In this document: positions 1 to 64,000 of the stretch, in pieces
Layout of the letters: every line of letters starts with the position of its first letter
Numbering within the stretch: position 1 is the stretch's first letter
Sequence record: SRR20825019_1418
DNA: 64,000 bases
Direction: 5' to 3' (one strand)
The notes under the pieces: model-generated
Database searches by the model: none
What the model was told of the DNA's origin: nothing
What the model saw: only the letters and a program-made list of their open reading frames with translations
Made by a program: the position numbers and the translations under genes

Positions 1-606
1 GTCGGCCATGGTCATGGCTTCCACCTGATCGTGGGTAACGTACACCATGGTGGCGTCCAGCCGCTTGTGCAGGCGGGAGATCTCGATGCGCATCTGCACC
101 CGCAGGGAGGCATCGAGGTTGGATAGGGGCTCATCGAACAGGAATACCGTGGGTTCCCGAACGATGGTGCGGCCAATCGCAACCCGCTGGCGTTGACCAC
201 CGGACAGATCCTTGGGTTTGCGTTCCAGCAGGTTGTTCAGTTGCAGCAGTTTGGCGGCGTCGTTAACGCGCCGGTCAATCTCGGCCTTGTCAGTCTTGGC
301 GAGTTTGAGACCGAATGCCATGTTTTCCGCCACGTTCATGTGGGGGTATAGCGCATAGGACTGGAACACCATGCCCACTTCCCGTTCCTTGGGAGGCAGG
401 TTGTTGACCTTGTCGTTGCCGATGTACAGGTCGCCAGAGGTGATGTCCTCCAGCCCCGCTATCATTCGCAGCAGGGTGGATTTGCCGCACCCGGAGGGGC
501 CGACAAACACCACAAATTCACCGTCGTCGATATCCAGGTTCACATTGCGGGTGACCTGGGTTTCGTCATAACTCTTGCAGATGTTTCTTAATGTGACGCT
601 GGCCAT
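1..606 (-). CDS. malK: Maltose/sugar ABC transporter ATP-binding protein (3' end outside the window)
   Basis: Not in the ORF track; translated by hand from ATG at 606: [47 protein letters not shown] (Walker A), [24 protein letters not shown] (ABC signature). Confidence 0.92.
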
Positions 607-642
607 AACGTATGTCTTCTTGTTTGATCTGTGAAAGCGGAC

Positions 643-2256
643 TCAGAGTGTTGCAATCTCCACACCCCAGGGCTGCAGTTCCAGCTCCCGGTCATTCCAG
701 GAACCGCCGACAAAATCCGGCGCGCCGCTGACTCTCTGGCCCGCGGCCGGAGCTGTGATTCGAACTTGCTGATCAGTCAGGTTCAGGGCGACCAGGAAAG
801 TGGCGCCTTCATAAGTCCGGGTGTAAACCAGAGTGTTTTCGGGGCTCTCCAGAAACTCAATGTCGCCCTTCAACAGTACCGGTTGCTGTGCACGCCAGCC
901 CAGGAATGTACGGTATGCCTGCAGGATGGAGTTTTCCTGTTCGTGCTGGACGGCCACCGCGGCACTGTAGTGTTCATCATAAACCGGTAGCCAGGGGCGT
1001 GCATCGGAGAAGCCACCATTGGCCTCTTTGTTGTGCCATACCATGGGTGTACGGCAACCATCCCGGCCTTTGTATTCGGGCCAGAAATTGATGCCATAGG
1101 GATCCACCAGGTCTTTGTATTCCAGCTCCGCCTCGGTCAGCCCCAGTTCTTCGCCCTGATAGATGCAAACGCTGCCACGGAGTGTCAGCAGCATTGCCAT
1201 ATAGGCTTTCAACTGTTCGGGCGAACCCGCCTGCCAGCGGGTAGCAACCCGTGAAACATCATGGTTGCCGATGGCCCAGCAGGGCCAGCCGTCGGTCAGT
1301 TTTTTCTCGATGGAGTCGACGGTCTTATGGAAAAAGTCGGCTCCATGCTGTTCTGTCAGCAGATCAAAGGAATAGGCCATGTGCAGCTTGTCGCCGCCAC
1401 TGGTGTATTCCGCCATGGTCTGCAGGGAGTTGTCGTCGCCGATTTCCCCAACGGTAGTCGTGCCGGGATACTGGTCGAGCAGGGCACGCAGGCGCTGCAG
1501 AAAGGCCAGGTTTTCCGGGCGGGTCTTATCGTATTTGTGGAACTGGTATGCGTAAGGGTTTTCCTTGCGCACACCAATGGAGCCTTCAGCAACGGCGTTG
1601 CTGGGCGGATTGTCCCTCAGTTCCGGATCGTGGAAACAGAAGTTGATGGCGTCCAGGCGGAAGCCGTCCACGCCGCGGTCCAGCCAGAATTTTACGTCTG
1701 ACAAAACCTGTTCAACCACGTCCGGGCAGTGGAAATTCAGATCCGGTTGGCTGGTCAGAAAATTGTGCAGGTAGTATTGCTTGCGGCGGCTGTCCCAGGC
1801 CCACGCGGAGCCGCCAAACACCGACAGCCAGTTGTTGGGTGGGGTGCCGTCGGCATTCGGGTCTGCCCACACGTACCAGTCCGCTTTCGGGTTGTCGCGG
1901 CTGGCGCGGCTTTCAGTAAACCAGCGATGCTGATCGGAGGAATGGCTCAACACCTGGTCGATCATGATCTTCAGATCGCGTTTGTGGGCCTCGGCAATGA
2001 GTTCATCGAAGTCCTCAATGGTGCCGAATATCGGGTCCACTCCGCGGTAGTCAGAGACGTCGTAGCCAAAGTCCTTCATCGGCGAGGTAAAGAAGGGTGA
2101 CAGCCAGATTGCATCCACGTTGAGGCTGGCGATGTAATCGAGTTTGGCAGTAACCCCAGGCAGGTCACCAATGCCATCGCCATTGGAATCGTAGAAGCTG
2201 CGTGGATAAACTTGGTAAATGACGGCTCCACGCCACCAGTCCGGGTTTTTCATCAT
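643..2256 (-). CDS. Alpha-glucosidase, GH13 family
   Basis: WWRGAVIYQVYPRSFYDSNGDGIGDL N-terminus; catalytic motifs GFRLDAINF, GEI and NHD; start placed at MMKN (2256) behind an RBS-like GCGAGG. Confidence 0.92.
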   Translation of the reverse strand: MMKNPDWWRGAVIYQVYPRSFYDSNGDGIGDLPGVTAKLDYIASLNVDAIWLSPFFTSPMKDFGYDVSDYRGVDPIFGTIEDFDELIAEAHKRDLKIMIDQVLSHSSDQHRWFTESRASRDNPKADWYVWADPNADGTPPNNWLSVFGGSAWAWDSRRKQYYLHNFLTSQPDLNFHCPDVVEQVLSDVKFWLDRGVDGFRLDAINFCFHDPELRDNPPSNAVAEGSIGVRKENPYAYQFHKYDKTRPENLAFLQRLRALLDQYPGTTTVGEIGDDNSLQTMAEYTSGGDKLHMAYSFDLLTEQHGADFFHKTVDSIEKKLTDGWPCWAIGNHDVSRVATRWQAGSPEQLKAYMAMLLTLRGSVCIYQGEELGLTEAELEYKDLVDPYGINFWPEYKGRDGCRTPMVWHNKEANGGFSDARPWLPVYDEHYSAAVAVQHEQENSILQAYRTFLGWRAQQPVLLKGDIEFLESPENTLVYTRTYEGATFLVALNLTDQQVRITAPAAGQRVSGAPDFVGGSWNDRELELQPWGVEIATL

Positions 2257-2358
2257 CTTGCCTCGCTTAACACCCTGGCGGTGAAAGATTGTTATTGTGA
2301 GAGCGGAGAGCATCCGCTGGAATAGCTTTCATGCATAGTGCGACGATGCTCCCGGCTG

Positions 2359-2425
2359 TTCATCCTCCTGACGCACTTTTTATTGGCGTAGACGGGGGGA
2401 TGAGGGGGGCGTAGAGGGGATGAGT
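2359..2425. promoter_or_regulatory. Three MalT-binding boxes upstream of the alpha-glucosidase/malK operon
   Basis: GGGGATGAGG (2396-2405) and GGGGATGAGT (2416-2425) on +, 20 bp apart; GGAGGATGAA (2368-2359) on -; compared with the MalT consensus GGGGA(T/G)GAGG. Confidence 0.75.
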
Positions 2426-2477
2426 CAGGGGCTGGCATCAAAACAACGATCAAACACAATTATTGAAATGAGGGTGG

Positions 2478-3494
2478 GTGGTGAACAACGGATGGTTATA
2501 TAAGGCGGCAGTTGCACGGACGTTGGCGTGGGGTATGGCCATGCTGCTGACTGTGGCCATGCCGGCCCAGGCCGAATGGGTACGTGTGAGCGGTACGGCA
2601 ATGACCACCGCCATAGAGATGGAGTTCTGGACCGAGGATCCGGCCGTGGCCAGCGAGGCAGGAGATGCCGTGCTGGCTTTGTTCGACCGTATCGACCGTC
2701 AGATGAGCCGTTACCGGGAAGATTCCGAACTGTCCCGGGTTAACCGCGAGGCGGCCAACGGACCGGTGGAGGTGAGCGACAGTCTCTTTACGGTGCTTCA
2801 GCAGGCGCTGAGGATTTCTGAATTGAGCCATGGCGCCTTCGACATCAGCTTTGGTTCCATCGGCTACCTGTACGACTTTCGCGCCAGACAACAGCCCTCC
2901 GATGAAGAGCTGGCGGAAGGCTTGGCAAAGGTGAATTACAGATCGGTGGTGCTGGACCCCAGTGCCAATACCGTCCGATTCCTTGATGAGGGGGTGCGGC
3001 TGGATCTGGGTGGCATTGCCAAGGGGTATACCGTTGACCTTGGTATCGACATCCTGAAATCGTTCGGCATTCGTCATGCCCGCTTGAGCGCGGGGGGAGA
3101 CCTGCGGCTGCTGGGTGATAAGCGCGGCAAGCCTTGGATCGTGGGTATTCGGGACCCCCGATCTGAATCACGCAACGCTATGGTTTTGCCACTGACCAAC
3201 GTGGCAGTGTCGACATCAGGCGATTACGAACGCTTCTTTTTTGACGACAACAACGAGCGTGTCCATCACATTCTCTCGCCCGCGACTGGAAAACCGGCAA
3301 AAGGCGTGCAGAGTGTGACCATCCTCGGCGACGACAGCATCACAACCGATGGCTTGTCCACGGCGGTCTTTGTGCTTGGGGCGGCCAAGGGTCTTGGAAT
3401 GGTCAATCGGTTAAAGGGCATCGACGCCGTCATCATTGATGAACAGCGTCAGGTGCATTATTCGGACGGGCTGATGCCGCCGGAAAGGGAGTGA
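2478..3494 (+). CDS. apbE: FAD:protein FMN transferase
   Basis: Signal peptide; AMTT, SELSRVN, DLGGIAKGY, AVSTSGDYER and HHILSPATG motifs; exact start uncertain. Confidence 0.93.
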   Translation: MVNNGWLYKAAVARTLAWGMAMLLTVAMPAQAEWVRVSGTAMTTAIEMEFWTEDPAVASEAGDAVLALFDRIDRQMSRYREDSELSRVNREAANGPVEVSDSLFTVLQQALRISELSHGAFDISFGSIGYLYDFRARQQPSDEELAEGLAKVNYRSVVLDPSANTVRFLDEGVRLDLGGIAKGYTVDLGIDILKSFGIRHARLSAGGDLRLLGDKRGKPWIVGIRDPRSESRNAMVLPLTNVAVSTSGDYERFFFDDNNERVHHILSPATGKPAKGVQSVTILGDDSITTDGLSTAVFVLGAAKGLGMVNRLKGIDAVIIDEQRQVHYSDGLMPPERE

Positions 3495-3503
3495 TGCAAA
3501 AGG

Positions 3504-3537
3504 GGTGTGCGACCGGGCCCGTAAGCCCGGTCACGCC
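3504..3537. terminator. Hairpin between convergent genes, likely an intrinsic terminator
   Basis: GACCGGGC-ccgtaa-GCCCGGTC stem; followed by a short T run on the - strand. Confidence 0.55.
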
Positions 3538-3540
3538 GGG

Positions 3541-5103
3541 TCACACAATCGGTTCGAGGGCGATGAGCCGATCACGGCTGTTTTGATTCCCGAGGCCATG
3601 ATTGGGGAACCGATCGGAGTTCTCGAACATGCCTTGTTCCCCATGCAGGGCCATGTAGTTGAGCAATACCGTCTGCACCAACTGGTTTACGTTGTTGGCC
3701 GCAGGGCTCGAGGCGGTTTCCACGGAGGCGTCCGAGCGCATAAAGCCGATCTGGTTGGTGAGGGCAGTGGGTTGGCCTGCCGGGCTGTAGACCAGGAAGA
3801 AAGACGCAGCCGTCTGCTGGTTGTCGCCTGTCCACTCGCCTTTGCCGCGCCCGGCCATGGATTCGTCCAGCCGACCATTGCTTGATACGGAGCCGTCGCT
3901 GAACACGTACAGCATCAGCGGCGTGCCCGTCCGGTGGGCGTATTCCAGGCAGGCACCCATGCAGCGGCCCGCCAGGTAGTCCCGCTCTTCACCGGTGCCA
4001 CGCTCGCCAGTGTGGTAGTCATAACCACCCAGCGTAACGGTACCGGCACCGGCGTAGCCATTCTGGACCAGTTTCATAACGGCTGCTGTTTTGCGGATTT
4101 CCCGGCCCAGCCGCGAGTTTTCGTTGAACTGGGCTTCGGTGAAAATGCCACCCACGATGTCCGTATCCTGAGATGGATCGATAGAAGACGGATCGGCAAA
4201 GCGTTCGGTCAGGTCTGCGCTTTTAACATAGCCGCAGTTGACGAGGTCCTTCACCACATCGTCTCTGGTGACAAGTGTGGTATCGACATTGTCCAGTTTC
4301 TTGCGGCTGATGCGCTGGATGGACTCCATCACGGCGACGGCATCGTCCTGATCCAGAATGGCGGTCAGGTCGCCCACGTCCACCAGCCCCGAAACATCGC
4401 TCGGGCGGTCAATCTTGGTGGGGCGTACTTGAGGATTGATCAGGCTCATGGGCGCCATGGAGTTGCCGCCACTTTCTGAGCTCTGCGAACCCACAAGTGT
4501 GAGTAGTTCACCGTCAGCGCCCGCCTTGCTGATGCCGTACATCGGGTTATGGGGGTTATTGCCGGTGTCGTTCTCGGAACGGGCGGCAATGATGGCGCCA
4601 TTGATGAAACCACGGGCGGCAATCGACGTGCTGTCTTGCATGCCCCGCAGGAAACCGCTGTCGGAATGGAACGCCAGGCCAAACTCCTGGTTCACGAAGG
4701 CCGGGTCGTTGGGCAGCATCGTGCCGGGCAAGCCCAGCTTGTTGTAGCCGGCCGTGCTCAGGAAGTCGAACTGGCCACCGGATTTGCCCATCAGCACATT
4801 CGAGCCGGCGATGTTGGCACCGCCGGCGAGGTCAAAGCAGATAAAGGGAATCTTGCCCGCGCCTGCGGAGGCGATGCCGCAGGATTCTTTCCAGTCCTCA
4901 AGGTCCGGAGACAGCGCTGCAGCCGCCTGCCGCGGATTGGCGAACAAGCTGAACACGGATGCGCCACAGAGGGTGGCTGCACCGGTCATAAAGCCCTGCG
5001 CGATGAACTCGCGTCGGGTTTTCGGTCTTGAGTGATCGCTGTGCAGGAGAGGTTGATCCGTCGCCAGTGCACGTTTGCGAGAAGGTTTGATATACATGGT
5101 CAA
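3541..5103 (-). CDS. Tat-exported DUF1501-like protein
   Basis: Twin-arginine motif KTRREFI and cleavage site AAA; DLAGGAN, LGGYDYH and VFSDG resemble the DUF1501 motifs LxGG, GGWDTH and SEFGR. Confidence 0.6.
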   Translation of the reverse strand: MTMYIKPSRKRALATDQPLLHSDHSRPKTRREFIAQGFMTGAATLCGASVFSLFANPRQAAAALSPDLEDWKESCGIASAGAGKIPFICFDLAGGANIAGSNVLMGKSGGQFDFLSTAGYNKLGLPGTMLPNDPAFVNQEFGLAFHSDSGFLRGMQDSTSIAARGFINGAIIAARSENDTGNNPHNPMYGISKAGADGELLTLVGSQSSESGGNSMAPMSLINPQVRPTKIDRPSDVSGLVDVGDLTAILDQDDAVAVMESIQRISRKKLDNVDTTLVTRDDVVKDLVNCGYVKSADLTERFADPSSIDPSQDTDIVGGIFTEAQFNENSRLGREIRKTAAVMKLVQNGYAGAGTVTLGGYDYHTGERGTGEERDYLAGRCMGACLEYAHRTGTPLMLYVFSDGSVSSNGRLDESMAGRGKGEWTGDNQQTAASFFLVYSPAGQPTALTNQIGFMRSDASVETASSPAANNVNQLVQTVLLNYMALHGEQGMFENSDRFPNHGLGNQNSRDRLIALEPIV

Positions 5104-5109
5104 CGTCCT

Positions 5110-7647
5110 CTACTGGATCAGTGTCACTGCACTGCCCAGTACGGCTGCGCAGCTTGCTTTGACAACGGTTTCGGTACGGCCGGCTTCGCAACTACCACCA
5201 CCACAGGTGGTGAGTCGTCCCATCAGCGCGTCCAGCTCGGCTTCAATGTCCGCATCACTCGGTTGCGTTGTCAGGCTTGTGCCGACGAACTTCTCCATCA
5301 ACGGCGTTTTGATGAGATCCCGGCCGGCGTCGTCAAACGCAGTGCTCGCATTCTCGCCAAAGTCAAAGCCCGGGAAGAAGGCGTTGCGGCGCGTGGTATC
5401 CGACACCAGAACATCACAGTACTGGATCGCCATCTGGGTAATCGCCATCTGATGGGATGACAGGAAGCCTTCAAGGTCCTCCACGGTCGGTAACTGCTGC
5501 TTAACCGTAGTGAATGTTTCGGCGACGCCCGGCTGGGTGGTCGGAATACCCGTCACCTTGGACATGGACGCATTCACTTCGTCAAACGTCTTCAGGCCGA
5601 TGGCGGAGAATTCCGTGCTACCGGTTTCTGGTGGCTGAGTCGGGACAGGGCCTTCCACTCGAACGTCTGTGTTGCTACCGAGCTGTTCAAAGGTCAGGAA
5701 GAACTGGTCGTTTTCCGGGCCTTCTTCCAGCGCGAGAACCGTGCCGAGTCTTGACAATGGCTGACCGGAGCCTGCTACGTAATCACTGGCATTCAGTGTT
5801 AGATCCAGATTGGCAAACGACTGGCCTACAACCACTTCGCGGCCGTTGATGCCTATTCTCATGCCCTTCAATGGTATACCCGATGGAGACTGGGTCTCGT
5901 CGAGACTGATGAAGAACGGATTTGAGAACAAATAGCCGTAGTTGTCGAACTGGCTGACCTCAAAGACGATAAAGCTTTCCGGCATATCCACCAGGTGGGA
6001 TACGCTGAACAGCAGGAAGAACTTCTGGCCAACGCCCACGTCGTAGTTGGCGGCAACCTGCTCTGCGGTGAGGGCACGGTTGTGGATGGCAAGCATCCTG
6101 ACCGCGCCTTCCCAGGGCGATTCACCGTCCGTCTCATTGCCCAACACCAGGGCGAAACTGTCGTCCCAGTCGGTCAGCAGGCCGGCGGAATCCGGGTCGA
6201 CATCACCGGAGGGGTCGCCATTCACAAAAATTTCGCGGCCACCGTCCGGTGAAAAGTTCACCACCACGTGTTGCAAGGTCGCCTGCAACAGCATGGGGTT
6301 GGCTTCGGTCAGCATTGGATCGTTCTGGTCGGTGGTGGTGCTCCGATGCAGGAACTCGTAGCTCTGCATGTCCTGGCCCAACGTGAAGTTCCGCGCTGTC
6401 GAGGAGCCGGAGTAGGTCACGATGCGGGAGTCTTCCTGGGTGATGTTGCCGGGCACAACCCACGCTTCGATGGCGTATTCGCCGGAGGCGGTCAGCAGGG
6501 TGTGCAGCTTGCGGCTGTCGGCAGTGGAGCCTTGAGCCTTGCCGGCACGGATCATTTCGCCTTCTTCGGTTTCAAAGGCAGGGCCAATATCAATACCCCA
6601 GCCGCCAACCCAGCCAACGTTGCCGCTGAGCGTCAGGTCCAGGGGTGGGGAAATACCGCTGGTATCAAAGGCCGTTGGGCCGTCGCCTGCTTTGAATTCG
6701 TAAAGCGCGATGACGTTGTCTTCGTATCGGCCGCCGGCATTGGCCAACAGACCGTCGTTGGCGAGGTTCAGTGCCTTGCTGGTCACCAGGTTGGACGGGA
6801 TTGGCTCCGGATCCCCAAGGCGATCAATGAAGGCCTGGATTGCAGCCAGCATCTCTGTGGCAGAATCGAGGCACTCAGCATCCCAACAGTTATGACGGTC
6901 GTCTCTCAGCCTTTCTACGAGCCTTGAAGAAGCTTCATCGGTAAGTATCCATTCATCGGTGACCGGATCTTTTCCGTCGTTCAGATCAATGCGGCTTTTG
7001 GACTGATCGTACGCAATGCCGACATTGGAGCTTGCAATGTAGGGTGTCTGGCCGTTGCTGGTGTGGCATTCGCTGCAGTACTGGGTTAGTACTGGGTAGA
7101 CGGTGTTTGCAAAGTCGTCGGTGTCTGACGGAAAGGTCAGTGTGTTGTTCACGTCCTGGATGTTTGGAGCGCGAAGTTCGACCGTTTTAACCGATCCCTC
7201 CGAGCCACCCGCCCAGTTTGAAATGTAGACCGTCAGCAGGTCGGTACAGGCAGTGACGGACGTCGTCCAGCAGTTGTGGCCACCCGCTACCTTGGTCACC
7301 ATCTCGGACTGGGACGGGTCGGACAGGTTAACAATGGTATTGGCCTGGGCGTAGGCAATGTTGATGTCGCCCTCATGCACAAACTGTGGTGACTGGCCGC
7401 CGGCGTTGTGGCAGGCGCCGCACTTGTTCTGGCCAGAGAGCTCATCCCACACGCTGCGCTTGAAATTCAGTACATCGTCGCTGGCGGGGGGCGGGCCACT
7501 ATAGCTAACGGTATTGGAGCCGCCGCCGGTGTTCGGAAGGGCTTCGGTAGACTCGCCACTGTTACAGCCCGCAAGAAAGAGCAGGGCGGCAAAAACGGAG
7601 AACAGCGCAGCGGGGGCTCGGGTTCCTTTACTGATTATGGTTTTCAT
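5110..7647 (-). CDS. Diheme c-type cytochrome lipoprotein with a LamG/concanavalin-like domain
   Basis: Lipobox LAGC; CGACH (7408-7422) and CSECH (7063-7077); LamG-like motifs YAIEAWV, QHVVVNF, EIFVNG and WEGAVRMLAIHNRALTAEQV. Confidence 0.75.
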   Translation of the reverse strand: MKTIISKGTRAPAALFSVFAALLFLAGCNSGESTEALPNTGGGSNTVSYSGPPPASDDVLNFKRSVWDELSGQNKCGACHNAGGQSPQFVHEGDINIAYAQANTIVNLSDPSQSEMVTKVAGGHNCWTTSVTACTDLLTVYISNWAGGSEGSVKTVELRAPNIQDVNNTLTFPSDTDDFANTVYPVLTQYCSECHTSNGQTPYIASSNVGIAYDQSKSRIDLNDGKDPVTDEWILTDEASSRLVERLRDDRHNCWDAECLDSATEMLAAIQAFIDRLGDPEPIPSNLVTSKALNLANDGLLANAGGRYEDNVIALYEFKAGDGPTAFDTSGISPPLDLTLSGNVGWVGGWGIDIGPAFETEEGEMIRAGKAQGSTADSRKLHTLLTASGEYAIEAWVVPGNITQEDSRIVTYSGSSTARNFTLGQDMQSYEFLHRSTTTDQNDPMLTEANPMLLQATLQHVVVNFSPDGGREIFVNGDPSGDVDPDSAGLLTDWDDSFALVLGNETDGESPWEGAVRMLAIHNRALTAEQVAANYDVGVGQKFFLLFSVSHLVDMPESFIVFEVSQFDNYGYLFSNPFFISLDETQSPSGIPLKGMRIGINGREVVVGQSFANLDLTLNASDYVAGSGQPLSRLGTVLALEEGPENDQFFLTFEQLGSNTDVRVEGPVPTQPPETGSTEFSAIGLKTFDEVNASMSKVTGIPTTQPGVAETFTTVKQQLPTVEDLEGFLSSHQMAITQMAIQYCDVLVSDTTRRNAFFPGFDFGENASTAFDDAGRDLIKTPLMEKFVGTSLTTQPSDADIEAELDALMGRLTTCGGGSCEAGRTETVVKASCAAVLGSAVTLIQ

Positions 7648-7653
7648 AATGTC

Positions 7654-8907
7654 CTATTCCCCCCGGCAATACGCGGCAGATTCCGCAAAGGCAGTTTTGA
7701 GGTTGTACCCGCTGCGGAAACTCGTAACGATTTCGCTAATCTTTGAGCGATCGCTATCGTTTGAAGGCTCTCGCAGGCAGACATTGCGGAATACTTTTCT
7801 CACCTGGCACTGGGCAAAAGCGTCGGAATTGGCAAACTCCCGCCCCAGGCTCTTGGCGCCGTTGCCGGAGCCGGGCAGGGAGCCATCCCAGCCCAGGCGC
7901 CGATTGGTGCCGGACCGCCAATAGTTGTCCCAGCCATCGTCCGGCGTCACGTATCCCTGCTCAAAGGTGGTTGAATTGATGTGGTATTTGGCGACAACGC
8001 GGGTACCCGTTTCCGGGTCCACGTCGCTAACAGAGTTGTAGATCAGCCTGCCCAGTTCGCCGTCAGGGTCCGTGTCCGCGTTGTACTGGTAGTCGTAGTA
8101 GGCAAAGGCCTGGGTCATGGGGTCCATGCCGGTATGACAGCCAACGCAGTTGCTGAGGAATACCCGGCTGTCGCCACCCGGGCTTCGCGACACATCCTGG
8201 CGGATGCGGTCCGGTGGCAGGGATACGTCCGCGACCTGCTCCAGGTCATTGCACATGTGGTTGAGCAAGGTAAACCGAAACATGGCGCGGTTGGTGCCCG
8301 CGCTGAAGAACGCCCTCGCTGCGGCCCGGGAGGTGATCACACCGGCCGTGGCGCCCGTGGGCAATTCGGAGTTCAGGCTGGACTGTGTGGTTTGCTCCAG
8401 CACGTTGTCATCACTGAGGGAGTAACCGGAGCGCTCAAGGTCCTCATAGTTGTCGTTGTTCGACGTTGAGTATGCCGAGATGCCGTTCAGGCTGGCGTTG
8501 CCCACATAGAGTATGTCGTCATATAAGACGCGTCTAAAATCATGATTATCCCGCACAATACCGATGACCGTCGCCGTGTAATCATTCAACGGCACGAAGG
8601 GGGACATCGCCTCATTTGTCCATGGTGCAACGAAATTTTTGAGGGTAACATCGTAAAACGCTGGATCTTCCATGGCCGTGTAGGCGGCAGAAACGGCGCC
8701 TGACGCACCATTGTTGGTTATGTTTGCCGCCATCTGATCGAGTACCTCCGGAGAAGGAGGAACACCGGCGATGCGTTCATGGATGCGTTTTGCCTGGTCC
8801 CGCGGGCCAGCGCTTGCGATGGTAGCGTGCGTTCCGACCAAAGCCAGCAGGACAGTGAGTAAAAATGTCCTCTTTATAAGTTGCCGGGTCGTACATAAGA
8901 CTGTCAT
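7654..8907 (-). CDS. Secreted monoheme c protein, DUF1588/DUF1585-like (planctomycete PSCyt3/PSD type)
   Basis: Signal peptide ending ASA; CVGCHTGMDPMTQAFAYYD; C-terminal FAQCQVRKVF; start at 8907 behind GAGGGA. Confidence 0.6.
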   Translation of the reverse strand: MTVLCTTRQLIKRTFLLTVLLALVGTHATIASAGPRDQAKRIHERIAGVPPSPEVLDQMAANITNNGASGAVSAAYTAMEDPAFYDVTLKNFVAPWTNEAMSPFVPLNDYTATVIGIVRDNHDFRRVLYDDILYVGNASLNGISAYSTSNNDNYEDLERSGYSLSDDNVLEQTTQSSLNSELPTGATAGVITSRAAARAFFSAGTNRAMFRFTLLNHMCNDLEQVADVSLPPDRIRQDVSRSPGGDSRVFLSNCVGCHTGMDPMTQAFAYYDYQYNADTDPDGELGRLIYNSVSDVDPETGTRVVAKYHINSTTFEQGYVTPDDGWDNYWRSGTNRRLGWDGSLPGSGNGAKSLGREFANSDAFAQCQVRKVFRNVCLREPSNDSDRSKISEIVTSFRSGYNLKTAFAESAAYCRGE

Positions 8908-9130
8908 GATCGATTCCCTCGATTTCGTTAGCATTCGCACATTAGTACCATTTTACAATTGTTCAAAGTCTAGGCGAGCTATTAACTGCGGTTTTGAGTG
9001 CTGCTCCACGTTATTACATAGCGTTACGTAAAAGGCTTGGAGCACAGGCCCCGTCTCGACTTAGCGTATGTAAATGGATTTTCAGGCCAAACAGGGTTCG
9101 TTGGTGGTGACTAAACATTACGAAAATAAA

Positions 9131-11776
9131 ATGTTCTCTTGCGTCAGTGGGTTACGTTACCATCTCGCTGTCTTGGGCCGGGTATTCGCGCTTCTTCCTG
9201 TCGCGCTCGCTGCAGGGTGTCTCCAGAGCGGCGACAGTCAGTCCCGTGACCCTGTGGTTGTTGAGAATCCGGTCGTCTTTGTAAAACGCCCCTTGCTTTT
9301 CGATGAGGACAATGGCGCGCTCATCGGTGACAACCTTGCCGAGCCTGCGGAGTTTCGTCCCGGCGCTCGCCTGTTCCTGAAGGATCGCGCGTCTCCCGAC
9401 GCGCCGTCGCGAGACATCACTTCATCCGCTTTCCCGGGGCCGCTTGGCTACGATGTCAAGGATCTCACTGTCTCTTACGATGGTACTCGCGTTCTCTTTG
9501 CCATGAGGGCGCCGGAGATTGAAGACGCGGATGAGGACGAACAGCCAACCTGGAACATTTGGGAGTACGACGTATCTTCCGGCACTCTCCGGCGTGTTAT
9601 CGAATCCAACGTCACCGCCGAAGCAGGGCAGGATATCGCGCCTGCTTACCTGCCTGATGACCGCATTGTCTTTTCCTCCACGCGGCAACGGGTGTCTCGC
9701 GCGATTTTGCTGGACGAGGGCAAGCCCCAGTATCCGGCGCTTGACGAGGAGCGCGAGGTTCCGGCCTTTGTCCTGCACGTGATGGATGCTGACGGGGACA
9801 ACATCGAGCAGATCACGTTCAACCAGAGCCACGATCTGGACCCATTGGTAACGGACGAAGGCGCCATCGTATTTAGCCGCTGGGACAATGCCGGCCAAAC
9901 CCAGGGCAACGGATTCAACCTCTATAAGGTCAATCCGGACGGCACCGGGCTCAGTTATCTTTACGGCCGCCACTCTCATGGCTCTGTCAGCGATGACGTC
10001 AACATTGAGTATCTGCGCCCGCAGGCGACGGATTCCGGTCGACTTCTGGCTCAGCTCCGTCCTACCGAAACCAACAACTTTGGGGCGGTTCCGGTTGAGA
10101 TTGATGTCGAACGTTATGTAGAGGCGGGCATCCGCGTTGACGGCAATCCCGGCTCGGCGCAAACGCCGTTGGTCAGCGGGTTGTCCCTTGGCAATGAGAT
10201 CTCGCTGCGCGGAAACTACAGCTCGGTATCCCCGTTTCTGGATGGCACACGTCGCTACCTCGTTAGCTGGAGCCCATGCCGGCTGAGGCTTGCTACTGGC
10301 AATGGCGACATCCTCAACTGCACGCAGGAGCGGATTGCCTCGGGCGCCTATCGGGCCGCCGCTCCCGTTTACGGGTTATGGTTGCTTGATATGGCGTCCG
10401 GCACCCAGCGCCCGATTCAGTCGCCCGAGGAAGGCCAACAGTTCGACGAGGCGGTACTGATGACCGAAAGGTCCCTGCCGACGTTTATTCCCGAATCGCA
10501 GTTCTCAGGCGATGCGGCGACCCTTGCAGAGGATGGTCTTGGCATACTGCAGATCCAGAGTGTCTACGACATTGATGGCGTTGATACTTCTCCGGCGGGT
10601 ATTCGGCAGACAGCCGATCCGGCGATTGTTTCTCCGGACAACCTTCCCAGGCGCTTCCTTCGACTCGAAAAGCCGGTCTCAATTCCCGATGAAGAGGTCA
10701 GGGACTTCGACAACACCGCCTTTGGGCGCAGCCAGGCGCAGTCGATGCGGGAAATTCTCGGCTACGTGCCGGTCGAGCCTGATGGGTCGGTTCGGGTGGC
10801 AGTGCCCGCCAACGTCGCGTTTGCCATCAGCGTGTTGGACGATGAAGGACGACGGATTGGCCCCCGTCACCAGAACTGGTTGAACGTCAGGCCCGGAGAA
10901 ACCCTGGCCTGCAGCGGTTGCCATAATCCTGGAAGCGCCGTACCCCATGGTCGGCCGGATGCTGGTCCGGCTCCGGCTTATACAGGAGCGCTGACCGATA
11001 TCGAATTTCCTAATGCCGACCCTGCCCTGGTTGCAATGATGGGCGAAACCATGGCGGAAACCTGGGCCCGGATTAACGGAACCCGTCGCCTCGGGCCGGA
11101 CGCTGTCTATGTCGATCAGTGGACAGACCCCGGTGATGCCAGTCTCACACCGGGCACAGCCTTCTCGCTGAGTTATGCGGACCTCGAAACGGCCGCGCCG
11201 ATCCGTCCTGAGTGCGCCGATGACTGGCGCGCCGCCTGTCGAACCGTCATCAATTACGAGCAGCACATCCATCCGCTGTGGGGGCTTGAAAGACTCATTG
11301 ATGATGGGAACGGCAACGTTATTGATGATTACTCCTGTACGGGATGTCATTCCAACACCGCCGCGGATGATACGACCCAATTGCCAGAAGCCCAGCTGGA
11401 CCTGAGTGATGGCCCTTCGTCGGATGAACCGGATCATTTCAAGTCCTACCGGGAGTTGTTGTTCAACGACAACGAACAGGAGTTGGTCGGTGACCAGCTC
11501 GTTGATGTGCAGGTGCAAGACGGGTTCCTGCTGGACGAAAATGGAGAGCAAATCCTGGATGATGACGGCAACCCAATTCCCGTTTTTGTAAACGTCAACG
11601 TGCCTCCCACCATGTCCGTGAATGGAGCGCGGGCCAGCGGTAACTTTTTCAATCTGTTCCGCGAAGGTGGGCTCCACCAGGGATTCCTCAGCCCAGATGA
11701 ACTACGTCTGATTGCCGAATGGCTCGATATCGGTGGCCAGTATTACAACAACCCCTTTGATGCTCCGGCGGACTGA
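9131..11776 (+). CDS. HzsA-related lipoprotein: TolB/PD40 beta-propeller, hydrazine-synthase-alpha-like middle domain, two c-type hemes
   Basis: Lipobox LAAGC; DIAPAYLPDDRIVFSSTR; PVEPDGSVRVAVPA...VRPGETLACSGCH; CTGCH; C-terminal ELRLIAEWLDIG; start could be anywhere from 9074 to 9131. Confidence 0.72.
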   Translation: MFSCVSGLRYHLAVLGRVFALLPVALAAGCLQSGDSQSRDPVVVENPVVFVKRPLLFDEDNGALIGDNLAEPAEFRPGARLFLKDRASPDAPSRDITSSAFPGPLGYDVKDLTVSYDGTRVLFAMRAPEIEDADEDEQPTWNIWEYDVSSGTLRRVIESNVTAEAGQDIAPAYLPDDRIVFSSTRQRVSRAILLDEGKPQYPALDEEREVPAFVLHVMDADGDNIEQITFNQSHDLDPLVTDEGAIVFSRWDNAGQTQGNGFNLYKVNPDGTGLSYLYGRHSHGSVSDDVNIEYLRPQATDSGRLLAQLRPTETNNFGAVPVEIDVERYVEAGIRVDGNPGSAQTPLVSGLSLGNEISLRGNYSSVSPFLDGTRRYLVSWSPCRLRLATGNGDILNCTQERIASGAYRAAAPVYGLWLLDMASGTQRPIQSPEEGQQFDEAVLMTERSLPTFIPESQFSGDAATLAEDGLGILQIQSVYDIDGVDTSPAGIRQTADPAIVSPDNLPRRFLRLEKPVSIPDEEVRDFDNTAFGRSQAQSMREILGYVPVEPDGSVRVAVPANVAFAISVLDDEGRRIGPRHQNWLNVRPGETLACSGCHNPGSAVPHGRPDAGPAPAYTGALTDIEFPNADPALVAMMGETMAETWARINGTRRLGPDAVYVDQWTDPGDASLTPGTAFSLSYADLETAAPIRPECADDWRAACRTVINYEQHIHPLWGLERLIDDGNGNVIDDYSCTGCHSNTAADDTTQLPEAQLDLSDGPSSDEPDHFKSYRELLFNDNEQELVGDQLVDVQVQDGFLLDENGEQILDDDGNPIPVFVNVNVPPTMSVNGARASGNFFNLFREGGLHQGFLSPDELRLIAEWLDIGGQYYNNPFDAPAD

Positions 11777-11796
11777 TAGGACCTGAACTGTTAACC

Positions 11797-12549
11797 ATGA
11801 GACTGGCCCTTATACTGCTGTTTTTAACCGTGCCCCTGTCCGCCACCGCCGACTGGCTATGGGGCGGTGCTGACGAACCGATGCCCCAGGTTCAGGTGGC
11901 GGAGCCGTTTGTGGAGTGGCGTACTGGTCCGGCGGTGGGCTACCCAGTATTCCACACCAGTGAAAAGGGCGAGTGGCTGACGTTGCGCATGCGCAAGACG
12001 TCCTGGCTGAAAGTCACCGACCGCAAGGGCCGGGAAGGCTGGGTACATGTGGACGATGTGCAACTGACACTGGATGGCGAGGGCGAGCAGGTCTCACTCA
12101 GCAATCCACGTTTTGATGATTTCAGCAGCCGCCGTTGGGAGGCGGGGTTGATGATGGGCGAGTTCGAGGGCGCGGCGGTAACTGCGGTTTACGGCGGGTA
12201 TCTCCTGACCCGCAACCTGTCGGCAGAGCTCTGGGGTTCGCAGGTACTGGGAAGCGCCTCTGAAATTCGCATGGTGAACGCCAACATCGTTCACCAGCCG
12301 TTTCCGCACTGGCGTATTTCGCCGTTCTTCACGCTGGGCGTGGGGCATATTTTCATCGAGCCCAAAGCCACCCTGGCGGACCCCGGAGACCGGGATAACA
12401 GCATTGGGCACGCCGGCCTGGGCCTGCGCGCCTATGTCACGGACAACTATTTTATCCGTGCCGAGGTCAAGGACTATAAGATTTTTACCAATCGGGCAAC
12501 CAACGAAGAAGCAACAGAATGGAAAATCGGATTAAGCATATTCTTCTGA
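11797..12549 (+). CDS. SH3-like domain plus outer-membrane beta-barrel protein
   Basis: Signal peptide; bacterial SH3-like WLKVTDRKGREGWV; amphipathic strands, ISPFFTLGVG, C-terminal GLSIFF. Confidence 0.72.
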   Translation: MRLALILLFLTVPLSATADWLWGGADEPMPQVQVAEPFVEWRTGPAVGYPVFHTSEKGEWLTLRMRKTSWLKVTDRKGREGWVHVDDVQLTLDGEGEQVSLSNPRFDDFSSRRWEAGLMMGEFEGAAVTAVYGGYLLTRNLSAELWGSQVLGSASEIRMVNANIVHQPFPHWRISPFFTLGVGHIFIEPKATLADPGDRDNSIGHAGLGLRAYVTDNYFIRAEVKDYKIFTNRATNEEATEWKIGLSIFF

Positions 12550-13166
12550 CCGTCCTGCCGTTTGCGGGCCTGCTGCTGGTGCCAGCTGCTGTCAGCGCCC
12601 AGGAGGACGACCGGCCATTGATTGAGCCGGATGTGCGGCCCCAGAAGGTCGACGAGGCGTTGATCGACACCGAGAACTTCGAGATCGGTGCGTTCGCCGG
12701 CATCATCAATATCGAGGATTTTGAGTCATCATTCCTGTGGGGCGGCAAGCTGACCTACCACCTCAGCGAAACCTTCTTTTTTGAAGCCAATGTGGGCTTT
12801 GCCGAAGGCGGAGAAACCAGCTTTGAAAAGCTCGCCGGGGATGTTCAGGTGTTGTCGGACGAAGACCGGGACTACCGCTACTACAACATCAACATTGGCA
12901 TGAATGTGCTGCCCGGTGAGGCCTTCCTGACCGAGAACTATGCCTTCAATACCAACTTCTACCTGATCGGTGGGGCCGGTGCCACGGACTTTGCCGGTGA
13001 CACCCGGTTTACCTTCAACGTGGGCGCTGGCTACCAGGTATTGCTGACCGACAGCGTATCGATCCATCTGGGGGTGCGTGAACACTTCTACCGGATTGAT
13101 GTGCTGGGCGAGGAAAAAACGTCCATGAATACTGAGGTCAGTGGTGGCCTCTCTGTCTTTTTCTGA
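12519..13166 (+). CDS. Outer-membrane beta-barrel protein (GltA/GltB-like small barrel)
   Basis: Signal peptide ending VSA; FYLIGGAG and FNVGAGY strands; C-terminal GLSVFF. Confidence 0.75.
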   Translation: MENRIKHILLTVLPFAGLLLVPAAVSAQEDDRPLIEPDVRPQKVDEALIDTENFEIGAFAGIINIEDFESSFLWGGKLTYHLSETFFFEANVGFAEGGETSFEKLAGDVQVLSDEDRDYRYYNINIGMNVLPGEAFLTENYAFNTNFYLIGGAGATDFAGDTRFTFNVGAGYQVLLTDSVSIHLGVREHFYRIDVLGEEKTSMNTEVSGGLSVFF

Positions 13167-13178
13167 TAACAGGAGTCA

Positions 13179-13679
13179 ATGATGACAACACGGTTTTTGG
13201 GATTGGCCCTGACCCTGGCGACGCTGGTTGGCGTTTCATCCGTTCAGGCCGAGGAAATGAACATTCCGGCGCCGGACTTCACTCTTGAAAGCCGTCAGGG
13301 CGAGAACCTGCGGCTACAGGATTTCCGTGGCGAAGTGGTAATGCTCAACTTCTGGGCGTCCTGGTGCGGGCCCTGTCGTCAGGAAATGCCATTGATGGAT
13401 GACCTGTACGCTCAGTACAAGGATCTCGGTTTCACCATCCTGGCGGTCAACGTGGATGAGAACCGAGACGAGGCACACCGTTTCCTGGACAAGGTGCCAG
13501 TCAGCTATCCGATCCTTTATGACCCGCAGAGCGATGTCAGCGAACAGTACGAAGTGCAGGCTATGCCGACCACGGTCATGATTGACCGCGATGGCAACGC
13601 ACGTTTTCTCCATCATGGCTACCAGCCCGGCTATGAAGACGAATACGAAACGCAGATCCGGCAACTGGTGCGGGAATAG
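13179..13679 (+). CDS. TlpA-family periplasmic thiol:disulfide oxidoreductase
   Basis: APDFTL, LNFWASWCGPCRQEMP and MPTTVMIDRDG motifs; signal peptide. Confidence 0.92.
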   Translation: MMTTRFLGLALTLATLVGVSSVQAEEMNIPAPDFTLESRQGENLRLQDFRGEVVMLNFWASWCGPCRQEMPLMDDLYAQYKDLGFTILAVNVDENRDEAHRFLDKVPVSYPILYDPQSDVSEQYEVQAMPTTVMIDRDGNARFLHHGYQPGYEDEYETQIRQLVRE

Positions 13680-13697
13680 CTTGAGGCAGGTGAGTGT

Positions 13698-13937
13698 ATG
13701 AACCCTTTCAAAGCAGTGATGGCATCGGCAATCGTGATCCTAATGACGGCGGGGGCGGCCGGTTGCAGTGACATCAAGCCCTGGGTGAAGCCCTATGAGC
13801 GGGACAAGCTCGCGGACCCGGTCATGAGCCTGAGCCGGCATGGAAAAGCGGACGCCTATATGCATCACGTGTACCAGGCCCGTGAATCCGCAAGGGGGGC
13901 GGAAGGCGGCTCCGGAGGTGGTTGTGGCTGTAACTGA
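13698..13937 (+). CDS. DUF4266 small lipoprotein
   Basis: Lipobox AAGC; VKPYERDKLADPVM; C-terminal GGGCGCN. Confidence 0.85.
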   Translation: MNPFKAVMASAIVILMTAGAAGCSDIKPWVKPYERDKLADPVMSLSRHGKADAYMHHVYQARESARGAEGGSGGGCGCN

Positions 13938-15090
13938 TTGCTCCCGGCTGTTCCCTGTGCTGGTAAAGGGGCTGGCGTGTGCGATGGCGTTTGTACAGAT
14001 CGCCACCGCAGCAACCCTGCCGCAAGACAACGTGGATGTCCTTTATCATCGCTATGATGGCGGTGGCATGGTCATTGATGGCCCCTCCGTGCTGGTGCGC
14101 AAGAGCGTGGGCCCCCAGGTGTCGGTGTCCGGCCAGTATTACGTGGACATGGTATCCGCCGCGTCCGTGGATGTGGTGGCGCTGGCCAGTGAATACACCG
14201 AAGAGCGCACGGAATACACCCTCGGGGTGGATTACCTCCATGAGGACTCCATCCTGAGCCTGGGCTACACCAACAGCTCAGAGAACGATTACGAAGCCAA
14301 CACCGTCTACTTTTCCGTCAGCCAGGAATTTTTCGGCGGCATGTCCACGGTCACCCTGGGTTATGCGCGGGGGCAGGACGAGGTGGGTGTCAGGGGGGAC
14401 GAATCGTTCAGCGAAGACGCTGATCGCCAGAATTACCAACTCGGTCTGAGCCAGGTCATGACCCGCAACAGCCTGCTGGGCGTTGACCTGGAAGTGGTGA
14501 CGGACGAAGGCTTCCTGGAGAACCCCTATCGCCGAAATCGCTATATCGACCCAGACGACCCCAACAACTTTCTACTCGACCAGCCCGAGCGATACCCGGA
14601 AACCCGCACCAGTTTCTCCGTGGCCACCCGGGCCTTGTACTACCTGCCTTACCGGGCATCGATTCGCGGTGAGTTCCGTTATTTCAGTGACAGCTGGGGC
14701 ATTGACGCCCAGACCTTTGAGCTCGCTTACGTTCATGCCCTGAATCCGCGCTGGACGCTGGAGGGACGTGCCCGATACTACGTCCAGGATGAGGCGGATT
14801 TCTACAGCGACCTCTACGCCTTCGAAAACTCCCAGACCCACCTGGCGCGCGACAAGGAAATGAGTGCGTTTTCCGGCACCACCCTTGGTGGCGGCGTGGT
14901 GTACGAGTGGAAACAGACCTCGTTGCCGGGCATCCAGCGCCTGCAGGCGAGCCTCTTGGTGGACTGGCTCGATTTCAGCTATGACAACTTCCGGGATGTC
15001 ACTGCGTCCGGCGAATTCCTGCCGGGGCAGGAGCCCCTTTATTCGTTCGATGCCTTCGTAACCCGGGCATCGCTGATCCTTGAATACTGA
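13924..15090 (+). CDS. DUF3570 outer-membrane beta-barrel protein
   Basis: GTG start behind GGAGGT, overlapping the DUF4266 3' end; VDMVSAAS, SSENDY, FLENPYR and YFSDSWGI motifs; ends in an aromatic residue. Confidence 0.8.
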   Translation: MAVTDCSRLFPVLVKGLACAMAFVQIATAATLPQDNVDVLYHRYDGGGMVIDGPSVLVRKSVGPQVSVSGQYYVDMVSAASVDVVALASEYTEERTEYTLGVDYLHEDSILSLGYTNSSENDYEANTVYFSVSQEFFGGMSTVTLGYARGQDEVGVRGDESFSEDADRQNYQLGLSQVMTRNSLLGVDLEVVTDEGFLENPYRRNRYIDPDDPNNFLLDQPERYPETRTSFSVATRALYYLPYRASIRGEFRYFSDSWGIDAQTFELAYVHALNPRWTLEGRARYYVQDEADFYSDLYAFENSQTHLARDKEMSAFSGTTLGGGVVYEWKQTSLPGIQRLQASLLVDWLDFSYDNFRDVTASGEFLPGQEPLYSFDAFVTRASLILEY

Positions 15091-15110
15091 CCAGGTCGGG
15101 ACGATTCAAC

Positions 15111-15662
15111 ATGATGACCTTGAAGAACACATTCGCACTGCACATTGTCAGCCTGGCACTGGCGTTCTGGCAGCCGGCAGCCATGGCCCAGGACAATAGC
15201 GAAGCCGAAACCGGCGACGGTGCGGTCTCGTTGAGCGTTGAAGAGCTGAAAAAACAGGTGATCCGCCTGAATCGGGACCTGTTCATTCTGGAAGAGGACC
15301 TGCTGTATCCCGCCAGTACCCAGTTTGCGGTGTTTCTCAGCCTCGACACCGGCGAATTCCTCAAGCTGGATTCGGTGAAACTCAAGGTCAATGACGAAAC
15401 CGTTGCCGCGCACCTGTATACCGAGCGTCAGGCCAAAGCATTGCAGCGTGGCGGTATGCAGCGCCTGCACATCGGTAACCTCAAGACGGGCGAACACGAG
15501 GTAACGGTGTTTGTTGAGGGTATTGGCCCGGATAACCGCGCCTATAAGCAGGCCGCGACCTATCAATTGCAGAAGGATACGGATACCGCTGCCCTGGAGG
15601 TCCGCATCCGCGACCGCTCATCTGATTACCAGCCCGAAGTGGCGATTGTTGAGTGGGAGTAA
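15111..15662 (+). CDS. Secreted hypothetical protein (coiled coil plus beta-rich domain)
   Basis: Signal peptide ending AMA; in operon, overlaps the next gene; no HTH seen. Confidence 0.7.
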   Translation: MMTLKNTFALHIVSLALAFWQPAAMAQDNSEAETGDGAVSLSVEELKKQVIRLNRDLFILEEDLLYPASTQFAVFLSLDTGEFLKLDSVKLKVNDETVAAHLYTERQAKALQRGGMQRLHIGNLKTGEHEVTVFVEGIGPDNRAYKQAATYQLQKDTDTAALEVRIRDRSSDYQPEVAIVEWE

Positions 15663-17689
15663 CGCGGTCCGTGATTGAGTGGCTGAACCGAATGACGACG
15701 GGCGCCCCGGCGGGACTGACTCTTGCCGGTACGCTTGCGGCGTTGCTTCATGGTCCGGTGGCTGTGGGTGATGAACTGCCGCAGCGCGCAAGTGATCCTG
15801 CCTATGGTGTGGCTCTGTATGAGTATTATCAGGGCAATGCGTTTGAGGCGCTGACCCGCCTAAACGTGGCCTCCGCCGAAGGCGGCATCGATGGTCATGG
15901 TGACCATCCGGCCCTCGTAGAGGGCGGCCTGATGCTGTCCTACGGTATGACCCACGAAGCCGGCGCGCTGTTCCGGGAGTTACTGGACGAGAACGCAGCG
16001 GTGGCGCCGGGTACCCGCAACCAGGCCTGGTTCTATCTGGGCAAAGTGTTCTACCTTGAGCAGGATTCGACCGCGGCGCGAGATGCCCTTGAGCGGGTGG
16101 ATGACGAGCTGTTGCAGGACGAAAGCGACGAGCTTTACCACGAGTGGCTGTACCTTCGGGGCCAGTTGGCCCTGTCCGGAACCAGTGGCGAAACCGTTGA
16201 CGAACTGATCGACTCGCTGCCAGAGAGCTCACCCTGGCGTGCTTACCTGCATTACAACCAGGCGGTTGGCATGCTGTCTGAAGGCCAGACGGAAGAGGCG
16301 ATGGACGCTTTGGCCAGCCTCGATAGCTTGCTTGGCGAGCTGCCCGAATTCGAGCCGCCGTTAGCCAACGAAATGTCGGCACTTCGGGAGCGGGTAAAGC
16401 TCTCCATTGGTCGTCTTCATCTCAGCAGAGGTGATTTTGCCGGCGCCATGGCCAGCCTTGAGCAGATCGCCCTCGACGGCGTGTTTTCCGACCAGGCCCT
16501 GTTCGATTATGCAGTTGCAGCCTCTCGCGAAGGAAGGGCGGGCCTGGCGTTGCAAGCGTTGAATACCCTTCAACAACGCCCTCTGTTCACACCCTGGCTA
16601 CAGCAGGTGCCTTATGCCCGCGGCTTCCTGTTCGAGCAGATGGATCGTCAACAGCAGGCGCTGCAGGCGTACCGTGAGGCTGCCAGTCATTACCAGTCAC
16701 TGAGTACTCGCCTGTCGGATGAGCGGGAGCAGCTAACCGAAGCGCGATTGATCAAGGCGCTTCGCTTCGTGCGTGAGGGCGATAGTCCCGGGCAGCCCGG
16801 ATCGATGGACGCGGAGATGGTTCGTCCCGAACCGGGAGAAACAACCGTACTGACCGATGCCTATGGGCGTGTAAAGGTCCGGCCCGGGGATTACAGCCTG
16901 GCTGGATTGTTGGCGACGGAGTCCTTTCAGCTGTCCCTGCGTGATCTGCATGAACTCTATCGGTTGCGCGATTCCCTTGGCCAATGGCAAACGCAGTTGG
17001 AATCCTTCGATATCATGCTGGAAACCCGTGCCCAACAGCGGGAGCAACGTATCCGCGAGACCCGCGACGCACTTGATGCGCTCAACGCGGATCAATGGCT
17101 GGCGCGACAGGCTGAGTACCGCAGCGCTATTGAAGACGCGTTGGCCAGAGAGGATCTGCGCTTCTTCATGACGCAGGAACAGCACGAACTGGCGGACCGA
17201 CTGGCGCAGGTGGAAAAGACCCTGTCGCAACTGCCGGAGGACGAATCCACCCGCAAACAGCGTGAAACCTTCCAGCGAATGAACGCCTATTTTAACTGGC
17301 GCATTGCTGATGATTACGCGGTCAATCGTTGGGCTGCCGAAAAGCAGCTGCGGGAACTGGACCGGGCCATGGAGGTGTTCGTCGATCAGCGCGCGTTGAT
17401 TGAACAGGAGATGGCATCGGGTGGAGAAAATCAGGCCCTGGCAGCCCGGGTAGAGGCCCGCCAAGTCGCGCTGCAACGTTTGCAGGGCGAGTTGGACAAG
17501 GCACTCTCGGCAGCACGAACGGAACTGCTCACCCTGGTGGATACTGAACTGCAGCAACAGAGCCAGGAAGTGCAGGGGTACCTCAGGGCAACCCGTCATG
17601 CAGCGGCGAGATTGGCGGACACGCTTTTCCTTGGTCGCAATGGCGCGGCGGCGAATCCGGCCACCGAAGCGGGAGGTGACCGTGACTAA
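15653..17689 (+). CDS. TPR and coiled-coil periplasmic protein (GltC-like)
   Basis: TPR-like helices (AWFYLGKVFY, YLHYNQAV) followed by a long coiled coil; start uncertain. Confidence 0.7.
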   Translation: MGVTRSVIEWLNRMTTGAPAGLTLAGTLAALLHGPVAVGDELPQRASDPAYGVALYEYYQGNAFEALTRLNVASAEGGIDGHGDHPALVEGGLMLSYGMTHEAGALFRELLDENAAVAPGTRNQAWFYLGKVFYLEQDSTAARDALERVDDELLQDESDELYHEWLYLRGQLALSGTSGETVDELIDSLPESSPWRAYLHYNQAVGMLSEGQTEEAMDALASLDSLLGELPEFEPPLANEMSALRERVKLSIGRLHLSRGDFAGAMASLEQIALDGVFSDQALFDYAVAASREGRAGLALQALNTLQQRPLFTPWLQQVPYARGFLFEQMDRQQQALQAYREAASHYQSLSTRLSDEREQLTEARLIKALRFVREGDSPGQPGSMDAEMVRPEPGETTVLTDAYGRVKVRPGDYSLAGLLATESFQLSLRDLHELYRLRDSLGQWQTQLESFDIMLETRAQQREQRIRETRDALDALNADQWLARQAEYRSAIEDALAREDLRFFMTQEQHELADRLAQVEKTLSQLPEDESTRKQRETFQRMNAYFNWRIADDYAVNRWAAEKQLRELDRAMEVFVDQRALIEQEMASGGENQALAARVEARQVALQRLQGELDKALSAARTELLTLVDTELQQQSQEVQGYLRATRHAAARLADTLFLGRNGAAANPATEAGGDRD

Positions 17690-20561
17690 GCCGGTAATCC
17701 GCAGGCGCCTGGATACCCTTCTGCCAGTTCTTGTCGCAGGCCTCCTCGGGGGCTGCCAGTCGCTTTCAATGCCGGATGTATTCGGCGGTGGGGATGATAG
17801 ACAGCCCCAGCCGGGGACTCTGGCCACTCTTCAATCCATCGAGGAAACCATCGAGCCTGCGCCGGATACCCAGGGCGGCACCAGTGAAGTATCTCTGGGG
17901 GAGGTGATGGACAGTTACCGCGCCTTGTTGCCTCTGTTGGAAGACCCCGCCAAACAGGTTGCCGTACGTCACCGGCTGGCGGACCTGGAATTCCAGCGTG
18001 CGGAAAACAAGATGGTTGAAACCGCAGAGGATGAGATGGCCGGGGCTATTGAAGCCTATGAACAACTGCTGGCTGGGTATCCGGAGCGGCCCGGTAATGA
18101 TCAGGTTCTTTACCAGTTGGCCCGCGCCTACGATCTGCGCGGCATGAGCGAAGAACACCTTGCCACACTGACAACGCTGGTGAATGAGCATCTGGATTCG
18201 CCATTCTGGGTCGAGGCGCAGTTCCGGCGCGGTGACTTGCTGTTCAGTAATCGCCGGTACACCGAGGCTGAACAGGCGTTCCGCACGGTGATCGACGCCG
18301 ACCCGGCCAGAAGGGACGACGCCTCGTTCCTGGTCAACGCCCACTACATGCTGGGCTGGAGCCAGTTCAAGCAGGGGAGTTATCGGGAAGCCCTGTTCAG
18401 CTACATCAATGTGCTGGACCTGGTCATGCCGGAAGAGCAGGACGTGGAATCCGTCGGGCAGGAATACCGCACCATGATGGAAGACCTGTTCCGCGTATTT
18501 GGCCTGTCACTGTCTTACCTGGACGGTGCGGACACCCTGCAGGCCATCTTCCGTGAGACCGGCGAGAAACCCTACGAAATCCTCGTGTATGACCGCTACA
18601 GCGACCTTTTGCTGGAGCGGGAACAGTACACAGACGCCATTGATGTATTCGAGCGCTACATCGATGCGCGGCCACTGAGCCCATGGGCGCCCCGGTACCA
18701 CATGCGTATCATCGACACCCTGGCACAGGCCGGCTTTACCGCTGACATACCGGATCGCAAGGCGGCGTTTGTTCGGGACTACGGCATTCACAGTGCCTAC
18801 CTGCAACAGGCGGATGACGAGACAGCGTTTTATATCGGGCAGCAGCTGGAAGAGCTGATCCCGGAGCTTGCCAATCGCCACTATGTACTGGCGGGCGAGA
18901 CAGAAGGTTTGGAATCGGATGAGCATTATCGTCAGGCGGCGGTGTATTACGAGGCCTTCGCGGATACCTTCCCGGCCCACCCCCGCACACCGGAGATGCT
19001 GTTCCTGCTGGGTGAAACCCATGTAGAACTGGCTCAGTGGCCGGAAGCTATCGAAGCCTTTGAACGTGTGGCCTATGACTTCCCATGGGAGGGAGAACCA
19101 CCCGAACGCGCCGCTGAGGCAGGCTATGCGTCGGTACTGGCCTTCCGCGAATATGCCAAAACCTGGCCCCGTGAGCCCGCTGAAACCTACAATGATTACA
19201 CCGAGTTCCAGCAGCTGAATCGTCAACGATTCGTGAACGCCTTTCCCGACGACCCTCGCTCGGAAGAAGTGCTCTACATTGCCATGCAGCACGAATTCGA
19301 GCGCTATCGCTATGGGCAGGTGGTTGAAATGGCGGATCGCATGATTGCCCGAGTTCCCGCGCCCGGGGCGGATATCCTCACGGAAACCTGGTTGCTGAAA
19401 GCCCACAGCCTGTTTGAGCTGGCTCGATACGCCGAGGCGGAAACCACCTATCAACAGGCCTTGCGCGTCATGGCAGAGGCCGATGAGCGGCGGCCGGATG
19501 TCATTGAAAGCCTGGCCGCGTCCGTTTTCCGTCAGGCGGAAGCGCTGGCGGATGCCGGTGATACCGCCGGAGCGGTTAGTGAATTCCTGCGTGTGGGCGT
19601 GGTTGCGCCCACCTCGGCTCTGAGGGCCAACGCTGAATACGATGCTGCCACCCTGCTGATTGAGCTTAGCCACTGGCAGGATGCCATCGATGTGATGGTG
19701 GCGTTTCGGACCCGCTACCCCGAACACGAACAAATCGATACCCTGCCAGCGCGCCTGGCACTGGCCTACCGCGAGACAGAGCAGTGGGAGAAAGCCGGGG
19801 ATGAGCTGAACAACCTGATTGCGATGGCCACCACGGACGAGGAGAAGCGCGAGAACCTGCTGATCGCCGCGGATCTGTACGAACGTGCGGGAAATACTGG
19901 CAAGGCCATCGACACCTGGCGGCGGTATGCCAATACCTATCCTGAACCACTGGACGTTTACATGGAGGCCGCCAACAGCCTGGCCGGCCTATACGACGGG
20001 ATTGGCGACGACAGCAGCCGCCGTTTCTGGCTGCGCAAGCAGATGGAGACCGTGGACGACAATCCCGACGAGGCGGACGACCGCATGCGTTACCTGGCGG
20101 CCGAAGCTTCGGCGATCCTGGCACGGGAAGCACTGGCCTATTACGACAGCATTCGCCTGACCTTGCCGCTGAATCAAAGCATGGCAGCCAAGACCGAGGC
20201 ACTGGAAGAGGCCGTTACCGCCTACCAGAAAACCGCGAGTTACGGCGTGTCGTCCTTCTCCACCGAAGCCGGCTATCAGATTGCACACATCTACGCGCGC
20301 CTCGGTCGTGACCTGATGGAGTCGGAGCGACCAGAAGGATTGTCGGAGCTGGAGTTATTCCAGTACGAGCTTTTGCTGGAAGAGCAGGCCTACCCGTTTG
20401 AGGACAACGCCATCGACATTCATGAACAGAACGCCAGCCGCGCCCGCAACGGCATTTTCGATGAATGGGTTCAGCGCAGTTACGAAGCCCTGAAAACCCT
20501 GCTTCCGGGCCGCTACAACAAACCTGAAATCACCGTAGAGGTTGTCGATGAGCTGGGTTAG
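17682..20561 (+). CDS. Large multi-TPR lipoprotein (GltD/AgmU-like)
   Basis: GTG start behind GGAGG; lipobox LLGGC; many TPRs (VLYQLARAY, AQFRRGDLLF, AHYMLGWSQFK); C-terminal LEEQAYPFEDNAIDIHE. Confidence 0.75.
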   Translation: MTKPVIRRRLDTLLPVLVAGLLGGCQSLSMPDVFGGGDDRQPQPGTLATLQSIEETIEPAPDTQGGTSEVSLGEVMDSYRALLPLLEDPAKQVAVRHRLADLEFQRAENKMVETAEDEMAGAIEAYEQLLAGYPERPGNDQVLYQLARAYDLRGMSEEHLATLTTLVNEHLDSPFWVEAQFRRGDLLFSNRRYTEAEQAFRTVIDADPARRDDASFLVNAHYMLGWSQFKQGSYREALFSYINVLDLVMPEEQDVESVGQEYRTMMEDLFRVFGLSLSYLDGADTLQAIFRETGEKPYEILVYDRYSDLLLEREQYTDAIDVFERYIDARPLSPWAPRYHMRIIDTLAQAGFTADIPDRKAAFVRDYGIHSAYLQQADDETAFYIGQQLEELIPELANRHYVLAGETEGLESDEHYRQAAVYYEAFADTFPAHPRTPEMLFLLGETHVELAQWPEAIEAFERVAYDFPWEGEPPERAAEAGYASVLAFREYAKTWPREPAETYNDYTEFQQLNRQRFVNAFPDDPRSEEVLYIAMQHEFERYRYGQVVEMADRMIARVPAPGADILTETWLLKAHSLFELARYAEAETTYQQALRVMAEADERRPDVIESLAASVFRQAEALADAGDTAGAVSEFLRVGVVAPTSALRANAEYDAATLLIELSHWQDAIDVMVAFRTRYPEHEQIDTLPARLALAYRETEQWEKAGDELNNLIAMATTDEEKRENLLIAADLYERAGNTGKAIDTWRRYANTYPEPLDVYMEAANSLAGLYDGIGDDSSRRFWLRKQMETVDDNPDEADDRMRYLAAEASAILAREALAYYDSIRLTLPLNQSMAAKTEALEEAVTAYQKTASYGVSSFSTEAGYQIAHIYARLGRDLMESERPEGLSELELFQYELLLEEQAYPFEDNAIDIHEQNASRARNGIFDEWVQRSYEALKTLLPGRYNKPEITVEVVDELG

Positions 20562-21147
20562 GTCATTCCAGGGGTGGACGCGAGTGGGCCTGCTGCTGGC
20601 TGTCGTGCTGGTGGCCGGTTGTGCGTCCTCGCCCAAAACCGACCCGGCAGATGTGGCGGAGGCAGAGCGCCAGGCCCGGGAGGCCGAGTTAACGCAGGAC
20701 TTCAGCGAGGCGGTTGCCTTGCTCAGGGGAGGGGATACCGATAACGCGCGGAACCTGTTTGAACAGATCCATCAGGCCGACCCAGAGCGAACCGGACCCT
20801 TGGCCAATCTCGGCATTATTGCACTGCAAGAGGGCAACCCCGAAGCCGCTGAAGGGTATTTCCAACAGGTGCTTGAGCGCGACCCGCAACACAGCGCAGC
20901 GTTGACCCATCTCGGAGTCATGGCCCGGGAGCAGGGCGAGTTCGAGCACGCTGAAACGCTTTACCGGCAAGCCCTGGAAGCCGATCCGAATCACCTGCCG
21001 GCCATGCTGAATTTGGCCATCCTGCTAGATATCTACCTCGGCCGGCTCGAGGAGGCTTTGCCTCTCTACGAGCAGTATCAGTCGCTGGCGGAAGAGCCGA
21101 ATCCGCGCCTCAAGGACTGGATATTCGATGTCAGGAACCGCTTATGA
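20548..21147 (+). CDS. TPR lipoprotein (GltE/AglT-like)
   Basis: Lipobox VAGC; TPRs LANLGII, ALTHLGVM and AMLNLAILLDIYL. Confidence 0.75.
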   Translation: MSWVRSFQGWTRVGLLLAVVLVAGCASSPKTDPADVAEAERQAREAELTQDFSEAVALLRGGDTDNARNLFEQIHQADPERTGPLANLGIIALQEGNPEAAEGYFQQVLERDPQHSAALTHLGVMAREQGEFEHAETLYRQALEADPNHLPAMLNLAILLDIYLGRLEEALPLYEQYQSLAEEPNPRLKDWIFDVRNRL

Positions 21148-21461
21148 CCGCTAGAAAACACCTACTCAGTCTATTGCTGTTGATCATCGCATTTCCCTGC
21201 GTCGCCCAGGACGGTGTTGTGACGATCGAAGGCACGCGGATCCGGGGCGACCAGGAAGTGCCGACGGTGCTTTACCTGGTGCCCTGGCAGCCTCCCGCCG
21301 TGCAGTCGCTGGCCCGGCCGGACGAGCAGTTGATGCTACAGCGCCCTATTGCGCCGCTGGAGCGCCAGGAATTTCAGCGCCTGGTGTCCTATCATCAGTA
21401 TTTCCGCACCTCCGTGGAGGATGGCAAGGCCTCCGGGGCCACCGATGCAATACCGGAATGA
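21144..21461 (+). CDS. Small secreted protein (possibly GltF-like)
   Basis: Signal peptide; TIEGTRIRGDQEVPTVLYLVPW; ATGA overlap with the upstream gene. Confidence 0.6.
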   Translation: MTARKHLLSLLLLIIAFPCVAQDGVVTIEGTRIRGDQEVPTVLYLVPWQPPAVQSLARPDEQLMLQRPIAPLERQEFQRLVSYHQYFRTSVEDGKASGATDAIPE

Positions 21462-21596
21462 GAACTGCGTCACACGTTGTTTGTGCACATACGCATGTAA
21501 AAACAAACCGCTACAAAGACTTGCGCGAACTTACCCCTGCCGGGGCGGTTGCCGCATACACTAGCCAGCAAATACGGACTATGGAGTGCCCTGAAA

Positions 21597-22310
21597 ATGA
21601 TTGAAACTGCCGTTCGCTTCTTCCAGGAAGGTGGCTTTTTCATGTATCCGATCGCCATCGTGCTGATTATCGGACTCATCGTTGCCGCTGAACGTTACAT
21701 ATACCTGTCTGCCCAGAAGATCACTAATCGTCGTGATTTCAACCGGTTGCACCACATGATTGGTGGTAAGGATCTTAAGGGCGCGCTGAACTACGCTACT
21801 GAGTCTGGCAGTGCCATGGCCTCCATGATCGGTTTCGGCCTCCAGCGCCTGGCCCGTCGCCAGTCCCGGGAAGAGATCGAGTACGCGATGGAAGAGGGGC
21901 TTCTGGAAGTCATGCCCCGCCTTGAGAAGCGTACCCAGTATCTGTCTACGCTGGCCAACATTTCCACGCTGATGGGCCTGCTCGGCACCATCATTGGCCT
22001 GATCGCGGCCTTTACCGCGGTTGCTGCGGCGGACCCGTCTCAAAAGGCGAGCCTGCTGTCCCAGAGTATCTCCGTAGCGATGAACACGACGGCCTTCGGC
22101 CTGATGTCTGCGATCCCGCTGCTGTTGATCCACTCAGTGCTCCAGACCAAGACCAACGAAATCATCGACAGCTTCGAGATGGCCGGCATCAAGGTGCTGA
22201 ACCTGATCACCGACGGAACAGGCGCAAGGCCGCAGGCACCGGCTGCCGCCGCTGCCCGCCCAGCAGAGCCTGCTTCCCGTGCGGCCAACCCCGCCGGGTC
22301 AGTGGCGTAA
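21597..22310 (+). CDS. MotA/TolQ/ExbB proton-channel protein (AglR-like)
   Basis: FFQEGGFFMYPI, STLMGLLGTIIGLI and ISVAMNTTAFGL motifs. Confidence 0.9.
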   Translation: MIETAVRFFQEGGFFMYPIAIVLIIGLIVAAERYIYLSAQKITNRRDFNRLHHMIGGKDLKGALNYATESGSAMASMIGFGLQRLARRQSREEIEYAMEEGLLEVMPRLEKRTQYLSTLANISTLMGLLGTIIGLIAAFTAVAAADPSQKASLLSQSISVAMNTTAFGLMSAIPLLLIHSVLQTKTNEIIDSFEMAGIKVLNLITDGTGARPQAPAAAAARPAEPASRAANPAGSVA

Positions 22311-22334
22311 CGGTTCAATCAGGGAGCTAAAGCC

Positions 22335-22832
22335 ATGAGGCGTAAGCATCGTCGGCTTCGCAGCGAAGCGGACCTGGATATCACACCGTTCATGAACCTG
22401 ATGATCGTGCTGGTTCCGGTCCTGCTGCTGAATATGGTGTTTGCACACACCAGCGTGCTGGAGCTGAATTTCCCAGATGTGGATAGCAGTTCCGTAGAAG
22501 AACAGAAAGAACTCCAGTTACAGGTCGTCATTTTCGAAGACCAGCTTGTGGTGTCCGACAACCAGGGCGGCGTGATCAAGACCATTGCCAACCGCGAAGC
22601 GGCCCACGACTTCGAGATGCTCGGTAAGGTCATGAAGGAGCTTAAGGGCAGGCTCCCGGACAAACGCAACATCATCATTATGCCGTCCAGCGACACCTCA
22701 TATCAGACGCTGGTGTCGGTGATGGACAAGGTGCGCTCTTACGAAGCGGTTGTCGCAGGTGATGTCGTTGAGGCCGAGCTGTTCCCCGAGATCTCACTGG
22801 GCGACGCACCGAAGAGGGCTGAACAGTCATGA
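22335..22832 (+). CDS. ExbD/TolR-family protein, variant lacking the conserved transmembrane Asp
   Basis: DLDITPFMNLMIVLV transmembrane segment; YQTLVSVMD. Confidence 0.85.
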   Translation: MRRKHRRLRSEADLDITPFMNLMIVLVPVLLLNMVFAHTSVLELNFPDVDSSSVEEQKELQLQVVIFEDQLVVSDNQGGVIKTIANREAAHDFEMLGKVMKELKGRLPDKRNIIIMPSSDTSYQTLVSVMDKVRSYEAVVAGDVVEAELFPEISLGDAPKRAEQS

Positions 22833-23329
22833 AAGAGTCTGCGAAAGCCAAACGCCTGAAGCGCCATCATCGGCGGGGCAAACAACAGAGCAAGCTGAAC
22901 CTGGTGTCGTTGATGGACATCTTTACCATCCTGGTGTTCTTCCTGATGGTGAATTCATCCTCCGATGTGCAGGTGCTGAACCAGGACAACGCCATCAAGC
23001 TGCCGGACTCCAGTGCCCAGCAGCCCCCGGGTGATGTGCTCGCGCTGACGGTCACGGACAACGATATCCTGGTGAACGGCCGTGTTGTGATGAAGCGGGA
23101 CGTGCTCCAGGCCTTTAGTGGTCAGGTAGAGCCCGCCCTGAAGGAAGAGCTGGACTACCAGGCCAGCCGCTCCAGTGCTCCGGCACCGGATGCAGGGCGC
23201 CCCATCACCATCCTTGCCGATCGCGAACTGCCCTATGAACTGTTGAAGAAAATCATGTCCACCTGCGTGGACGCGGGCTACGCCAGTATTTCACTGGCTG
23301 TAAACCAGAAAACAGAGCAGGGAGCCTAG
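22829..23329 (+). CDS. ExbD/TolR-family protein (AglQ/AglS-like)
   Basis: LNLVSLMDIFTILVFFL; ILADRELPYELLKKIM...AGYASISLA. Confidence 0.88.
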   Translation: MKESAKAKRLKRHHRRGKQQSKLNLVSLMDIFTILVFFLMVNSSSDVQVLNQDNAIKLPDSSAQQPPGDVLALTVTDNDILVNGRVVMKRDVLQAFSGQVEPALKEELDYQASRSSAPAPDAGRPITILADRELPYELLKKIMSTCVDAGYASISLAVNQKTEQGA

Positions 23330-23331
23330 CT

Positions 23332-24333
23332 GTGGCAGAGTATCGTCAGGGATTGCCCTGGAATCAGGAGGCCGGAGAACGCAAGCGCTTGTTTGCGGTT
23401 GCTACCCTCGTGGTCCCGTTGTTCCTTGTGGCAGCCGCGTACATCACCTGGGTTGAGTTGCCGGAGCAGGATCGCAAAGAGCGTGAAGCCCTGCCGCCGC
23501 AATTGGCGAAGCTGATTGTTGAGAAACAGGAACCGCCACCACCCCCGGAACTGAAAGCGCCGGAACCCGAGCCTGAGCCCGAACTTGAACCAGAGAAGCC
23601 GGAACCGGAAGAGCAACCCGTTGCCGAACCCGAGGCCCAGGTACAGCCGCCCGCGCCGGAGCCTGAGCCAGAACCCGAGCCCCAGGTGGCGGAGAAGCCG
23701 GAGCCAACGCAGCAGGATGTCGAAAAAGCCCGGGAAAAGGCAAAAAACACCGGTATCCTCGCCATGGGCGATGAGCTCTCCAAGCTGAGTGCGCTGGGTA
23801 AATCCGTCAAACTGGATACACCGGCCACCGTCACAACGGCCGAACCAATCGCCCGCAAGACGGGTGATACCCTGGCACAAAAGGCTAACACCGGCCGCAG
23901 CTCCGGCGTGGATGAATCCGGCCTGACCCGCGAAACCCGCGAGGTTGCGCTGGCGGAACGGCAACGAGCCCAGGTAGAGGAAGCGGAAGAAGTGGTCGCC
24001 CAGGCGAAAGCCGCCGAGCGTGAGCAGCAGGCCGCTGCCAGCAAGCGCAGCCGCGAAGAGCTCCGTCGCACCATGGACGCCAACAAATCGGCCATCTACA
24101 GCATCTACAACCGCGAACTGCGCCGCAAACCCTCACTGCAGGGCAGCGTGACGCCGGAACTGGTGATCGAAGAGAATGGGGCGGTCTCAAGCTGTTCGGT
24201 GGTGGAATCCACCCTGAACGAGCCAGCCCTTGAAAAGAAAATCTGCAACCGTCTGCGATTGGTGGATTTCGGCGCCCGCCCGGGTGTCGACAGGACGACT
24301 ATCCGCTATCCGATCGAATTGCTGTCTGGTTGA
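23332..24333 (+). CDS. TonB/TolA-like energy transducer with an AgmX/PglI (GltG)-type C-terminal domain
   Basis: Single N-terminal TM helix; Pro/Glu-rich spacer; C-terminal IYSIYNRELRRKPSLQGSV...IEENGAV...CNRLR. Confidence 0.8.
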   Translation: MAEYRQGLPWNQEAGERKRLFAVATLVVPLFLVAAAYITWVELPEQDRKEREALPPQLAKLIVEKQEPPPPPELKAPEPEPEPELEPEKPEPEEQPVAEPEAQVQPPAPEPEPEPEPQVAEKPEPTQQDVEKAREKAKNTGILAMGDELSKLSALGKSVKLDTPATVTTAEPIARKTGDTLAQKANTGRSSGVDESGLTRETREVALAERQRAQVEEAEEVVAQAKAAEREQQAAASKRSREELRRTMDANKSAIYSIYNRELRRKPSLQGSVTPELVIEENGAVSSCSVVESTLNEPALEKKICNRLRLVDFGARPGVDRTTIRYPIELLSG

Positions 24334-24353
24334 ACGGACGTTATTGGCTACCG

Positions 24354-24377
24354 AGTCCCGGCCACCAGGCCGGGACT
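24354..24377. terminator. Perfect 10-bp hairpin ending the envelope operon
   Basis: AGTCCCGGCC-acca-GGCCGGGACT between convergent genes; no clear U tract. Confidence 0.6.
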
Positions 24378-24393
24378 AACCTGCAATCAGCGA

Positions 24394-24771
24394 TTAGCGG
24401 CGATCGGACGAGTGGTTGATGCCATCCGTGGTAGGAATATCGCCCAGCTCGAATGGATTAACACCGTCTATACACGCCACGTTCACCCCAAACTGATTTG
24501 GGTTTGAGCGCCGTCTATGGTGTGTATAAATCCCGCAGGTAGCGCAGAAGTAGTGTTCAGCGGTTTTGGTATTGAACTGATAGAGCGTCAAATTCTCCGC
24601 GCCCTTCAATATCCTGAAAGCAGCCAGAGGAACCGACGTCACGACAGCACCACGCCGCGCGCACATTGAGCAATTGCAACGGCTCAAGTCCTCAAAGCCA
24701 CCGGGAAGATCAACTTCGAATTGGACTCTGCCGCAATGGCAGGCGCCGCGGTTAATGCCTTGGATGTCCAT
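24394..24771 (-). CDS. GFA/CENP-V family zinc-binding protein (integron cassette gene)
   Basis: GACHCG, CNCSMC and FCATCG motifs; RBS AGGAG immediately after the attC crossover site. Confidence 0.9.
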   Translation of the reverse strand: MDIQGINRGACHCGRVQFEVDLPGGFEDLSRCNCSMCARRGAVVTSVPLAAFRILKGAENLTLYQFNTKTAEHYFCATCGIYTHHRRRSNPNQFGVNVACIDGVNPFELGDIPTTDGINHSSDRR

Positions 24772-24789
24772 GTCGGGCCAACTCCTTGT

Positions 24790-24867
24790 TAGTAACGCCC
24801 GGCTCTCGCGCCGGTTTGGAGCTGAGAAGCAGCGGAAAATCGGTTGCTGTGCAACCGATTGTTAAAT
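24790..24867 (-). mobile_element. Integron attC recombination site
   Basis: - strand ATTTAAC-AATCG-GTTGCAC...CCGATTT...AAACCGG...GAGAGCCGGGC-GTTACTA: R'', unpaired spacer, L boxes and R' in an imperfect palindrome of about 78 bp. Confidence 0.8.
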
Positions 24868-24901
24868 TCTTCTCTGTACGATATCCTGAACACGTGCAAT
24901 T

Positions 24902-24913
24902 TCCTGTACAGGA
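24902..24913. promoter_or_regulatory. YefM autoregulatory operator
   Basis: Perfect palindrome TCCTGTACAGGA with the TGTACA core known from yefM-yoeB operators; overlaps the RBS. Confidence 0.65.
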
Positions 24914-24921
24914 TCGATCTT

Positions 24922-25173
24922 ATGGATGCCATCAGCTATACAGCCGCTAGAACCAACCTAGCAAAAACCATGGAGCAGGTCTGTGAAGACCATTCTCCTG
25001 TGATCATCACTCGGAGCAAGTCACAATCCGTGGTAATGATTTCTCTTGAGGACTATGAGGCGTTGCAAGAGACTGCGTACCTTCTGCGCGCACCCAAAAA
25101 TGCCCGGCGTTTGTTGGAGTCCGTTGCCGAGCTGGAGCAAGGCGGTGGTCAAGACAAGGAACTTCTTGAATGA
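24922..25173 (+). CDS. yefM: YefM/Phd antitoxin
   Basis: MDAISYTAARTNLAKTM; PVIITR; SLEDYEALQETAYLLR. Confidence 0.93.
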   Translation: MDAISYTAARTNLAKTMEQVCEDHSPVIITRSKSQSVVMISLEDYEALQETAYLLRAPKNARRLLESVAELEQGGGQDKELLE

Positions 25174-25424
25174 AACTCATCTTCTCCGAGAACGCCTGGG
25201 AAGACTATCTGTACTGGCAGAAAACCGACAAAAAGATCCTTAACCGAATCAACAAGTTGATCAAAGAGACCAAGCGAGAACCTTTCGAAGGTGTTGGTAA
25301 ACCAGAGCCCCTCAAGCACAGCCTCGCCGGGTACTGGTCCCGCCGAATTAACGAAGAGCACCGGATCGTTTACAAAGTCACGGATGACGCTTTGCTCTTA
25401 GCCCAGCTCCGGTACCACTACTGA
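25170..25424 (+). CDS. yoeB: YoeB/Txe toxin
   Basis: MKLIFSENAWEDYLYWQ; GKPEPLKH; WSRRINEEHRIVY; C-terminal RYHY. Confidence 0.95.
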   Translation: MKLIFSENAWEDYLYWQKTDKKILNRINKLIKETKREPFEGVGKPEPLKHSLAGYWSRRINEEHRIVYKVTDDALLLAQLRYHY

Positions 25425-25717
25425 TTTAACAGTGTCTAGACCGCGTTCCGCGATATTGCGAAAAAGCGGATTCCAAATAACTTCGATCTTTGCCCACTCG
25501 GACACAGCCATAAACTGCCCACTTAATAACAGCTTAGTTCATTTTTCAGTGGATCACTATGTGATCGCTTGCATTCCACATTTCGTTCATGGAACACGAC
25601 CGATACTGTATACAGTTGGGGGCAACCGACGCGAGAGCGAATCCGTCCTGACTCCGAGTTCTCTTTTTCGACGGGCGCTGTTGCGCCCGGGAAGGCGTCC
25701 AACTATGTCTGGGCTGA

Positions 25718-26665
25718 TTAGATTTGTTTTTGGCGTGTCACCAGGACAATACCGATCATCAGCATAGCACCGCCGATCAGGAAGTTGGTGGTCAGAGGGT
25801 CATCCAGCAATAGCGCACCGAATAGCACGCCAAACACCGGGGACAGGAATGAAAAGACCCCGAGTTGCGATGCCCGATAACGACGCAGTAGGGCGAACCA
25901 TAGCAGCAGAGCGCCGAATGCAATTATTAGGGTCTGGAAGGTCAGGCTGGCGATCACCGTTTGAGTCAACTTGATGGATGATAGGTCGCCAAGTATATAG
26001 GCCGCTGGCAGCAGCAACAGGCCTGCCATTCCCAACTGATACATCAGTGTCTGCTCGACCGGAGCCTCCGACAAGGACGTGGTCCGGAGCACCAGGGTGG
26101 TGGCGGCCCATGACAGCCCGGCCAGCAGGCCCAGTGCGTCCCCGATCAGGATGTCCCTGGCTCCGACCACGTCGGCGGTTGGCGCCATCGAGAACACCAT
26201 GCCCAGGAACGCCAGGGCTATACCCCACCATTGACGACGACTCAGCTGCTCCCCGGGGACCAGAAAATGCAGACCCAGTGCTGCAAACACCGGCGCCGTG
26301 TAGAGAAATACGGACATGTGAGAGGCCAGTGTGTAGTTGAGCCCCCAAGCGACAAAGACAAACTCGAAAGTGAACCCAAGCCCGACGCCTACGCCGGCGC
26401 CAAGCCGGGCGCGAAGATCATGGAGAGAAATACCCCGCCAACGCACCAGTACAGCAACCAGCACGAACGCCAGGGCTGAGCGCAGGGCAATCTGCGCCAG
26501 CGATGAGATATCCCCGATAACCGATTTGATGGCAACTTGCTGGAAGCCAAGGGCCAGGCAGAAAACCACCATCGCCAAACCAGCGGTCATATCGACCGAT
26601 TTCCTTGGGTGACTTATTCTCACTTCCCGCGTGGCCTGCAGCCTTGCGAATCTGGATGTATTCAT
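25718..26665 (-). CDS. DMT/EamA family transporter
   Basis: About 10 TM helices in two repeats; start behind AGGAGG. Confidence 0.88.
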   Translation of the reverse strand: MNTSRFARLQATREVRISHPRKSVDMTAGLAMVVFCLALGFQQVAIKSVIGDISSLAQIALRSALAFVLVAVLVRWRGISLHDLRARLGAGVGVGLGFTFEFVFVAWGLNYTLASHMSVFLYTAPVFAALGLHFLVPGEQLSRRQWWGIALAFLGMVFSMAPTADVVGARDILIGDALGLLAGLSWAATTLVLRTTSLSEAPVEQTLMYQLGMAGLLLLPAAYILGDLSSIKLTQTVIASLTFQTLIIAFGALLLWFALLRRYRASQLGVFSFLSPVFGVLFGALLLDDPLTTNFLIGGAMLMIGIVLVTRQKQI

Positions 26666-26763
26666 GGCAGCCTCCTGGTATATAACAGGTTGCCATTCCA
26701 GCATTCTACGATAGCGCCAACAAACGATTAATCGGGTACTCTAGGGTCAGGAAAACTCAACTC

Positions 26764-27699
26764 ATGAAAATCGAACGATTGCCACTGAACGCCTTGCGTG
26801 CCTTTGCCGAAGCCGCCCGGACTGGGAGTTTCAAGGTTGCCGCTCACCGGCTCGGGGTGACGCCGGGCGCCGTCAGCCGACAGATCAGACAGTTGGAAGA
26901 TCGTCTTGGCGTGTCGTTGTTTGAACGCCATGCAAACGGCGTTTCGGTCGGTCGAGCCGGCCGATTGCTCGCAGAGGATGTCAATGCTGGCCTTGCGCGC
27001 ATCGCCAATGGTGTCCAGATGGTGACGGAACGATCCCGGGAAACCACAACACTGGTGATCAGTGCACCGCCATCCTTCATGCAACATTGGCTGCTGCCCC
27101 GGCTCAACGACTTCGAGGCGCAGGAAAATGACATTGAGATTGCGCTGGACGCGGATCAGAAACTCACGCCTCCGGTCTGGCAGGAGGGCAGTGCGAGGTT
27201 ATCCATGCGCTATGGACGCGGCCCCTGGCGTGGTGTTCGCACTGTCCCGCTATTCGATGACCGGCTGGTTCCGGTCTGTGCCCCGGGCCTGCTTGAGCAG
27301 TCACCCATCCGCACACCAGAAGATTTGCTGCACCACCAACTCCTGGCGGTGGACTGGTGTTCGCACCAAAGCGGGGATTTCCCGGGATGGAACGAATGGT
27401 TTCGTGCAGCGGGCGTTACAATCACCGCTTCACCGACGCAGCGCCAGTATTCACTCTACAGCCTGGCGTTGGACCGGGCTATTGCCGGGCAGGGCGTGAT
27501 GCTGGCCACCTATCCTGTGGTGGCAGATCGTCTGGCGAGCGGGGTACTGGTACGCCCATTGGGTGATGAGTACACCCTGGCTTCATCGTTTACTTATGAC
27601 CTGCTTCTGCCTGCTTCAGGCACGGCACCCCCGGCGGTCCAGCGATTTGTTGACTGGCTGGTGGCTGAAGCACAGAGCTTCCGGCAGCAGGTGAGTTAG
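26764..27699 (+). CDS. LysR-family regulator (GcvA-like)
   Basis: LPLNALRAFAEAAR...VTPGAVSRQIRQLE; divergent from the EamA gene. Confidence 0.92.
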   Translation: MKIERLPLNALRAFAEAARTGSFKVAAHRLGVTPGAVSRQIRQLEDRLGVSLFERHANGVSVGRAGRLLAEDVNAGLARIANGVQMVTERSRETTTLVISAPPSFMQHWLLPRLNDFEAQENDIEIALDADQKLTPPVWQEGSARLSMRYGRGPWRGVRTVPLFDDRLVPVCAPGLLEQSPIRTPEDLLHHQLLAVDWCSHQSGDFPGWNEWFRAAGVTITASPTQRQYSLYSLALDRAIAGQGVMLATYPVVADRLASGVLVRPLGDEYTLASSFTYDLLLPASGTAPPAVQRFVDWLVAEAQSFRQQVS

Positions 27700-27704
27700 G
27701 GCTA

Positions 27705-27823
27705 TCAGGACAATACGCAATACCTGAACCCGAGCTCTCCTTGATGAACCGCTTCGCCATTGGATTCCGGGGGATAACGTTGATTGCTCATGATAGTTCC
27801 TCCTATGCTCTAATCATGGACTA
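27705..27823 (-). pseudogene. IS3-family transposase OrfA N-terminal remnant with part of the left end
   Basis: RBS AGGAGG, then ATG at 27791 giving MSNQRYPPESNGEAVHQ... and a stop after 28 aa; resembles IS3 OrfA starts of the type MSxQRYxxEFKxEAVxQ. Confidence 0.6.
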
Positions 27824-27918
27824 GGAGTGCCTGCTGAACCTGGGTAAGTCCATGATGCAAATAGAGTTAACCGGGTATTCGTTGTATTGCCCGAAATCAT
27901 GGTCGGAACGATCAGTTT

Positions 27919-29289
27919 TCAGTGACTGTTCCGCCCCCAAACCAGCGTTATCGCCACGCTAACCACAGCGGAGGCGGCCAGGGCACCAAGGAAGGGTGCC
28001 AGGGTAGGGATGCCACCGGGGAAGCTGGCGGCCAGGAGGCCCGCCGTCAGACTGCCACCAGTCACCCAGCCAGGAATGATCGCCCCCGCCAGGCCGGCCA
28101 GGCCGCCAAATACGGCTGCGGTAGTGGTCATTCGCTTCCACAGCCCCATCAATACCGGTATCACCGCCGTCGCGCAGAGCAGGTCGGCGATCAGGAACAA
28201 TCTCAGTACCGAGACGCCCTGGAGTGCGACTATCACCACGGGAATCATAAGGAGGACGGTCACCCATCGTGCCGATATGATGGAGAGCCCTTGTTTTTCA
28301 GTTACTGCCAGGGAGGCCAGGGCGTTCTGGAGTGTGTCCACGGATGAGGCGACTAGTGTGAGGGCCAGTACCAGGGCGGGAATGGTCAGCCATGCGGGGG
28401 CGCCGGATAGTAGTGCAAAGAAAGGAATGGGTGGAGATCCGAGATCTGCACCGCTCATGGCGGCGGCAATGCCCAGGCCGCCGACTACGGCAACCACGAT
28501 AATAGTCACCAGGCCGCCCAACAGGGCGCCGCTGCGCAGCGCCGAAGTATCGCGGGCGGACCACAGGCGCTGCCAGTAGCCCTGGTGAAACAGATTAGCG
28601 GCGGTTACGGCGATCACCAGTGTCAGGGCAACGCCCAGGGCACTGCCTACTGGCGCGGAGGGGGCGTCAGCCATTTGCAGTTCCGGTAGCCGGTCCATTG
28701 CCACGAATCCGACAATGGCCAGTAGCCCGATCAGCAGGAACGCCTGCCACTGGTCCGTGACGATGCTGGCTCGCAGGCCACCCCAGGTGGTGTATATGAG
28801 TGTGGCAACGGCCACGCCAAGCACCGCAAGGTTCCCATTCACGCCCGACAGCAATGAGGTGATGGCGCCGATGGCGGTGAGTTCGGCGGTGAGGAAGCAC
28901 AGCATGTAGAGCACGGAGATCAGCGACACGTAGCGGCGAACCGATGAGCCATAACAGGCTTGGGCAAACTCACCAATGCTGCGGCCCTGTGGCAGGTAGC
29001 GCCGGATGGCCGGGCCACAGAAGGCAAACACGATAAAGGGCAGGGCGGCGCCAAGGGCGTAACCGGCCAATGCCACCGGCCCCACCAGGGCGCCAACTTC
29101 CGGGGGCGCGAAGAGTATCCAGCCTCCCATACCCGACGCCAGGAAGGATAGCCCAAGTGCCCGGGCGCCCTGACTGTTGCGGGCCGTCACGAAATCATCC
29201 AGGCCGCCATCGGCCAGGCGAGCCCGCAGCCCGAGCCAGGTGAACAGAACGAGTGCAGCCGCCAGGGCAGCTACCGTGGTGTAGAGCAT
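27919..29289 (-). CDS. Sodium:solute symporter family protein
   Basis: About 13 TM helices; YTTWGGLRASIVTD; WQRLWSA. Confidence 0.88.
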   Translation of the reverse strand: MLYTTVAALAAALVLFTWLGLRARLADGGLDDFVTARNSQGARALGLSFLASGMGGWILFAPPEVGALVGPVALAGYALGAALPFIVFAFCGPAIRRYLPQGRSIGEFAQACYGSSVRRYVSLISVLYMLCFLTAELTAIGAITSLLSGVNGNLAVLGVAVATLIYTTWGGLRASIVTDQWQAFLLIGLLAIVGFVAMDRLPELQMADAPSAPVGSALGVALTLVIAVTAANLFHQGYWQRLWSARDTSALRSGALLGGLVTIIVVAVVGGLGIAAAMSGADLGSPPIPFFALLSGAPAWLTIPALVLALTLVASSVDTLQNALASLAVTEKQGLSIISARWVTVLLMIPVVIVALQGVSVLRLFLIADLLCATAVIPVLMGLWKRMTTTAAVFGGLAGLAGAIIPGWVTGGSLTAGLLAASFPGGIPTLAPFLGALAASAVVSVAITLVWGRNSH

Positions 29290-29423
29290 GGTGTGTTTCT
29301 CCGTTAATCATAAAGCCGGGAATAGTGACATATTCCACGCGGTGCTGCGATTGACTGTCTGTCTTATGCTTTACTGTATTAAGTCACCATTCGGAATTGA
29401 ACCGACGGGGGAGGCCCCACCCA

Positions 29424-29744
29424 ATGAGTAATCGCAAATCGGAACTGGAAACCCTGCGTGCCGACCTTAAGGCACGCCTGTCAAAGTATGAAGCCCACCA
29501 GCATCGCCAGGGTGGCGCGCTGGAGAAAGACTTCGAAGAGCAGGCCGTACAGACCCAGAACGACGAAGTGGTCGATTCACTGGAGACGGAAACCCGCAAC
29601 GAGCTGGCCCAGATCGAACACGCCCTTGAACGCCTTGCTGAAGGGCTCGGGGACGAATGTGAGGGGTGCGGCGAAGACATTGATCCACGGCGCCTGCAGG
29701 TTCTGCCCTACACCACAGTCTGCGTGAAGTGCGCCGAAGACTGA
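29424..29744 (+). CDS. TraR/DksA-family C4 zinc-finger protein
   Basis: Coiled coil followed by CEGC...RLQVLP...CVKC. Confidence 0.88.
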   Translation: MSNRKSELETLRADLKARLSKYEAHQHRQGGALEKDFEEQAVQTQNDEVVDSLETETRNELAQIEHALERLAEGLGDECEGCGEDIDPRRLQVLPYTTVCVKCAED

Positions 29745-29751
29745 ACCCCTA

Positions 29752-32517
29752 TCACTCCCCCTGAATCTTGCTGAGCAGGTCTTTGGCCAGTTCAATGGCC
29801 TCTGACCGGTGGCTGATGTTCTGCTTCTGGTAGAGGCTGCGAATGTGCGTCTTCACCGTCGTGGAGGCGACTTTCAGGTGTTCGGCGATCTGGTCATTCG
29901 ACAGGCCGGCGTGGATCAGACTGAGTATCTGCCATTCCCGGCGGGTAAGGGGAGATGTGCGGATCAGTTCGGGTACATCAGGACGGTCGATAATATCCTG
30001 AATGATGGCTTCGTCCAGTGAAATCCGGATGGCGCGGCTGAAATCCCGTTGTTGCTGAGCCAGCTGGATCAGGCGTTCGGCGCGCTGCAGTTCCATTCCG
30101 TCAATCGCTTCGTCATTGATCAGCGCTTTCAGGATCACGATCAGCACCTTGCCCATACGCAGGAAGCTGCCGACGGCCCCGGTGGTGCTGGCCAGTTGGA
30201 GCGCGGCGACCATGTGCTTCAGGGCGTTCTCACGGTCTTCAGTGTCCCAGTAAAGCAGCGCCAGCGCGATATGGTTGCGGTTGAGGTCGGTTTTAAGACC
30301 CACCTGTTCCGCGACGGCTTGCAGTCCTGTCAGCAGAGGCTGCGCTTTGCTGTACAGGCCCAGGCTCATGTACGCCCGAGCCCGGTTGCGACCGTTGCAT
30401 TGATTGAAGTGGTTGGTCGCTGTGGTGGGGTCGACGGGCGGTGCGATGGTCAGCCAGCGTTGTATGGCTTCCCGGTCCCGAACCGCATCCCAGTAGGCGA
30501 GCATGGTGGCGTGGGCGTTGGCGACCCAGTCCAGATGATAGTCACCGGAGGCGAGCATTTTCTGCATCTTGGCGATGTAGTCCGCGCACAGGCTTTGCCG
30601 GCCCCTGGCATGGGCCACCTTGGCCAGCGATGTATAGCTTTGCACGTACCAGCGCTCGCCCTGGGCTTCCAGGATCTCGATGCCCTGGAGCGCACACCGC
30701 TCAGCATTTTCCAGATGGTGCCATTCCCACATGATCTGACTGCGGATGCGGAACAGGAATTCCAGTATCGGCAGGTGGTTGAGGTGGTTTTCCTCGGCGT
30801 ACTGGAAACCCCGTTCCTGGATGTTGTAGGCCTTCTGCAACAAGCCCATCGCAACGCTGATTTCAGACTGCTGACACAGTGCCCAGAGCACGTTCTGGTG
30901 GGCCTGGTGCGCCCGCGCGAGGTGTTCGGTTTCCTGCATACGGGCGAGGGCTTCTTCCAGTTCGCCCTGGACAAACAGAGCTTCCCCAATGACAGAGGCC
31001 GCCGCCACCCGGGAGGTGGGCAAGTAGCGGGCTTCCTGGTCGATGGCCTCGCGGGCGAGGGCCAGGGCACGTTCTCCATCCCCATAATTCATGGCGACCT
31101 GAGCACGAATGGCACTGAACTCACCATGCACGGCGCGCTGGGTGTCTTCCGTCATGGATGCTTCCAGACGGGTTTCCGCAGCCGACAACCAGTTTTCAAC
31201 TTCGTCAAACTTGTACTGGCCCTGGGCCACCCAGGCCCTGAGCAGTGTCAGCGTCGGATCCTGGGCAATCACATCCTGGGGCAGGGCGTCGAGGCAACGC
31301 TGCAGCAGGATAAACTGGCCCTCGGTGAAAAATTTGCGGCCGTGAATGGTCAGTACGCGGGTGATACGGTCCGCGTCGTCGGCGGCGATGGCGTGGCGGG
31401 CGGCCTCTTCGGCGTGGTCCAGTTCCAGCCAGGCGTCACTGGCCCGTTGGTGCAGCTGTTGGCGGTTTTCTTCGGTGGTGCAGCTCAACAGGTGCTGGAG
31501 ATAGACGGAAAACAGCGGATGGTAGCGGAACCACAGGGCGGAATTGTCCACGGGCGTGATAAACAGCCCCATGGACAGAAGGCCACTGAGCAGGGCCTGG
31601 CCATTGCTGTCGTCCATCACCCTCATGACCATCCGCGCGTTGAAGCGGTCCAGTATGCTGGTGCGTAGCAGGAATGTTCGCTGCTGTTCCGTCAGCCCCT
31701 GCCCAACCAGTTCGTCAAAGTAGTCAAAGATGTGCTGGTTGCCGTACTCGAGCTGATCCACAAAATCGTTGAATTCGATGCTGGTCAGTGCGGATGCGGA
31801 CAGAAGCTGGAGTGCCGACACCCAGCCTTCAACCCGCCTGACAGCCCGCTCGATGCTTTCCCGCGAAATCTCGAACGGCAATCGGCTGTCAAAGTAGCTC
31901 TGTGCTTCGTCTGCACCAAAGGCCAGATCCCGTGAGGTGATCTCGGTCATCCGTCCCTGCATCCTCAGTTGCGCGACGCCAATGGGGGGCACCGTCCGGG
32001 TAATCAGGACGAGCGTCAGACAGGCAGGTTGATGCCGCAGCAGAAAGCGCAGCGCGTTGTGGATGACCTCGTTGTCAATCAGGTGATAGTCGTCCAGCAC
32101 CAGATACAGCGGGTCCCCGTCCAGCCCGTCCAAGGGAAGCTCGGCCAGGAGGTCGGTGAGAAAACTCTCCAGATCGTCGTACCCCTTCTCCTGCAATTTC
32201 CGCAGCGTGGCCTTGCAGCTGCCGGGAGCTGCAACCTCAAGTGACTTGGCCAGGTAGCCTGCAAATCGGGCCGGGTCGTTGTCGCCGACCTCCAGGCGAT
32301 ACCAGGCGCTGGTGGCCTCCAGTGCCTCAAGACGGTCCGCCACCGTGGTGGTTTTGCCATAGCCCGCGGGCGCATGCACCAGCAGCAGGCTTACCGGTTC
32401 CAGGCCGTGGAGAAGATCGTTGAATTTTTCCCGGTGTAAAAGGGCGGGTGGTGGTTGTGGGCTCTGGTTTTTGGCAGCGATGAACGTCAGTTGTCCCGGA
32501 TTCAGTGTTGTTGTCAT
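29752..32517 (-). CDS. malT: MalT maltose regulon activator
   Basis: APAGYGKTT, LVLDDYH, WFRYHPLF and ELIRTSPLTRREWQIL; C-terminal LuxR HTH; 921 aa. Confidence 0.9.
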   Translation of the reverse strand: MTTTLNPGQLTFIAAKNQSPQPPPALLHREKFNDLLHGLEPVSLLLVHAPAGYGKTTTVADRLEALEATSAWYRLEVGDNDPARFAGYLAKSLEVAAPGSCKATLRKLQEKGYDDLESFLTDLLAELPLDGLDGDPLYLVLDDYHLIDNEVIHNALRFLLRHQPACLTLVLITRTVPPIGVAQLRMQGRMTEITSRDLAFGADEAQSYFDSRLPFEISRESIERAVRRVEGWVSALQLLSASALTSIEFNDFVDQLEYGNQHIFDYFDELVGQGLTEQQRTFLLRTSILDRFNARMVMRVMDDSNGQALLSGLLSMGLFITPVDNSALWFRYHPLFSVYLQHLLSCTTEENRQQLHQRASDAWLELDHAEEAARHAIAADDADRITRVLTIHGRKFFTEGQFILLQRCLDALPQDVIAQDPTLTLLRAWVAQGQYKFDEVENWLSAAETRLEASMTEDTQRAVHGEFSAIRAQVAMNYGDGERALALAREAIDQEARYLPTSRVAAASVIGEALFVQGELEEALARMQETEHLARAHQAHQNVLWALCQQSEISVAMGLLQKAYNIQERGFQYAEENHLNHLPILEFLFRIRSQIMWEWHHLENAERCALQGIEILEAQGERWYVQSYTSLAKVAHARGRQSLCADYIAKMQKMLASGDYHLDWVANAHATMLAYWDAVRDREAIQRWLTIAPPVDPTTATNHFNQCNGRNRARAYMSLGLYSKAQPLLTGLQAVAEQVGLKTDLNRNHIALALLYWDTEDRENALKHMVAALQLASTTGAVGSFLRMGKVLIVILKALINDEAIDGMELQRAERLIQLAQQQRDFSRAIRISLDEAIIQDIIDRPDVPELIRTSPLTRREWQILSLIHAGLSNDQIAEHLKVASTTVKTHIRSLYQKQNISHRSEAIELAKDLLSKIQGE

Positions 32518-32769
32518 CAGGATCTTCAGTAATTGGTGTCAGACAGTGGCAAAGAATGTGATACCGGCTTTGTGGCTCTGCGTCAACTTCCCGTTGTCGC
32601 TATTTGAGGGGCATGAACCAGTTCTCAAAACCGGCAGGGAGGGCCCCTTCTGCAGCGGCAGATTTGAGGCACAGTTATCTTTAAGGCGTTAGCGATTTCG
32701 GTATCTTACCGTAACAAGATGTAACTCGGAAAACGTGATGTCTAATAATAACAGGGACTTCGTCTGACC

Positions 32770-33570
32770 ATGCTGCTGGTACTCGCCGGATCCATCCTCA
32801 CTTTCACTATGGCCCAGGAGGCGGTCGTCGTGGAGCCTTATGAACAGGGCACCATTGTGATTGAGCAGGATTTCGACACCAGCCCCATTGAGTTGAGAAC
32901 CGACGCCCGGGTGGAACCTCTGGTGGAGCAGAAGTTCCGGAATATCGTGCGTCAGGCTTACGACTACAGCTGCGGTAGCGCCGCCTTGACCACGGTTCTG
33001 AATTTCTACCTCGGTAGAAACCTTGGTGAGCGGCAAGTCATGGAGGGGCTACTTCACTACGGCGAGAGTGAACGGATTGTGCAGCGCCGCGCCTTTTCCA
33101 TGCTCGACATGAAACGTCTCGTTACCGCCCTTGGTTATCCCTCTGGCGGGTTCCGCGCCACGATTGATGACCTGATTGACCTCGATCACCCGGCCATCGT
33201 TCCCATCCAGCACGCCGGTTTCAAGCACTTCGTGGTGCTGCGCACCATCCGCGACGGCCGGGTGTATCTCGCCGATCCGGCGGTCGGCAATATCTCCTTC
33301 ACGCTCGCCCAGTTTGAAGAGAGCTGGGACGACAACGTGCTCTTCATTGTGTTCCCCGGCAGTGACAAGCCGCTGGATTACCTGGAGTTGAAAGAGGAGG
33401 ACCTCCGGTTTGTGGACGACCAGACATTGACGTTGCTGGCGTTGCAGAAGTTACCCGAATTCCATGAATCCACGGAACGCCGGATCAGAAACATGCTGGA
33501 ACGCCAGAAGAATAATCCGGACGGCAGCGTTGAGAATACCCGGAAGCAGCTGTTCTACCGGCGCCATTAA
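32770..33570 (+). CDS. C39-family cysteine peptidase (FilB/FapD-like)
   Basis: RQAYDYSCGSAAL (Cys), HFVV (His), LADPA (Asp); signal peptide; start may lie slightly upstream. Confidence 0.85.
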   Translation: MLLVLAGSILTFTMAQEAVVVEPYEQGTIVIEQDFDTSPIELRTDARVEPLVEQKFRNIVRQAYDYSCGSAALTTVLNFYLGRNLGERQVMEGLLHYGESERIVQRRAFSMLDMKRLVTALGYPSGGFRATIDDLIDLDHPAIVPIQHAGFKHFVVLRTIRDGRVYLADPAVGNISFTLAQFEESWDDNVLFIVFPGSDKPLDYLELKEEDLRFVDDQTLTLLALQKLPEFHESTERRIRNMLERQKNNPDGSVENTRKQLFYRRH

Positions 33571-33571
33571 C

Positions 33572-33593
33572 GTGCCGGGCGCAAAGCCGGCAC
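33572..33593 (+). other. Intergenic hairpin inside the fil-like operon
   Basis: GTGCCGG...CCGGCAC stem without a U tract. Confidence 0.4.
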
Positions 33594-33629
33594 ACAGGAA
33601 ACAATACAATTAGAAATAAGGGAGTCAGG

Positions 33630-34640
33630 ATGAATCGTTGGTTAGTGCGAGGTTTTATCCTTTTTTCCGTGACTGGCCTTTTACCAACCATGGCATTGTC
33701 GCAGGAAGGAAACGTAGACGAGGCGAGGGAGGCACTTGCCAGGCAGGAGGGTGACGAGGATTCATCCAAACAGTTGGAAGAGGTGTTCCAGGCAGCCGAG
33801 ACCAGCTACTCGTTGCAGAAGAAGGGCACCCATTCCCTGAACTACTCGTTCGATTACTCCTACACCGGTGACCAGCGTCTCGACCTGGCGATCACCGACG
33901 GTTCAGTTCGCAACCTCGATGTGGTGCCGTCCGCGACCCACAACTTCACCAATGCGTTTTCCTACGATTATGGCCTGCTGGATAACCTGACTGTCGGTGC
34001 GCGGATACCCCTGGTGGTTAAGTACGATACCCAGGATGAACTGAACATCTACGATTTTGGCGATATCTCCGCGACCGCTCGCTGGCAGCCTTTTGCCTAC
34101 GTGCCGGGCAAGATGTCCACGACGGTCTTCGGCACTTTCACAACCAAGACGGGTGTCAGTCCCTATGAGATTGATATAGACGAGCAACTGTCCACCGGTA
34201 GCGGCTACTATTCGGTTGCCGGCGGCGTAAGTTTCTCAAAGGTGTTGGACCCGGTGGTTGTGTTCGGGTCTACCAGCGCTACCTACAACCTTCCTGAGAG
34301 GGACCTCCAACAAGTCCGGGGCGCCAGGGTGTTACAGGAACTGGAACCCGGCTTCGGGCTTTCCGGCTCCGCCGGTTTCGCCTATTCGCTGTCCTACGAC
34401 ATTTCCCTCAGCATCTCCGCCCAGTTGAGTTACAGCGACCAGACCATCCTGTCCTTTAGTGATGGCACTCAGGCTGTTGCTCAGGACCAGATGAGTGGCT
34501 TCCTCAGTATGTCGCTGGGTACCCGCGTGAGTGATACCACCATCGTGAACACCAGCCTTGGTATTGGCCTTACCGAAGACGCACCTGATTTCTCGCTGGG
34601 CGTGTCCCTGCCCATCAGATTTTCAGGTCTCAAAGAGTGA
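33630..34640 (+). CDS. Outer-membrane transporter (FilC/FapF-like)
   Basis: Signal peptide; YDYGLLDNLTVG, FGDIS, STGSGYY, KVLDPVVVFG and IGLTEDAPDF motifs. Confidence 0.78.
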   Translation: MNRWLVRGFILFSVTGLLPTMALSQEGNVDEAREALARQEGDEDSSKQLEEVFQAAETSYSLQKKGTHSLNYSFDYSYTGDQRLDLAITDGSVRNLDVVPSATHNFTNAFSYDYGLLDNLTVGARIPLVVKYDTQDELNIYDFGDISATARWQPFAYVPGKMSTTVFGTFTTKTGVSPYEIDIDEQLSTGSGYYSVAGGVSFSKVLDPVVVFGSTSATYNLPERDLQQVRGARVLQELEPGFGLSGSAGFAYSLSYDISLSISAQLSYSDQTILSFSDGTQAVAQDQMSGFLSMSLGTRVSDTTIVNTSLGIGLTEDAPDFSLGVSLPIRFSGLKE

Positions 34641-34677
34641 GTTCAGCCTCTGACGTTTTACGGGAAGGGAAGATTTC

Positions 34678-36303
34678 ATGGGAATAACCAGCCACAAGAG
34701 ACAGATTGCCGCTGCCATTATGGCAGCCTCGGTGACCTGTGGTGTCGAGGCGCAGCTGGCACAGAACCTGACCATTCATCCCAAGGCATTGGCCCTGGGT
34801 AACGCCGTGACGGCCGATCCGCCCGGTATTATGGCGATCCATTACAACCCGGCGGGGCTGACCAAGCTGGATGGGCGTCAGCTTGAAGTTAACCTGATGA
34901 GCGTTTACCTGGACATTGACGCCGATTTCCGCGCCCCGGATGGCTACGAGATTTTCGGCATTGATGGCCTGGAAACAGACCCTCTCACTGGCAAACAGCG
35001 GGACCCGGTCGCAAACAAACACAGCCATACCAACAATGTTGCCCTGTATCTCCCGGGGTTTGGCATATTGCGGGCGCCGCCTGGCCCCGCCGTCGCCCCG
35101 TCTGCCGGTATCAGCATCAACCCGCCCGGGTCGAAACTGACCTTTGGCAACGCCTTCTACCTGCCCCTGGCCGCCGGCTTCTATCGCGACAAGGACGATC
35201 CGGGGCGCTATATGCCACAGGCAACGGCCTTGCAGCGGACAACTTATCTGTCGCCAACCGTTGGTTACAAGATCAACGACGAGTGGTCCGTGGGTGCCGG
35301 AATCCATCTGTCGCATATGGGGGTTGCCGCAGATCAATACATGCGCGCCCCCAACATGCTATTGGGCGTTGCGGAGGTACTTCAGGATGCCTTCAACTGC
35401 GAAAGTGGGGATGAGCCTCTGCAGCCATGGCTGGCCCTTTGCGGGGGTAATGTCGGGCCCTGGGACGACATTGGTGCCTTGAGTATCAACGTGCAGGAAA
35501 CCCTGTCACCCACCTACGCGCTGGGTGTGATGTGGGAACCCAATGAGTGGTTCGCCTGGGGGGCGAGTTATACCTCCGAAGCCGACATGAATATGAAGGG
35601 TACTTTCGAGATAGAGTACACCGACGACTGGTCCGGCTTCTGGCAGAGCGTCAACGGCTCGGTGCTGGGTGCCATCACCTCGGCTATCCTGAGCTTGCCG
35701 TCCGGTGCCCCAAGGGAAGCGGGCAACGTCTCCATGGACCTGACCTATCCCCAGCATTTCCAGACCGGCATCAGCTTGGATGTCCATCCCAAGCTGACGG
35801 TCAATGTGGACGTTGGCTGGACGGACTACAAGCAGTGGGACGCGTTTGTGTTTCGCTTCGATCGTAACCTGGAATTCCTGAACGCCGCGCGGATTCTGTC
35901 ACCGCAGAACGCCACTCCCAACACACTGAGGTTGCCTCTCGGTTTTACCGATCAGTGGAACTGGGGTTTTGGGCTGGAGTTCCATGCGTCGTCCCGTCTG
36001 GACCTTCGCGCGGGTATGGAAATCCGGGATTCGGTAATTCCCGATGACCAGCGCCAGATTATGGCGCCGTTCGGCGGTGCAAACCTCTACAGTATTGGTA
36101 TGGGGTATCGGTGGGATAAGGATACTGAGATCGACATGAACCTGAGCTATCTGCAATCCATAGAAACGGTTCCTGCCAACGGCAGTTGTAACCTAAACTG
36201 TGACAATATTACCAATATCATCTACAACCCCTATGCGGGGCTGGATGTGAAAACCTCGCTACGGGTTGTCACGGCAGGTCTCAGTTTCCGTACCAAATTC
36301 TGA
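34678..36303 (+). CDS. OmpP1/FadL-family outer-membrane protein (FilD-like)
   Basis: KALALGNAVTADP...AIHYNPAGLTKL; LSPTVGYKINDEWSVGAG; C-terminal Phe. Confidence 0.85.
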   Translation: MGITSHKRQIAAAIMAASVTCGVEAQLAQNLTIHPKALALGNAVTADPPGIMAIHYNPAGLTKLDGRQLEVNLMSVYLDIDADFRAPDGYEIFGIDGLETDPLTGKQRDPVANKHSHTNNVALYLPGFGILRAPPGPAVAPSAGISINPPGSKLTFGNAFYLPLAAGFYRDKDDPGRYMPQATALQRTTYLSPTVGYKINDEWSVGAGIHLSHMGVAADQYMRAPNMLLGVAEVLQDAFNCESGDEPLQPWLALCGGNVGPWDDIGALSINVQETLSPTYALGVMWEPNEWFAWGASYTSEADMNMKGTFEIEYTDDWSGFWQSVNGSVLGAITSAILSLPSGAPREAGNVSMDLTYPQHFQTGISLDVHPKLTVNVDVGWTDYKQWDAFVFRFDRNLEFLNAARILSPQNATPNTLRLPLGFTDQWNWGFGLEFHASSRLDLRAGMEIRDSVIPDDQRQIMAPFGGANLYSIGMGYRWDKDTEIDMNLSYLQSIETVPANGSCNLNCDNITNIIYNPYAGLDVKTSLRVVTAGLSFRTKF

Positions 36304-36338
36304 CGCAAACGCGTTTACGAACAGGGTGTTTTGCCCCG

Positions 36339-37391
36339 ATGTCCAAATGCCATTTTATGGTTATCGCTTGTCTGGCTGTCGTTATAAGTGGCTGCCAGTT
36401 GTCTGGCCCCGACGCCTCTGGCAGCCGCGAGGGTTATTTTACCTGGGTGGACGAGCAGGGGCGGGTAAGACAGTCGCCAATACCGCAGAGCACCGGTGAG
36501 AGAGATAAGGGCGAGGGCAAGGAGGCAAACGCTGAGGATGCTCCCCGAACTGGCTCTGCTGACTCGTCGGCTTCCGGGGATGATTCTTCCAGCGGGTACC
36601 ACGAAGAATTCAATCTCGAAAATTATCCCGATGCCAATCAGCTCGAAAAAGACGGCTATGTTCGTCCGGGCGAACCCAAGCCTTATTTCACCTGGCGAGA
36701 TGCCCAGGGCAATATTCGTGTCAGCTATTACCAGCCGGATACCCGGACCGCTGTCGAGAAGGGGCGCATCAAGCCGCCGATTCAACTGACGGAGGCCAGT
36801 ATCCACCAACCGGGAGAAACGGTCGGGCTGCCGGGCCTGCCGGAAGATGCTGACCCCGAAGCCATGGCTGTCCTGGGAATCGATCCCGGAGAGGAACGTT
36901 TTTTCCAGCAGTGGGCAGGGCAATGCTGTCAGGCGCTGGAACGGTCGGAGCCTGAGCAATGGCAGGAAGGTCGTGAATTCGGGGTGTCCATGGGTGACAA
37001 GGCCCCCCGCCATTCATTCAGCACGGGTGAAAGCCATTACCGTCTGGTCAAGCTGCCGCCGGCGGAGCAAATTACCGACTTCATCCTCCACCTCAGGTCG
37101 TTCAATCACGAAGGAATGTTTGTGCCCTCGGTGGCGTTTCTTGATGCCTCGTTCGCCCCGGTTCGAATCGTGACCGACCTGGTGGCCAGCTATGTCCCTG
37201 AATCCTGGTACCAGTACGGCTACCTCCACTCCTACATTCCGGTGTTCCCGAGCCGGGGTGAGCGTTGGATGGTGATCTTCACGCGCGAGGCGGATCTGGC
37301 GGGGCAGACGGTTGTCGAGGACAAGTACGGGCCCAAGGCCATCCCGCACACCCGTACCGGTGAACTCAGTCTCTCCCGGGCTGGCGAGTGA
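36339..37391 (+). CDS. Lipoprotein with a MalM-like C-terminal domain (FilE-like)
   Basis: Lipobox ISGC; repeated YFTWxDxQG motif; FVPSVAFLDASFAPVR. Confidence 0.65.
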   Translation: MSKCHFMVIACLAVVISGCQLSGPDASGSREGYFTWVDEQGRVRQSPIPQSTGERDKGEGKEANAEDAPRTGSADSSASGDDSSSGYHEEFNLENYPDANQLEKDGYVRPGEPKPYFTWRDAQGNIRVSYYQPDTRTAVEKGRIKPPIQLTEASIHQPGETVGLPGLPEDADPEAMAVLGIDPGEERFFQQWAGQCCQALERSEPEQWQEGREFGVSMGDKAPRHSFSTGESHYRLVKLPPAEQITDFILHLRSFNHEGMFVPSVAFLDASFAPVRIVTDLVASYVPESWYQYGYLHSYIPVFPSRGERWMVIFTREADLAGQTVVEDKYGPKAIPHTRTGELSLSRAGE

Positions 37392-37394
37392 CGT

Positions 37395-38429
37395 TCAGTC
37401 TTCCGGCTGGCTCAGATCAAGCCATTGCTGTGACAGCCAATAATAGCTGCCATCGGGGGCCGGATGGGTGCAGTTGTAGCGAAAACGGCGGCTGTTAAAG
37501 CTTCTCGGCGCCTTGAGAATGACGTTATCTCCACCTGATACCTGGAAGTCTACGCGCCCCTGGCCTGAGGCAAAGCAGCTTAGTCGATCGACACTGATGG
37601 TTTCCGGTACGGTAAACGAAAGGGTAGGCGGGTTTTCCGAGATAACGCCGTCCGGCAGTTGGCTGGCATCGACTGGCAGCGCCTTGCTACGTAGTTTGTC
37701 TTCAAGGCTGTTGAGTTGTCCGTAGGCGTTCGCCACCGGGAATCGGGGCAGACGTGTGGCGGCGGAAGTCTCCCCGATGGCGCCGGATTGCTGTCCAAAG
37801 CCGAGCCAGCCACGTGCCTCAATCTTGCGTAATAACGCGTCGTCAAACTCGCCGTAGGGATAGGCAAACATCGGAACATTGGTCCCCAGTTTTTCGGAGA
37901 GGGTTTCCTGGGCCTCATCCAGGCTGCGATCGACACGTGCCTCCCAATCGTTATCGGATTCACCTGGGCGTTTTGCGAGGTGGCCGTGGTCTTTGCTGTG
38001 GTTGGCGATGGTCACGCCGTCGCGGTCTCTGACTTCCTGCAACTGATCCCAGGTCATATAGCCATGGCTGCCCACGGCCTCGGTATTGACGAATATGGTG
38101 TACTCATACCCCCGCTCTTGCAGGGCTGGCGCTGCCTGTGAGTAGACGGATTCGTAGGCATCATCAAAGGTGATGGCAACCTGGGACCTGTCGCTCAGCT
38201 CACCCGCCAGTGCTGCGCGGGTTCCCGATTCAAGCGGAACGACCTCCAGTCCCAGATCCTCAATCATATCCAGTTGTCCCTGGAACAGGGACACTGAGGT
38301 ACTGGTGGAGGACGGCGTCGAGTCACTGACATGGTGGTACTGAAGCACTACCAGATCGGCATTGGCAGTCAGCGTGAATGCCGTGATGGGCAGGAGAAGG
38401 AGAGATCGGGTCATCATTCTTGGTGCCAT
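37395..38429 (-). CDS. Secreted polysaccharide deacetylase (CE4/NodB)
   Basis: LQYHHV, ITFDDAY, ANHSKDH and FAYPYGE motifs. Confidence 0.9.
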   Translation of the reverse strand: MAPRMMTRSLLLLPITAFTLTANADLVVLQYHHVSDSTPSSTSTSVSLFQGQLDMIEDLGLEVVPLESGTRAALAGELSDRSQVAITFDDAYESVYSQAAPALQERGYEYTIFVNTEAVGSHGYMTWDQLQEVRDRDGVTIANHSKDHGHLAKRPGESDNDWEARVDRSLDEAQETLSEKLGTNVPMFAYPYGEFDDALLRKIEARGWLGFGQQSGAIGETSAATRLPRFPVANAYGQLNSLEDKLRSKALPVDASQLPDGVISENPPTLSFTVPETISVDRLSCFASGQGRVDFQVSGGDNVILKAPRSFNSRRFRYNCTHPAPDGSYYWLSQQWLDLSQPED

Positions 38430-38463
38430 TGGAGTGTCCTTGAAATCGGGAATTCCGGTGCAA

Positions 38464-39126
38464 TCAGGTCCGAAAGTGTGCCTTGAGCACGGCGAAGGCC
38501 TGGTTTAGGTCCTGGATGGTTTCGGTTTCGCCACCCCGGTCCGGATGCGCATGCATAACTGCCCGCCGGAAGCGTTGTTTGACGTCGTCAAAGCCAGGGG
38601 GAATGGCATCAAAACCGAGGACGGCTGCGGCTTCACTCGCTTCTGTGGCGGCGGGTCGGTTGCCGCTGCGCCCGGCCCAGAAATCGTCCATCATCCGGTT
38701 TATGGCGTCTTCCGGCAGTTCGTACTTGGACAGGTCCAGGTAAAAATTCCGCAGTTCGTCCATGCGGTCGGGCACACCTGCGCCCGCCACCACAGAACTC
38801 TTGCGGAGTTGAATCACCAGTGGCGAAATGGTCAGGGTTTCTCCGCCGGTGGCGAGCTGATCCCGTAGCCGGTACAGCACATGGAACAGCAGGAAATGGA
38901 CCGGATAGAGCTTGTCCGGTTCGCCAAAGTTGACCTCGCCAATCAGCTCCCAGGGCGGCTTTTGCAGGGTTTTGATAAGGCCCAGCTCGTTGATTCCGGC
39001 TGGGTGCCGACGAAGGATATGCTCGGTGGCAACCAGCAGGTGCTGAATCTGAAAATTCAGCGTCTCATTGGGCGCGTCACCATCCAGCGCCTTGGCGTCC
39101 TGTGTTGCGGTATCGGGTTGATTCAT
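38464..39126 (-). CDS. DnaJ-related protein with a C-terminal J domain
   Basis: HFLLFHVLYRL; C-terminal HPDRGG. Confidence 0.85.
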   Translation of the reverse strand: MNQPDTATQDAKALDGDAPNETLNFQIQHLLVATEHILRRHPAGINELGLIKTLQKPPWELIGEVNFGEPDKLYPVHFLLFHVLYRLRDQLATGGETLTISPLVIQLRKSSVVAGAGVPDRMDELRNFYLDLSKYELPEDAINRMMDDFWAGRSGNRPAATEASEAAAVLGFDAIPPGFDDVKQRFRRAVMHAHPDRGGETETIQDLNQAFAVLKAHFRT

Positions 39127-39153
39127 GCCCCAATGGTAGGCGACAGGGCGCCG

Positions 39154-39828
39154 TTACGGAAGAGGCATGTCCCGCTCCAACCCCTTCAGGAACAGGTTGG
39201 TCGCGAACCGGGTGGCATTTCTGGCTTCGGCCTCGGCCTCGGCGGGCCGATTGTGGGCACGGTAGGCCAGGCGCAAGCTGAGTTCGTAGCCTACCCCGAA
39301 GAAAGCGGCGCACAGGTACTCTTCGTCCATCTCCGGCAACAGGCCACGCTCAACGGCGTTCCTGACATCGTCCTCCAGGGAGAGCATGGCAAGCCCGAGA
39401 ATGTCTGAGCCGAACAGTTCACGGATGGCACGATCGTTACGATGCGCCAGCTCATAAACCAGGGGGTCGCTGGCGGTGGCCCGGAACAGCGAAAGGTATG
39501 CAAAGTAGATGAAGTCTTCAGCGGAATTGGCGGACTTTCGGCACTCGGTAAGGTTGTGATTGAGGCCGCTTAGGAAATCTGTCAGCAGAGCTGCAAAAAT
39601 GTCCTGTTTGCTGGAAAAATAATTGTAGAAGGTGCCTGCCGCCAGGCCGGTACGGCGTACGATATCGCGGATGGTGGAGTTGTCGTACCCCCGTTCCCGA
39701 AAGCACTCCCGCGCCGCGTCAAGAATGGCACTGCGGTTGCGAATACGGTTGAATTCCCGTTTACCGGTGGCTTCCGGTTTTGTGTCTAACATATCCATGT
39801 CTGTATCCTGTCCCTGGAACTTTTGCAC
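39154..39828 (-). CDS. TetR/AcrR-family regulator
   Basis: ILDAARECF...TIRDIVRRTGLAAGTFYNYFSSK; true start may be a downstream Met. Confidence 0.88.
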   Translation of the reverse strand: MQKFQGQDTDMDMLDTKPEATGKREFNRIRNRSAILDAARECFRERGYDNSTIRDIVRRTGLAAGTFYNYFSSKQDIFAALLTDFLSGLNHNLTECRKSANSAEDFIYFAYLSLFRATASDPLVYELAHRNDRAIRELFGSDILGLAMLSLEDDVRNAVERGLLPEMDEEYLCAAFFGVGYELSLRLAYRAHNRPAEAEAEARNATRFATNLFLKGLERDMPLP

Positions 39829-39872
39829 GCGTATAATCCGACGCTCACTGACCTTATGAACGACGTTTTCCT

Positions 39873-40784
39873 ATGCCCGAAGCAATAACTGCCAACTCCG
39901 AAACCGCCCAGGCTCCTGAAGCGGAGCGCAAGCAGAAACTGGAACTGAACAAGCTGCAGAAGCGCCTGCGCCGGGAAATGGGGCAGGCGATTGCTGATTT
40001 CTCGATGATCGAGGCTGGTGACAAAGTCATGTGCTGCCTGTCTGGCGGCAAGGACTCCTACGCCATGCTCGATATCCTGCTGAATCTCCAGAAAAGCGCG
40101 CCGGTGCGCTTTGAGCTGATTGCTGTGAACCTGGATCAGAAGCAGCCCGGCTTCCCGGAAGAAGTGCTGCCTGAGTACCTTTCGGCTCTTGATATTGAGT
40201 ATCACATCATCGAGAAGGACACCTACAGTATTGTTAAGGAAAAAGTACCGGAAGGGAAGACCACCTGCGGACTTTGTTCCCGCCTACGTCGCGGAATTCT
40301 CTATAATTTTGCAGAAGAACACGGCGTTACCAAGATTGCTTTGGGGCACCATCGGGATGACCTGCTGGAAACGCTGTTCCTGAACATGTTCTATGGTGGC
40401 AAGCTGAAATCCATGCCGCCGGTTCTGCACAGCGACGACGGCCGGAACACGGTGATTCGCCCGTTGGCATACAGCCGGGAGAAAGACATTGCGCGCTACG
40501 CCAGCTTGCGCCAGTTCCCGATCATTCCCTGCAACCTCTGCGGTTCCCAGGAAAACCTGCAGCGTCAGGTGATCAAGGACATGTTCCAGACCTGGGACAA
40601 GCAGCACCCGGGGCGCCTGGAAACCATGTTTCGGGCCATGTGTAACGTTGAGCCGTCACACCTCGCCGATACCTCCCTGTACAACTTCCGTGAGGGTCAC
40701 CGCCATTCCGAACCGGGCCAAAGTGCCGGGACGGTCGAGCCCCAAACACCCGATTTCGGACGGTTGGACGTGCTTAATATCTGA
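39873..40784 (+). CDS. ttcA: tRNA 2-thiocytidine(32) synthetase
   Basis: [22 protein letters not shown] and CNLCGSQ motifs. Confidence 0.95.
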
Positions 40785-40813
40785 TCGGTTCGAGCCGGTA
40801 GTCCAGCCCTTGT

Positions 40814-41512
40814 CTATCCGTGACCGGTATGCAAAAAGGCGGTGACAGGAAGGGTCCAGATACCGAAACCAATCAGCAGCAGTCCGGCGATCTGCCGAAA
40901 GCGTTGGTGTTCCCGCAGTTTTCGGATCCAGGTGGCGGCGTAACCGGTGGCCAGCATGGATGGCAGGGTACCGAGGCCGAAGAACAACATGGTGGTGGCC
41001 GCGCTGCCCACCGAGGGTTGCAGGGCAGCCCAGCCCAGGGTGCTGTAGACCAGCCCGCAGGGCAACCAGCCCCAGAGTGCGCCAAGGATGAGCGCCTGGT
41101 GGAAATGATGCACCGGGAGCACTCGGGCGGTGAGCGGTGACAGACGTTTCCAGACCGGGGCACCGATGCGTTCCACGTAGCGGATGCCTTGCCACCACTG
41201 CCCCATGGACAGTCCCATCAGGATCAGCAGTATCCCTGCCATTGTTCGAAGTATCGGGCCAAGTTGCGTCCAATAGGCCGAGGCGCTGGTGCTCAGCAGC
41301 GCGATCAGGGCCGCAATCGCTGCATAGCTGCCAATCCGCCCGCCATTGAAGGCGAGCAGCATGGCGGTCTGGCGAACACGGAAGCCCCGGCCAACAGGCA
41401 GTGCCATGGACAGTGACGCGCTGATCCCTCCGCACATACTCAGGCAATGGGTGCTGCCGAGCAGGCCAATCAGGAAGGCGCTGGAATAACTCAGGTAAAG
41501 TTCTTCGCCCAT
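40814..41512 (-). CDS. DsbD_2/TauE-like membrane protein of cbb3 oxidase maturation
   Basis: HCLSMCGG and GWLPCGLVY motifs; follows ccoS. Confidence 0.85.
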   Translation of the reverse strand: MGEELYLSYSSAFLIGLLGSTHCLSMCGGISASLSMALPVGRGFRVRQTAMLLAFNGGRIGSYAAIAALIALLSTSASAYWTQLGPILRTMAGILLILMGLSMGQWWQGIRYVERIGAPVWKRLSPLTARVLPVHHFHQALILGALWGWLPCGLVYSTLGWAALQPSVGSAATTMLFFGLGTLPSMLATGYAATWIRKLREHQRFRQIAGLLLIGFGIWTLPVTAFLHTGHG

Positions 41513-41739
41513 CAGGATTTGAGGCTGTCGCCCGGCTCCTCGGCAGAGTTGGAGTTGGCATCCTGCTTGGGTTGTTTGGCGTCGTCCGGGATCATGTCTT
41601 TGTCATCGTCATAAAGGATGCGATGGGCCGGTCCATCAAGGTCATCGTATTGGCCGTTCTTGACGGCCCAGGAGAATAGCAGGATGCCTAGTGCCACCAG
41701 GATCAGCATGACCGGAACCAGGATCATTACGATTTGCAC
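41512..41739 (-). CDS. ccoS: cbb3 oxidase maturation protein CcoS
   Basis: WAVKNGQYDDLDGPAHRIL. Confidence 0.92.
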   Translation of the reverse strand: MQIVMILVPVMLILVALGILLFSWAVKNGQYDDLDGPAHRILYDDDKDMIPDDAKQPKQDANSNSAEEPGDSLKS

Positions 41740-41781
41740 AGGGCTACCTCAAACGTATTGGGTGATTCAGTGTTCACGGTA

Positions 41782-44232
41782 TCAGGACGTTGCTTCGGCG
41801 CCAACCGCCGGGGCGTGGGATACCGGGTTGCCTCGCTGCCTACCTAGCCGCATGGCATTGAGTACCACCACCAGTGAGCTGAGGGACATGCCGATGGCCG
41901 CCAGCCAGGGTGGAACCAGACCCGCTGCCGCCAGGGGCAGGGCGCAGACGTTGTAGGCCAGTGCCCAGGCCATGTTCTGGCGGATGACGCGGCGTGTGTC
42001 CTGGCCGGCTTTCAGGGCTTCGGACAGTTGCGTTAACTGCCCGCTCAACAGCACTGCATCGGCCTTGAGTTGGGTCAGATCGGCAGCGCTTCCCATGGCC
42101 ACGGACACACCAGCACCGGCCATGGAGGGCAGGTCGTTGAGGCCATCACCCACCATCATGATGTGGTGGCCCTGGTCGCGGAGGTCCTCCAGTACGCGGA
42201 GTTTCTCTTCCGGTGAGGCCTGGCCGATGGCTTCATCAATGCCGAGTCTGCCTGCTATCTGCTCAACGTGTCCTGAGCGGTCGCCGCTGAGCAGAATGGT
42301 GCGCAGTCCTGCATTTTGCAGGGCCTGGACGGCTTCTCTTGCATCCGGTCTGGGCTCGTCGTCCAGTGTGAACCTGGCCATCCAGCCACGGTCCGTGGCC
42401 AGCCATATCTCCATGCCTTTGGAGGTGTCGGCTTCCGGCGCCGGGCTACCCACCTTCTCTTCCACAAAATCCCGGTGGCCAATATAGAGGGGTGCCCCGT
42501 CTACCTGTCCCGAGAGACCACCGCCCAAGTGGTTTTGTACCTGCCTGGCGGCGTAACCGGGTATCTTCTGGTGGAATACCCTGGCGATCGGGTGTTCTGA
42601 ATGGTTCTCCAGGCTGGCTGCCAGTTGCCGGCATCGATCCGCATCAAGGTTGCCGAAGGTTCGGGTATCCACCAGGCTGAGTTCACCTCGGGTCAGGGTG
42701 CCGGTTTTATCGAAAATCACCGTGTCGATGGTGTTCAGGGATTCCAGAGTGTGTCCGCGTGTTGGAAGGAAGCCCAGCTTGCGAAGTCTCATGGTTGCCG
42801 ACGTTATTGCCGTTGGAGTGGCGAGCGACAGGGCGCAGGGGCAAGTCACTACCAGTACCGAGAGCGTAATGTCGAAGGCATTATCGGCGCCGGCCATCCA
42901 CCAGCCAATCCAGATGAGTGGGGCCAGGATCAGCACACGGCTGACAAACACGCCGGCAATTCGATCGGCCGCCAGCGCAACGGGTGGCTTCTCAGCCTGC
43001 ACCCGATCCAGCACCCGCAAAATGCGGGACAGTCTGGTCTGTGTGCCGGCGCGGCGAACCTCAACCTCCAACGGGTTCTCGCCGTTGATGCTGCCAGCAT
43101 GGACGGGGTCACCCTCGCTACGGGTTTCCGGCAGATATTCACCGGTCAAAGCCGCTTCGTTAAGGGTGGAGTGGCCGCTGACGATGACGCCGTCTGCGGG
43201 CAACGTTTCGCCAGGCCGGATGCGAATAACGTCGCCGGCAGCCAGGTCATGGGTGGCGACGATATCACTGCCGTTGCCCTGGATGCGGTTGGCGACCATG
43301 GGCTGGAAGCCGGCCAGCGCGTTGCCTGTCAGCCCGGCGCGGTAACGGGCCTGCATCTCAATGTAGCGGCCAAGCTGCAGGAAAAAGGTAAACATACAGA
43401 CGGACTCGAAATAGACTTCCTCGCCGCCGAATACCGTCACCCATGCGCTGGCGACATAGGCCAGGCCAATCGCGGTGGCCACCGGTACGTCCATGGTCAG
43501 GTGACGGCTGCGAAGATCCCTGAATGCGTTTGTGAAGAACGGACGCGCGCTGTAAAGGACTACGGGGGTGGCGACTAGAAGACTGAACCAGCGGAAAAAA
43601 CTGACAAACTCTGGCGACAGGTCATTCACCAGTTCGAAATAAAGCGGAAAGGCTAGCATCATGCTCTGGAACGAGCCTATCCCCGCGACAGCCAGGCGGA
43701 TCAGTGCAGAGCGATGTTCGGCTTTCAGGGCTTTCTCGGCCTCATCGGCCTGATAGGGGCGGGCTCGATAGCCCAGTTCATGGACGGCAATCAGTAGCTG
43801 GCTGAGTTTTGAGTGCTCCGGGTTCCAGACCAGTCGCGCGCGCTGGGTGCTGTGATTGACGGAAAATGACACCACGCCCGGTTGCCTGGCCATGTGGTTT
43901 TCCAGCAACCATATGCAAGCGGCGCAGGTGATGCCGCTTACAAGCAGTGTGGCTTCCTGGCCAGCGGTAACGGGAGATACAAACGACTTCTGAACCAGGG
44001 GATGGTCCACTTCGAGGATACGGTTCCGTTCGGAATCGCTGAGTGCCTTCGGGGTGACGGCCGGCTCGGTGCGGAACTGGTAGAACCCGGTGAGGCCTTC
44101 GGCGCGAATGGTCTCACAGACCGCCTTGCATCCAACGCAGCAGAAGTGTCGCAACACTCCTTTAAGTTCCAGGGTGATGGGTGGCGTTCCAGTGGCCGGC
44201 TCACCACAATGATAACAATCCAAGGGGATCAC
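41782..44232 (-). CDS. ccoI: Cu-transporting P1B-type ATPase CcoI
   Basis: CYHC, CCVGC, CAAC, CPC, DKTGTLT and GDGLND motifs. Confidence 0.93.
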   Translation of the reverse strand: MIPLDCYHCGEPATGTPPITLELKGVLRHFCCVGCKAVCETIRAEGLTGFYQFRTEPAVTPKALSDSERNRILEVDHPLVQKSFVSPVTAGQEATLLVSGITCAACIWLLENHMARQPGVVSFSVNHSTQRARLVWNPEHSKLSQLLIAVHELGYRARPYQADEAEKALKAEHRSALIRLAVAGIGSFQSMMLAFPLYFELVNDLSPEFVSFFRWFSLLVATPVVLYSARPFFTNAFRDLRSRHLTMDVPVATAIGLAYVASAWVTVFGGEEVYFESVCMFTFFLQLGRYIEMQARYRAGLTGNALAGFQPMVANRIQGNGSDIVATHDLAAGDVIRIRPGETLPADGVIVSGHSTLNEAALTGEYLPETRSEGDPVHAGSINGENPLEVEVRRAGTQTRLSRILRVLDRVQAEKPPVALAADRIAGVFVSRVLILAPLIWIGWWMAGADNAFDITLSVLVVTCPCALSLATPTAITSATMRLRKLGFLPTRGHTLESLNTIDTVIFDKTGTLTRGELSLVDTRTFGNLDADRCRQLAASLENHSEHPIARVFHQKIPGYAARQVQNHLGGGLSGQVDGAPLYIGHRDFVEEKVGSPAPEADTSKGMEIWLATDRGWMARFTLDDEPRPDAREAVQALQNAGLRTILLSGDRSGHVEQIAGRLGIDEAIGQASPEEKLRVLEDLRDQGHHIMMVGDGLNDLPSMAGAGVSVAMGSAADLTQLKADAVLLSGQLTQLSEALKAGQDTRRVIRQNMAWALAYNVCALPLAAAGLVPPWLAAIGMSLSSLVVVLNAMRLGRQRGNPVSHAPAVGAEATS

Positions 44233-44759
44233 CCGCGGTCTTCTGTGACCGCACCGAGGCTCAGGGAGCGTTGCGATGGCAGGCTGGACTCACCTTTCAG
44301 TCGCCATTGGTTGTCCGGGCCACGCAGGTCAAAGTACCAGCGGCCTTCAATCGGCTGATTCAGGGTGGCGCTGTATAGTCCCTCGCCGATTGCCCGGAAT
44401 TGTATGGTGCGGTCGTACTCCGACATGGTCGGGTGATACAGGCTCAGTATCAGGTAAGGGTAGTTCGCAGGGCCGTCGGCAGTATCCATGGAGAGGGTGA
44501 TTTCCCGTTCGCCAAATGTCATATCTGCCGTCAGGCCCAGGTCTTGGGCTTTCTGGTCGCGTGCAATTGCCATGTTGATCCCGCGACCCTCCTTGGAATA
44601 GTCGTCGGTTACCATGGAGTTGTCGGTGTTTATCGCGACCGTAATGGCGATGGAGCACCAGATAATGGCGGCGCCGGGAAATATCAGCAGGAACCAGAGC
44701 CAGGGTTGCCGGTACCAGGGAACGACGGGTGCGTTTTCATTCATAGTGCTGTCTCTCAA
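44229..44759 (-). CDS. ccoH: FixH/CcoH protein
   Basis: PWYRQPWLWFL; VTDDYSKEG; position in ccoGHIS. Confidence 0.88.
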   Translation of the reverse strand: MRDSTMNENAPVVPWYRQPWLWFLLIFPGAAIIWCSIAITVAINTDNSMVTDDYSKEGRGINMAIARDQKAQDLGLTADMTFGEREITLSMDTADGPANYPYLILSLYHPTMSEYDRTIQFRAIGEGLYSATLNQPIEGRWYFDLRGPDNQWRLKGESSLPSQRSLSLGAVTEDRG

Positions 44760-44788
44760 GGCTGGTCTCCCTGGTTGGTGTCAGGGGA

Positions 44789-46222
44789 TCAGCGATTTGG
44801 ACCGACAAACCGGCTTTCGGTTTCAAGAACGAGCGATTCGTCGGATTGTGATTCAAGCGTGAAGACAATGGCATTGTTGCTTTCCGAGAGTTTCTCGGGC
44901 GCGACATCCACCACCGTCGGCAGTGCCCGGTTCTCACTGCTCGCCACCGTCAGGGTGTTCTCGGTCAGCAACCGGATGCCTTCCAGGCCTGAAACCGAGA
45001 TCGTAAAGGTCTGCGGCACTTCCGACATATTGGCGACTTTGAGAGTGTAGGTATTCTCTACCCGGCCTTCACCATTGAAGCTGAAGAGGGCGCCTCGATC
45101 CCTCAGGACATCAAGCTGTGCCGGAACCCGGGTGGCAATTGTGAATACAATCGCGCCAACCATCAGCAGCAATACCAGCCCGTAACCAAAGGTGCGCGGT
45201 CTCATCAGCTTCGAGGTTTTGCCTTCCAGTTCGTTTTCAGTGGTATAGCGAATCAGGCCGCGCGGATATTCCATCTTGTCCATGACTTCGTCACACGCAT
45301 CAATGCACAGCGCGCAGCCAATACACTCGTACTGCAGCCCGTCTCGAATGTCGATGCCGGTAGGGCATACCTGAACACACTGGCCACAGTCGATGCAGTC
45401 ACCAAGGCCCAGTTCCGAGGGTTCAATGCCTTTCTTGCGCCCGCCGCGGGGCTCCCCCCGGTTGGGATCATAGGACACCACGCGGGTATCGGGGTCGAAC
45501 ATGACGGACTGGAAGCGGGCGTAGGGGCACATATACAGACATACCTGCTCACGCAGCCAGCCGGCGTTCAGGTAGGTGGCGGCCGTAAAGAAGGCGACCC
45601 AGAAATAGGCCCAACCGTTGGCCTGCAGGGTGAACAGGTCGGTGATGAGTTCACGGATGGGGTAGAAGTAACCAACAAAGGTCAGGCCGGTGGCGAGCGC
45701 AATCAGTAGCCACGCGGAGTGCTTTGCGGATTTTTTGGCGATTTTCTCAGCGGAACGGGGCGCCTTGTCCAGCTTCATCCGCTTATTGCGGCTGCCCTCT
45801 ATACGCTCCTCCACCCACATGAAGATAAATGTCCAAACGGTTTGGGGGCATGTGTAGCCACACCACACCCGGCCGAACAGCGTGGTGATAAAAAACAGAC
45901 CAAAAGCGGCGATGATCAGCATACCCGACAGCAGGATAAAATCCTGGGGATAGAACGTGGTTCCGTAGAGGTGGAATTCCCGCGCCGGGAGATCGAAATG
46001 AATCAGCGGCTGACCATCCACGGTAAACCAGACGAACAGGAAGTACATGCCCATCAGGGCTGTCAGGCTGACATTCCGGATACGCTGAAAGAAGCCCTTC
46101 TTGACCCCTTTGACGTAGATCTTTTTGCGGCTGGCGTATAGCTCGACAGTTCCGGTGTTTTTATTGTTGTCGGAGGTGTCAGAGGATGGGTCAATCTGTT
46201 TGACCGGAATCTCACTGCTCAT
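44789..46222 (-). CDS. ccoG: CcoG/FixG 4Fe-4S membrane protein
   Basis: WCGYTCPQ, CLYMCPY, CIDCGQCVQVCP and CIGCALCIDAC motifs. Confidence 0.95.
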   Translation of the reverse strand: MSSEIPVKQIDPSSDTSDNNKNTGTVELYASRKKIYVKGVKKGFFQRIRNVSLTALMGMYFLFVWFTVDGQPLIHFDLPAREFHLYGTTFYPQDFILLSGMLIIAAFGLFFITTLFGRVWCGYTCPQTVWTFIFMWVEERIEGSRNKRMKLDKAPRSAEKIAKKSAKHSAWLLIALATGLTFVGYFYPIRELITDLFTLQANGWAYFWVAFFTAATYLNAGWLREQVCLYMCPYARFQSVMFDPDTRVVSYDPNRGEPRGGRKKGIEPSELGLGDCIDCGQCVQVCPTGIDIRDGLQYECIGCALCIDACDEVMDKMEYPRGLIRYTTENELEGKTSKLMRPRTFGYGLVLLLMVGAIVFTIATRVPAQLDVLRDRGALFSFNGEGRVENTYTLKVANMSEVPQTFTISVSGLEGIRLLTENTLTVASSENRALPTVVDVAPEKLSESNNAIVFTLESQSDESLVLETESRFVGPNR

Positions 46223-46323
46223 CGTTACCTCCCGATGATGTGGCGCCCTGATTCACAGTGGACTGTGGGGCAGTCGATCTTCTCAAGCCTTGGTCCGCAG
46301 GTGGCAGGCCAAGGGTTGAGCAG

Positions 46324-46352
46324 ACCGGGCCGGGACAGAATCCCGGCCGGGT
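46324..46352 (-). terminator. Hairpin after ccoP (terminator or mRNA stabiliser)
   Basis: GGCCGGGA-cagaa-TCCCGGCC stem immediately after the ccoP stop. Confidence 0.5.
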
Positions 46353-46354
46353 AC

Positions 46355-47245
46355 TCAGTTGGACAGGCTGTAGACGTACGCCGCCAGGATCTGGATCTGA
46401 TCGTCGGAGAGCCGGTCACCCTGTGCGGGCATCTGGTTCGCACGACCGTTTACCACGGTTTCCTTGATCCACTCGTAGGTGGAGCCGTACAGCCAGGTAT
46501 TGTCGGTGAGGTTCGGGGCGCCCATAGCCTGGTTGCCCTTGCCGTCCTGACCGTGACAGGCCACGCAGGCCTGTGCAAACACCTGCTCGCCCTTGGCAGC
46601 GGCTTCTTCGTCTTTTGCCCGGTCGCTGAAACTGAGCACGTAGTTTACAACCTGATCAACTTGCTCAGAGGTCATGCCCGGCATGGTGCCCTTCGCGGGC
46701 ATGTTGCCGTTACGCCCCTGGTGCAGGGTGGTCAGGATGGTGTCCGGGTCGCCGCCATACAGCCAGTCGTCATCCGTCAGGTTGGGAAACCCGAGGGAGC
46801 CGCGCCCAGCGGAACCGTGGCAGACGGCACAGTTGTTGGCGAACAGCCGCTGGCCCATTTTCATGGCGTCGTCGTTCTCTGCCAGCTCGGCCACCGGTGT
46901 GTCACCAAACTTGGCGTAGAGCTCGCCGTAACGGGCATCGGCCTGCTGCATTTCGGCCTGCCACTGGTTCTCAGCGGTCCATCCCAGCAGCCCCTTGTAG
47001 TTACCCAGGCCCGGGTACAGGGCGAGATAGCCCAGTGCGAAAACACAGGTCGCGATAAAGAGGTAGTACCACCACTTTGGCAGCGGGTTGTCGTATTCTT
47101 CAATGCCATCGAACGAATGACCAACGGTTTTGTTGGTTTCAGTATCGGTGGTCTGGCCCTTGCGGGTGGCATACAGAAGCCACCAACAGCCAAACACGGT
47201 ACCGAGCACGATCACGCTGATCCAGATGCTCCAGAAGGTACTCAT
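46355..47245 (-). CDS. ccoP: cbb3 cytochrome c oxidase subunit III
   Basis: FDGIEEYDNPLPKWW; CAVCH and CVACH. Confidence 0.96.
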   Translation of the reverse strand: MSTFWSIWISVIVLGTVFGCWWLLYATRKGQTTDTETNKTVGHSFDGIEEYDNPLPKWWYYLFIATCVFALGYLALYPGLGNYKGLLGWTAENQWQAEMQQADARYGELYAKFGDTPVAELAENDDAMKMGQRLFANNCAVCHGSAGRGSLGFPNLTDDDWLYGGDPDTILTTLHQGRNGNMPAKGTMPGMTSEQVDQVVNYVLSFSDRAKDEEAAAKGEQVFAQACVACHGQDGKGNQAMGAPNLTDNTWLYGSTYEWIKETVVNGRANQMPAQGDRLSDDQIQILAAYVYSLSN

Positions 47246-47427
47246 TGCTTTTTCTCCGTTTGTTCCTGTTCAAGAGTACGCTTTTCCACGTCGTCATCCT
47301 CGAAGGGCAGGTGGGCCGCCTCGTCGTTGGGCTTCTTCCGGTGGGCGCTGTAGGCCCACCAGATGATGCCAAGGAACATGGCCATAATGACCAGTGAGTG
47401 AATGCCGCGTAACTCGTTAATATCCAT
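47242..47427 (-). CDS. ccoQ: cbb3 cytochrome c oxidase subunit IV
   Basis: MDINELRG...WWAY...EAAHLPF. Confidence 0.9.
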   Translation of the reverse strand: MDINELRGIHSLVIMAMFLGIIWWAYSAHRKKPNDEAAHLPFEDDDVEKRTLEQEQTEKKQ

Positions 47428-47432
47428 GGGGA

Positions 47433-48041
47433 TCACCGTTTATCTGAAATCACGGTACCAAGCTGCTGCAGGTACGCCACCAGGGCTTCGATTTCGAACT
47501 TGCCCCTGACTTCGTCGGCCGCTCCGGCAACCTGCTCGTCGGTATAGGGCACGCCCAGGGTCTGAAGCGTTTCCAGCTTGGACTCGGTGCTGGTGTGATC
47601 GATGCGATTCTCGAACAGCCACGGGAAAGCGGGCATGTTGGATTCAGGCACAACGCTGCGGGGATCGTACAGGTGCTGGCGCTGCCAGGCGTCGGAGTAG
47701 CGACCACCGACACGCGCCAGGTCAGGACCGGTACGCTTGGAGCCCCACAGGAACGGACGATCGTAGACAAACTCGCCCGCAACGGAGTAGTGGCCGTAGC
47801 GCTCGGTTTCAGCGCGGAACGGGCGGATCTGCTGGGTGTGGCAGACGTGACAGCCTTCACGGATATAGATGTCCCGGCCTTCCAGTTCCAGTGCTGACAG
47901 GGGCTCAAGGCCTTCAACCGGCTCGTTGGTCTCGTCCAGGAAGAACAGCGGAACCACTTCTGCCAGGAAACCACCACTGATGGTGAAGATGATCAGTACG
48001 ATCATCAGCCCCAGGTTCTTTTCAACAATTTCGTGTTTCAT
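47433..48041 (-). CDS. ccoO: cbb3 cytochrome c oxidase subunit II
   Basis: [22 protein letters not shown]. Confidence 0.96.
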
Positions 48042-48056
48042 TGATTCTGTCTCCCG

Positions 48057-49487
48057 TTACGCCGCTTGCGCTGCTGTATTGTCCTGAGCAACGGCTTCCT
48101 TCTGACGCACGGTCATGTATACGTTGTATGCCATCACCAGCATACCGGTCAGGAAAATCACACCGCCAAGGAATCGCACGAAATAGCCTGATTCGGACGC
48201 TTCAAGGGCTTCGACAAAACTGTAGGTCAGGGTTCCGTCTTCGTTGACGGCGCGCCACATAAGCCCCTGCATAATACCGTTCACCCACATGGCAACGATG
48301 TAGAGTACGGTGCCCACGGTGGCCAGCCAGAAGTGGACGTTGATCAGGCTGACGCTGTACATGGCCTGAAGGCCCCACAGCTTGGGAATCAGGTGATAGA
48401 TGGCGCCGATACTGATCATGGCAACCCAGCCCAGTGCACCGGAGTGTACGTGGCCAATGGTCCAGTCCGTGTTGTGCGACAGCGCGTTAACCGTCTTGAT
48501 GGCCATCATCGGGCCTTCAAACGTAGACATGCCATAGAACGACAGAGACACCACGAGGAAGCGGAGGATCGGGTCGGTACGCAGTTTGTGCCAGGCACCC
48601 GACAGCGTCATCATACCGTTGATCATGCCGCCCCAGGAGGGTGCAAGCAGGATCAGAGACATTACCATGCCCGCGGTTTGGGCCCAGTCCGGCAGCGCCG
48701 AGTAGTGCAGGTGGTGGCCACCCGCCCATACGTAGGTCGCAATCAGCGCCCAGAAGTGAACGATGGACAGGCGATAAGAGTAGATAGGGCGGTTGGCCTG
48801 CTTGGGAACAAAGTAATACATCATCCCCAGGAAGCCTGCAGTCAGGAAGAAACCGACCGCGTTGTGGCCCCACCACCACTGCATCATCGCGTCTGTCACG
48901 CCCGCGTAGGCGGAGTAGGATTTGAAGGCGCCCGCCGGTAAGGCCAGGTTGTTACCAATGTGCAGAACGGCCACGGTCAGGATGAAACCGCCGTAGAACC
49001 AGTTGGCCACGTAGATGTGGGCTGTGGCGCGCCGCATGATTGTGCCAAAGAAAACCAGTGCGTAGGAGACCCAGACAATGGCGATGAGGATATCAATTGG
49101 CCACTCGAGTTCTGCGTATTCCTTGGAAGACGTGAGGCCCATTGGCAGGGTGATGATCGCCGCAACCATCACGGCTTGCCAGCCCCAGAAGGTGAACGCC
49201 GCAAGTCCATCGGAGATCAGTCGCGCCTGACAGGTACGCTGAACAACGTAATAGGAGGTGGCAAACAGTGCTGAACCACCAAACCCGAAGATGACGAGGT
49301 TTGTGTGGAGCGGCCGTAAACGACCGAAGTGAGTCCAGGAGAAATCCAGGTTCATCGAGGGCCAAACAAGCTGGGATGCGATCAGCACACCCATGCCCAT
49401 GCCAACAATGCCCCAGACCAACGTCATGATGGCAAACTGTCTCACCACCTTGTAGTTGTATGTCAGGTTAGCATTTACTGTGCTCAT
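48057..49487 (-). CDS. ccoN: cbb3 cytochrome c oxidase subunit I
   Basis: [23 protein letters not shown] and IGHVH motifs; start MSTVN. Confidence 0.96.
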
Positions 49488-49558
49488 AGCCTTACCAATG
49501 GGTTTAGAGTGGGGAAAATATGCGGGCGCAAGTATGGAGAAACGATTAGCTGTTTGCA

Positions 49559-49572
49559 ATGACGTAGATCAA
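49559..49572 (-). promoter_or_regulatory. FNR/ANR box of the ccoN promoter
   Basis: TTGAT-CTAC-GTCAT on - (consensus TTGAT-N4-ATCAA); -10-like CATACT at 49536-49531, giving class II spacing. Confidence 0.72.
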
Positions 49573-49712
49573 CTCTGAAACTCTGTCAACTGGGTCTAAA
49601 TCAGTAACATGGCGAATCTACAAGGGTAATCACGAATGCTCCAAAAGCGGTTTTTGATGTTCGGTTGATGCATTGCTTCCCGGAACACTAATGATAGTCA
49701 TAATTCGGAGGT

Positions 49713-50378
49713 TTGGTGAATTCTGTAACCGTATTCAAAACCAGGGCGAAAAGTAGTGTGGCAGCGCCGGTGCTTGTCCTGGCACATGGCGCAGGTGCAC
49801 CCGCCGATTCGCCGTTCATGGAGCTCCTGGCGGCAGCGCTTTCAGCGCAGGGCGTGACGACCGTCAGGTTTGAGTTCCCCTATATGGAGAAGCGGCGGGA
49901 GGATGGCAAAAAGCGGCCACCAGACCGCCAGCCAACACTGCTTGGGCATTTCCGCACGGTCATTGCAGAAACTTGCGCCGGCATCGACGGGCAGGCCGGC
50001 GTTTTTGTCGGAGGCAAGTCCATGGGTGGAAGAATGGCCAGCATTCTGGCTGCTGAGCCCGGCATTGACGACGCGGTGCGTGGTGCTGTGTGTTTCGGCT
50101 ATCCCTTTCATCCTCCTGGCAAAAATGATCGGTGGCGGACGGATCATTTCCAGTCGCTGTGCCGGCCAATACAGATCATTCAGGGAACGCGTGATTCTTT
50201 CGGCAAACAGGCAGAGGTTGAGGCGCGTGCACTGGACACCCTGGACAACGTAAGTTTGGCGTGGCTGGAAGGTGGAGACCACGATTATCGGCCCCTGGCG
50301 CGACAGAGTGAGAGCCGGGAAGATCTGATTCAGCAGGCGGCGGCAGCAGCTGCGAGGTTTATGATCGGGCAGGAATGA
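49713..50378 (+). CDS. Alpha/beta hydrolase (KANL3/Tex30-like)
   Basis: LAHGAGA, GGKSMGGR, GYPFHP and GGDHD motifs. Confidence 0.88.
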   Translation: MVNSVTVFKTRAKSSVAAPVLVLAHGAGAPADSPFMELLAAALSAQGVTTVRFEFPYMEKRREDGKKRPPDRQPTLLGHFRTVIAETCAGIDGQAGVFVGGKSMGGRMASILAAEPGIDDAVRGAVCFGYPFHPPGKNDRWRTDHFQSLCRPIQIIQGTRDSFGKQAEVEARALDTLDNVSLAWLEGGDHDYRPLARQSESREDLIQQAAAAAARFMIGQE

Positions 50379-50379
50379 G

Positions 50380-52221
50380 TCAGGAGACCTCGGGCGTCGC
50401 TTGCTCAGTCCGGTTTCGACCGCACGCTTTGGCACGATAGAGCGCCTCATCGGCACGCCGGAACAGATCTCGCTCATCATCCCCCTGGGATAACGTGGCG
50501 GTACCGGCGCTCATGGTCAGCGTAACCGGTGTGCCATCGTCCGCAGGCACGCGTATCGCAGCGATATCCTCAAGAATCCCTTCACAGACACCCAGAGCGC
50601 CATTCGCGTCGGTGCCGGGTAACAGGATGGCGAATTCCTCTCCGCCAAAGCGGATAGCAACATCACGGGGTCGTTTGACGTGGCGCCTGAGAATGTCGGC
50701 AATGTGTTGCAGGCAACGATCACCAAACTCGTGCCCCCAGGAGTCGTTGACAGCCTTGAAGTGGTCGGCATCCAATAGAGCTATGGTCAGGGGTTGACCA
50801 GTACGTCGGGCTTCGGCACAGAGTTCCGGCAGCAGGTTGTCCATATGACGGCGATTATGGAGCCCGGTCAGAGCGTCATTGAGGCTTAGGGTTGCCAGCT
50901 GCCGGTTTGCCTTTTCCAGCTCTCTCATGGTGCTGCGAAGCTGCGCGGTGCGTTCATGCACCTTTAACTCGAGCTCGGTTCTGGCGTTATGCTCTACGTC
51001 CAGAAGCTTTTTATTCAATAGCCGCCAACGCTGCACCATGGCGTAATTGAGCAGAATAACCTGCGCTCCAACGGCGGCCTGCATAAAGATTTCCCGTGCC
51101 AGGAAGTCAGCCAGGTAACCAAAGGCAGCCATTGAATAGATCAGGGCGCCTGCCAACATGCCAGACCATGCCACTACGTACCACTTGGCGGGAGAATATC
51201 CCTGGCGCCAGCGGATGATGCCAATGATAAACAGGCAGGCAATGATCAGCAGTGCAATCCCGGTATTCAATACGATGGATCTGTTGTAGGGCAACAGGAA
51301 TGCCATGATGAACAGGCCTGCGCTGGTCAGGGCAAGCCCCGTCAACACCTTGTTCGCAATCGTGTTGGTGGGGATTTCGAGGAATGAGCGCCCGAACAGG
51401 GTCATGGCCAGCGAACTGATCGACATCAGCATGGGAATCGATGTATTGGCGAAACCGGTACTGTCGGGCCAGAAATACTGGTTGGCGAAACCGCCCATGG
51501 CGAACAGGAACAGCCCCAGGGATGCCATGTAAAAGGCGTTGTAGAAGTAGTAGCCGGTGCCGGAACTGAAAAAGAGCAGCAGGTTGAATACCGCAAAGAC
51601 CAGCAACGCCCCATAGAAGAAGCCGTGCAGGAGGGTAAGGTGGTTGCTTTCCGCGATCGTCGTTTCCGGCGTTTTCAGCGACAGCGGAACGTTCAATGCC
51701 CCGCTGCTCTGAATTCGCAAGGTGATGGTTTGGGTTTCGCCAGCGCCGAGCGTGACGGGGAGCAGGAAATACCGGTAATCTATGCCCCGCGAGAGAAAGG
51801 GGTGCTGGTCCCCCGTGGTCAAGGCTGGTTCAACGAGTTCGCTGGAGCGCCAGAACGTTACTTCATCCAGCAGTGGGTAATTGAGCTTCAGGTACCAGAG
51901 CTTCTGGCTATCGTCGGAATTCCGAACATTGAGGCGAACCCAGTACACCGAATCGGTGTGGCTGAATACCAGATCGTGTCCCCTGGCGGATGTCCATTGA
52001 ATATCCGCCGGCAGTTCACGGGGGGATTCGGCCCGATGTGCGGGCGTGTCGGGTGCTGCGCTCAGGAAGCAGACATGGTTCATCAGCGCTTCCCGTTGCA
52101 CCGGATCGATGGCGTCCAGCGCCGGGCAATGAGGTGTCGTTCCCGGATGGGTCGCCAGTGACAGGTCCGTGACCAGTAATAGCCCGATCAGTGGGAACAG
52201 AAAGCGCAGGTACAGCGGCAT
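50380..52221 (-). CDS. 7TM-DISM sensor diguanylate cyclase
   Basis: Periplasmic DISMED2-like domain, 7 TM helices, DALTGLHNRR, RPRD I-site and GGEEF. Confidence 0.9.
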   Translation of the reverse strand: MPLYLRFLFPLIGLLLVTDLSLATHPGTTPHCPALDAIDPVQREALMNHVCFLSAAPDTPAHRAESPRELPADIQWTSARGHDLVFSHTDSVYWVRLNVRNSDDSQKLWYLKLNYPLLDEVTFWRSSELVEPALTTGDQHPFLSRGIDYRYFLLPVTLGAGETQTITLRIQSSGALNVPLSLKTPETTIAESNHLTLLHGFFYGALLVFAVFNLLLFFSSGTGYYFYNAFYMASLGLFLFAMGGFANQYFWPDSTGFANTSIPMLMSISSLAMTLFGRSFLEIPTNTIANKVLTGLALTSAGLFIMAFLLPYNRSIVLNTGIALLIIACLFIIGIIRWRQGYSPAKWYVVAWSGMLAGALIYSMAAFGYLADFLAREIFMQAAVGAQVILLNYAMVQRWRLLNKKLLDVEHNARTELELKVHERTAQLRSTMRELEKANRQLATLSLNDALTGLHNRRHMDNLLPELCAEARRTGQPLTIALLDADHFKAVNDSWGHEFGDRCLQHIADILRRHVKRPRDVAIRFGGEEFAILLPGTDANGALGVCEGILEDIAAIRVPADDGTPVTLTMSAGTATLSQGDDERDLFRRADEALYRAKACGRNRTEQATPEVS

Positions 52222-52333
52222 TAAGGTATTCCTGCCAGCGGAAAGCCCAATAGTGTAGACAAATGCGGGCTGTGTATATGTTAAACAGATTCAAATTTGG
52301 GGTTTCTGGTGAGAAGCCCTGTCCAGGTGCCTA

Positions 52334-53410
52334 ATGGAACAACTGATTGCAATTTGTCGTCCCGGGTTCGAGACGGAAGCGGGGCGGGAGTTAACCGACT
52401 CGGCTGCCAGCGGCGGGGTCTATGGTTACTTCGAGCCCTCTGTAAACCAGGGATTTCTGACCTTTCACTGCCCGGGGCCCGGGCAGGTGGAGATGCTGGT
52501 CCAGCGGCTGTCCATCGACCAGCTGGTGTTTGTCAGGGACTGGTTTGTGGTTTTAGCGGACGTAGCCCTGCCCGCGTCGGATCGCGTCGGCGCCGTTATT
52601 GACGCATTGCGGTCCGTTGATGGGGCGATTCCTGTCTGTGCCCGTATTGAAATTCGTCTTCCCGAAAACAACGCTGACGCAGACCTCGGCAACTTCGCCC
52701 GCAAATGGGTTTCCCCACTGTCGAAAGCGCTCAGGGGCGCGGGGTTACTGGAGAAGGATTCGAAAGCTGAGTCGCCGGCACGGCTTGAAGTGTTGCTGAC
52801 GGGGTTTGAACGCGCCATCGTCGGGTTCAGCCTGGCCAGCAATCGTGCGCGTTACGTCAGTGGTATACCAAGGCTTCGACTGCCCGCGTCCGCCCCCAGC
52901 CGATCGGCGCTGAAACTGGAAGAAGCGTGGAAGGTGTTCCTGCCCCCGGGCCAGGAACTGGACTACCTGGGAAGCGGCAAGCAGGCTGTGGATCTGGGCG
53001 CGGCTCCCGGTGGCTGGACCTGGCAACTGGTCCGGCAGGGTATGATGGTGACCGCCGTTGATAATGGGCCCATGAATGCTGAATTGATGGCTTCCGGACA
53101 CGTAGAGCATGTTGAGGCAGATGGTTATCAATGGAGGCCCCGGCGCGGTGTGGACTGGATGGTGTGCGATATCGTCGACCATCCACGCCGAACCTCGGAG
53201 ATGGTCGTGCATTGGCTGTCTGCCAAGCTTTGTCGCTATACCGTTTTCAATCTGAAACTACCGATGAAAAAACGATACGACGAGTGGTTGGTGTGCAAGG
53301 ACATCCTGGAAGAAGGCCTTGCACAGACGGAAATGAACTTCCTGCTGAGGGCCCGTCACCTCTACCACGATCGTGAGGAGATCACCTGCTTCATAGAACG
53401 CAGGGACTGA
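52334..53410 (+). CDS. rlmM: 23S rRNA C2498 2'-O-methyltransferase
   Basis: CRPGFE, APSRSALKLEEA, DLGAAPGGWT and LYHDREEIT motifs. Confidence 0.93.
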   Translation: MEQLIAICRPGFETEAGRELTDSAASGGVYGYFEPSVNQGFLTFHCPGPGQVEMLVQRLSIDQLVFVRDWFVVLADVALPASDRVGAVIDALRSVDGAIPVCARIEIRLPENNADADLGNFARKWVSPLSKALRGAGLLEKDSKAESPARLEVLLTGFERAIVGFSLASNRARYVSGIPRLRLPASAPSRSALKLEEAWKVFLPPGQELDYLGSGKQAVDLGAAPGGWTWQLVRQGMMVTAVDNGPMNAELMASGHVEHVEADGYQWRPRRGVDWMVCDIVDHPRRTSEMVVHWLSAKLCRYTVFNLKLPMKKRYDEWLVCKDILEEGLAQTEMNFLLRARHLYHDREEITCFIERRD

Positions 53411-53430
53411 GCGCCTGTAAATAGCGTGCT

Positions 53431-53715
53431 TTAGCTATGCTGCCACACGGTGATAATCTCGTCCCGGTCCATCATTGGAATCAGCTCCGCCATCAGTTCC
53501 CGGCGTTCCTCTGAGAGGAACCAGCGCTGCCAGTCGGCTTCGGAGCGCCAGTTGGAGAGGGTAAGGCGATGGTTGGAGTCGTGGGTATCGACCAGCGTTT
53601 CACCGGAAACGAAGCCGGGGGCGCTTACGGCGTTCTGAAGGACCTTGCGGGATCTGTCCTCGTAGGCGGATTCGAGTGTTTCAGCAATATGACGTTCAAT
53701 CAGCACCCGGATCAT
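53431..53715 (-). CDS. Antibiotic biosynthesis monooxygenase (ABM) family protein
   Basis: MIRVLIER...[10 protein letters not shown]...[10 protein letters not shown]. Confidence 0.8.
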
Positions 53716-53804
53716 TGTTTACCTCGTTTTGTTTTTTGACATCTATAAACAATAATTTAGCACGTATTTTCCAAAATTCAGGTGGAATCGCAGGAGGAAG
53801 AACA

Positions 53805-54044
53805 TTGGGACAACCGGAACACGATGCAGAGCTGGACGCCCGGGGACTGTTTTGCCCCGAACCCGTCATGCTGCTGCATAATAGAATCGTGGATATCAGT
53901 ATAGGGGGCGTCTTGAAGGTGGTTGCCACGGACCCGTCAACAACCCGGGATATACCGAGGTTCTGCCAGTTCCTGAATCACGAGCTGGTGTACAGCGCCG
54001 AGGATGACCAGGAATTTGTTTACTTCATCCGACGAGGGGAGTGA
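53805..54044 (+). CDS. tusA: Sulfur carrier TusA
   Basis: TTG start behind [33 protein letters not shown]. Confidence 0.9.
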
Positions 54045-54054
54045 CTAAAGGCTG

Positions 54055-55986
54055 TCAGGAGCCGCCCGACATGTCCAGTGCGTTCAGATGGCCGAGGAAC
54101 TGTTCGCGGTCCATTTCGCCCAGTATCCGGGCGGTTTCCAGCTCAGCCCCATCGTTGCCATAGAACAGAATGGCTGGCGGGCCGAACAGCCCCAGTTCCT
54201 CAAGTAGTGCCTGCTGGGCGGGCGTGTTGTCCGTCATGTCCAGTTGCAGCAGTGTGTAGGGTGACAGCGCCTGGATCACAGAGTCATTGCTGAAAACGTT
54301 CCGCTCCATAACCTTGCAGGAGATACACCAGTCGGCGTAGAAGTCCAGCATGACCGGGGTGCCGTTTCGTTTGGCCTGGGCCAGTTGATTGCGAATATCG
54401 GCGGGCGATTCCAGGCGGAGGAACTGGGCGTGGGCCATCTGGGAGGCAGAGCCACCCGCAACCGCCGGGTTGGCTGCCGTGAACGGCGCTAATGGCTTCA
54501 TTGGATCATTGGCGCCAGACACCGCGCCGGCCAAGAGCGCAATACCGTAGGCAAACATCACCAGGCCGAGGCCTTTGCGAGTGCGCTCCCAGCCAGCCTT
54601 TGCGGCATCGAAGGCTCCGAGCTGCACGCCAGTCACGGCAATCAGTAACCCCCAGAGTGTCAGCGCCAGCCAGGCTGGTACCAGCCGTTCCACCAACCAG
54701 ATTGCAACCGCCAGCAGCATGACGCCGTAGAAGGCCTTAACCACGTTCATCCAGGGACCGGTGGAAGGCAACAGTTTGCGGCCACCCACCGCCACGAGTA
54801 TCAGGGGAATGCCCATGCCGAGCCCAAGGGCGAACAGGGCAACGCCTCCAATGACGGCATCCTGGGTGGTACTGATGTAAAGCAGGCTGCCAGCAAGCGG
54901 TGCCGACACGCAGGGTGAAACGATCAGTGCTGACAGCGCGCCGATGCCGAAGATGCTGACCACGCGGCTGCCGGTCAGGCGATGGCTGGCATCGTTGAGC
55001 GGTTCCCGGATAAACCGGGGAAGCTGGATCTCAAACAGGTTGAACATGGAGAGGGCAAATACCACGAACAGTGCTGCGAAAACGCTCAACACCCACGGCG
55101 ACTGCAGGTGTGCCTGAAGGTTGAAACTGGCACCCAGTAACCCGGTAATCACACCCGCTGCGGCATAAGTCAGTGCCATACCCAGGACATAGCTGCCGGA
55201 AAGCAGCAGCGCGTGGGCGGTGGTACTGGTGTTGCGACTGGACACCAGTGAGGAAATGATTGGCACCATGGGTAGGACGCAGGGTGTAAAGGTCAGCCCC
55301 AGCCCAAGTAGCAGAAACAGGGCCGCGATGACCAGGACAGACTGGTTGGCCAAAAAGCCGGCGAGCCCGGTCGCCGAGGATGTATCCGTGGGTGCATTTG
55401 TTGACGATGACTGGGCATTGCCTGATGACCCCGAAGAGCCGGACATGCCGGCAGGAACGGGGGCGTCGTTGCTTCCGGTGCTGGCTCCGGCGCTGGCGTA
55501 GTACAGCGCGTCACGGGTTTGCGGCGGGTAGCACAGGCCTGCCTTGGCACAGCCCTGGTAGGTAACCTGAAGCTCCGCCTCGCGGACGCCTTCCGGAAGA
55601 TTGACCGGGACGCGTGCCTGAACCGGGTCGTAGAAGACCGTGACCTTGCCGAAGAACTCATCCTCCGTATCGGTACCGGTGTAGGAGAAATCAGGTTCAC
55701 CCAGGGTGACGCCGTCTGTTTTGCTGCTTACCTGGATGCGGCCTTTATAGAGGTAGTGTTCAGGGGTGACGTCCCAGGACAGCACAATAGCGCCGGTATC
55801 GACGGTGTAATTGAACGGCAGGGCTTCGTCCACCGGCAGGAAATCGTTGCTGCCGCCGAACAGCGAATTGCCTGCCGCGGACGCGAACAGCGATACGGCG
55901 GACAGTGCCAGAAACACTAAAAAGCGGCTCAGCACCCGATGGAGAGCACTACTGCGTGAGGCTGTGTTGTTGCCGGTCATAGTCAA
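54055..55986 (-). CDS. dsbD: Thiol:disulfide interchange protein DsbD
   Basis: QGCAKAGLCYPP, FTPCVLPM, SPCVSAP and YADWCISC motifs. Confidence 0.95.
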   Translation of the reverse strand: MTMTGNNTASRSSALHRVLSRFLVFLALSAVSLFASAAGNSLFGGSNDFLPVDEALPFNYTVDTGAIVLSWDVTPEHYLYKGRIQVSSKTDGVTLGEPDFSYTGTDTEDEFFGKVTVFYDPVQARVPVNLPEGVREAELQVTYQGCAKAGLCYPPQTRDALYYASAGASTGSNDAPVPAGMSGSSGSSGNAQSSSTNAPTDTSSATGLAGFLANQSVLVIAALFLLLGLGLTFTPCVLPMVPIISSLVSSRNTSTTAHALLLSGSYVLGMALTYAAAGVITGLLGASFNLQAHLQSPWVLSVFAALFVVFALSMFNLFEIQLPRFIREPLNDASHRLTGSRVVSIFGIGALSALIVSPCVSAPLAGSLLYISTTQDAVIGGVALFALGLGMGIPLILVAVGGRKLLPSTGPWMNVVKAFYGVMLLAVAIWLVERLVPAWLALTLWGLLIAVTGVQLGAFDAAKAGWERTRKGLGLVMFAYGIALLAGAVSGANDPMKPLAPFTAANPAVAGGSASQMAHAQFLRLESPADIRNQLAQAKRNGTPVMLDFYADWCISCKVMERNVFSNDSVIQALSPYTLLQLDMTDNTPAQQALLEELGLFGPPAILFYGNDGAELETARILGEMDREQFLGHLNALDMSGGS

Positions 55987-56130
55987 TGGATTACCGTAGC
56001 TGGTTCTGGAAATATCTGCGTGGTCTCAGTGTCTGTTGAAACCCTGCATCCCAAGGTTGCAATGGACTCATTTGTCAGGCAAAAGTTCCCTCTGGTATTG
56101 AACGGTCTAAAGTCGCACAATAGCCGTCCC

Positions 56131-56709
56131 ATGAAACACGATCCTGATGATCTTATCATGCTGTTCAGTGACCTGTTCCGGGAGGATTACCGGACCGTTC
56201 TGGTCAAGGGCAGCGATGAGCCTGAATACCTGCCCGCAACGGCGTCTGGCAGTTACGCACAGATTATCTTTGCTCACGGTTATTATGCCAGTGCTCTGCA
56301 TGAAATCAGTCATTGGTGTATCGCCGGTGAGCACCGGCGCACACTTCGGGACTTTGGCTACTGGTACTGTCCCGATGGCCGCGACGAGGCGCAGCAGCAA
56401 GCCTTTGAAAAGGCTGAAATCAAGCCGCAGGCCCTGGAATTGCTGTTCTCTGCCGCATCGGGCACACGTTTCCACATCAGCGTCGACAATCTCTCCGGTT
56501 GCGGGGCATGGGATGAGAACGCCTTTCGCAGGAATGTGCGGGCGCAGGCAGATTATTACCTTGAGCACGGCATGCCGGCCCGCGCGGGCCTGTTTTTCGA
56601 GATGCTCAAGACATTTTACGGAACCGGGGCTGATTTTAACGAAGTCTGGAAGAAAGAGACCAGGCGCCTGATGCCCGACGATTCCGCCACAGACACTGAG
56701 GTAGATTGA
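56131..56709 (+). CDS. epmC: Elongation factor P hydroxylase
   Basis: DEPEYLPA, FAHGYYASALHEISHWC and GYWYCPDGR motifs. Confidence 0.9.
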   Translation: MKHDPDDLIMLFSDLFREDYRTVLVKGSDEPEYLPATASGSYAQIIFAHGYYASALHEISHWCIAGEHRRTLRDFGYWYCPDGRDEAQQQAFEKAEIKPQALELLFSAASGTRFHISVDNLSGCGAWDENAFRRNVRAQADYYLEHGMPARAGLFFEMLKTFYGTGADFNEVWKKETRRLMPDDSATDTEVD

Positions 56710-56715
56710 AGCAAC

Positions 56716-58002
56716 ATGACATCTGACGCACCCGAAGCCGGCAAAACCTTCTTCAAGGATCTCAACCTTGACCAGCGAGTGCTCGATGCCATCACCGATA
56801 TCGGTTTTGAGCATTGCACACCCATCCAGGCAGAGACTCTTCCGTTCACCCTGGCGTGCCAGGACCTGATCGGCCAGGCTCAAACTGGCACCGGTAAAAC
56901 CGCCGCATTCCTGATCACTGCTATCCAGAGCATGCTGGAAACGCCGATTCCGAAAGAGGACCGGTTCGCCTCGGAACCCCGGGTTCTGGCCCTGGCGCCA
57001 ACCCGTGAACTGGCCATGCAGATCGCCAAGGACGCCGAGCAACTATGCGGCTACACGGGCCATAATGTGGTCACCGTGGTGGGTGGTATGAACTACGATA
57101 AACAGCGCGATCAGCTCCAGAACGAGATCGTTGACATACTGGTGGCAACCCCGGGCCGGCTGATTGATTTCCTGGGCTCTCAGGACGTTTTTCTCGACCA
57201 GCTCGACATCCTGATCCTGGATGAAGCGGATCGGATGCTGGACATGGGCTTTATTCCTGATGTGAAGCGCATTATCCGCAAGTGCACGCCAAAGGAAGAG
57301 CGTCAGACCTTGCTGTTCAGCGCCACCTTTAACCAGGACGTCCTCAACCTCGCCTCGATGTGGACCAAAAGTGCGGAATTCGTCGAGATCGAACCGGAAC
57401 AGAAGACCGCCGAGCGAGTTAAGCAGACTGTCTACCTGGTGGGCGAGGATGAAAAACTGCCGGTACTGGTCAACTATCTTCAGCGCCCCGAGGTGGAAAA
57501 AGCCATCGTCTTTGCGAACCGTCGTGACCAGTGTCGTGACCTGGATGAGGACCTTCGCAACCAGGGCGTAAAGGTCGCGCTGATGTCAGGGGAAATCGCC
57601 CAGAACAAGCGGCTGAAGACATTGGAACAGTTCAAGAATGGCAGCATTCAGGTGCTGGTTGCCACGGATGTCGCCGGTCGTGGTATCCACGTTGACGGTG
57701 TAACCCACGTATTCAACTATAATCTGCCGGACAACGCTGAGGATTACGTTCACCGTATCGGACGCACCGGTCGGGCAGGGAAGCACGGTGTCTCTGTCAG
57801 CTTTGCCAGTGAGGACGATGCCTTTTCACTGCCGGCTATCGAGTCCTACATCAGCCAGAAACTGACCACGGCGGTGCCGGATGAAGCGCTGATGACCGAA
57901 CTCGCCAAACCGCCAATCACTCGCAAGCGTGGTGGCCGGCGTCCCCAGGGCAACCGCAGCCAGGGTGGACGTGGCGGAAACCAGCGTCAACGCAGGAACT
58001 AA
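56716..58002 (+). CDS. rhlB: DEAD-box RNA helicase RhlB
   Basis: CTPIQAETLP, AQTGTGKT, DEAD and HRIGRTGR; RG-rich tail. Confidence 0.85.
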   Translation: MTSDAPEAGKTFFKDLNLDQRVLDAITDIGFEHCTPIQAETLPFTLACQDLIGQAQTGTGKTAAFLITAIQSMLETPIPKEDRFASEPRVLALAPTRELAMQIAKDAEQLCGYTGHNVVTVVGGMNYDKQRDQLQNEIVDILVATPGRLIDFLGSQDVFLDQLDILILDEADRMLDMGFIPDVKRIIRKCTPKEERQTLLFSATFNQDVLNLASMWTKSAEFVEIEPEQKTAERVKQTVYLVGEDEKLPVLVNYLQRPEVEKAIVFANRRDQCRDLDEDLRNQGVKVALMSGEIAQNKRLKTLEQFKNGSIQVLVATDVAGRGIHVDGVTHVFNYNLPDNAEDYVHRIGRTGRAGKHGVSVSFASEDDAFSLPAIESYISQKLTTAVPDEALMTELAKPPITRKRGGRRPQGNRSQGGRGGNQRQRRN

Positions 58003-58021
58003 CAGGTTGGGAAGCAGGATC

Positions 58022-59176
58022 ATGCGGATAGTAGCGGATGAGAACATACCCTTACTGGAATCGTTTTTTGGCGATATCGGCGAGATACGACCAGTGTCCG
58101 GGCGCACGATGTCTGCTGCGGATGTTCAGAATGCGGATATCCTGCTGGTTCGTTCAGTCACCCGGGTCAATCAGGCATTGCTTGAAGGAAGCCGGGTCCG
58201 CTTCGTTGGGACCTGTACCATCGGTACCGACCATGTTGATCAGAAATGGCTTGAATCCAGTGGGATCGCGTTTTCGGCGGCGCCCGGCTGCAACGCCAAC
58301 AGTGTGGTTGAGTACGTGCTGTCAGTGATCTCACTGCACGCGGAAAAGCGTGGCGTGGCGGATTGGTCAAAACTCAGTGTTGGTATCGTGGGTGCCGGCA
58401 ATGTGGGTGGAGAGCTTGCACACAAGCTGGACAGGCTCGGTTTCAATGTGCGCCTTTGTGACCCGCCAAGGGCCGAACGGGAAGGCGACGAAGGCGAGGA
58501 ATTTGTCAGTCTTGACGAGGCCATGGCGTGCGACGTGGTAACACTGCACACGCCACTGACCCGCGAGGGAGAGCATGCAACGCTTCATATGTTCGGGCAG
58601 GAACGATTGTCTTCGTTGACTGAAGACCAGTTGCTGATCAATACCAGTCGGGGCGAAGTTATTGAAACCTCCTCCTTGCTGGCGCGTCTGGAAGCGCCAA
58701 ACGCGCCTACAGTGGTACTGGATGTCTTTGAGCATGAGCCCCGGGTTAACGCTGAACTGGTGGAAAAAGTATGGCTTGTCACTCCCCATATCGCAGGCTA
58801 TAGCCTGGAGGGCAAGGTGCAGGGTAGTGAGGTGGTGTACCAGGCGCTGAGTCGCTATATGGGACTGCCCGCCCGCAAGAAGGCTGGTCAGTTCCTGCCA
58901 GAACCAGCGTTGAGCAAACTCTCTTTTACCAGTGCTGCAGAAGAAATGGCGTCAGCCAATATTGCCATACGGTCCTGCTACGATCCGCGCCAGGATGACG
59001 CTCGCATGCGGCTGGCAATGGCGTTGCCGCCGGAGGATCGGGCGCAGGCCTTTGACCGGTTGCGCCGGGATTATCCGGTCCGGCGGGAGTTTTCCAGTTT
59101 GAAGATCCAGCTCAAGGGCACCAGTAAATCCATGCAGGATACTTTCCGGGCCCTTGGCTTCAAGCTGAAGCTCTGA
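58022..59176 (+). CDS. pdxB: Erythronate-4-phosphate dehydrogenase
   Basis: MRIVADENIP, LLVRSVTRV, APGCNA and TPHIAGYS motifs. Confidence 0.93.
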   Translation: MRIVADENIPLLESFFGDIGEIRPVSGRTMSAADVQNADILLVRSVTRVNQALLEGSRVRFVGTCTIGTDHVDQKWLESSGIAFSAAPGCNANSVVEYVLSVISLHAEKRGVADWSKLSVGIVGAGNVGGELAHKLDRLGFNVRLCDPPRAEREGDEGEEFVSLDEAMACDVVTLHTPLTREGEHATLHMFGQERLSSLTEDQLLINTSRGEVIETSSLLARLEAPNAPTVVLDVFEHEPRVNAELVEKVWLVTPHIAGYSLEGKVQGSEVVYQALSRYMGLPARKKAGQFLPEPALSKLSFTSAAEEMASANIAIRSCYDPRQDDARMRLAMALPPEDRAQAFDRLRRDYPVRREFSSLKIQLKGTSKSMQDTFRALGFKLKL

Positions 59177-59206
59177 CGTTCCTTCGAACGCGTCTGTTCG
59201 CGCCGA

Positions 59207-60088
59207 TTACAGCTGCGCGCTCTTCAGAGCCTCGATCCGGCTGTCCAGCGGCGGGTGTGTCATGAACAGGGCGCTGATGCCCGCCCTTGCACCTCGATTG
59301 ATGCCAAACGCCTGCAGGCTGTCGGGCATTTGATCAGGCACTTCGCTTTCCTGTTTCAGCCGCGCCAGGGCGTTGATCATGGCGCCACGGCCTGCCAGTT
59401 GCGCGCCAGCGATGTCGGCACGGTATTCCCGGCGACGCGAGAACCAGAACACAATGGTACTGGCAAGAATGCCCAGCACGATTTCCGCCACGATACTGAC
59501 CACGAAGAAGCCGATACCATGCCCGCTTTCGTTCTTGAACACCACGCGGTCAACAAACGAGCCGATCACGCGGGACGCAAAAATCACGAACGTGTTCACC
59601 ACACCCTGAATCAGCGCCAGGGTTACCATGTCGCCGTTGGCCACGTGGCCTATTTCGTGGCCCAGGACCGCACGAATTTCCTCCTTGTTAAAGCGGTGCA
59701 GCAGCCCCTCGCTGACGGCTACCAGCGAGTTGTTCTTGTTCCAGCCGGTGGCAAAAGCATTGGATTGTGAAGCCGGGAAAATGGCGACTTCCGGCATACC
59801 GATGCCGGCATTTTCTGAAAGCTCGCGAACGGTGTCTACCAGCCAGCGCTCAGCCGGCGTACGCGGCGACTCGATCACCTTTGCCTTGGTGCTCCACTTA
59901 GCCACGGGCTTGGAAATCAGCAGCGATACAATGGCGCCGGCGAAGCCGAAGACCGCAGCGAAGGCAAGCAGCGAACCGTACTGGATACCGTTCTGGGCGA
60001 GATAGCTGTCAACACCCAGAAGTTTCAGGGTAAAACTGGCGACAAGAATGACGGCCAGGTTGGTGGCAAGAAACAGCAGAATACGCAT
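59207..60088 (-). CDS. htpX: Zinc metalloprotease HtpX
   Basis: [21 protein letters not shown] and THPPL motifs. Confidence 0.95.
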
Positions 60089-60185
60089 CTTGAATCCCTT
60101 GTTGAATCGTCGGCCGCAGACCGCGGTTTGTGTCTGGGTATTTATATGTGGCCAGTGTGGCCATGTTCAACAGGTTTACGCCAAT

Positions 60186-60650
60186 TTAATGATCGGACCG
60201 GTCGCGAAAGAACGTCGCCTGCATTACGCGGCTGATTTTTGCGGAGCTACCGCTTCGGAGGGCGTTGCGAAGCATGTGTATGTGCGTGGAAAAATCCTCG
60301 CGGATAGCCGGTGGCAGGTCCTGGCTGCTGTCAGCGTTGTTTTCTTCATGCAGATCTGGGCTGGCAGGCGAACTCAGGCGCACGAACGCCCGCTGGGTCA
60401 GCACGGCCTGGTCCAAGGCTTCCTGGCGGATGGTATCCACGTAGCGGAGCAGGCCTTCCTCAGCTAACCAGAGCAGGGTGCCGAAGCAGGCCATGTGCCG
60501 CTTGCTGTGGAGCCCGAACTCGTCTGGTTCGTCGGGGCCAGCAATGTCTTCCACAAACAGGTTGACCCGGCGGGGAAAGGCATTGTAGAGCTGAACCAGG
60601 GCGATTGCGGCGTCCTTGTAGAACTCTTCGATATGAATGTCCGCCATCAA
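60186..60650 (-). CDS. Conserved hypothetical protein
   Basis: Host-like coding ORF (MADIHIEEFYKD...DEFGL) immediately downstream of alaA. Confidence 0.7.
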   Translation of the reverse strand: MMADIHIEEFYKDAAIALVQLYNAFPRRVNLFVEDIAGPDEPDEFGLHSKRHMACFGTLLWLAEEGLLRYVDTIRQEALDQAVLTQRAFVRLSSPASPDLHEENNADSSQDLPPAIREDFSTHIHMLRNALRSGSSAKISRVMQATFFRDRSDH

Positions 60651-60657
60651 GCCCCCT

Positions 60658-61872
60658 TCACAACTGGTAAGACGACAGGAAGTGTGCCAAACGCTTCATG
60701 GCATCCTCAAGGGCGTCCTCGCGGGGTAGGAAGACCACGCGCAGGTGTTGCTTGTCGTCGATGTTGAAGGCGGAACCCTGAACCAGGAGGATGCGCTCCT
60801 GCAGCAGCAGGTCCAGTACCAGCTTTTCGTCATTGACGATGGGGAAGCGCTTCGGGTCCAGCTTTGGAAACAGATATAGAGCGCCTTTGGGCTTCACACA
60901 GCTGACGCCTGGAATATCATTGAGCAGGTTCCAGGCGGTTTCCCGTTGTTCGAACAGGCGACCGCCCGGTGCCACCAGGTCTTCGATTGACTGGTAGCCC
61001 CCAAGTGCGGTCTGGATGGCCAGCTGTGCCGGTACGTTGGCACACAGCCGCATGTTGGAGAGCATTTCGATGCCCTCGATCAGGTCCCGCGCGCGGTGTT
61101 TGGCGCCGCTGATAATCATCCAGCCGGAACGGTAACCGGCGGCACGATAGTTCTTGGACAGGCCGTTATAGGTAAAGAACAGCACGTCATCCGCCAGTGA
61201 CGCGGTGGGGACGTGTTCAGTGCCGTCGTACAGGATTTTGTCGTAGATCTCATCTGACAGCACGATCAGGTTGTGCTGCCGCGCCAGTTCCACCACCTGT
61301 TCCAGCAATTCGCGGGAGTACACGGCGCCGGTGGGGTTGTTGGGGTTGATAAGCACGATAGCCCGGGTGCGGCGGGTGATTTTCTTGCGGATATCGTCGA
61401 TATCCGGGAACCAGTCCTGTTGCTCGTCGCATCGGTAGTGAACCGGCTTGCCACTGGACAGGGTCACGGCGGCCGTCCAGAGCGGATAGTCAGGGGCCGG
61501 GATCAGAACCTCGTCGCCGGTATTGAGCATGGCCTGCATGGACATCACGATCATTTCGCTGACGCCGTTGCCCAGGTAGATATCGTCGATATCCACCTTG
61601 TCGATGCCACGTTGCTGGCAATAGTGCATCACCGCCTTACGCGCAGAGAACAACCCCTTTGATTCCACATACCCCTGGGCCAGGGGCATGTTGTGAATAA
61701 CGTCCTGCTGGATTTCCTCGGGAACGTCCAGTTCGAAAGCCGCTGGGTTGCCGATATTGAGCTTGAGAACCCGGTGGCCCTCTTCCTCCAGCCGACGGGC
61801 TTCACGCAGAACCACGCCACGTATCTCGTAACACACGTTATCCAGCTTGGCGGATTTGAGATAGTTCTGCAT
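60658..61872 (-). CDS. alaA: Glutamate-pyruvate aminotransferase AlaA
   Basis: KLDNVCYEIRG, LNIGNP, INPNNPTG and GLSKNYRAAGYRSGW motifs. Confidence 0.9.
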   Translation of the reverse strand: MQNYLKSAKLDNVCYEIRGVVLREARRLEEEGHRVLKLNIGNPAAFELDVPEEIQQDVIHNMPLAQGYVESKGLFSARKAVMHYCQQRGIDKVDIDDIYLGNGVSEMIVMSMQAMLNTGDEVLIPAPDYPLWTAAVTLSSGKPVHYRCDEQQDWFPDIDDIRKKITRRTRAIVLINPNNPTGAVYSRELLEQVVELARQHNLIVLSDEIYDKILYDGTEHVPTASLADDVLFFTYNGLSKNYRAAGYRSGWMIISGAKHRARDLIEGIEMLSNMRLCANVPAQLAIQTALGGYQSIEDLVAPGGRLFEQRETAWNLLNDIPGVSCVKPKGALYLFPKLDPKRFPIVNDEKLVLDLLLQERILLVQGSAFNIDDKQHLRVVFLPREDALEDAMKRLAHFLSSYQL

Positions 61873-62112
61873 AAGCCCGGTATTTCCTTAGATCGGTAAG
61901 ATGACAAGTGCCATGTTTCAAAGACAAGTCTGTATTCTAGCGGAGCAACGGCCGGCGGCAACAGGCCAATTGTGATGAATTGTGGCACAAATGCGGAGAT
62001 TTAACGCCCAAAGCTCACAGATTCCATGAACTGAGCGTGGCAACCGTGACGGAATCAGTTGTAAATAGGGTTGTGCAAAATATAATAGCGAAAAATACAA
62101 GGGAGGAATGTA

Positions 62113-62598
62113 ATGAGCACCCAAAGCATCTACGACTTTAACGCGGCCGATATTCGCGGTGAGGAGCATTCCCTGGATGAGTTCCGTGGCAAAGTTCTGT
62201 TGATCGTAAACACGGCCAGCAAATGCGGTTTCACTCCCCAGTTTGAGGGTTTGCAGTCCCTGTACGTCGAGCTGAAAGAAAAAGGCCTCGAAGTGCTCGG
62301 TTTCCCCTGCAACCAGTTCCGGAATCAGGACCCGGCGGACGACAAGGCCATCAGCGAATTCTGTAGCCTTAGCTACGGCGTGGACTTTCCCATGTTCGCA
62401 AAGATTGACGTCAACGGCCCTAATGCCCACCCGCTGTTTGAGTACCTGAAGCACAGTGCCAAAGGGCTGTTGGGATCGGAAGCTGTAAAATGGAACTTCA
62501 CCAAGTTCCTGGTGAATCGTGAGGGTGAAGTGGTGCGTCGTTACCCGCCGACCACCAAGCCGTCTGCCATTCGCGCCGACATTGAAGCGTTACTGTGA
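62113..62598 (+). CDS. Glutathione peroxidase (Cys-type)
   Basis: VNTASKCGFTPQ, FPCNQF and WNFTKFL motifs. Confidence 0.93.
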   Translation: MSTQSIYDFNAADIRGEEHSLDEFRGKVLLIVNTASKCGFTPQFEGLQSLYVELKEKGLEVLGFPCNQFRNQDPADDKAISEFCSLSYGVDFPMFAKIDVNGPNAHPLFEYLKHSAKGLLGSEAVKWNFTKFLVNREGEVVRRYPPTTKPSAIRADIEALL

Positions 62599-62601
62599 AC
62601 C

Positions 62602-63072
62602 ATGACTGACGAAGACGACGTCCTGGCGCTGGATAATCAGCTCTGTTTTGCCCTCTACGCCGCCAACCGGGCAATAACCGCCCGCTATCGTCCGCTGCTG
62701 GCGGAACTGAATCTGACCTATCCGCAGTATCTGGTCATGTTGGTGTTGTGGGAAGCCGGGGAGAACGGACAGACGGTCAGGGTGTCTGACCTGGGTAAAC
62801 GACTGCGCCTGGATTCCGGAACCCTGACGCCGCTGCTCAAACGTCTGGCTGAGCGTGATCTGGTCACCCGTTTGCGGGATACCACCGATGAGCGAGTGGT
62901 TACGGTCGCCCCCACTGAGAAGGGCAGTGCCATGCGCCAGCAGGCTCGGGACATTCCCGGCCGCCTGCTGTGTGGTACGGGCATTGATCAGGAGCGCATT
63001 GTGGAATTGAGGGAAGAGCTGCGATCTGTCCTCAGTCTTCTGGAGGCTGGGGAGGCGCCCAGCGGTCAATAA
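62602..63072 (+). CDS. MarR-family peroxide sensor (OhrR/OspR-like)
   Basis: LDNQLCFALY, LTYPQYLVM and LDSGTLTPLLKRL motifs. Confidence 0.9.
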   Translation: MTDEDDVLALDNQLCFALYAANRAITARYRPLLAELNLTYPQYLVMLVLWEAGENGQTVRVSDLGKRLRLDSGTLTPLLKRLAERDLVTRLRDTTDERVVTVAPTEKGSAMRQQARDIPGRLLCGTGIDQERIVELREELRSVLSLLEAGEAPSGQ

Positions 63073-64000
63073 TGGATTTCAGGTCGGCACGATTGTAAGG
63101 TTTGGTGATGTAGTCATTCATGCCGGACTCGAGGCAGTCGTCCCGGTCTCCCTGCATGACGTTGGCGGTGACCGCGATCACTGGCAGATCCTGCCACTCA
63201 GGGTTTTCACGAATGTTGCGGGTGGCCTCATAGCCGTCCATCACCGGCATTTGGCAATCCATCAGTACAATATCGAATCTCCTTTCGCCTTGCTGCAAGG
63301 CTTCCAGTGCCTGCTTGCCGTTTTCGGCCAGGGTGACGGTGTGGCCCAGCTTTTTCAGCATGCTGCTGGCGACCACCTGATTTACCTGATTGTCTTCGAC
63401 CAGAAGAAGATTCAGCGTGCGTGACACGCCAGCCGGGGTTGCGATGATTCTTGCCCTGTCCCCGATGTCCAGCCCAGCGGCCCTGCACAGTGTTCGGTAC
63501 AACTGCTCACGTCTGAGTGGCATCGACAGTATCTGACGATCTTTGGTGGGATGGGCGGAGCCGTCCCGGTCCACCAGAATAATGCCGGTGCCGGACCAGG
63601 ACGATGCCAGTTGTGCCGCGGTCTCGTCGCTTTCGTTGGCGGCGATCATCAGAATTCCCTCTCCGTCGGGTGCCGCTTCGCGCAGTGGAATGCCCCAGGC
63701 TCTCAGTTGATGCTCGATGGGCGTGCGGTGCGGATAGTCCCGGGGCATCCCGATATCGACACCTACCTGCTGAAGTAGGCTTGGAATAGCCGGCATCGAC
63801 GGTTGGCTCTCCTGCTCATCGTGAACCGGCAGGGGCAGGTTCACAGTGAAGTGTGTGCCTTCGTGCTCCTCGGAATCTACCAGGATCTGGCCATGCATCC
63901 GCTCCACCAGTTGACGACACAGTGTCAGGCCCAGGCCAGTGCCGCCATAGAGCCGGGTAGTGTCACTGTCAGCCTGTGAGAAGGGTGAGAATATCCTGTG
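63032..64000 (-). CDS. Hybrid sensor histidine kinase/response regulator (5' end outside the window)
   Basis: Frame open to the window end: FSPFSQADSDTTRLYGGTGLGL (G2 box); receiver motifs LLVEDNQVNQ, LMDCQMPVMDG and YITKP. Confidence 0.9.
   Translation of the reverse strand, partial: HRIFSPFSQADSDTTRLYGGTGLGLTLCRQLVERMHGQILVDSEEHEGTHFTVNLPLPVHDEQESQPSMPAIPSLLQQVGVDIGMPRDYPHRTPIEHQLRAWGIPLREAAPDGEGILMIAANESDETAAQLASSWSGTGIILVDRDGSAHPTKDRQILSMPLRREQLYRTLCRAAGLDIGDRARIIATPAGVSRTLNLLLVEDNQVNQVVASSMLKKLGHTVTLAENGKQALEALQQGERRFDIVLMDCQMPVMDGYEATRNIRENPEWQDLPVIAVTANVMQGDRDDCLESGMNDYITKPYNRADLKSIIDRWAPPQPPED

Follow-up and report, generated by a model that had tools for sequence, protein, structure and literature searches.

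An Agl-Glt-type motor core and a haem-flavin redox block in Gammaproteobacteria: a candidate proton-motive-force-driven envelope system

Results

Gene content of the locus

The window, by which we mean the whole 64,000-nt stretch of DNA that was analysed, contains a locus of 19 genes (Table 1), each of which an ORF and domain check placed where the original prediction had it. The Tat signal, TlpA, DUF4266, DUF3570, the three TPR proteins, ExbB, the two ExbD proteins and the GltG-like TonB protein that it named were all confirmed, as was its total of five CxxCH motifs, distributed over the 845-, 428- and 900-aa proteins. The 15 genes of the plus-strand run overlap or have gaps of no more than 87 bases between them. 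On balance, we lean towards reading the locus as an envelope-spanning system encoded in two halves, a motor core (15111-24333) and a redox block (3541-15090) together with apbE.

Table 1. Genes of the locus, with positions in the 64,000-nt window and the principal supporting match
Feature	Position	Strand	Evidence
ApbE, FAD:protein FMN transferase	2478..3494	+	PF02424, 278 bits
Tat-exported protein, 520 aa, predicted alkaline-phosphatase-superfamily fold	3541..5103	-	TRREFI motif; predicted model
Dihaem LamG lipoprotein, 845 aa	5110..7647	-	Laminin_G_3, 72.6 bits; LAGC lipobox
Monohaem exported protein, 428 aa	7654..8940	-	CVGCH at 265
Hydrazine-synthase-alpha-like dihaem beta-propeller lipoprotein, 900 aa	9074..11776	+	PF18582 (HZS_alpha middle domain), 61.7 bits
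SH3 domain plus small outer-membrane barrel, 250 aa	11797..12549	+	SH3_4, 25.5 bits
TIGR04565 (OMP_myx_plus) small outer-membrane barrel, 215 aa	12519..13166	+	151.9 bits vs cut-off 60
TlpA/ResA-type periplasmic thiol:disulfide oxidoreductase	13179..13679	+	Redoxin, 107 bits
DUF4266 lipoprotein, C-terminal CxC (CGCN end)	13698..13937	+	PF14086, 80.4 bits
DUF3570, predicted outer-membrane barrel	13984..15090	+	PF12094, 124 bits
Exported protein of no known family, 183 aa	15111..15662	+	just before GltC-like gene
GltC-like TPR/coiled-coil protein, 678 aa	15653..17689	+	NF033756, 22.5 bits vs cut-off 450
GltD-like TPR lipoprotein, 987 aa	17598..20561	+	many TPR families; TIGR02795, 99.4 vs cut-off 90.1
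GltE-like TPR lipoprotein, 201 aa	20542..21147	+	NF033758, 45.8 bits vs cut-off 225; VAGC lipobox
Small exported protein, 105 aa	21144..21461	+	between GltE-like and ExbB
ExbB/TolQ/AglR-type proton channel	21549..22310	+	PF01618, 99.3 bits
Two ExbD/TolR/AglQS-type proteins	22335..22832 and 22829..23329	+	PF02472, 58.8 and 64.5 bits
GltG-like TonB/TolA-type protein	23332..24333	+	NF033768 tail, 67.4 bits vs cut-off 40

Tat, cytochrome and hydrazine-synthase-alpha-like proteins

Arginines 30 and 31 of the Tat motif are invariant in all 11 orthologues of the 520-aa protein, and none of the six sequences scanned (the window's and five orthologues) has a Pfam match. The predicted structure (pLDDT 65.5, pTM 0.73) supports an alkaline-phosphatase-superfamily fold: all 50 matches listed by VIA-align are sulfatases, phosphatases, mutases or phosphoethanolamine (PEtN) transferases, with Z scores of 8.6-11.8. 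The haem motifs lie at positions 76 (CGACH) and 191 (CSECH) of the 845-aa protein and at 613 and 755 of the 900-aa protein, and each of the five CxxCH motifs is retained by every aligned relative that covers the site. In the 428-aa family, PSD2 is matched below its threshold of 25.8 bits, at 17-21 bits, in three of the seven members scanned, including that of the window. In planctomycetes, PSCyt/PSD cytochrome-like proteins pair with DUF1501/DUF1552 Tat proteins, according to Pfam descriptions. The locus resembles these pairs in that a Tat protein with a predicted phosphatase/sulfatase fold adjoins CxxCH proteins with weak PSD2 matches, but differs in that the Pfam matches of the 428-aa and Tat proteins are below threshold or absent.

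The 900-aa lipoprotein, in which C49, C613/C616/H617 and C755/C758/H759 are invariant in the alignment, resembles the alpha subunit of hydrazine synthase. Its profile is colinear with 5c2v_A over five segments (E 1.6e-17), and the same chain is the top PDB match of the structure model in Foldseek (E 2e-25, TM 0.49/0.56), followed by TolB. In both proteins, a beta-propeller comes first, and the two CxxCH motifs follow, one in a middle domain and the other in a C-terminal domain. However, identity is only 15-16%, the score against the equivalog NF052339 is 59 for a cut-off of 800, and Pfam and NCBIfam searches of the cluster found none of the hydrazine synthase families (beta/gamma partners) among the neighbouring genes. 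Since this hydrazine-synthase-alpha-like (HZS-like) lipoprotein comes from aerobic marine Gammaproteobacteria, there is no hint of hydrazine chemistry.

The flavin-thiol module

The ApbE/TlpA/DUF4266/DUF3570 module of the original prediction stands as far as its four components are concerned, all of which are found, but its DUF3570 member departs from the published one. DUF3570 is a published substrate family of ApbE (Meheust et al. 2021, PMC8238504), and the cluster definition given there includes two copies of the canonical [S/T]GA[S/T] motif, of which the window's protein has none. Instead, it carries a single S-A-A-S at positions 58-61, within an S58-x-A60-S61 that is invariant in 12 of 12 sequences, x being glycine in two of the 12 and alanine in the window. 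DUF3570 is therefore a candidate acceptor of FMN, the S-x-A-S in place of [S/T]GA[S/T] leaving its flavinylation unproven. The C-terminal GCGCN of DUF4266 is present in all 12 relatives aligned, and the WCGPC of the TlpA-like protein is conserved among its relatives. As described by Meheust et al., the clusters likewise combine a DUF4266 with a C-terminal CxC, ApbE, DUF3570 and a thioredoxin-like protein; DsbD is encoded elsewhere in the window, which may be compared with the 316 clusters without DsbD reported there. By contrast, the thioredoxin-fold CxxC protein of the published type belongs to PF13899, whereas the one here is of the TlpA/Redoxin type, matching Redoxin, AhpC-TSA and Thioredoxin_8 but not PF13899; furthermore, the module here has haem proteins on one side and a motor on the other, and its genes may be divided over two loci. 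The position of apbE varies among relatives, the gene following the Tat gene, following DUF3570 or heading the motor operon.

Motor core and small barrels

Homology to the Glt proteins is detected at the level of domains and is also documented by Luciano et al. 2011 (PMC3169522), who list Marinobacter cores with matching gene sizes and order and include M. algicola DG893 proteins in their tree files. In Table S3 of that paper, Maqu_1814 to Maqu_1807 have an order and sizes comparable to those of the window's core genes (678, 987, 201, 105, 253, 165, 166 and 333 aa). By position and size, the GltC-like protein agrees with Maqu_1814, equated there with MXAN_2541, and the GltD-like protein with Maqu_1813 = MXAN_4870; in the window's GltD-like protein, the YbgF/CpoB-type domain (TIGR02795) scores above its cut-off. 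The GltG-like protein consists of one TM helix, a Pro/Glu-rich linker and a TonB_C-like tail, which exceeds the cut-off for the GltG-type C-terminal domain (AgmX/PglI, NF033768) and is the only part matched by NF033760 (gliding_GltG; E 3e-12, 45.9 against a cut-off of 650).

With the Agl-Glt/Agl-Nfs machinery of M. xanthus and its gammaproteobacterial counterpart, the core shares GltC, GltD, GltE, a small extra gene, ExbB, two ExbD and GltG, including the gene order, but the scores against the GltC, GltE and GltG equivalogs are all far below cut-off. Judging from these sequences, the three proteins are distant homologues of the M. xanthus motility proteins rather than those proteins themselves. 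No Pfam or NCBIfam match within the cluster names GltF, H, I, J, K, CglB or AglZ. Non-delta cores contain one extra gene without a Myxococcales homologue (Luciano et al. 2011); the 105-aa gene, homologues of which occupy the equivalent site at eight other loci and conserve a TGNQEQP..VPWQ motif, is probably this additional gene of gammaproteobacterial cores. The 183-aa protein has no Pfam or NCBIfam match, and its gene precedes the GltC-like gene in nearly every core examined, in all three types, with no match in locus L015. Its relatives carry the automatic name 'AraC'.

The original prediction had counted small outer-membrane barrels, along with the TPR, ExbB/ExbD/ExbD and TonB-like genes, as part of the ancestral core; the latter genes do belong to it, but the barrels are absent from the published core, gltA and gltB being ranked among later additions to the complex by Luciano et al. 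2011. Nevertheless, a TIGR04565 barrel pair accompanies the core here. The SH3-barrel gene directly adjoins the TIGR04565 barrel gene in the related loci examined; its 250-aa product matches OMP_b-brl below threshold and TIGR04565 weakly (31.9 bits), and a conserved N-terminal extension precedes the barrel of the TIGR04565 protein.

Co-occurrence and linkage of the two halves

We scored markers in 301 genomes of one order and in 201 genomes of the class, one per genus; in both samples, GltD was scored from only two to four candidates per genome. In the order sample, HZS-like genes are present in 85 genomes and GltD-like genes in 117, including 85/85 of those with an HZS-like gene; all four markers occur in 67 genomes and GltD alone in 30, so that the motor does not need the redox block. 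The class sample gave 25 genomes with HZS-like and 39 with GltD-like genes, 24 having both (Fisher p = 8e-20, with related genomes not being independent observations); the exception, G369, has a partial HZS-like match and lacks GltD. Independent occurrence of the modules, which the original prediction had regarded as fatal to it, is therefore not what we observe.

The HZS and GltD genes share a contig and are no more than 25 kb apart in 45 of 84 genomes of the order sample; in 18 of 24 genomes of the class sample, 5.4-12.1 kb separate them. Around HZS-like genes of named gammaproteobacteria, 51 loci were informative, and core genes are adjacent at 33 of them (21 downstream of DUF3570, 11 behind the Tat operon, one convergent) and not adjacent at 18; in two complete genomes, the halves are 108 kb and 3.1 Mb apart. 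Adjacency holds in about half of the cases and in at least three arrangements. Cores of the adjacent and the split type are mixed in the GltD tree, whose starred branches force at least four changes. Where the halves are split, apbE heads the core operon in seven of the nine genomes examined (G032, G045, G322-G326), with TlpA directly after it in G322-G326, and DUF4266 and DUF3570 stay in the haem locus; none of the seven lone cores examined has apbE.

A second motor lineage is present in two Marinobacter genomes (G003 and G016), with cores of about 35% GltD identity and a paralogous HZS-like gene after GltG; the barrel pair is present in these cores, and the flavin and Tat genes are absent. 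Judged by gene positions alone, this order recurs in two further Marinobacter genomes (G024, G184/G220) and in three more families (G051/G102, G063/G111, G162). Among Marinobacter, Alteromonas and Paraglaciecola, named cultured strains carry the cluster in matching gene order.

Discussion

Co-occurrence and linkage indicate that the gammaproteobacterial Agl-Glt core and a rigid eight-gene redox block constitute a co-inherited system, TlpA and apbE being found now in one half, now in the other. We take the two to be one system, as originally predicted, because the redox block is strictly nested within the genomes holding a Glt-type core, because adjacency is kept through at least three rearrangements and because apbE, alone or followed by TlpA, stands first in the motor operon where the halves are split; the Glt homology of the core also counts in favour. 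Hence, that these are two unrelated systems that merely happen to be neighbours in this genome is very improbable and was already disfavoured: the halves are indeed separable, with the core lacking the block in 30/301 genomes and the block lying far from the core in many, but the block occurs without the core in 0/85 and 1/25 genomes, adjacency persists across three arrangements, apbE and TlpA sit within the core operon where the halves split, and a paralogous lineage repeats the pairing. The passages of the Agl-Glt papers (PMC3169522; 10.1101/2020.07.22.216333) mention no haem/flavin/thiol block of the kind tied to the core here, and a literature search found no paper linking a Glt-type core with a haem/flavin block.

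Two other readings accept a single system but give it a different task. The less improbable of these, although still unlikely, is energised uptake, in which GltG would open a barrel (DUF3570 or the small barrels) for the import of a substrate that is redox-active and in short supply, for instance a metal, and the haem, flavin and thiol proteins would reduce or process it in transit. ExbB, ExbD and the TonB_C-like tail fit such a function, the N-terminal extension of the TIGR04565 barrel could be a TonB box, and gene clusters combining DUF3570 with a VIT1 iron transporter have been reported, with proposed roles in iron assimilation (Meheust et al. 2021, PMC8238504). However, Pfam and NCBIfam searches found no TonB-dependent receptor plug/barrel, inner-membrane transporter or binding protein in the cluster, a gated channel would call for larger barrels than these, of 215 and 250 aa, and three large TPR proteins are foreign to TonB uptake systems. 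We give still less credence to a Tol-Pal-like machine with a redox-sensing arm, its core being a Tol paralogue that tethers or remodels the outer membrane, with the HZS-like propeller in place of TolB and the haem and flavin genes only tuning or maintaining it, without redox output. The gene set does parallel TolQ-R-A-B plus CpoB, comprising a TolQ/TolR-type stator (TolQ is the best NCBIfam match of ExbB), a TolA/TonB-like transducer, a TolB-like propeller (TolB chains come next after 5c2v for the HZS-like model, at E about 1e-10, and a TolB profile matches, too) and the CpoB-like TPR domain of the GltD-like protein, above cut-off. Yet, by Pfam and NCBIfam, no Pal/OmpA-like peptidoglycan-binding protein is present in the cluster, the scores for TIGR02796 (TolQ, 60/221), TIGR02801 (TolR, 34/127) and TIGR02800 (TolB, 16.7/343) miss the equivalog cut-offs by far, and the haem and flavin proteins added here, with five invariant haem sites, a Tat enzyme and a dedicated ApbE, would be a heavy outlay for a sensor.

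We return to a motor that drives a redox module, a proposal built on the observed gene content, homologies, co-occurrence and linkage. Of the original prediction, the single system is supported, whereas proton-motive force serving to export, assemble or energise haem and flavin proteins, a surface location of these proteins and extracellular electron transfer are only possible further features. Its motor half, by sequence a homologue of the Myxococcus Agl-Glt/Nfs machines, would comprise the ExbB/ExbD/ExbD proton channel, the TonB/TolA-like GltG, the GltC-, GltD- and GltE-like TPR proteins and two small exported proteins. The redox half would consist of the Tat phosphatase/sulfatase-fold protein, two c-type cytochromes, the dihaem propeller lipoprotein, two small barrels and a relay of TlpA, DUF4266 (CxC), DUF3570 (the putative FMN acceptor) and ApbE. 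The proton-driven stator would work via GltG and the TPR scaffold upon an outer-membrane set formed by the barrel pair and the dihaem propeller lipoprotein, which we consider the minimal partner set because it is found in each of the two paralogous motor lineages that were examined in detail. The motor would thereby power an outer-membrane step that has no energy source of its own. In this step, the haem lipoprotein would be exposed or cycled, or its contact with a substrate gated; we infer that the barrels are exposed or gated along with it. Electrons would be fed in or withdrawn via DsbD, TlpA, DUF4266, flavinylated DUF3570 and the haems; all contacts between the proteins, the way in which electrons run and the identity of the substrate are likewise our inference.

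The function of the Agl-Glt core complex in Gammaproteobacteria is stated to be unknown in the passages of Luciano et al. 2011 (PMC3169522) and Islam et al. (10.1101/2020.07.22.216333) that deal with it, and since 2011 authors have referred to this core as ancestral to a motility machine; the haem/flavin/thiol set inherited with it provides, for these non-gliding marine bacteria, a concrete candidate function to test. The DUF3570 flavinylation system, in turn, is described as having no known role where it is treated by Meheust et al. 2021 (PMC8238504). The comparative data thus join two open problems, the function of the Glt core and the role of DUF3570 flavinylation. Moreover, a minimal set of partners of the motor, the barrel pair and the dihaem propeller lipoprotein, can now be named, and the cultured carriers in Marinobacter, Alteromonas and Paraglaciecola make any effect of the motor on the localisation of the haem and flavin proteins directly testable. 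Tentatively, the original job of the Agl-Glt core may even have been to power an outer-membrane haem-flavin redox module, with the gliding and spore-coat machines of Myxococcus being later re-uses with new cargo. If true, a proton-motive-force-energised machine for redox reactions, or for the exposure of redox proteins, would be a hitherto undescribed kind of system.

Gene content of the cluster

An ORF and domain search placed 19 genes in the cluster (window 2478-24333), namely apbE, three minus-strand genes and 15 plus-strand genes. The plus-strand genes overlap or are separated by gaps of at most 87 bases and diverge from the minus-strand group, and apbE and the Tat gene are convergent. We distinguish a redox block (3541-15090, plus apbE) from a motor half, or core, of Agl-Glt type (15111-24333). 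The gene content read from the sequence in the original prediction, two divergent operons plus apbE, is borne out by ORFs, domain matches and motifs at the expected places. Conservation is complete, across all aligned relatives covering the site in question, for the five haem motifs, the CxxC of TlpA and the CxC of DUF4266. The closest named record among the matches listed is Marinobacter algicola DG893, with 92% identity for the hydrazine-synthase-alpha-like (HZS-like) protein.

Features of the cluster and of the remainder of the window
Feature	Position	Strand	Remarks
GH13 alpha-amylase-family enzyme	643-2313	-	unrelated to cluster; just under NCBIfam 'beta-galactosidase BglA' equivalog cut-off (840.9 vs 900)
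apbE	2478-3494		redox block
Tat protein, 520 aa		-	twin-arginine signal; no Pfam family
LamG lipoprotein, 845 aa		-	two CxxCH motifs
Monohaem protein, 428 aa		-	one CxxCH motif
HZS-like lipoprotein, 900 aa		+	hydrazine-synthase-alpha middle domain; two CxxCH motifs
SH3 + barrel protein		+	
TIGR04565 barrel		+	151.9 bits vs cut-off 60
TlpA, DUF4266 (C-terminal CGCN), DUF3570		+	consecutive redox-block genes
Exported 183-aa protein	15111-15662	+	no Pfam family
TPR proteins of 678, 987 and 201 aa		+	motor half
105-aa protein		+	after 201-aa TPR gene; no assigned family
ExbB and two ExbD		+	motor half
TonB-like (GltG-like) protein, 333 aa		+	AgmX/PglI tail domain, 67.4 bits vs cut-off 40
MalT-like LuxR regulator	29752-32517	-	adjoins 32770-37391 group
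C39-peptidase-like protein, 336-aa ORF, FadL/TodX-type outer-membrane protein, MalM-like protein	32770-37391	+	
cbb3-type cytochrome oxidase genes	41782-49559	-	
FixI-type P-type ATPase	41782-44232	-	
FixG	44789-46222	-	
FixO	47433-48041	-	
ccoN-like COX1	48057-49559	-	
Full-length DsbD (DsbD_N, DsbD_TM, thioredoxin-like domain)	54055-55986	-	about 30 kb off; not linked to cluster

RNA-library contigs (four libraries, three studies) cover 2400-22399, some also bridging the divergent promoter, and DNA may be present. Some individual contigs connect DUF3570 and the 183-aa gene with the GltC-like gene, but a contig alone proves neither a transcript nor an operon and gives no expression level. A scan of 2300-22000 for promoter-like sites (0 vs 6.2 expected) and terminator-like sites (17 vs 16.3 expected) was uninformative. 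At 11317-11396, in the C-terminal part of the HZS-like gene, contigs from two RNA libraries have 78 bases swapped for 75 others, probably reflecting strain variation in a variable loop.

Identity of the two halves

The motor half matches, in gene order and sizes, the Marinobacter 'core complex' clusters, which include Maqu_1807-1814 and which were equated with aglRQS and gltC, D, E and G, their function being called unknown (Luciano et al. 2011, PMC3169522). A later preprint again calls the function of the core unknown, suggests that the core might be sufficient to secrete proteins, and proposes that in Myxococcus GltG and GltJ pull a TonB-box-like segment of GltA/B, so that the lipoprotein CglB becomes exposed (10.1101/2020.07.22.216333). 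The window offers a parallel in its TIGR04565 barrel, which carries a conserved extension at the N-terminus. Prediction of a complex between the GltG tail (236-333) and this barrel (28-215), made without supplied alignments, gave 0.02 against a mark of 0.34 and is evidence neither way. A public atlas gives relatives of the 183-aa protein the automatic name 'AraC family transcriptional regulator', which no Pfam family supports and which is likely a propagated misannotation.

In the redox block, the HZS-like profile aligns with hydrazine synthase alpha (5c2v_A) over five colinear segments (E 1.6e-17), and the AlphaFold model (pLDDT 69, pTM 0.70) has 5c2v_A as its best match (E 2e-25), followed by TolB. 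The architecture is common to the two proteins, but nothing points to enzyme identity. The HZS-like protein falls under the NCBIfam equivalog cut-off (59 vs 800), and other hydrazine synthase subunits were not found within the cluster. The Tat protein model (pLDDT 65.5, pTM 0.73) adopts an alkaline-phosphatase-superfamily fold, and the 50 VIA-align matches listed are without exception sulfatases, phosphatases, mutases or phosphoethanolamine transferases (Z 8.6-11.8); this consistent fold comes from VIA-align only, with no Foldseek match at E <= 0.001 and no PDB sequence match.

ApbE has been shown to flavinylate the DUF3570 family at two [S/T]GA[S/T] motifs (Meheust et al. 2021, PMC8238504). 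The canonical motif is absent from the DUF3570 protein of the window, which has S-A-A-S at 58-61; S-x-A-S is invariant across 12 orthologues, x being glycine in 2. Two other candidate flavinylation targets, an SGAT in the 105-aa protein (residue 97) and a TGAT in the 428-aa protein (residue 195), are not conserved and were treated as chance occurrences.

Co-occurrence and linkage of the core and the redox block

The comparison within the genus covered 41 relatives of the nearest comparison genome; seven members of the genus encode a GltD-like protein at >=60% identity, and the same seven carry the HZS-like (65-98%) and DUF3570 (76-96%) proteins on the same contig, a few kb apart. In the nearest comparison genome itself (G001:C1:2644795-2650810), the HZS-like gene is interrupted at residue 695, DUF3570 lies in two frames and the TIGR04565 barrel contains a TGA, for which either errors of assembly or a decaying redox half may account.

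The order sample comprised 301 genomes from 134 genera, of which 85 genomes (44 genera) encode the HZS-like protein, 117 (55 genera) the GltD-like protein, 72 (39 genera) the Tat protein and 114 (61 genera) any DUF3570 match, 79 genomes having DUF3570 at E <= 1.1e-29; some GltD-like and DUF3570 entries lie outside the matches listed. All four markers occur together in 67 genomes and GltD alone in 30, other patterns totalling 22. The original prediction made the modules parts of one system and named their independent occurrence as what would refute it, and independent occurrence is not what we observed: GltD-like proteins are present in all 85 HZS-positive genomes of the order sample (84 among the matches listed, G134 from the per-genome table) and in 24 of 25 in a class sample, for which each genus contributed one of 201 genomes. 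In this class sample, the HZS-like protein occurs in 25 genomes and the GltD-like protein in 39, with GltD only in 15 (Fisher p = 8e-20, relatives being treated as independent though they are not); in the single HZS-only exception, G369, the match is restricted to residues 39-491 and lies in a frame of 630 aa.

Of 84 order-level genomes, 45 have HZS and GltD within 25 kb of each other on a single contig and 37 have them on separate contigs; in the other two, both genes share a contig but are 108 kb and 3.1 Mb apart. In the class sample, the spacing is 5.4-12.1 kb in 18 of 24. An HZS profile scan with one genome per GTDB species yielded 581 confirmed relatives, the best 80 of which were examined at the locus level and include Marinobacter, Alteromonas, Paraglaciecola, Corallincola, Woeseiaceae, Steroidobacteraceae and Ca. 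Thiodiazotropha. The stretch from the Tat gene to DUF3570 is spanned in 59 of these best 80 loci, and all 59 have the complete set of eight redox-block genes (Tat, LamG cytochrome, monohaem protein, HZS-like protein, both barrels, DUF4266 and DUF3570). In 51 loci, the sequence extends 3 kb or more past each end; 33 of these have adjacent core genes (downstream of DUF3570 in 21, behind the Tat operon in 11 and convergent in 1), and 18 have none. The core is adjacent in 33 of 40 loci that contain TlpA and in 0 of 11 that lack it. On a FastTree phylogeny of 46 GltD-like proteins (45 of 46 assigned ORFs of sufficient length, plus that of the window), adjacent and split cores are interleaved and well-supported branches force at least four state changes; three long branches (L015, L016, L017), and hence the deep parts of the tree, are unreliable.

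The split cases are the most telling on whether the halves belong together. In all five genomes with a lone redox block, the core lies elsewhere, in the order apbE, TlpA, 183-aa gene, GltC-, GltD- and GltE-like genes, ExbB, two ExbD and GltG. In the core operons of G032 and G045, too, apbE comes first, which brings the split cases with apbE at the head of the motor operon to 7 of 9; in G031 it is retained after DUF3570, and in G107 it was not found near either half. No conserved ORF was found in the apbE-TlpA gaps of 340-770 bases in split cores, and apbE was found near none of seven lone cores examined (L013, L014, L015, L036, L122-L124). Thus, in split genomes, two of the four published flavinylation-module members are encoded with the motor and two stay with the haem genes.

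The pairing is repeated in a second core lineage, a paralogue of the first, with about 35% GltD identity in two Marinobacter genomes (G003 and G016). Here GltG is followed immediately by an HZS-like paralogue, and the barrel pair is present without the flavin and Tat genes; judged by positions alone, the order recurs in two more genomes of the genus and in three further families. The genus has three core types: redox-linked (GltD at >=60%), with its own HZS-like paralogue and barrels (about 35%), and lone (about 30%). Up to three paralogous Glt-type cores occur per genome (L009, L011/L012, L013, L014), the GltD searches having scored 2 to 4 candidates per genome and copy numbers being lower bounds.

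Discussion

Our analysis shows that the core and the redox block constitute one co-inherited system, in which a proton-driven motor of Glt/Tol type and a TPR scaffold are combined with a rigid exported haem/flavin/thiol block. The barrel pair and the dihaem propeller lipoprotein are common to both motor lineages examined in detail, and we propose that the motor would act via GltG on this outer-membrane set, driving its exposure, cycling or gating. DsbD is the expected electron donor of a TlpA-type protein, and DsbD, TlpA, DUF4266 and a DUF3570 protein loaded by ApbE could form a thiol-flavin relay which, together with the Tat enzyme and two cytochromes, would pass electrons to or from a substrate. 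Contact between the motor half and the redox block, electron handling and the drive of the outer-membrane set are what we infer.

Rival schemes can be drawn up. A TonB-like system could energise uptake coupled to redox processing; alternatively, the cluster might encode a Tol-Pal-like envelope machine with the propeller in place of TolB, the runner-up among the structural matches. That the halves are unrelated neighbouring systems, as the 18 loci without adjacent core genes might suggest, is disfavoured by the data, including the inclusion of HZS-positive among GltD-positive genomes and the split operons.

Literature searches found no paper joining a Glt-type core to haem or flavinylation genes, although the supplements of Meheust et al. 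may list some loci. Two candidate precedents were set aside: a Teredinibacter TonB paper concerns ttpC-type TonB2/3 clusters, another system, and PMC5615132 has the DUF terms outside its main text only. What is new, with respect to the co-inherited system described here, is that the phyletic range of the redox block falls within that of the core, that apbE and TlpA are shared out between the halves, that a paralogous lineage has the same core/HZS-like pairing, and that the motor is identified with the Agl-Glt core.

Follow-up and report, generated by a model that had tools for sequence, protein, structure and literature searches.

A gammaproteobacterial Agl-Glt core operon with outer-membrane barrels and haem, thiol and flavin genes upstream

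What does an ExbB/ExbD-type motor drive when no gene for a TonB-dependent receptor, TolB or Pal lies beside it? The question was raised by a run of genes in the window, by which we mean the whole 64,000-nucleotide stretch of sequence record SRR20825019_1418. A sequence-only reading of positions 15111 to 24333 had listed three TPR proteins, a small secreted protein, an ExbB, two ExbD and a TonB-like transducer, encoded by mostly overlapping or tightly spaced genes. All listed genes were found on the + strand at the same coordinates, with intergenic gaps of -92 to +87 bp, and the open reading frames at 15653-24333 included Pfam matches to PF01618 and PF02472. The first gene of the run, 15111-15662, had been left unnamed and is the ninth core gene.

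Extent of the operon and its published relatives

A Pfam scan of 43 larger window proteins (20 + 23) matched no TonB-dependent receptor, TolB or Pal, in agreement with the earlier reading. What that reading overlooked was the upstream region. The co-directional run extends to 9074 and includes three outer-membrane barrels, so the motor has outer-membrane partners after all. The operon begins about 6 kb further upstream than described, with genes for a hydrazine-synthase-alpha-like (HzsA-like) lipoprotein, a barrel pair, TlpA, DUF4266 and DUF3570. The upstream barrels and haem, thiol and flavin genes are the better clue to the output of the motor. The features are as follows.

2478..3494, +, ApbE flavin transferase of the accessory module (PF02424, E 7.8e-83; in 21 of 80 loci)
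3541..5103, -, protein exported by Tat, outside known families (TRREFI motif; 10 of 12 relatives carry a Tat motif)
5110..7647, -, lipoprotein with a LamG domain and CxxCH motifs at 76 and 191 (PF13385, E 5e-20; lipobox)
7654..8940, -, secreted protein with one CxxCH, at 265, weakly DUF1585-like (PF07624, E 0.0046, below cut-off)
9074..11776, +, HzsA-like dihaem lipoprotein (PF18582, E 1e-16; real start probably near 9131)
11797..12549, +, SH3 domain and small outer-membrane barrel, distant GltA/B family (PF06347, PF13505)
12519..13166, +, GltA/GltB-family outer-membrane barrel (TIGR04565, 151.9 bits, cut-off 60)
13179..13679, +, TlpA/ResA-like thioredoxin (PF08534, E 7e-31)
13698..13937, +, DUF4266 lipoprotein with C-terminal GCGCN (PF14086, E 1.5e-14)
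13840..15090, +, DUF3570 protein, predicted 16-stranded barrel (PF12094, E 9e-36; true start downstream of 13840)
15111..15662, +, ninth core gene, secreted helix and transthyretin-like beta-sandwich (in 57 of 80 loci; no Pfam match)
15653..17689, +, GltC-like periplasmic TPR protein (NF033756, E 4e-5, far under cut-off)
17598..20561, +, GltD-like TPR lipoprotein scaffold (TPR families; lipobox)
20542..21147, +, GltE-like TPR lipoprotein (NF033758, E 4e-12, below cut-off; lipobox)
21144..21461, +, small secreted protein of 105 aa, probable GltF/CglF orthologue (position, weak profile similarity)
21549..22310, +, AglR channel subunit, ExbB/TolQ family (PF01618, E 1.8e-28; start probably 21597)
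22335..22832, +, AglQ-type plug (PF02472), Asn21 replacing the proton-carrying Asp (Asn in 74 of 78 aligned)
22829..23329, +, AglS-type plug (PF02472) with Asp30 (Asp in 76 of 76 aligned)
23332..24333, +, GltG-type transducer, 333 aa (NF033768 above cut-off; NF033760, E 3e-12)

The profile of the HzsA-like protein matched PDB 5c2v over its length (E 7.7e-21), and both CxxCH motifs were invariant in 19 aligned sequences. A lipobox pattern was present in 13 of 20 relatives; the AGC site of the window protein was recognised by eye only. This protein is a candidate surface cargo of the motor. Its gene precedes the barrels, in the place held by gltK in Myxococcus. The profile of the 12519..13166 barrel matched myxobacterial barrels beside gltC (E 2e-12), and its N-terminal arm was conserved in 17 sequences. 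The 11797..12549 protein scored 31.9 bits on TIGR04565, below cut-off, and its profile matched myxobacterial barrels at E 2e-5.

An AlphaFold2 model of the DUF3570 protein (pLDDT 87.9) gave porin-type fold matches and had no plug domain; a count from its DSSP list came to 16 long strands. ApbE, DUF3570, thioredoxin and DUF4266 form flavinylation clusters (Meheust et al. 2021, PMC8238504), and all four genes are in the window. Unlike in those clusters, the window DUF3570 belongs to a divergent subfamily, with SAAS for [S/T]GA[S/T], and sits between barrels and a proton motor; this non-canonical flavinylation site is SGAS in 5 and SSAS in 7 of 13 relatives. Neither ExbB nor "tetratricopeptide" occurs in the main text of that study. 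A dsbD gene lies at 54055-55986. The protein of 3541..5103 had no match in Pfam, NCBIfam or PDB.

The operon is almost certainly the Marinobacter-type gammaproteobacterial Agl-Glt core complex published by Luciano et al. (2011, PMC3169522), which covers Maqu_1807-1814, CJA_3312-3319, Mpe_A1224-1231 and Sde_3560-3567. The seven genes gltC, gltD, gltE, gltG, aglR, aglQ and aglS are all clustered in the window; together with the small extra gene they stand in the published order gltC, gltD, gltE, extra gene, aglR, aglQ, aglS, gltG and have like sizes. The presence of two copies per Marinobacter genome is a further likeness. In the 2011 account the core has seven genes, the extra gene is without homologue in Myxococcales and Bdellovibrionales, and gltF, gltA and gltB are exclusive to those orders. 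In the window, by contrast, the extra gene is a probable gltF, the operon is headed by a ninth gene, and GltA/B-family barrels are attached to it together with a haem, thiol and flavin module.

The nearest genome (G001) shares 74% of words with the window. Its motor locus contains many frameshifts, taken as assembly errors. It has tolQ/tolA/tolB about 95 kb from the locus, in a separate tol operon, and a separate TonB. Contigs from RNA libraries (4 studies) cover 30 of 30 bins of 5500-25400; these may include DNA carry-over, and neither level nor a single transcript can be read from them. A promoter and terminator scan gave counts under those of shuffled sequence.

Scaffold, motor and transducer

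The model of the ninth core protein (pLDDT 91) had its best fold match at Z 8.9 (rmsd 2.9 over 98 residues), and its homologue stands first in all six Myxococcota operons that reach that far. Its database label, "AraC regulator", is an automatic name (ESM Atlas). The profile of 15653..17689 found myxobacterial genes in the GltC position, and size and position agree with Maqu_1814. That of 17598..20561 scored 156-334 bits on full-length myxobacterial GltD.

The sequence-only reading had proposed that the motor forms a class of its own, apart from Ton and Tol. In a quick IQ-TREE tree of the ExbB family (51 rows, SH-aLRT support, long-branch warnings), the AglR-like subunit grouped with myxobacterial AglR-type proteins (SH-aLRT 98) and did not cluster with canonical ExbB or TolQ, represented by E. 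coli; for two myxobacterial rows, AglR identity was deduced from tandem ExbD genes and sizes. All motor proteins fell below every ExbB, TolQ and TonB equivalog cut-off. The separate clade bears the proposal out, but the class was already published in 2011 (PMC3169522). Protein families are shared with E. coli ExbB-ExbD-TonB and TolQ-TolR-TolA, and the GltG C-domain resembles TonB-C. The window differs from the E. coli systems in its clade, in having two different plugs with one Asp, and in having neither a plugged 22-stranded receptor nor TolB/Pal.

The transducer has a short N-terminus, one hydrophobic helix, a Pro/Glu-rich linker and an AgmX/PglI C-domain. The C-terminus scored 67.4 bits on NCBIfam NF033768 (AgmX/PglI, cut-off 40) and 19.6 bits on the canonical TonB-C family TIGR01352, under its cut-off of 27.1, as the earlier assignment to the AgmX/PglI type would have it. 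The GltG profile also found TonB C-domains in PDB (E 4e-4), consistent with a TonB-like fold.

The window and the Agl-Glt and Agl-Nfs systems of Myxococcus xanthus have in common a heterodimeric plug, a GltG with TonB-like C-domain and a TPR shaft (PMC3858216, PMC9946355, PMC11761067), as well as a probable GltF bridge and tandem barrels before gltC. Unlike the protein of M. xanthus (about 640 aa), the 333-aa GltG is without the FHA region; Pfam and NCBIfam scans found no FHA domain, and a word search returned no longer GltG homologues. No second AgmX-type protein (GltJ) was found, both NF033768 domains of G001 being gltG. The profile NF033765, which represents CglD and not CglB, exceeded its cut-off solely in the myxobacterial genome. 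The candidate cargo in the window is the dihaem HzsA-like lipoprotein, as opposed to the VWA adhesin CglB of Myxococcus. The plugs differ as well. Judged by alignment, the proton-carrying Asp is kept in one of the two ExbD-family plugs and is Asn in the other: AglQ has Asn21 where the Myxococcus motor needs Asp28, and D28N in AglQ paralyses that motor (PMC3858216).

The small secreted protein in the GltF position

The protein of 21144..21461 is the "additional gene" product of Luciano et al. (2011) and, with good probability, the GltF orthologue. Its family was present in 70 of 80 loci and lay between gltE/gltD and aglR in 68. A small secreted protein right after gltE and before gltG/aglR was found in these 68 of 80 gammaproteobacterial loci and in eight of the nine Myxococcota maps; in the remaining map it was placed by match position. 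The nine-gene order is identical in some Myxococcota, where the small gene occupies the GltF position.

Profile comparisons were weak. With hhalign, the match to a GltF subfamily profile had a probability of 24% (P 8.6e-4) and fell over the conserved strand; its score of 20.1 exceeded 200 of 200 shuffles. An alternative alignment of the small protein gave P 0.023. A GltF search with the subfamily profile yielded the top 4 of 9201 ORFs, yet the best E was 0.054. Against a broader GltF profile the probability was 4.6% (P 0.0087, score 15.5), and column shuffles reached 23.8. The GltF/CglF family NF033764 matched 0 of 31 and 0 of 70 small-protein members and nothing at the gene in 5 genomes; a gamma-like myxobacterial GltF paralogue itself scored just 30.3 bits. 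In the reverse direction, the gammaproteobacterial profile found no GltF in the genome G402, and two further searches ranked GltF ORFs at E 4.6 or worse and at E 2.4. ExtJ was rejected as the identity of the small protein (1 of 31 members, E 0.13, a chance match). ESM Atlas returned unnamed clusters only. On a Vibrio plasmid, an 80-aa gene in the GltF position matched none of the GltF or small-protein profiles.

The earlier reading had suggested that the TIEGTRIRG segment of this protein acts on the transducer like a TonB box. The segment forms no more than the variable front of a conserved motif, GxxExPxxLYxVPW, in which G, E, P, P and W are invariant or nearly so. In the published Myxococcus AlphaFold model, a GltF strand pairs with the TonB-like domain of GltG (PMC11761067). 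Prediction of the GltG C-domain with the small protein, by a folding program that made no use of alignments, gave a weak pass (0.36 against 0.00 for the best control), at a level (0.60 or less) seen in just 5 of 78 solved complexes and in all 4 passing mismatches of the calibration. Partner pLDDT was 49-50, runs shared 93% of contacts, and no interface was returned. A TonB-box-like role is plausible from the GltF position, the weak GltF-specific similarity over that strand and the Myxococcus model; beta-strand augmentation drew no more than the weak pass from our own prediction.

Distribution of the haem module and possible work of the machine

Co-occurrence was counted in about 400 (401) Gammaproteobacteria, in which related genomes are non-independent observations, and in 80 related 20-kb loci. 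The TIGR04565 barrel was present in 55 of 401 genomes, 53 of them with a GltG domain, and the HzsA-like protein in 53 of 401, 50 of them with a GltG domain. Barrels without motor thus occurred in 2 of 55 genomes and HzsA-like proteins without motor in 3 of 53; two such genomes are assemblies of 500 and 810 contigs. Of the 51 genomes having both, 46 have the HzsA-like gene no more than 4 kb from the barrel; in 24 of 53 the distance between barrel and gltG is at most 30 kb. The haem module adjoins the motor in 22 of 80 loci, and several gene orders and orientations occur among them. DUF3570 was present in 28 of 92 genomes without motor (hand count). No TIGR04565 barrel was found in 25 of 78 motor genomes, the second motor copy of G001 lacks neighbours of this kind, and in four loci the motor genes follow a type VI secretion cluster; the motor is therefore not specific to haem cargo.

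We tentatively favour an Agl-Glt-class machine that spans the envelope, runs on protons and would place or cycle a haem complex at the outer membrane. Gene identity, order, clade and co-occurrence come from the present analysis, and contacts are transferred from the Myxococcus AlphaFold model, in which a GltF helix and the GltB arm insert in GltC and a beta-propeller adhesin sits on the barrels (PMC11761067). The AglR5-AglQ-AglS channel would drive GltG, whose linker would span the wall and wrap GltD. The GltF-like protein would give a beta-strand to the TonB-like domain of GltG, in the manner of a TonB box but from a soluble protein, and would insert a helix in GltC, which may hold the N-terminal arms of both GltA/B-type barrels. 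In the window copy, the barrels would carry the HzsA-like dihaem beta-propeller lipoprotein, which the motor may load, expose or cycle, with TlpA, DUF4266, the DUF3570 barrel and ApbE as putative thiol and flavin redox partners.

The motor genomes without barrel would fit a general envelope transporter of lipoproteins or a surface polymer, for which the haem module is an optional client or a co-inherited neighbour. Elsewhere the genes directly upstream of the core are mostly housekeeping (44 scanned), other partners include the type VI cluster and, on a Vibrio plasmid, an invasin-like protein with a barrel, and Agl-Nfs, which serves the spore coat, is a precedent (PMC3858216). This explanation is rather unlikely, since barrel and HzsA-like genes are nearly never found without the motor and have repeatedly been fused into its operon. 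Energised uptake is a weaker candidate still: the motor would open or cycle either the DUF3570 barrel or the two paired barrels, and an imported metal or organic substrate would be reduced or oxidised by the haem and flavin proteins. The predicted 16-stranded pore directly upstream of the core, the TonB-like fold of GltG and the minority of DUF3570/ApbE clusters that have been linked to iron transporters (PMC8238504) are in its favour. However, DUF3570 lacks a plug domain on which the motor could pull and is common in genomes that have no motor, and in Myxococcus the small barrels of GltA/B type serve as scaffolds (PMC11761067).

Homologous barrels, GltC-G and motor would also suit surface motility or adhesion as in Myxococcus, but this is improbable given a GltG without cytoplasmic FHA region, the absence of a GltJ match in G001 and a search for surface components that covered CglD and exceeded the cut-off in the myxobacterial genome only; Luciano et al. 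(2011) argue that the core by itself gives no motility (PMC3169522). Least credible, and very improbable, is an additional ExbBD-TonB or TolQRA set of the ordinary kind, energising TonB-dependent receptors or TolB-Pal in trans. The folds are shared, and G001 has 14 receptor matches, none inside the locus, and few canonical TonB genes. Against this stand the unmet equivalog cut-offs, the separate clade, the tol operon and TonB that G001 has of its own, and the strict linkage to the TPR scaffold and the GltF-like gene.

Returning to the haem machine, a broader scenario is doubtful but worth stating: the ancestral Agl-Glt system may have been the nine-gene operon and barrel pair with an asymmetric one-Asp motor. 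Marine Gammaproteobacteria would use it for proton-powered display or cycling of an undescribed surface haem and flavin redox complex around the HzsA-like lipoprotein, and Myxococcus gliding would have arisen by swapping the cargo for an adhesin and bringing a second Asp into use.

The gammaproteobacterial core, as neither Ton nor Tol, was already known (PMC3169522); new here are the probable gltF, the ninth gene, the GltA/B-family barrels, the link to haem proteins, the one-Asp plug pair and an operon larger than described. The job of this core has been a question since 2011, and the core is common, with a GltG-type domain in 78 of 400 sampled genomes. With outer-membrane partners and a candidate cargo named in a culturable genus, that job becomes testable. 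The natural one-Asp plug offers a test of whether a 5:2 motor has to switch back and forth between two acids. Should the small gene prove to be gltF and the barrels relatives of gltA/B, these parts are not myxobacterial inventions, and the published account of how gliding arose changes.

The nine-gene core and its relatives

The nine ORFs between 15111 and 24333 run in one direction with tight packing, as had been read from the sequence alone. Among the genes considered are the following:

9074..11776, + strand, HzsA-like dihaem lipoprotein
11797..12549, + strand, SH3-barrel
12519..13166, + strand, TIGR04565 barrel (GltA/B family)
15111-15662, + strand, ninth gene, first of the core
21144-21461, + strand, 105-aa small protein, candidate GltF
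22335..22832, + strand, AglQ (ExbD family)
22829..23329, + strand, AglS (ExbD family)
23332-24333, + strand, GltG, the transducer

Pfam and NCBIfam models assigned three TPR proteins, one ExbB, two ExbD and one transducer to the core. The 'AraC family regulator' label of the 15111-15662 family looks wrong, as the protein has a signal-like N terminus, no Pfam match and a beta-sandwich fold. The transducer C terminus was AgmX/PglI-like, as had been proposed (NF033768, 67.4 bits versus a cut-off of 40), and did not pass canonical TonB-C. The proposed distinction from Ton and Tol was borne out in a quick ExbB/AglR tree, run without bootstrap and with long-branch warnings, where the window ExbB fell in the AglR branch (SH-aLRT 98) and not with E. 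coli TolQ or ExbB. The branch also contained the second copy of G001 (the genome nearest to the window), a plasmid copy, two myxobacterial proteins accompanied by tandem ExbD, and 31 of the 78 AglR of related loci (sampled at every third locus, with six more picked individually).

Searches of the 43 larger window proteins gave no receptor, TolB or Pal family. This part of the sequence-only reading stood; nevertheless, outer-membrane partners are encoded in the operon, as barrels upstream. In G001, tolQ/A/B lie separately, ~95 kb from the locus; elsewhere, this genome has a canonical TonB and gives 14 matches to receptors. A second, diverged nine-gene core in G001 (C1, about 3134500-3143100; L005-L006) lacks both barrels and haem genes.

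The motor class is already known: the Agl-Glt core was published by Luciano et al., with locus-tag gaps at Maqu_1811, CJA_3316 and Mpe_A1227, all between gltE and aglR, the site of the 105-aa gene. To this known machine, a larger core and named partners are added here. Part of the findings may be anticipated in a 2015 review of how such systems evolved and in a 2016 force-transmission paper.

Of the 400 Gammaproteobacteria scored, 78 had the GltG-type domain above the cut-off (G038, in the 401-genome sample, is an unpublished genome). For 80 of 92 such matches, upstream sequence of up to 20 kb was taken; those left out were both G001 copies and otherwise mostly short contigs. Of these 80 loci, 69 have gltD, the small gene, aglR and gltG together. 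A single TPR ORF of 1350-1535 aa, probably a gltC-gltD fusion, replaces the separate genes in seven loci (L010, L056, L059, L064, L076, L078, L083). RNA-library contigs from relatives cover the locus, which does not by itself prove transcription.

In four of the 80 loci (L012, L022, L032, L043), aglR-aglQ-aglS-gltG stand without TPR or GltF-like genes. They immediately follow a type VI secretion cluster and a gene for a Ser/Thr kinase whose C-terminal domain is FGE-like; the kinase also adjoins the motor in L011 and L042. AglR of these type VI- or kinase-linked loci formed one branch. Plasmid pMBL287 of Vibrio alginolyticus (L087:1627-12520) carries a divergent version in the order invasin-like Ig/Lcl protein, barrel, small proteins, ExbB, two ExbD (Ser at the channel position in one, Asp in the other) and a 324-aa transducer.

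Two small genes right 3' of gltG (24844-25424), in a lower-GC stretch, are absent at the same place in G001 and presumably resemble a YefM-YoeB toxin-antitoxin pair. At 32770-37391, genes for a C39 peptidase-like protein, an unassigned secreted protein, a FadL-type barrel and a MalM-like protein adjoin a MalT-type regulator.

Identity of the small protein

The 105-aa protein is probably GltF, judged by its sequence and context. It was unmatched by the NCBIfam CglF model, and its named homologues are nearly all from Marinobacter. Two GltF profiles were made from the myxobacterial genome G402 and its phylum: a broad one, and one of a paralogue subfamily resembling the M. xanthus G5 cluster, matched to Table S3 by sizes. 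The broad profile aligned without gaps over 34 columns, with a score not above shuffled columns. With the subfamily profile, the top four of 9201 ORFs were small-protein ORFs (best E only 0.054), and hhalign gave P 8.6e-4, above 200/200 shuffles, at a probability of 24%. The shared gene order carries more weight. In nine Myxococcota loci, picked by GltF-like and ExbD matches lying ~1 kb apart, the genes run ninth gene-gltC-gltD-gltE-gltF-aglR-aglQ-aglS-gltG, as in the window; GltF was placed in 8/9 and the ninth gene in the six loci reaching that far. No assignment of the extra gene as GltF was found in the open-access literature searched, including accessible parts of PMC9946355, PMC11135422, 10.1101/2020.07.22.216333 and 10.1101/2023.06.07.544157; a figure in Islam et al. 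2023 (PMC9946355) maps all glt genes over nine Gammaproteobacteria.

The small protein had also been proposed as partner of the transducer. In the predicted model of Cambillau and Mignot 2025 (PMC11761067), as far as accessible, the TonB-like domain of GltG forms a parallel pairing with a strand of GltF; GltC is bound by the helix of GltF and takes up the N-terminal strand of GltB. Our prediction for the small protein and the GltG C-domain, run without alignments, lent this pairing weak support (0.36 versus 0.00; partner pLDDT 49-50; 93% agreement between runs); scores <=0.60 were given by only 5/78 solved complexes, but by all four passing mismatches.

Channel residues and upstream genes

At the channel-Asp position of E. 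coli ExbD/TolR, the AglQ-type plug has Asn in 74/78 and the AglS-type plug Asp in 76/76. In Myxococcus, aglQ D28N is described as abolishing proton conductance and paralysing the motor (PMC3858216, accessible part). Stand-alone myxobacterial motors (30 loci) had Asp in 25/25 scored AglQ and 29/29 scored AglS. The nine-gene Myxococcota operons (L242-L250) had a single Asp in 8/9, in either subunit: AglQ Asn in six, AglQ Asp with AglS Ala in two, and both Asp in one. That one Asp is always retained suggests a working channel.

Upstream, in the same direction, lie genes for the HzsA-like lipoprotein, the SH3-barrel, the TIGR04565 barrel (151.9 bits), TlpA, DUF4266 and DUF3570; divergent genes encode a monohaem protein, a LamG dihaem lipoprotein, a Tat protein and ApbE. 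A dsbD gene (54055-55986) might provide electrons to TlpA and DUF4266. The barrel profile matches barrels adjoining myxobacterial gltC (best E 2e-12), so relatives of GltA/B also occur outside the myxobacteria. DUF3570, modelled as a 16-stranded barrel without plug, occurred in 92/401 genomes, 28 of them without the motor (hand count). Chlorobium DUF3570 was reported as flavinylated (Meheust et al. 2021, PMC8238504, accessible part); the window site is SAAS, and its flavinylation is therefore uncertain. In a variant module (L029, L039, L061 and L066), the HzsA-like protein carries three CxxCH motifs, and after it comes an additional gene of ~170 aa without Pfam match.

In the Gammaproteobacteria sample, the motor was present in 53/55 barrel genomes and 50/53 HzsA-like genomes, counts that are not independent trials because the genomes are related. 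HzsA-like gene and barrel lay <=4 kb apart in 46/51, and barrel and gltG <=30 kb apart in 24/53. The dependence is one-way: barrel genomes nearly all have the motor, yet 25/78 motor genomes lack the barrel. No link of the gamma core to GltA/B-type barrels and haem genes was found in the accessible open-access literature.

Possible functions of the motor

Our tentative choice, held at somewhat less than even confidence, is that the motor loads, exposes or cycles the barrel-borne HzsA-like lipoprotein. A rival, in which the core would serve general envelope transport and its clients would be optional, is less likely; motor genomes without the barrel, the subtype linked to type VI secretion and the version on the Vibrio plasmid speak for it. 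Energised uptake is unlikely, motility very unlikely, and a spare Ton or Tol set the least credible of these functions.

For the lipoprotein-handling role, proton flow via AglR5QS would move GltG, which would grip the GltD shaft and the GltF strand. GltC would be linked to GltF and GltD and hold the arms of both barrels. The barrels, in turn, would carry the HzsA-like lipoprotein, whose gene takes the position of gltK in the Myxococcus gene order, and movement of the motor would load, expose or cycle it.
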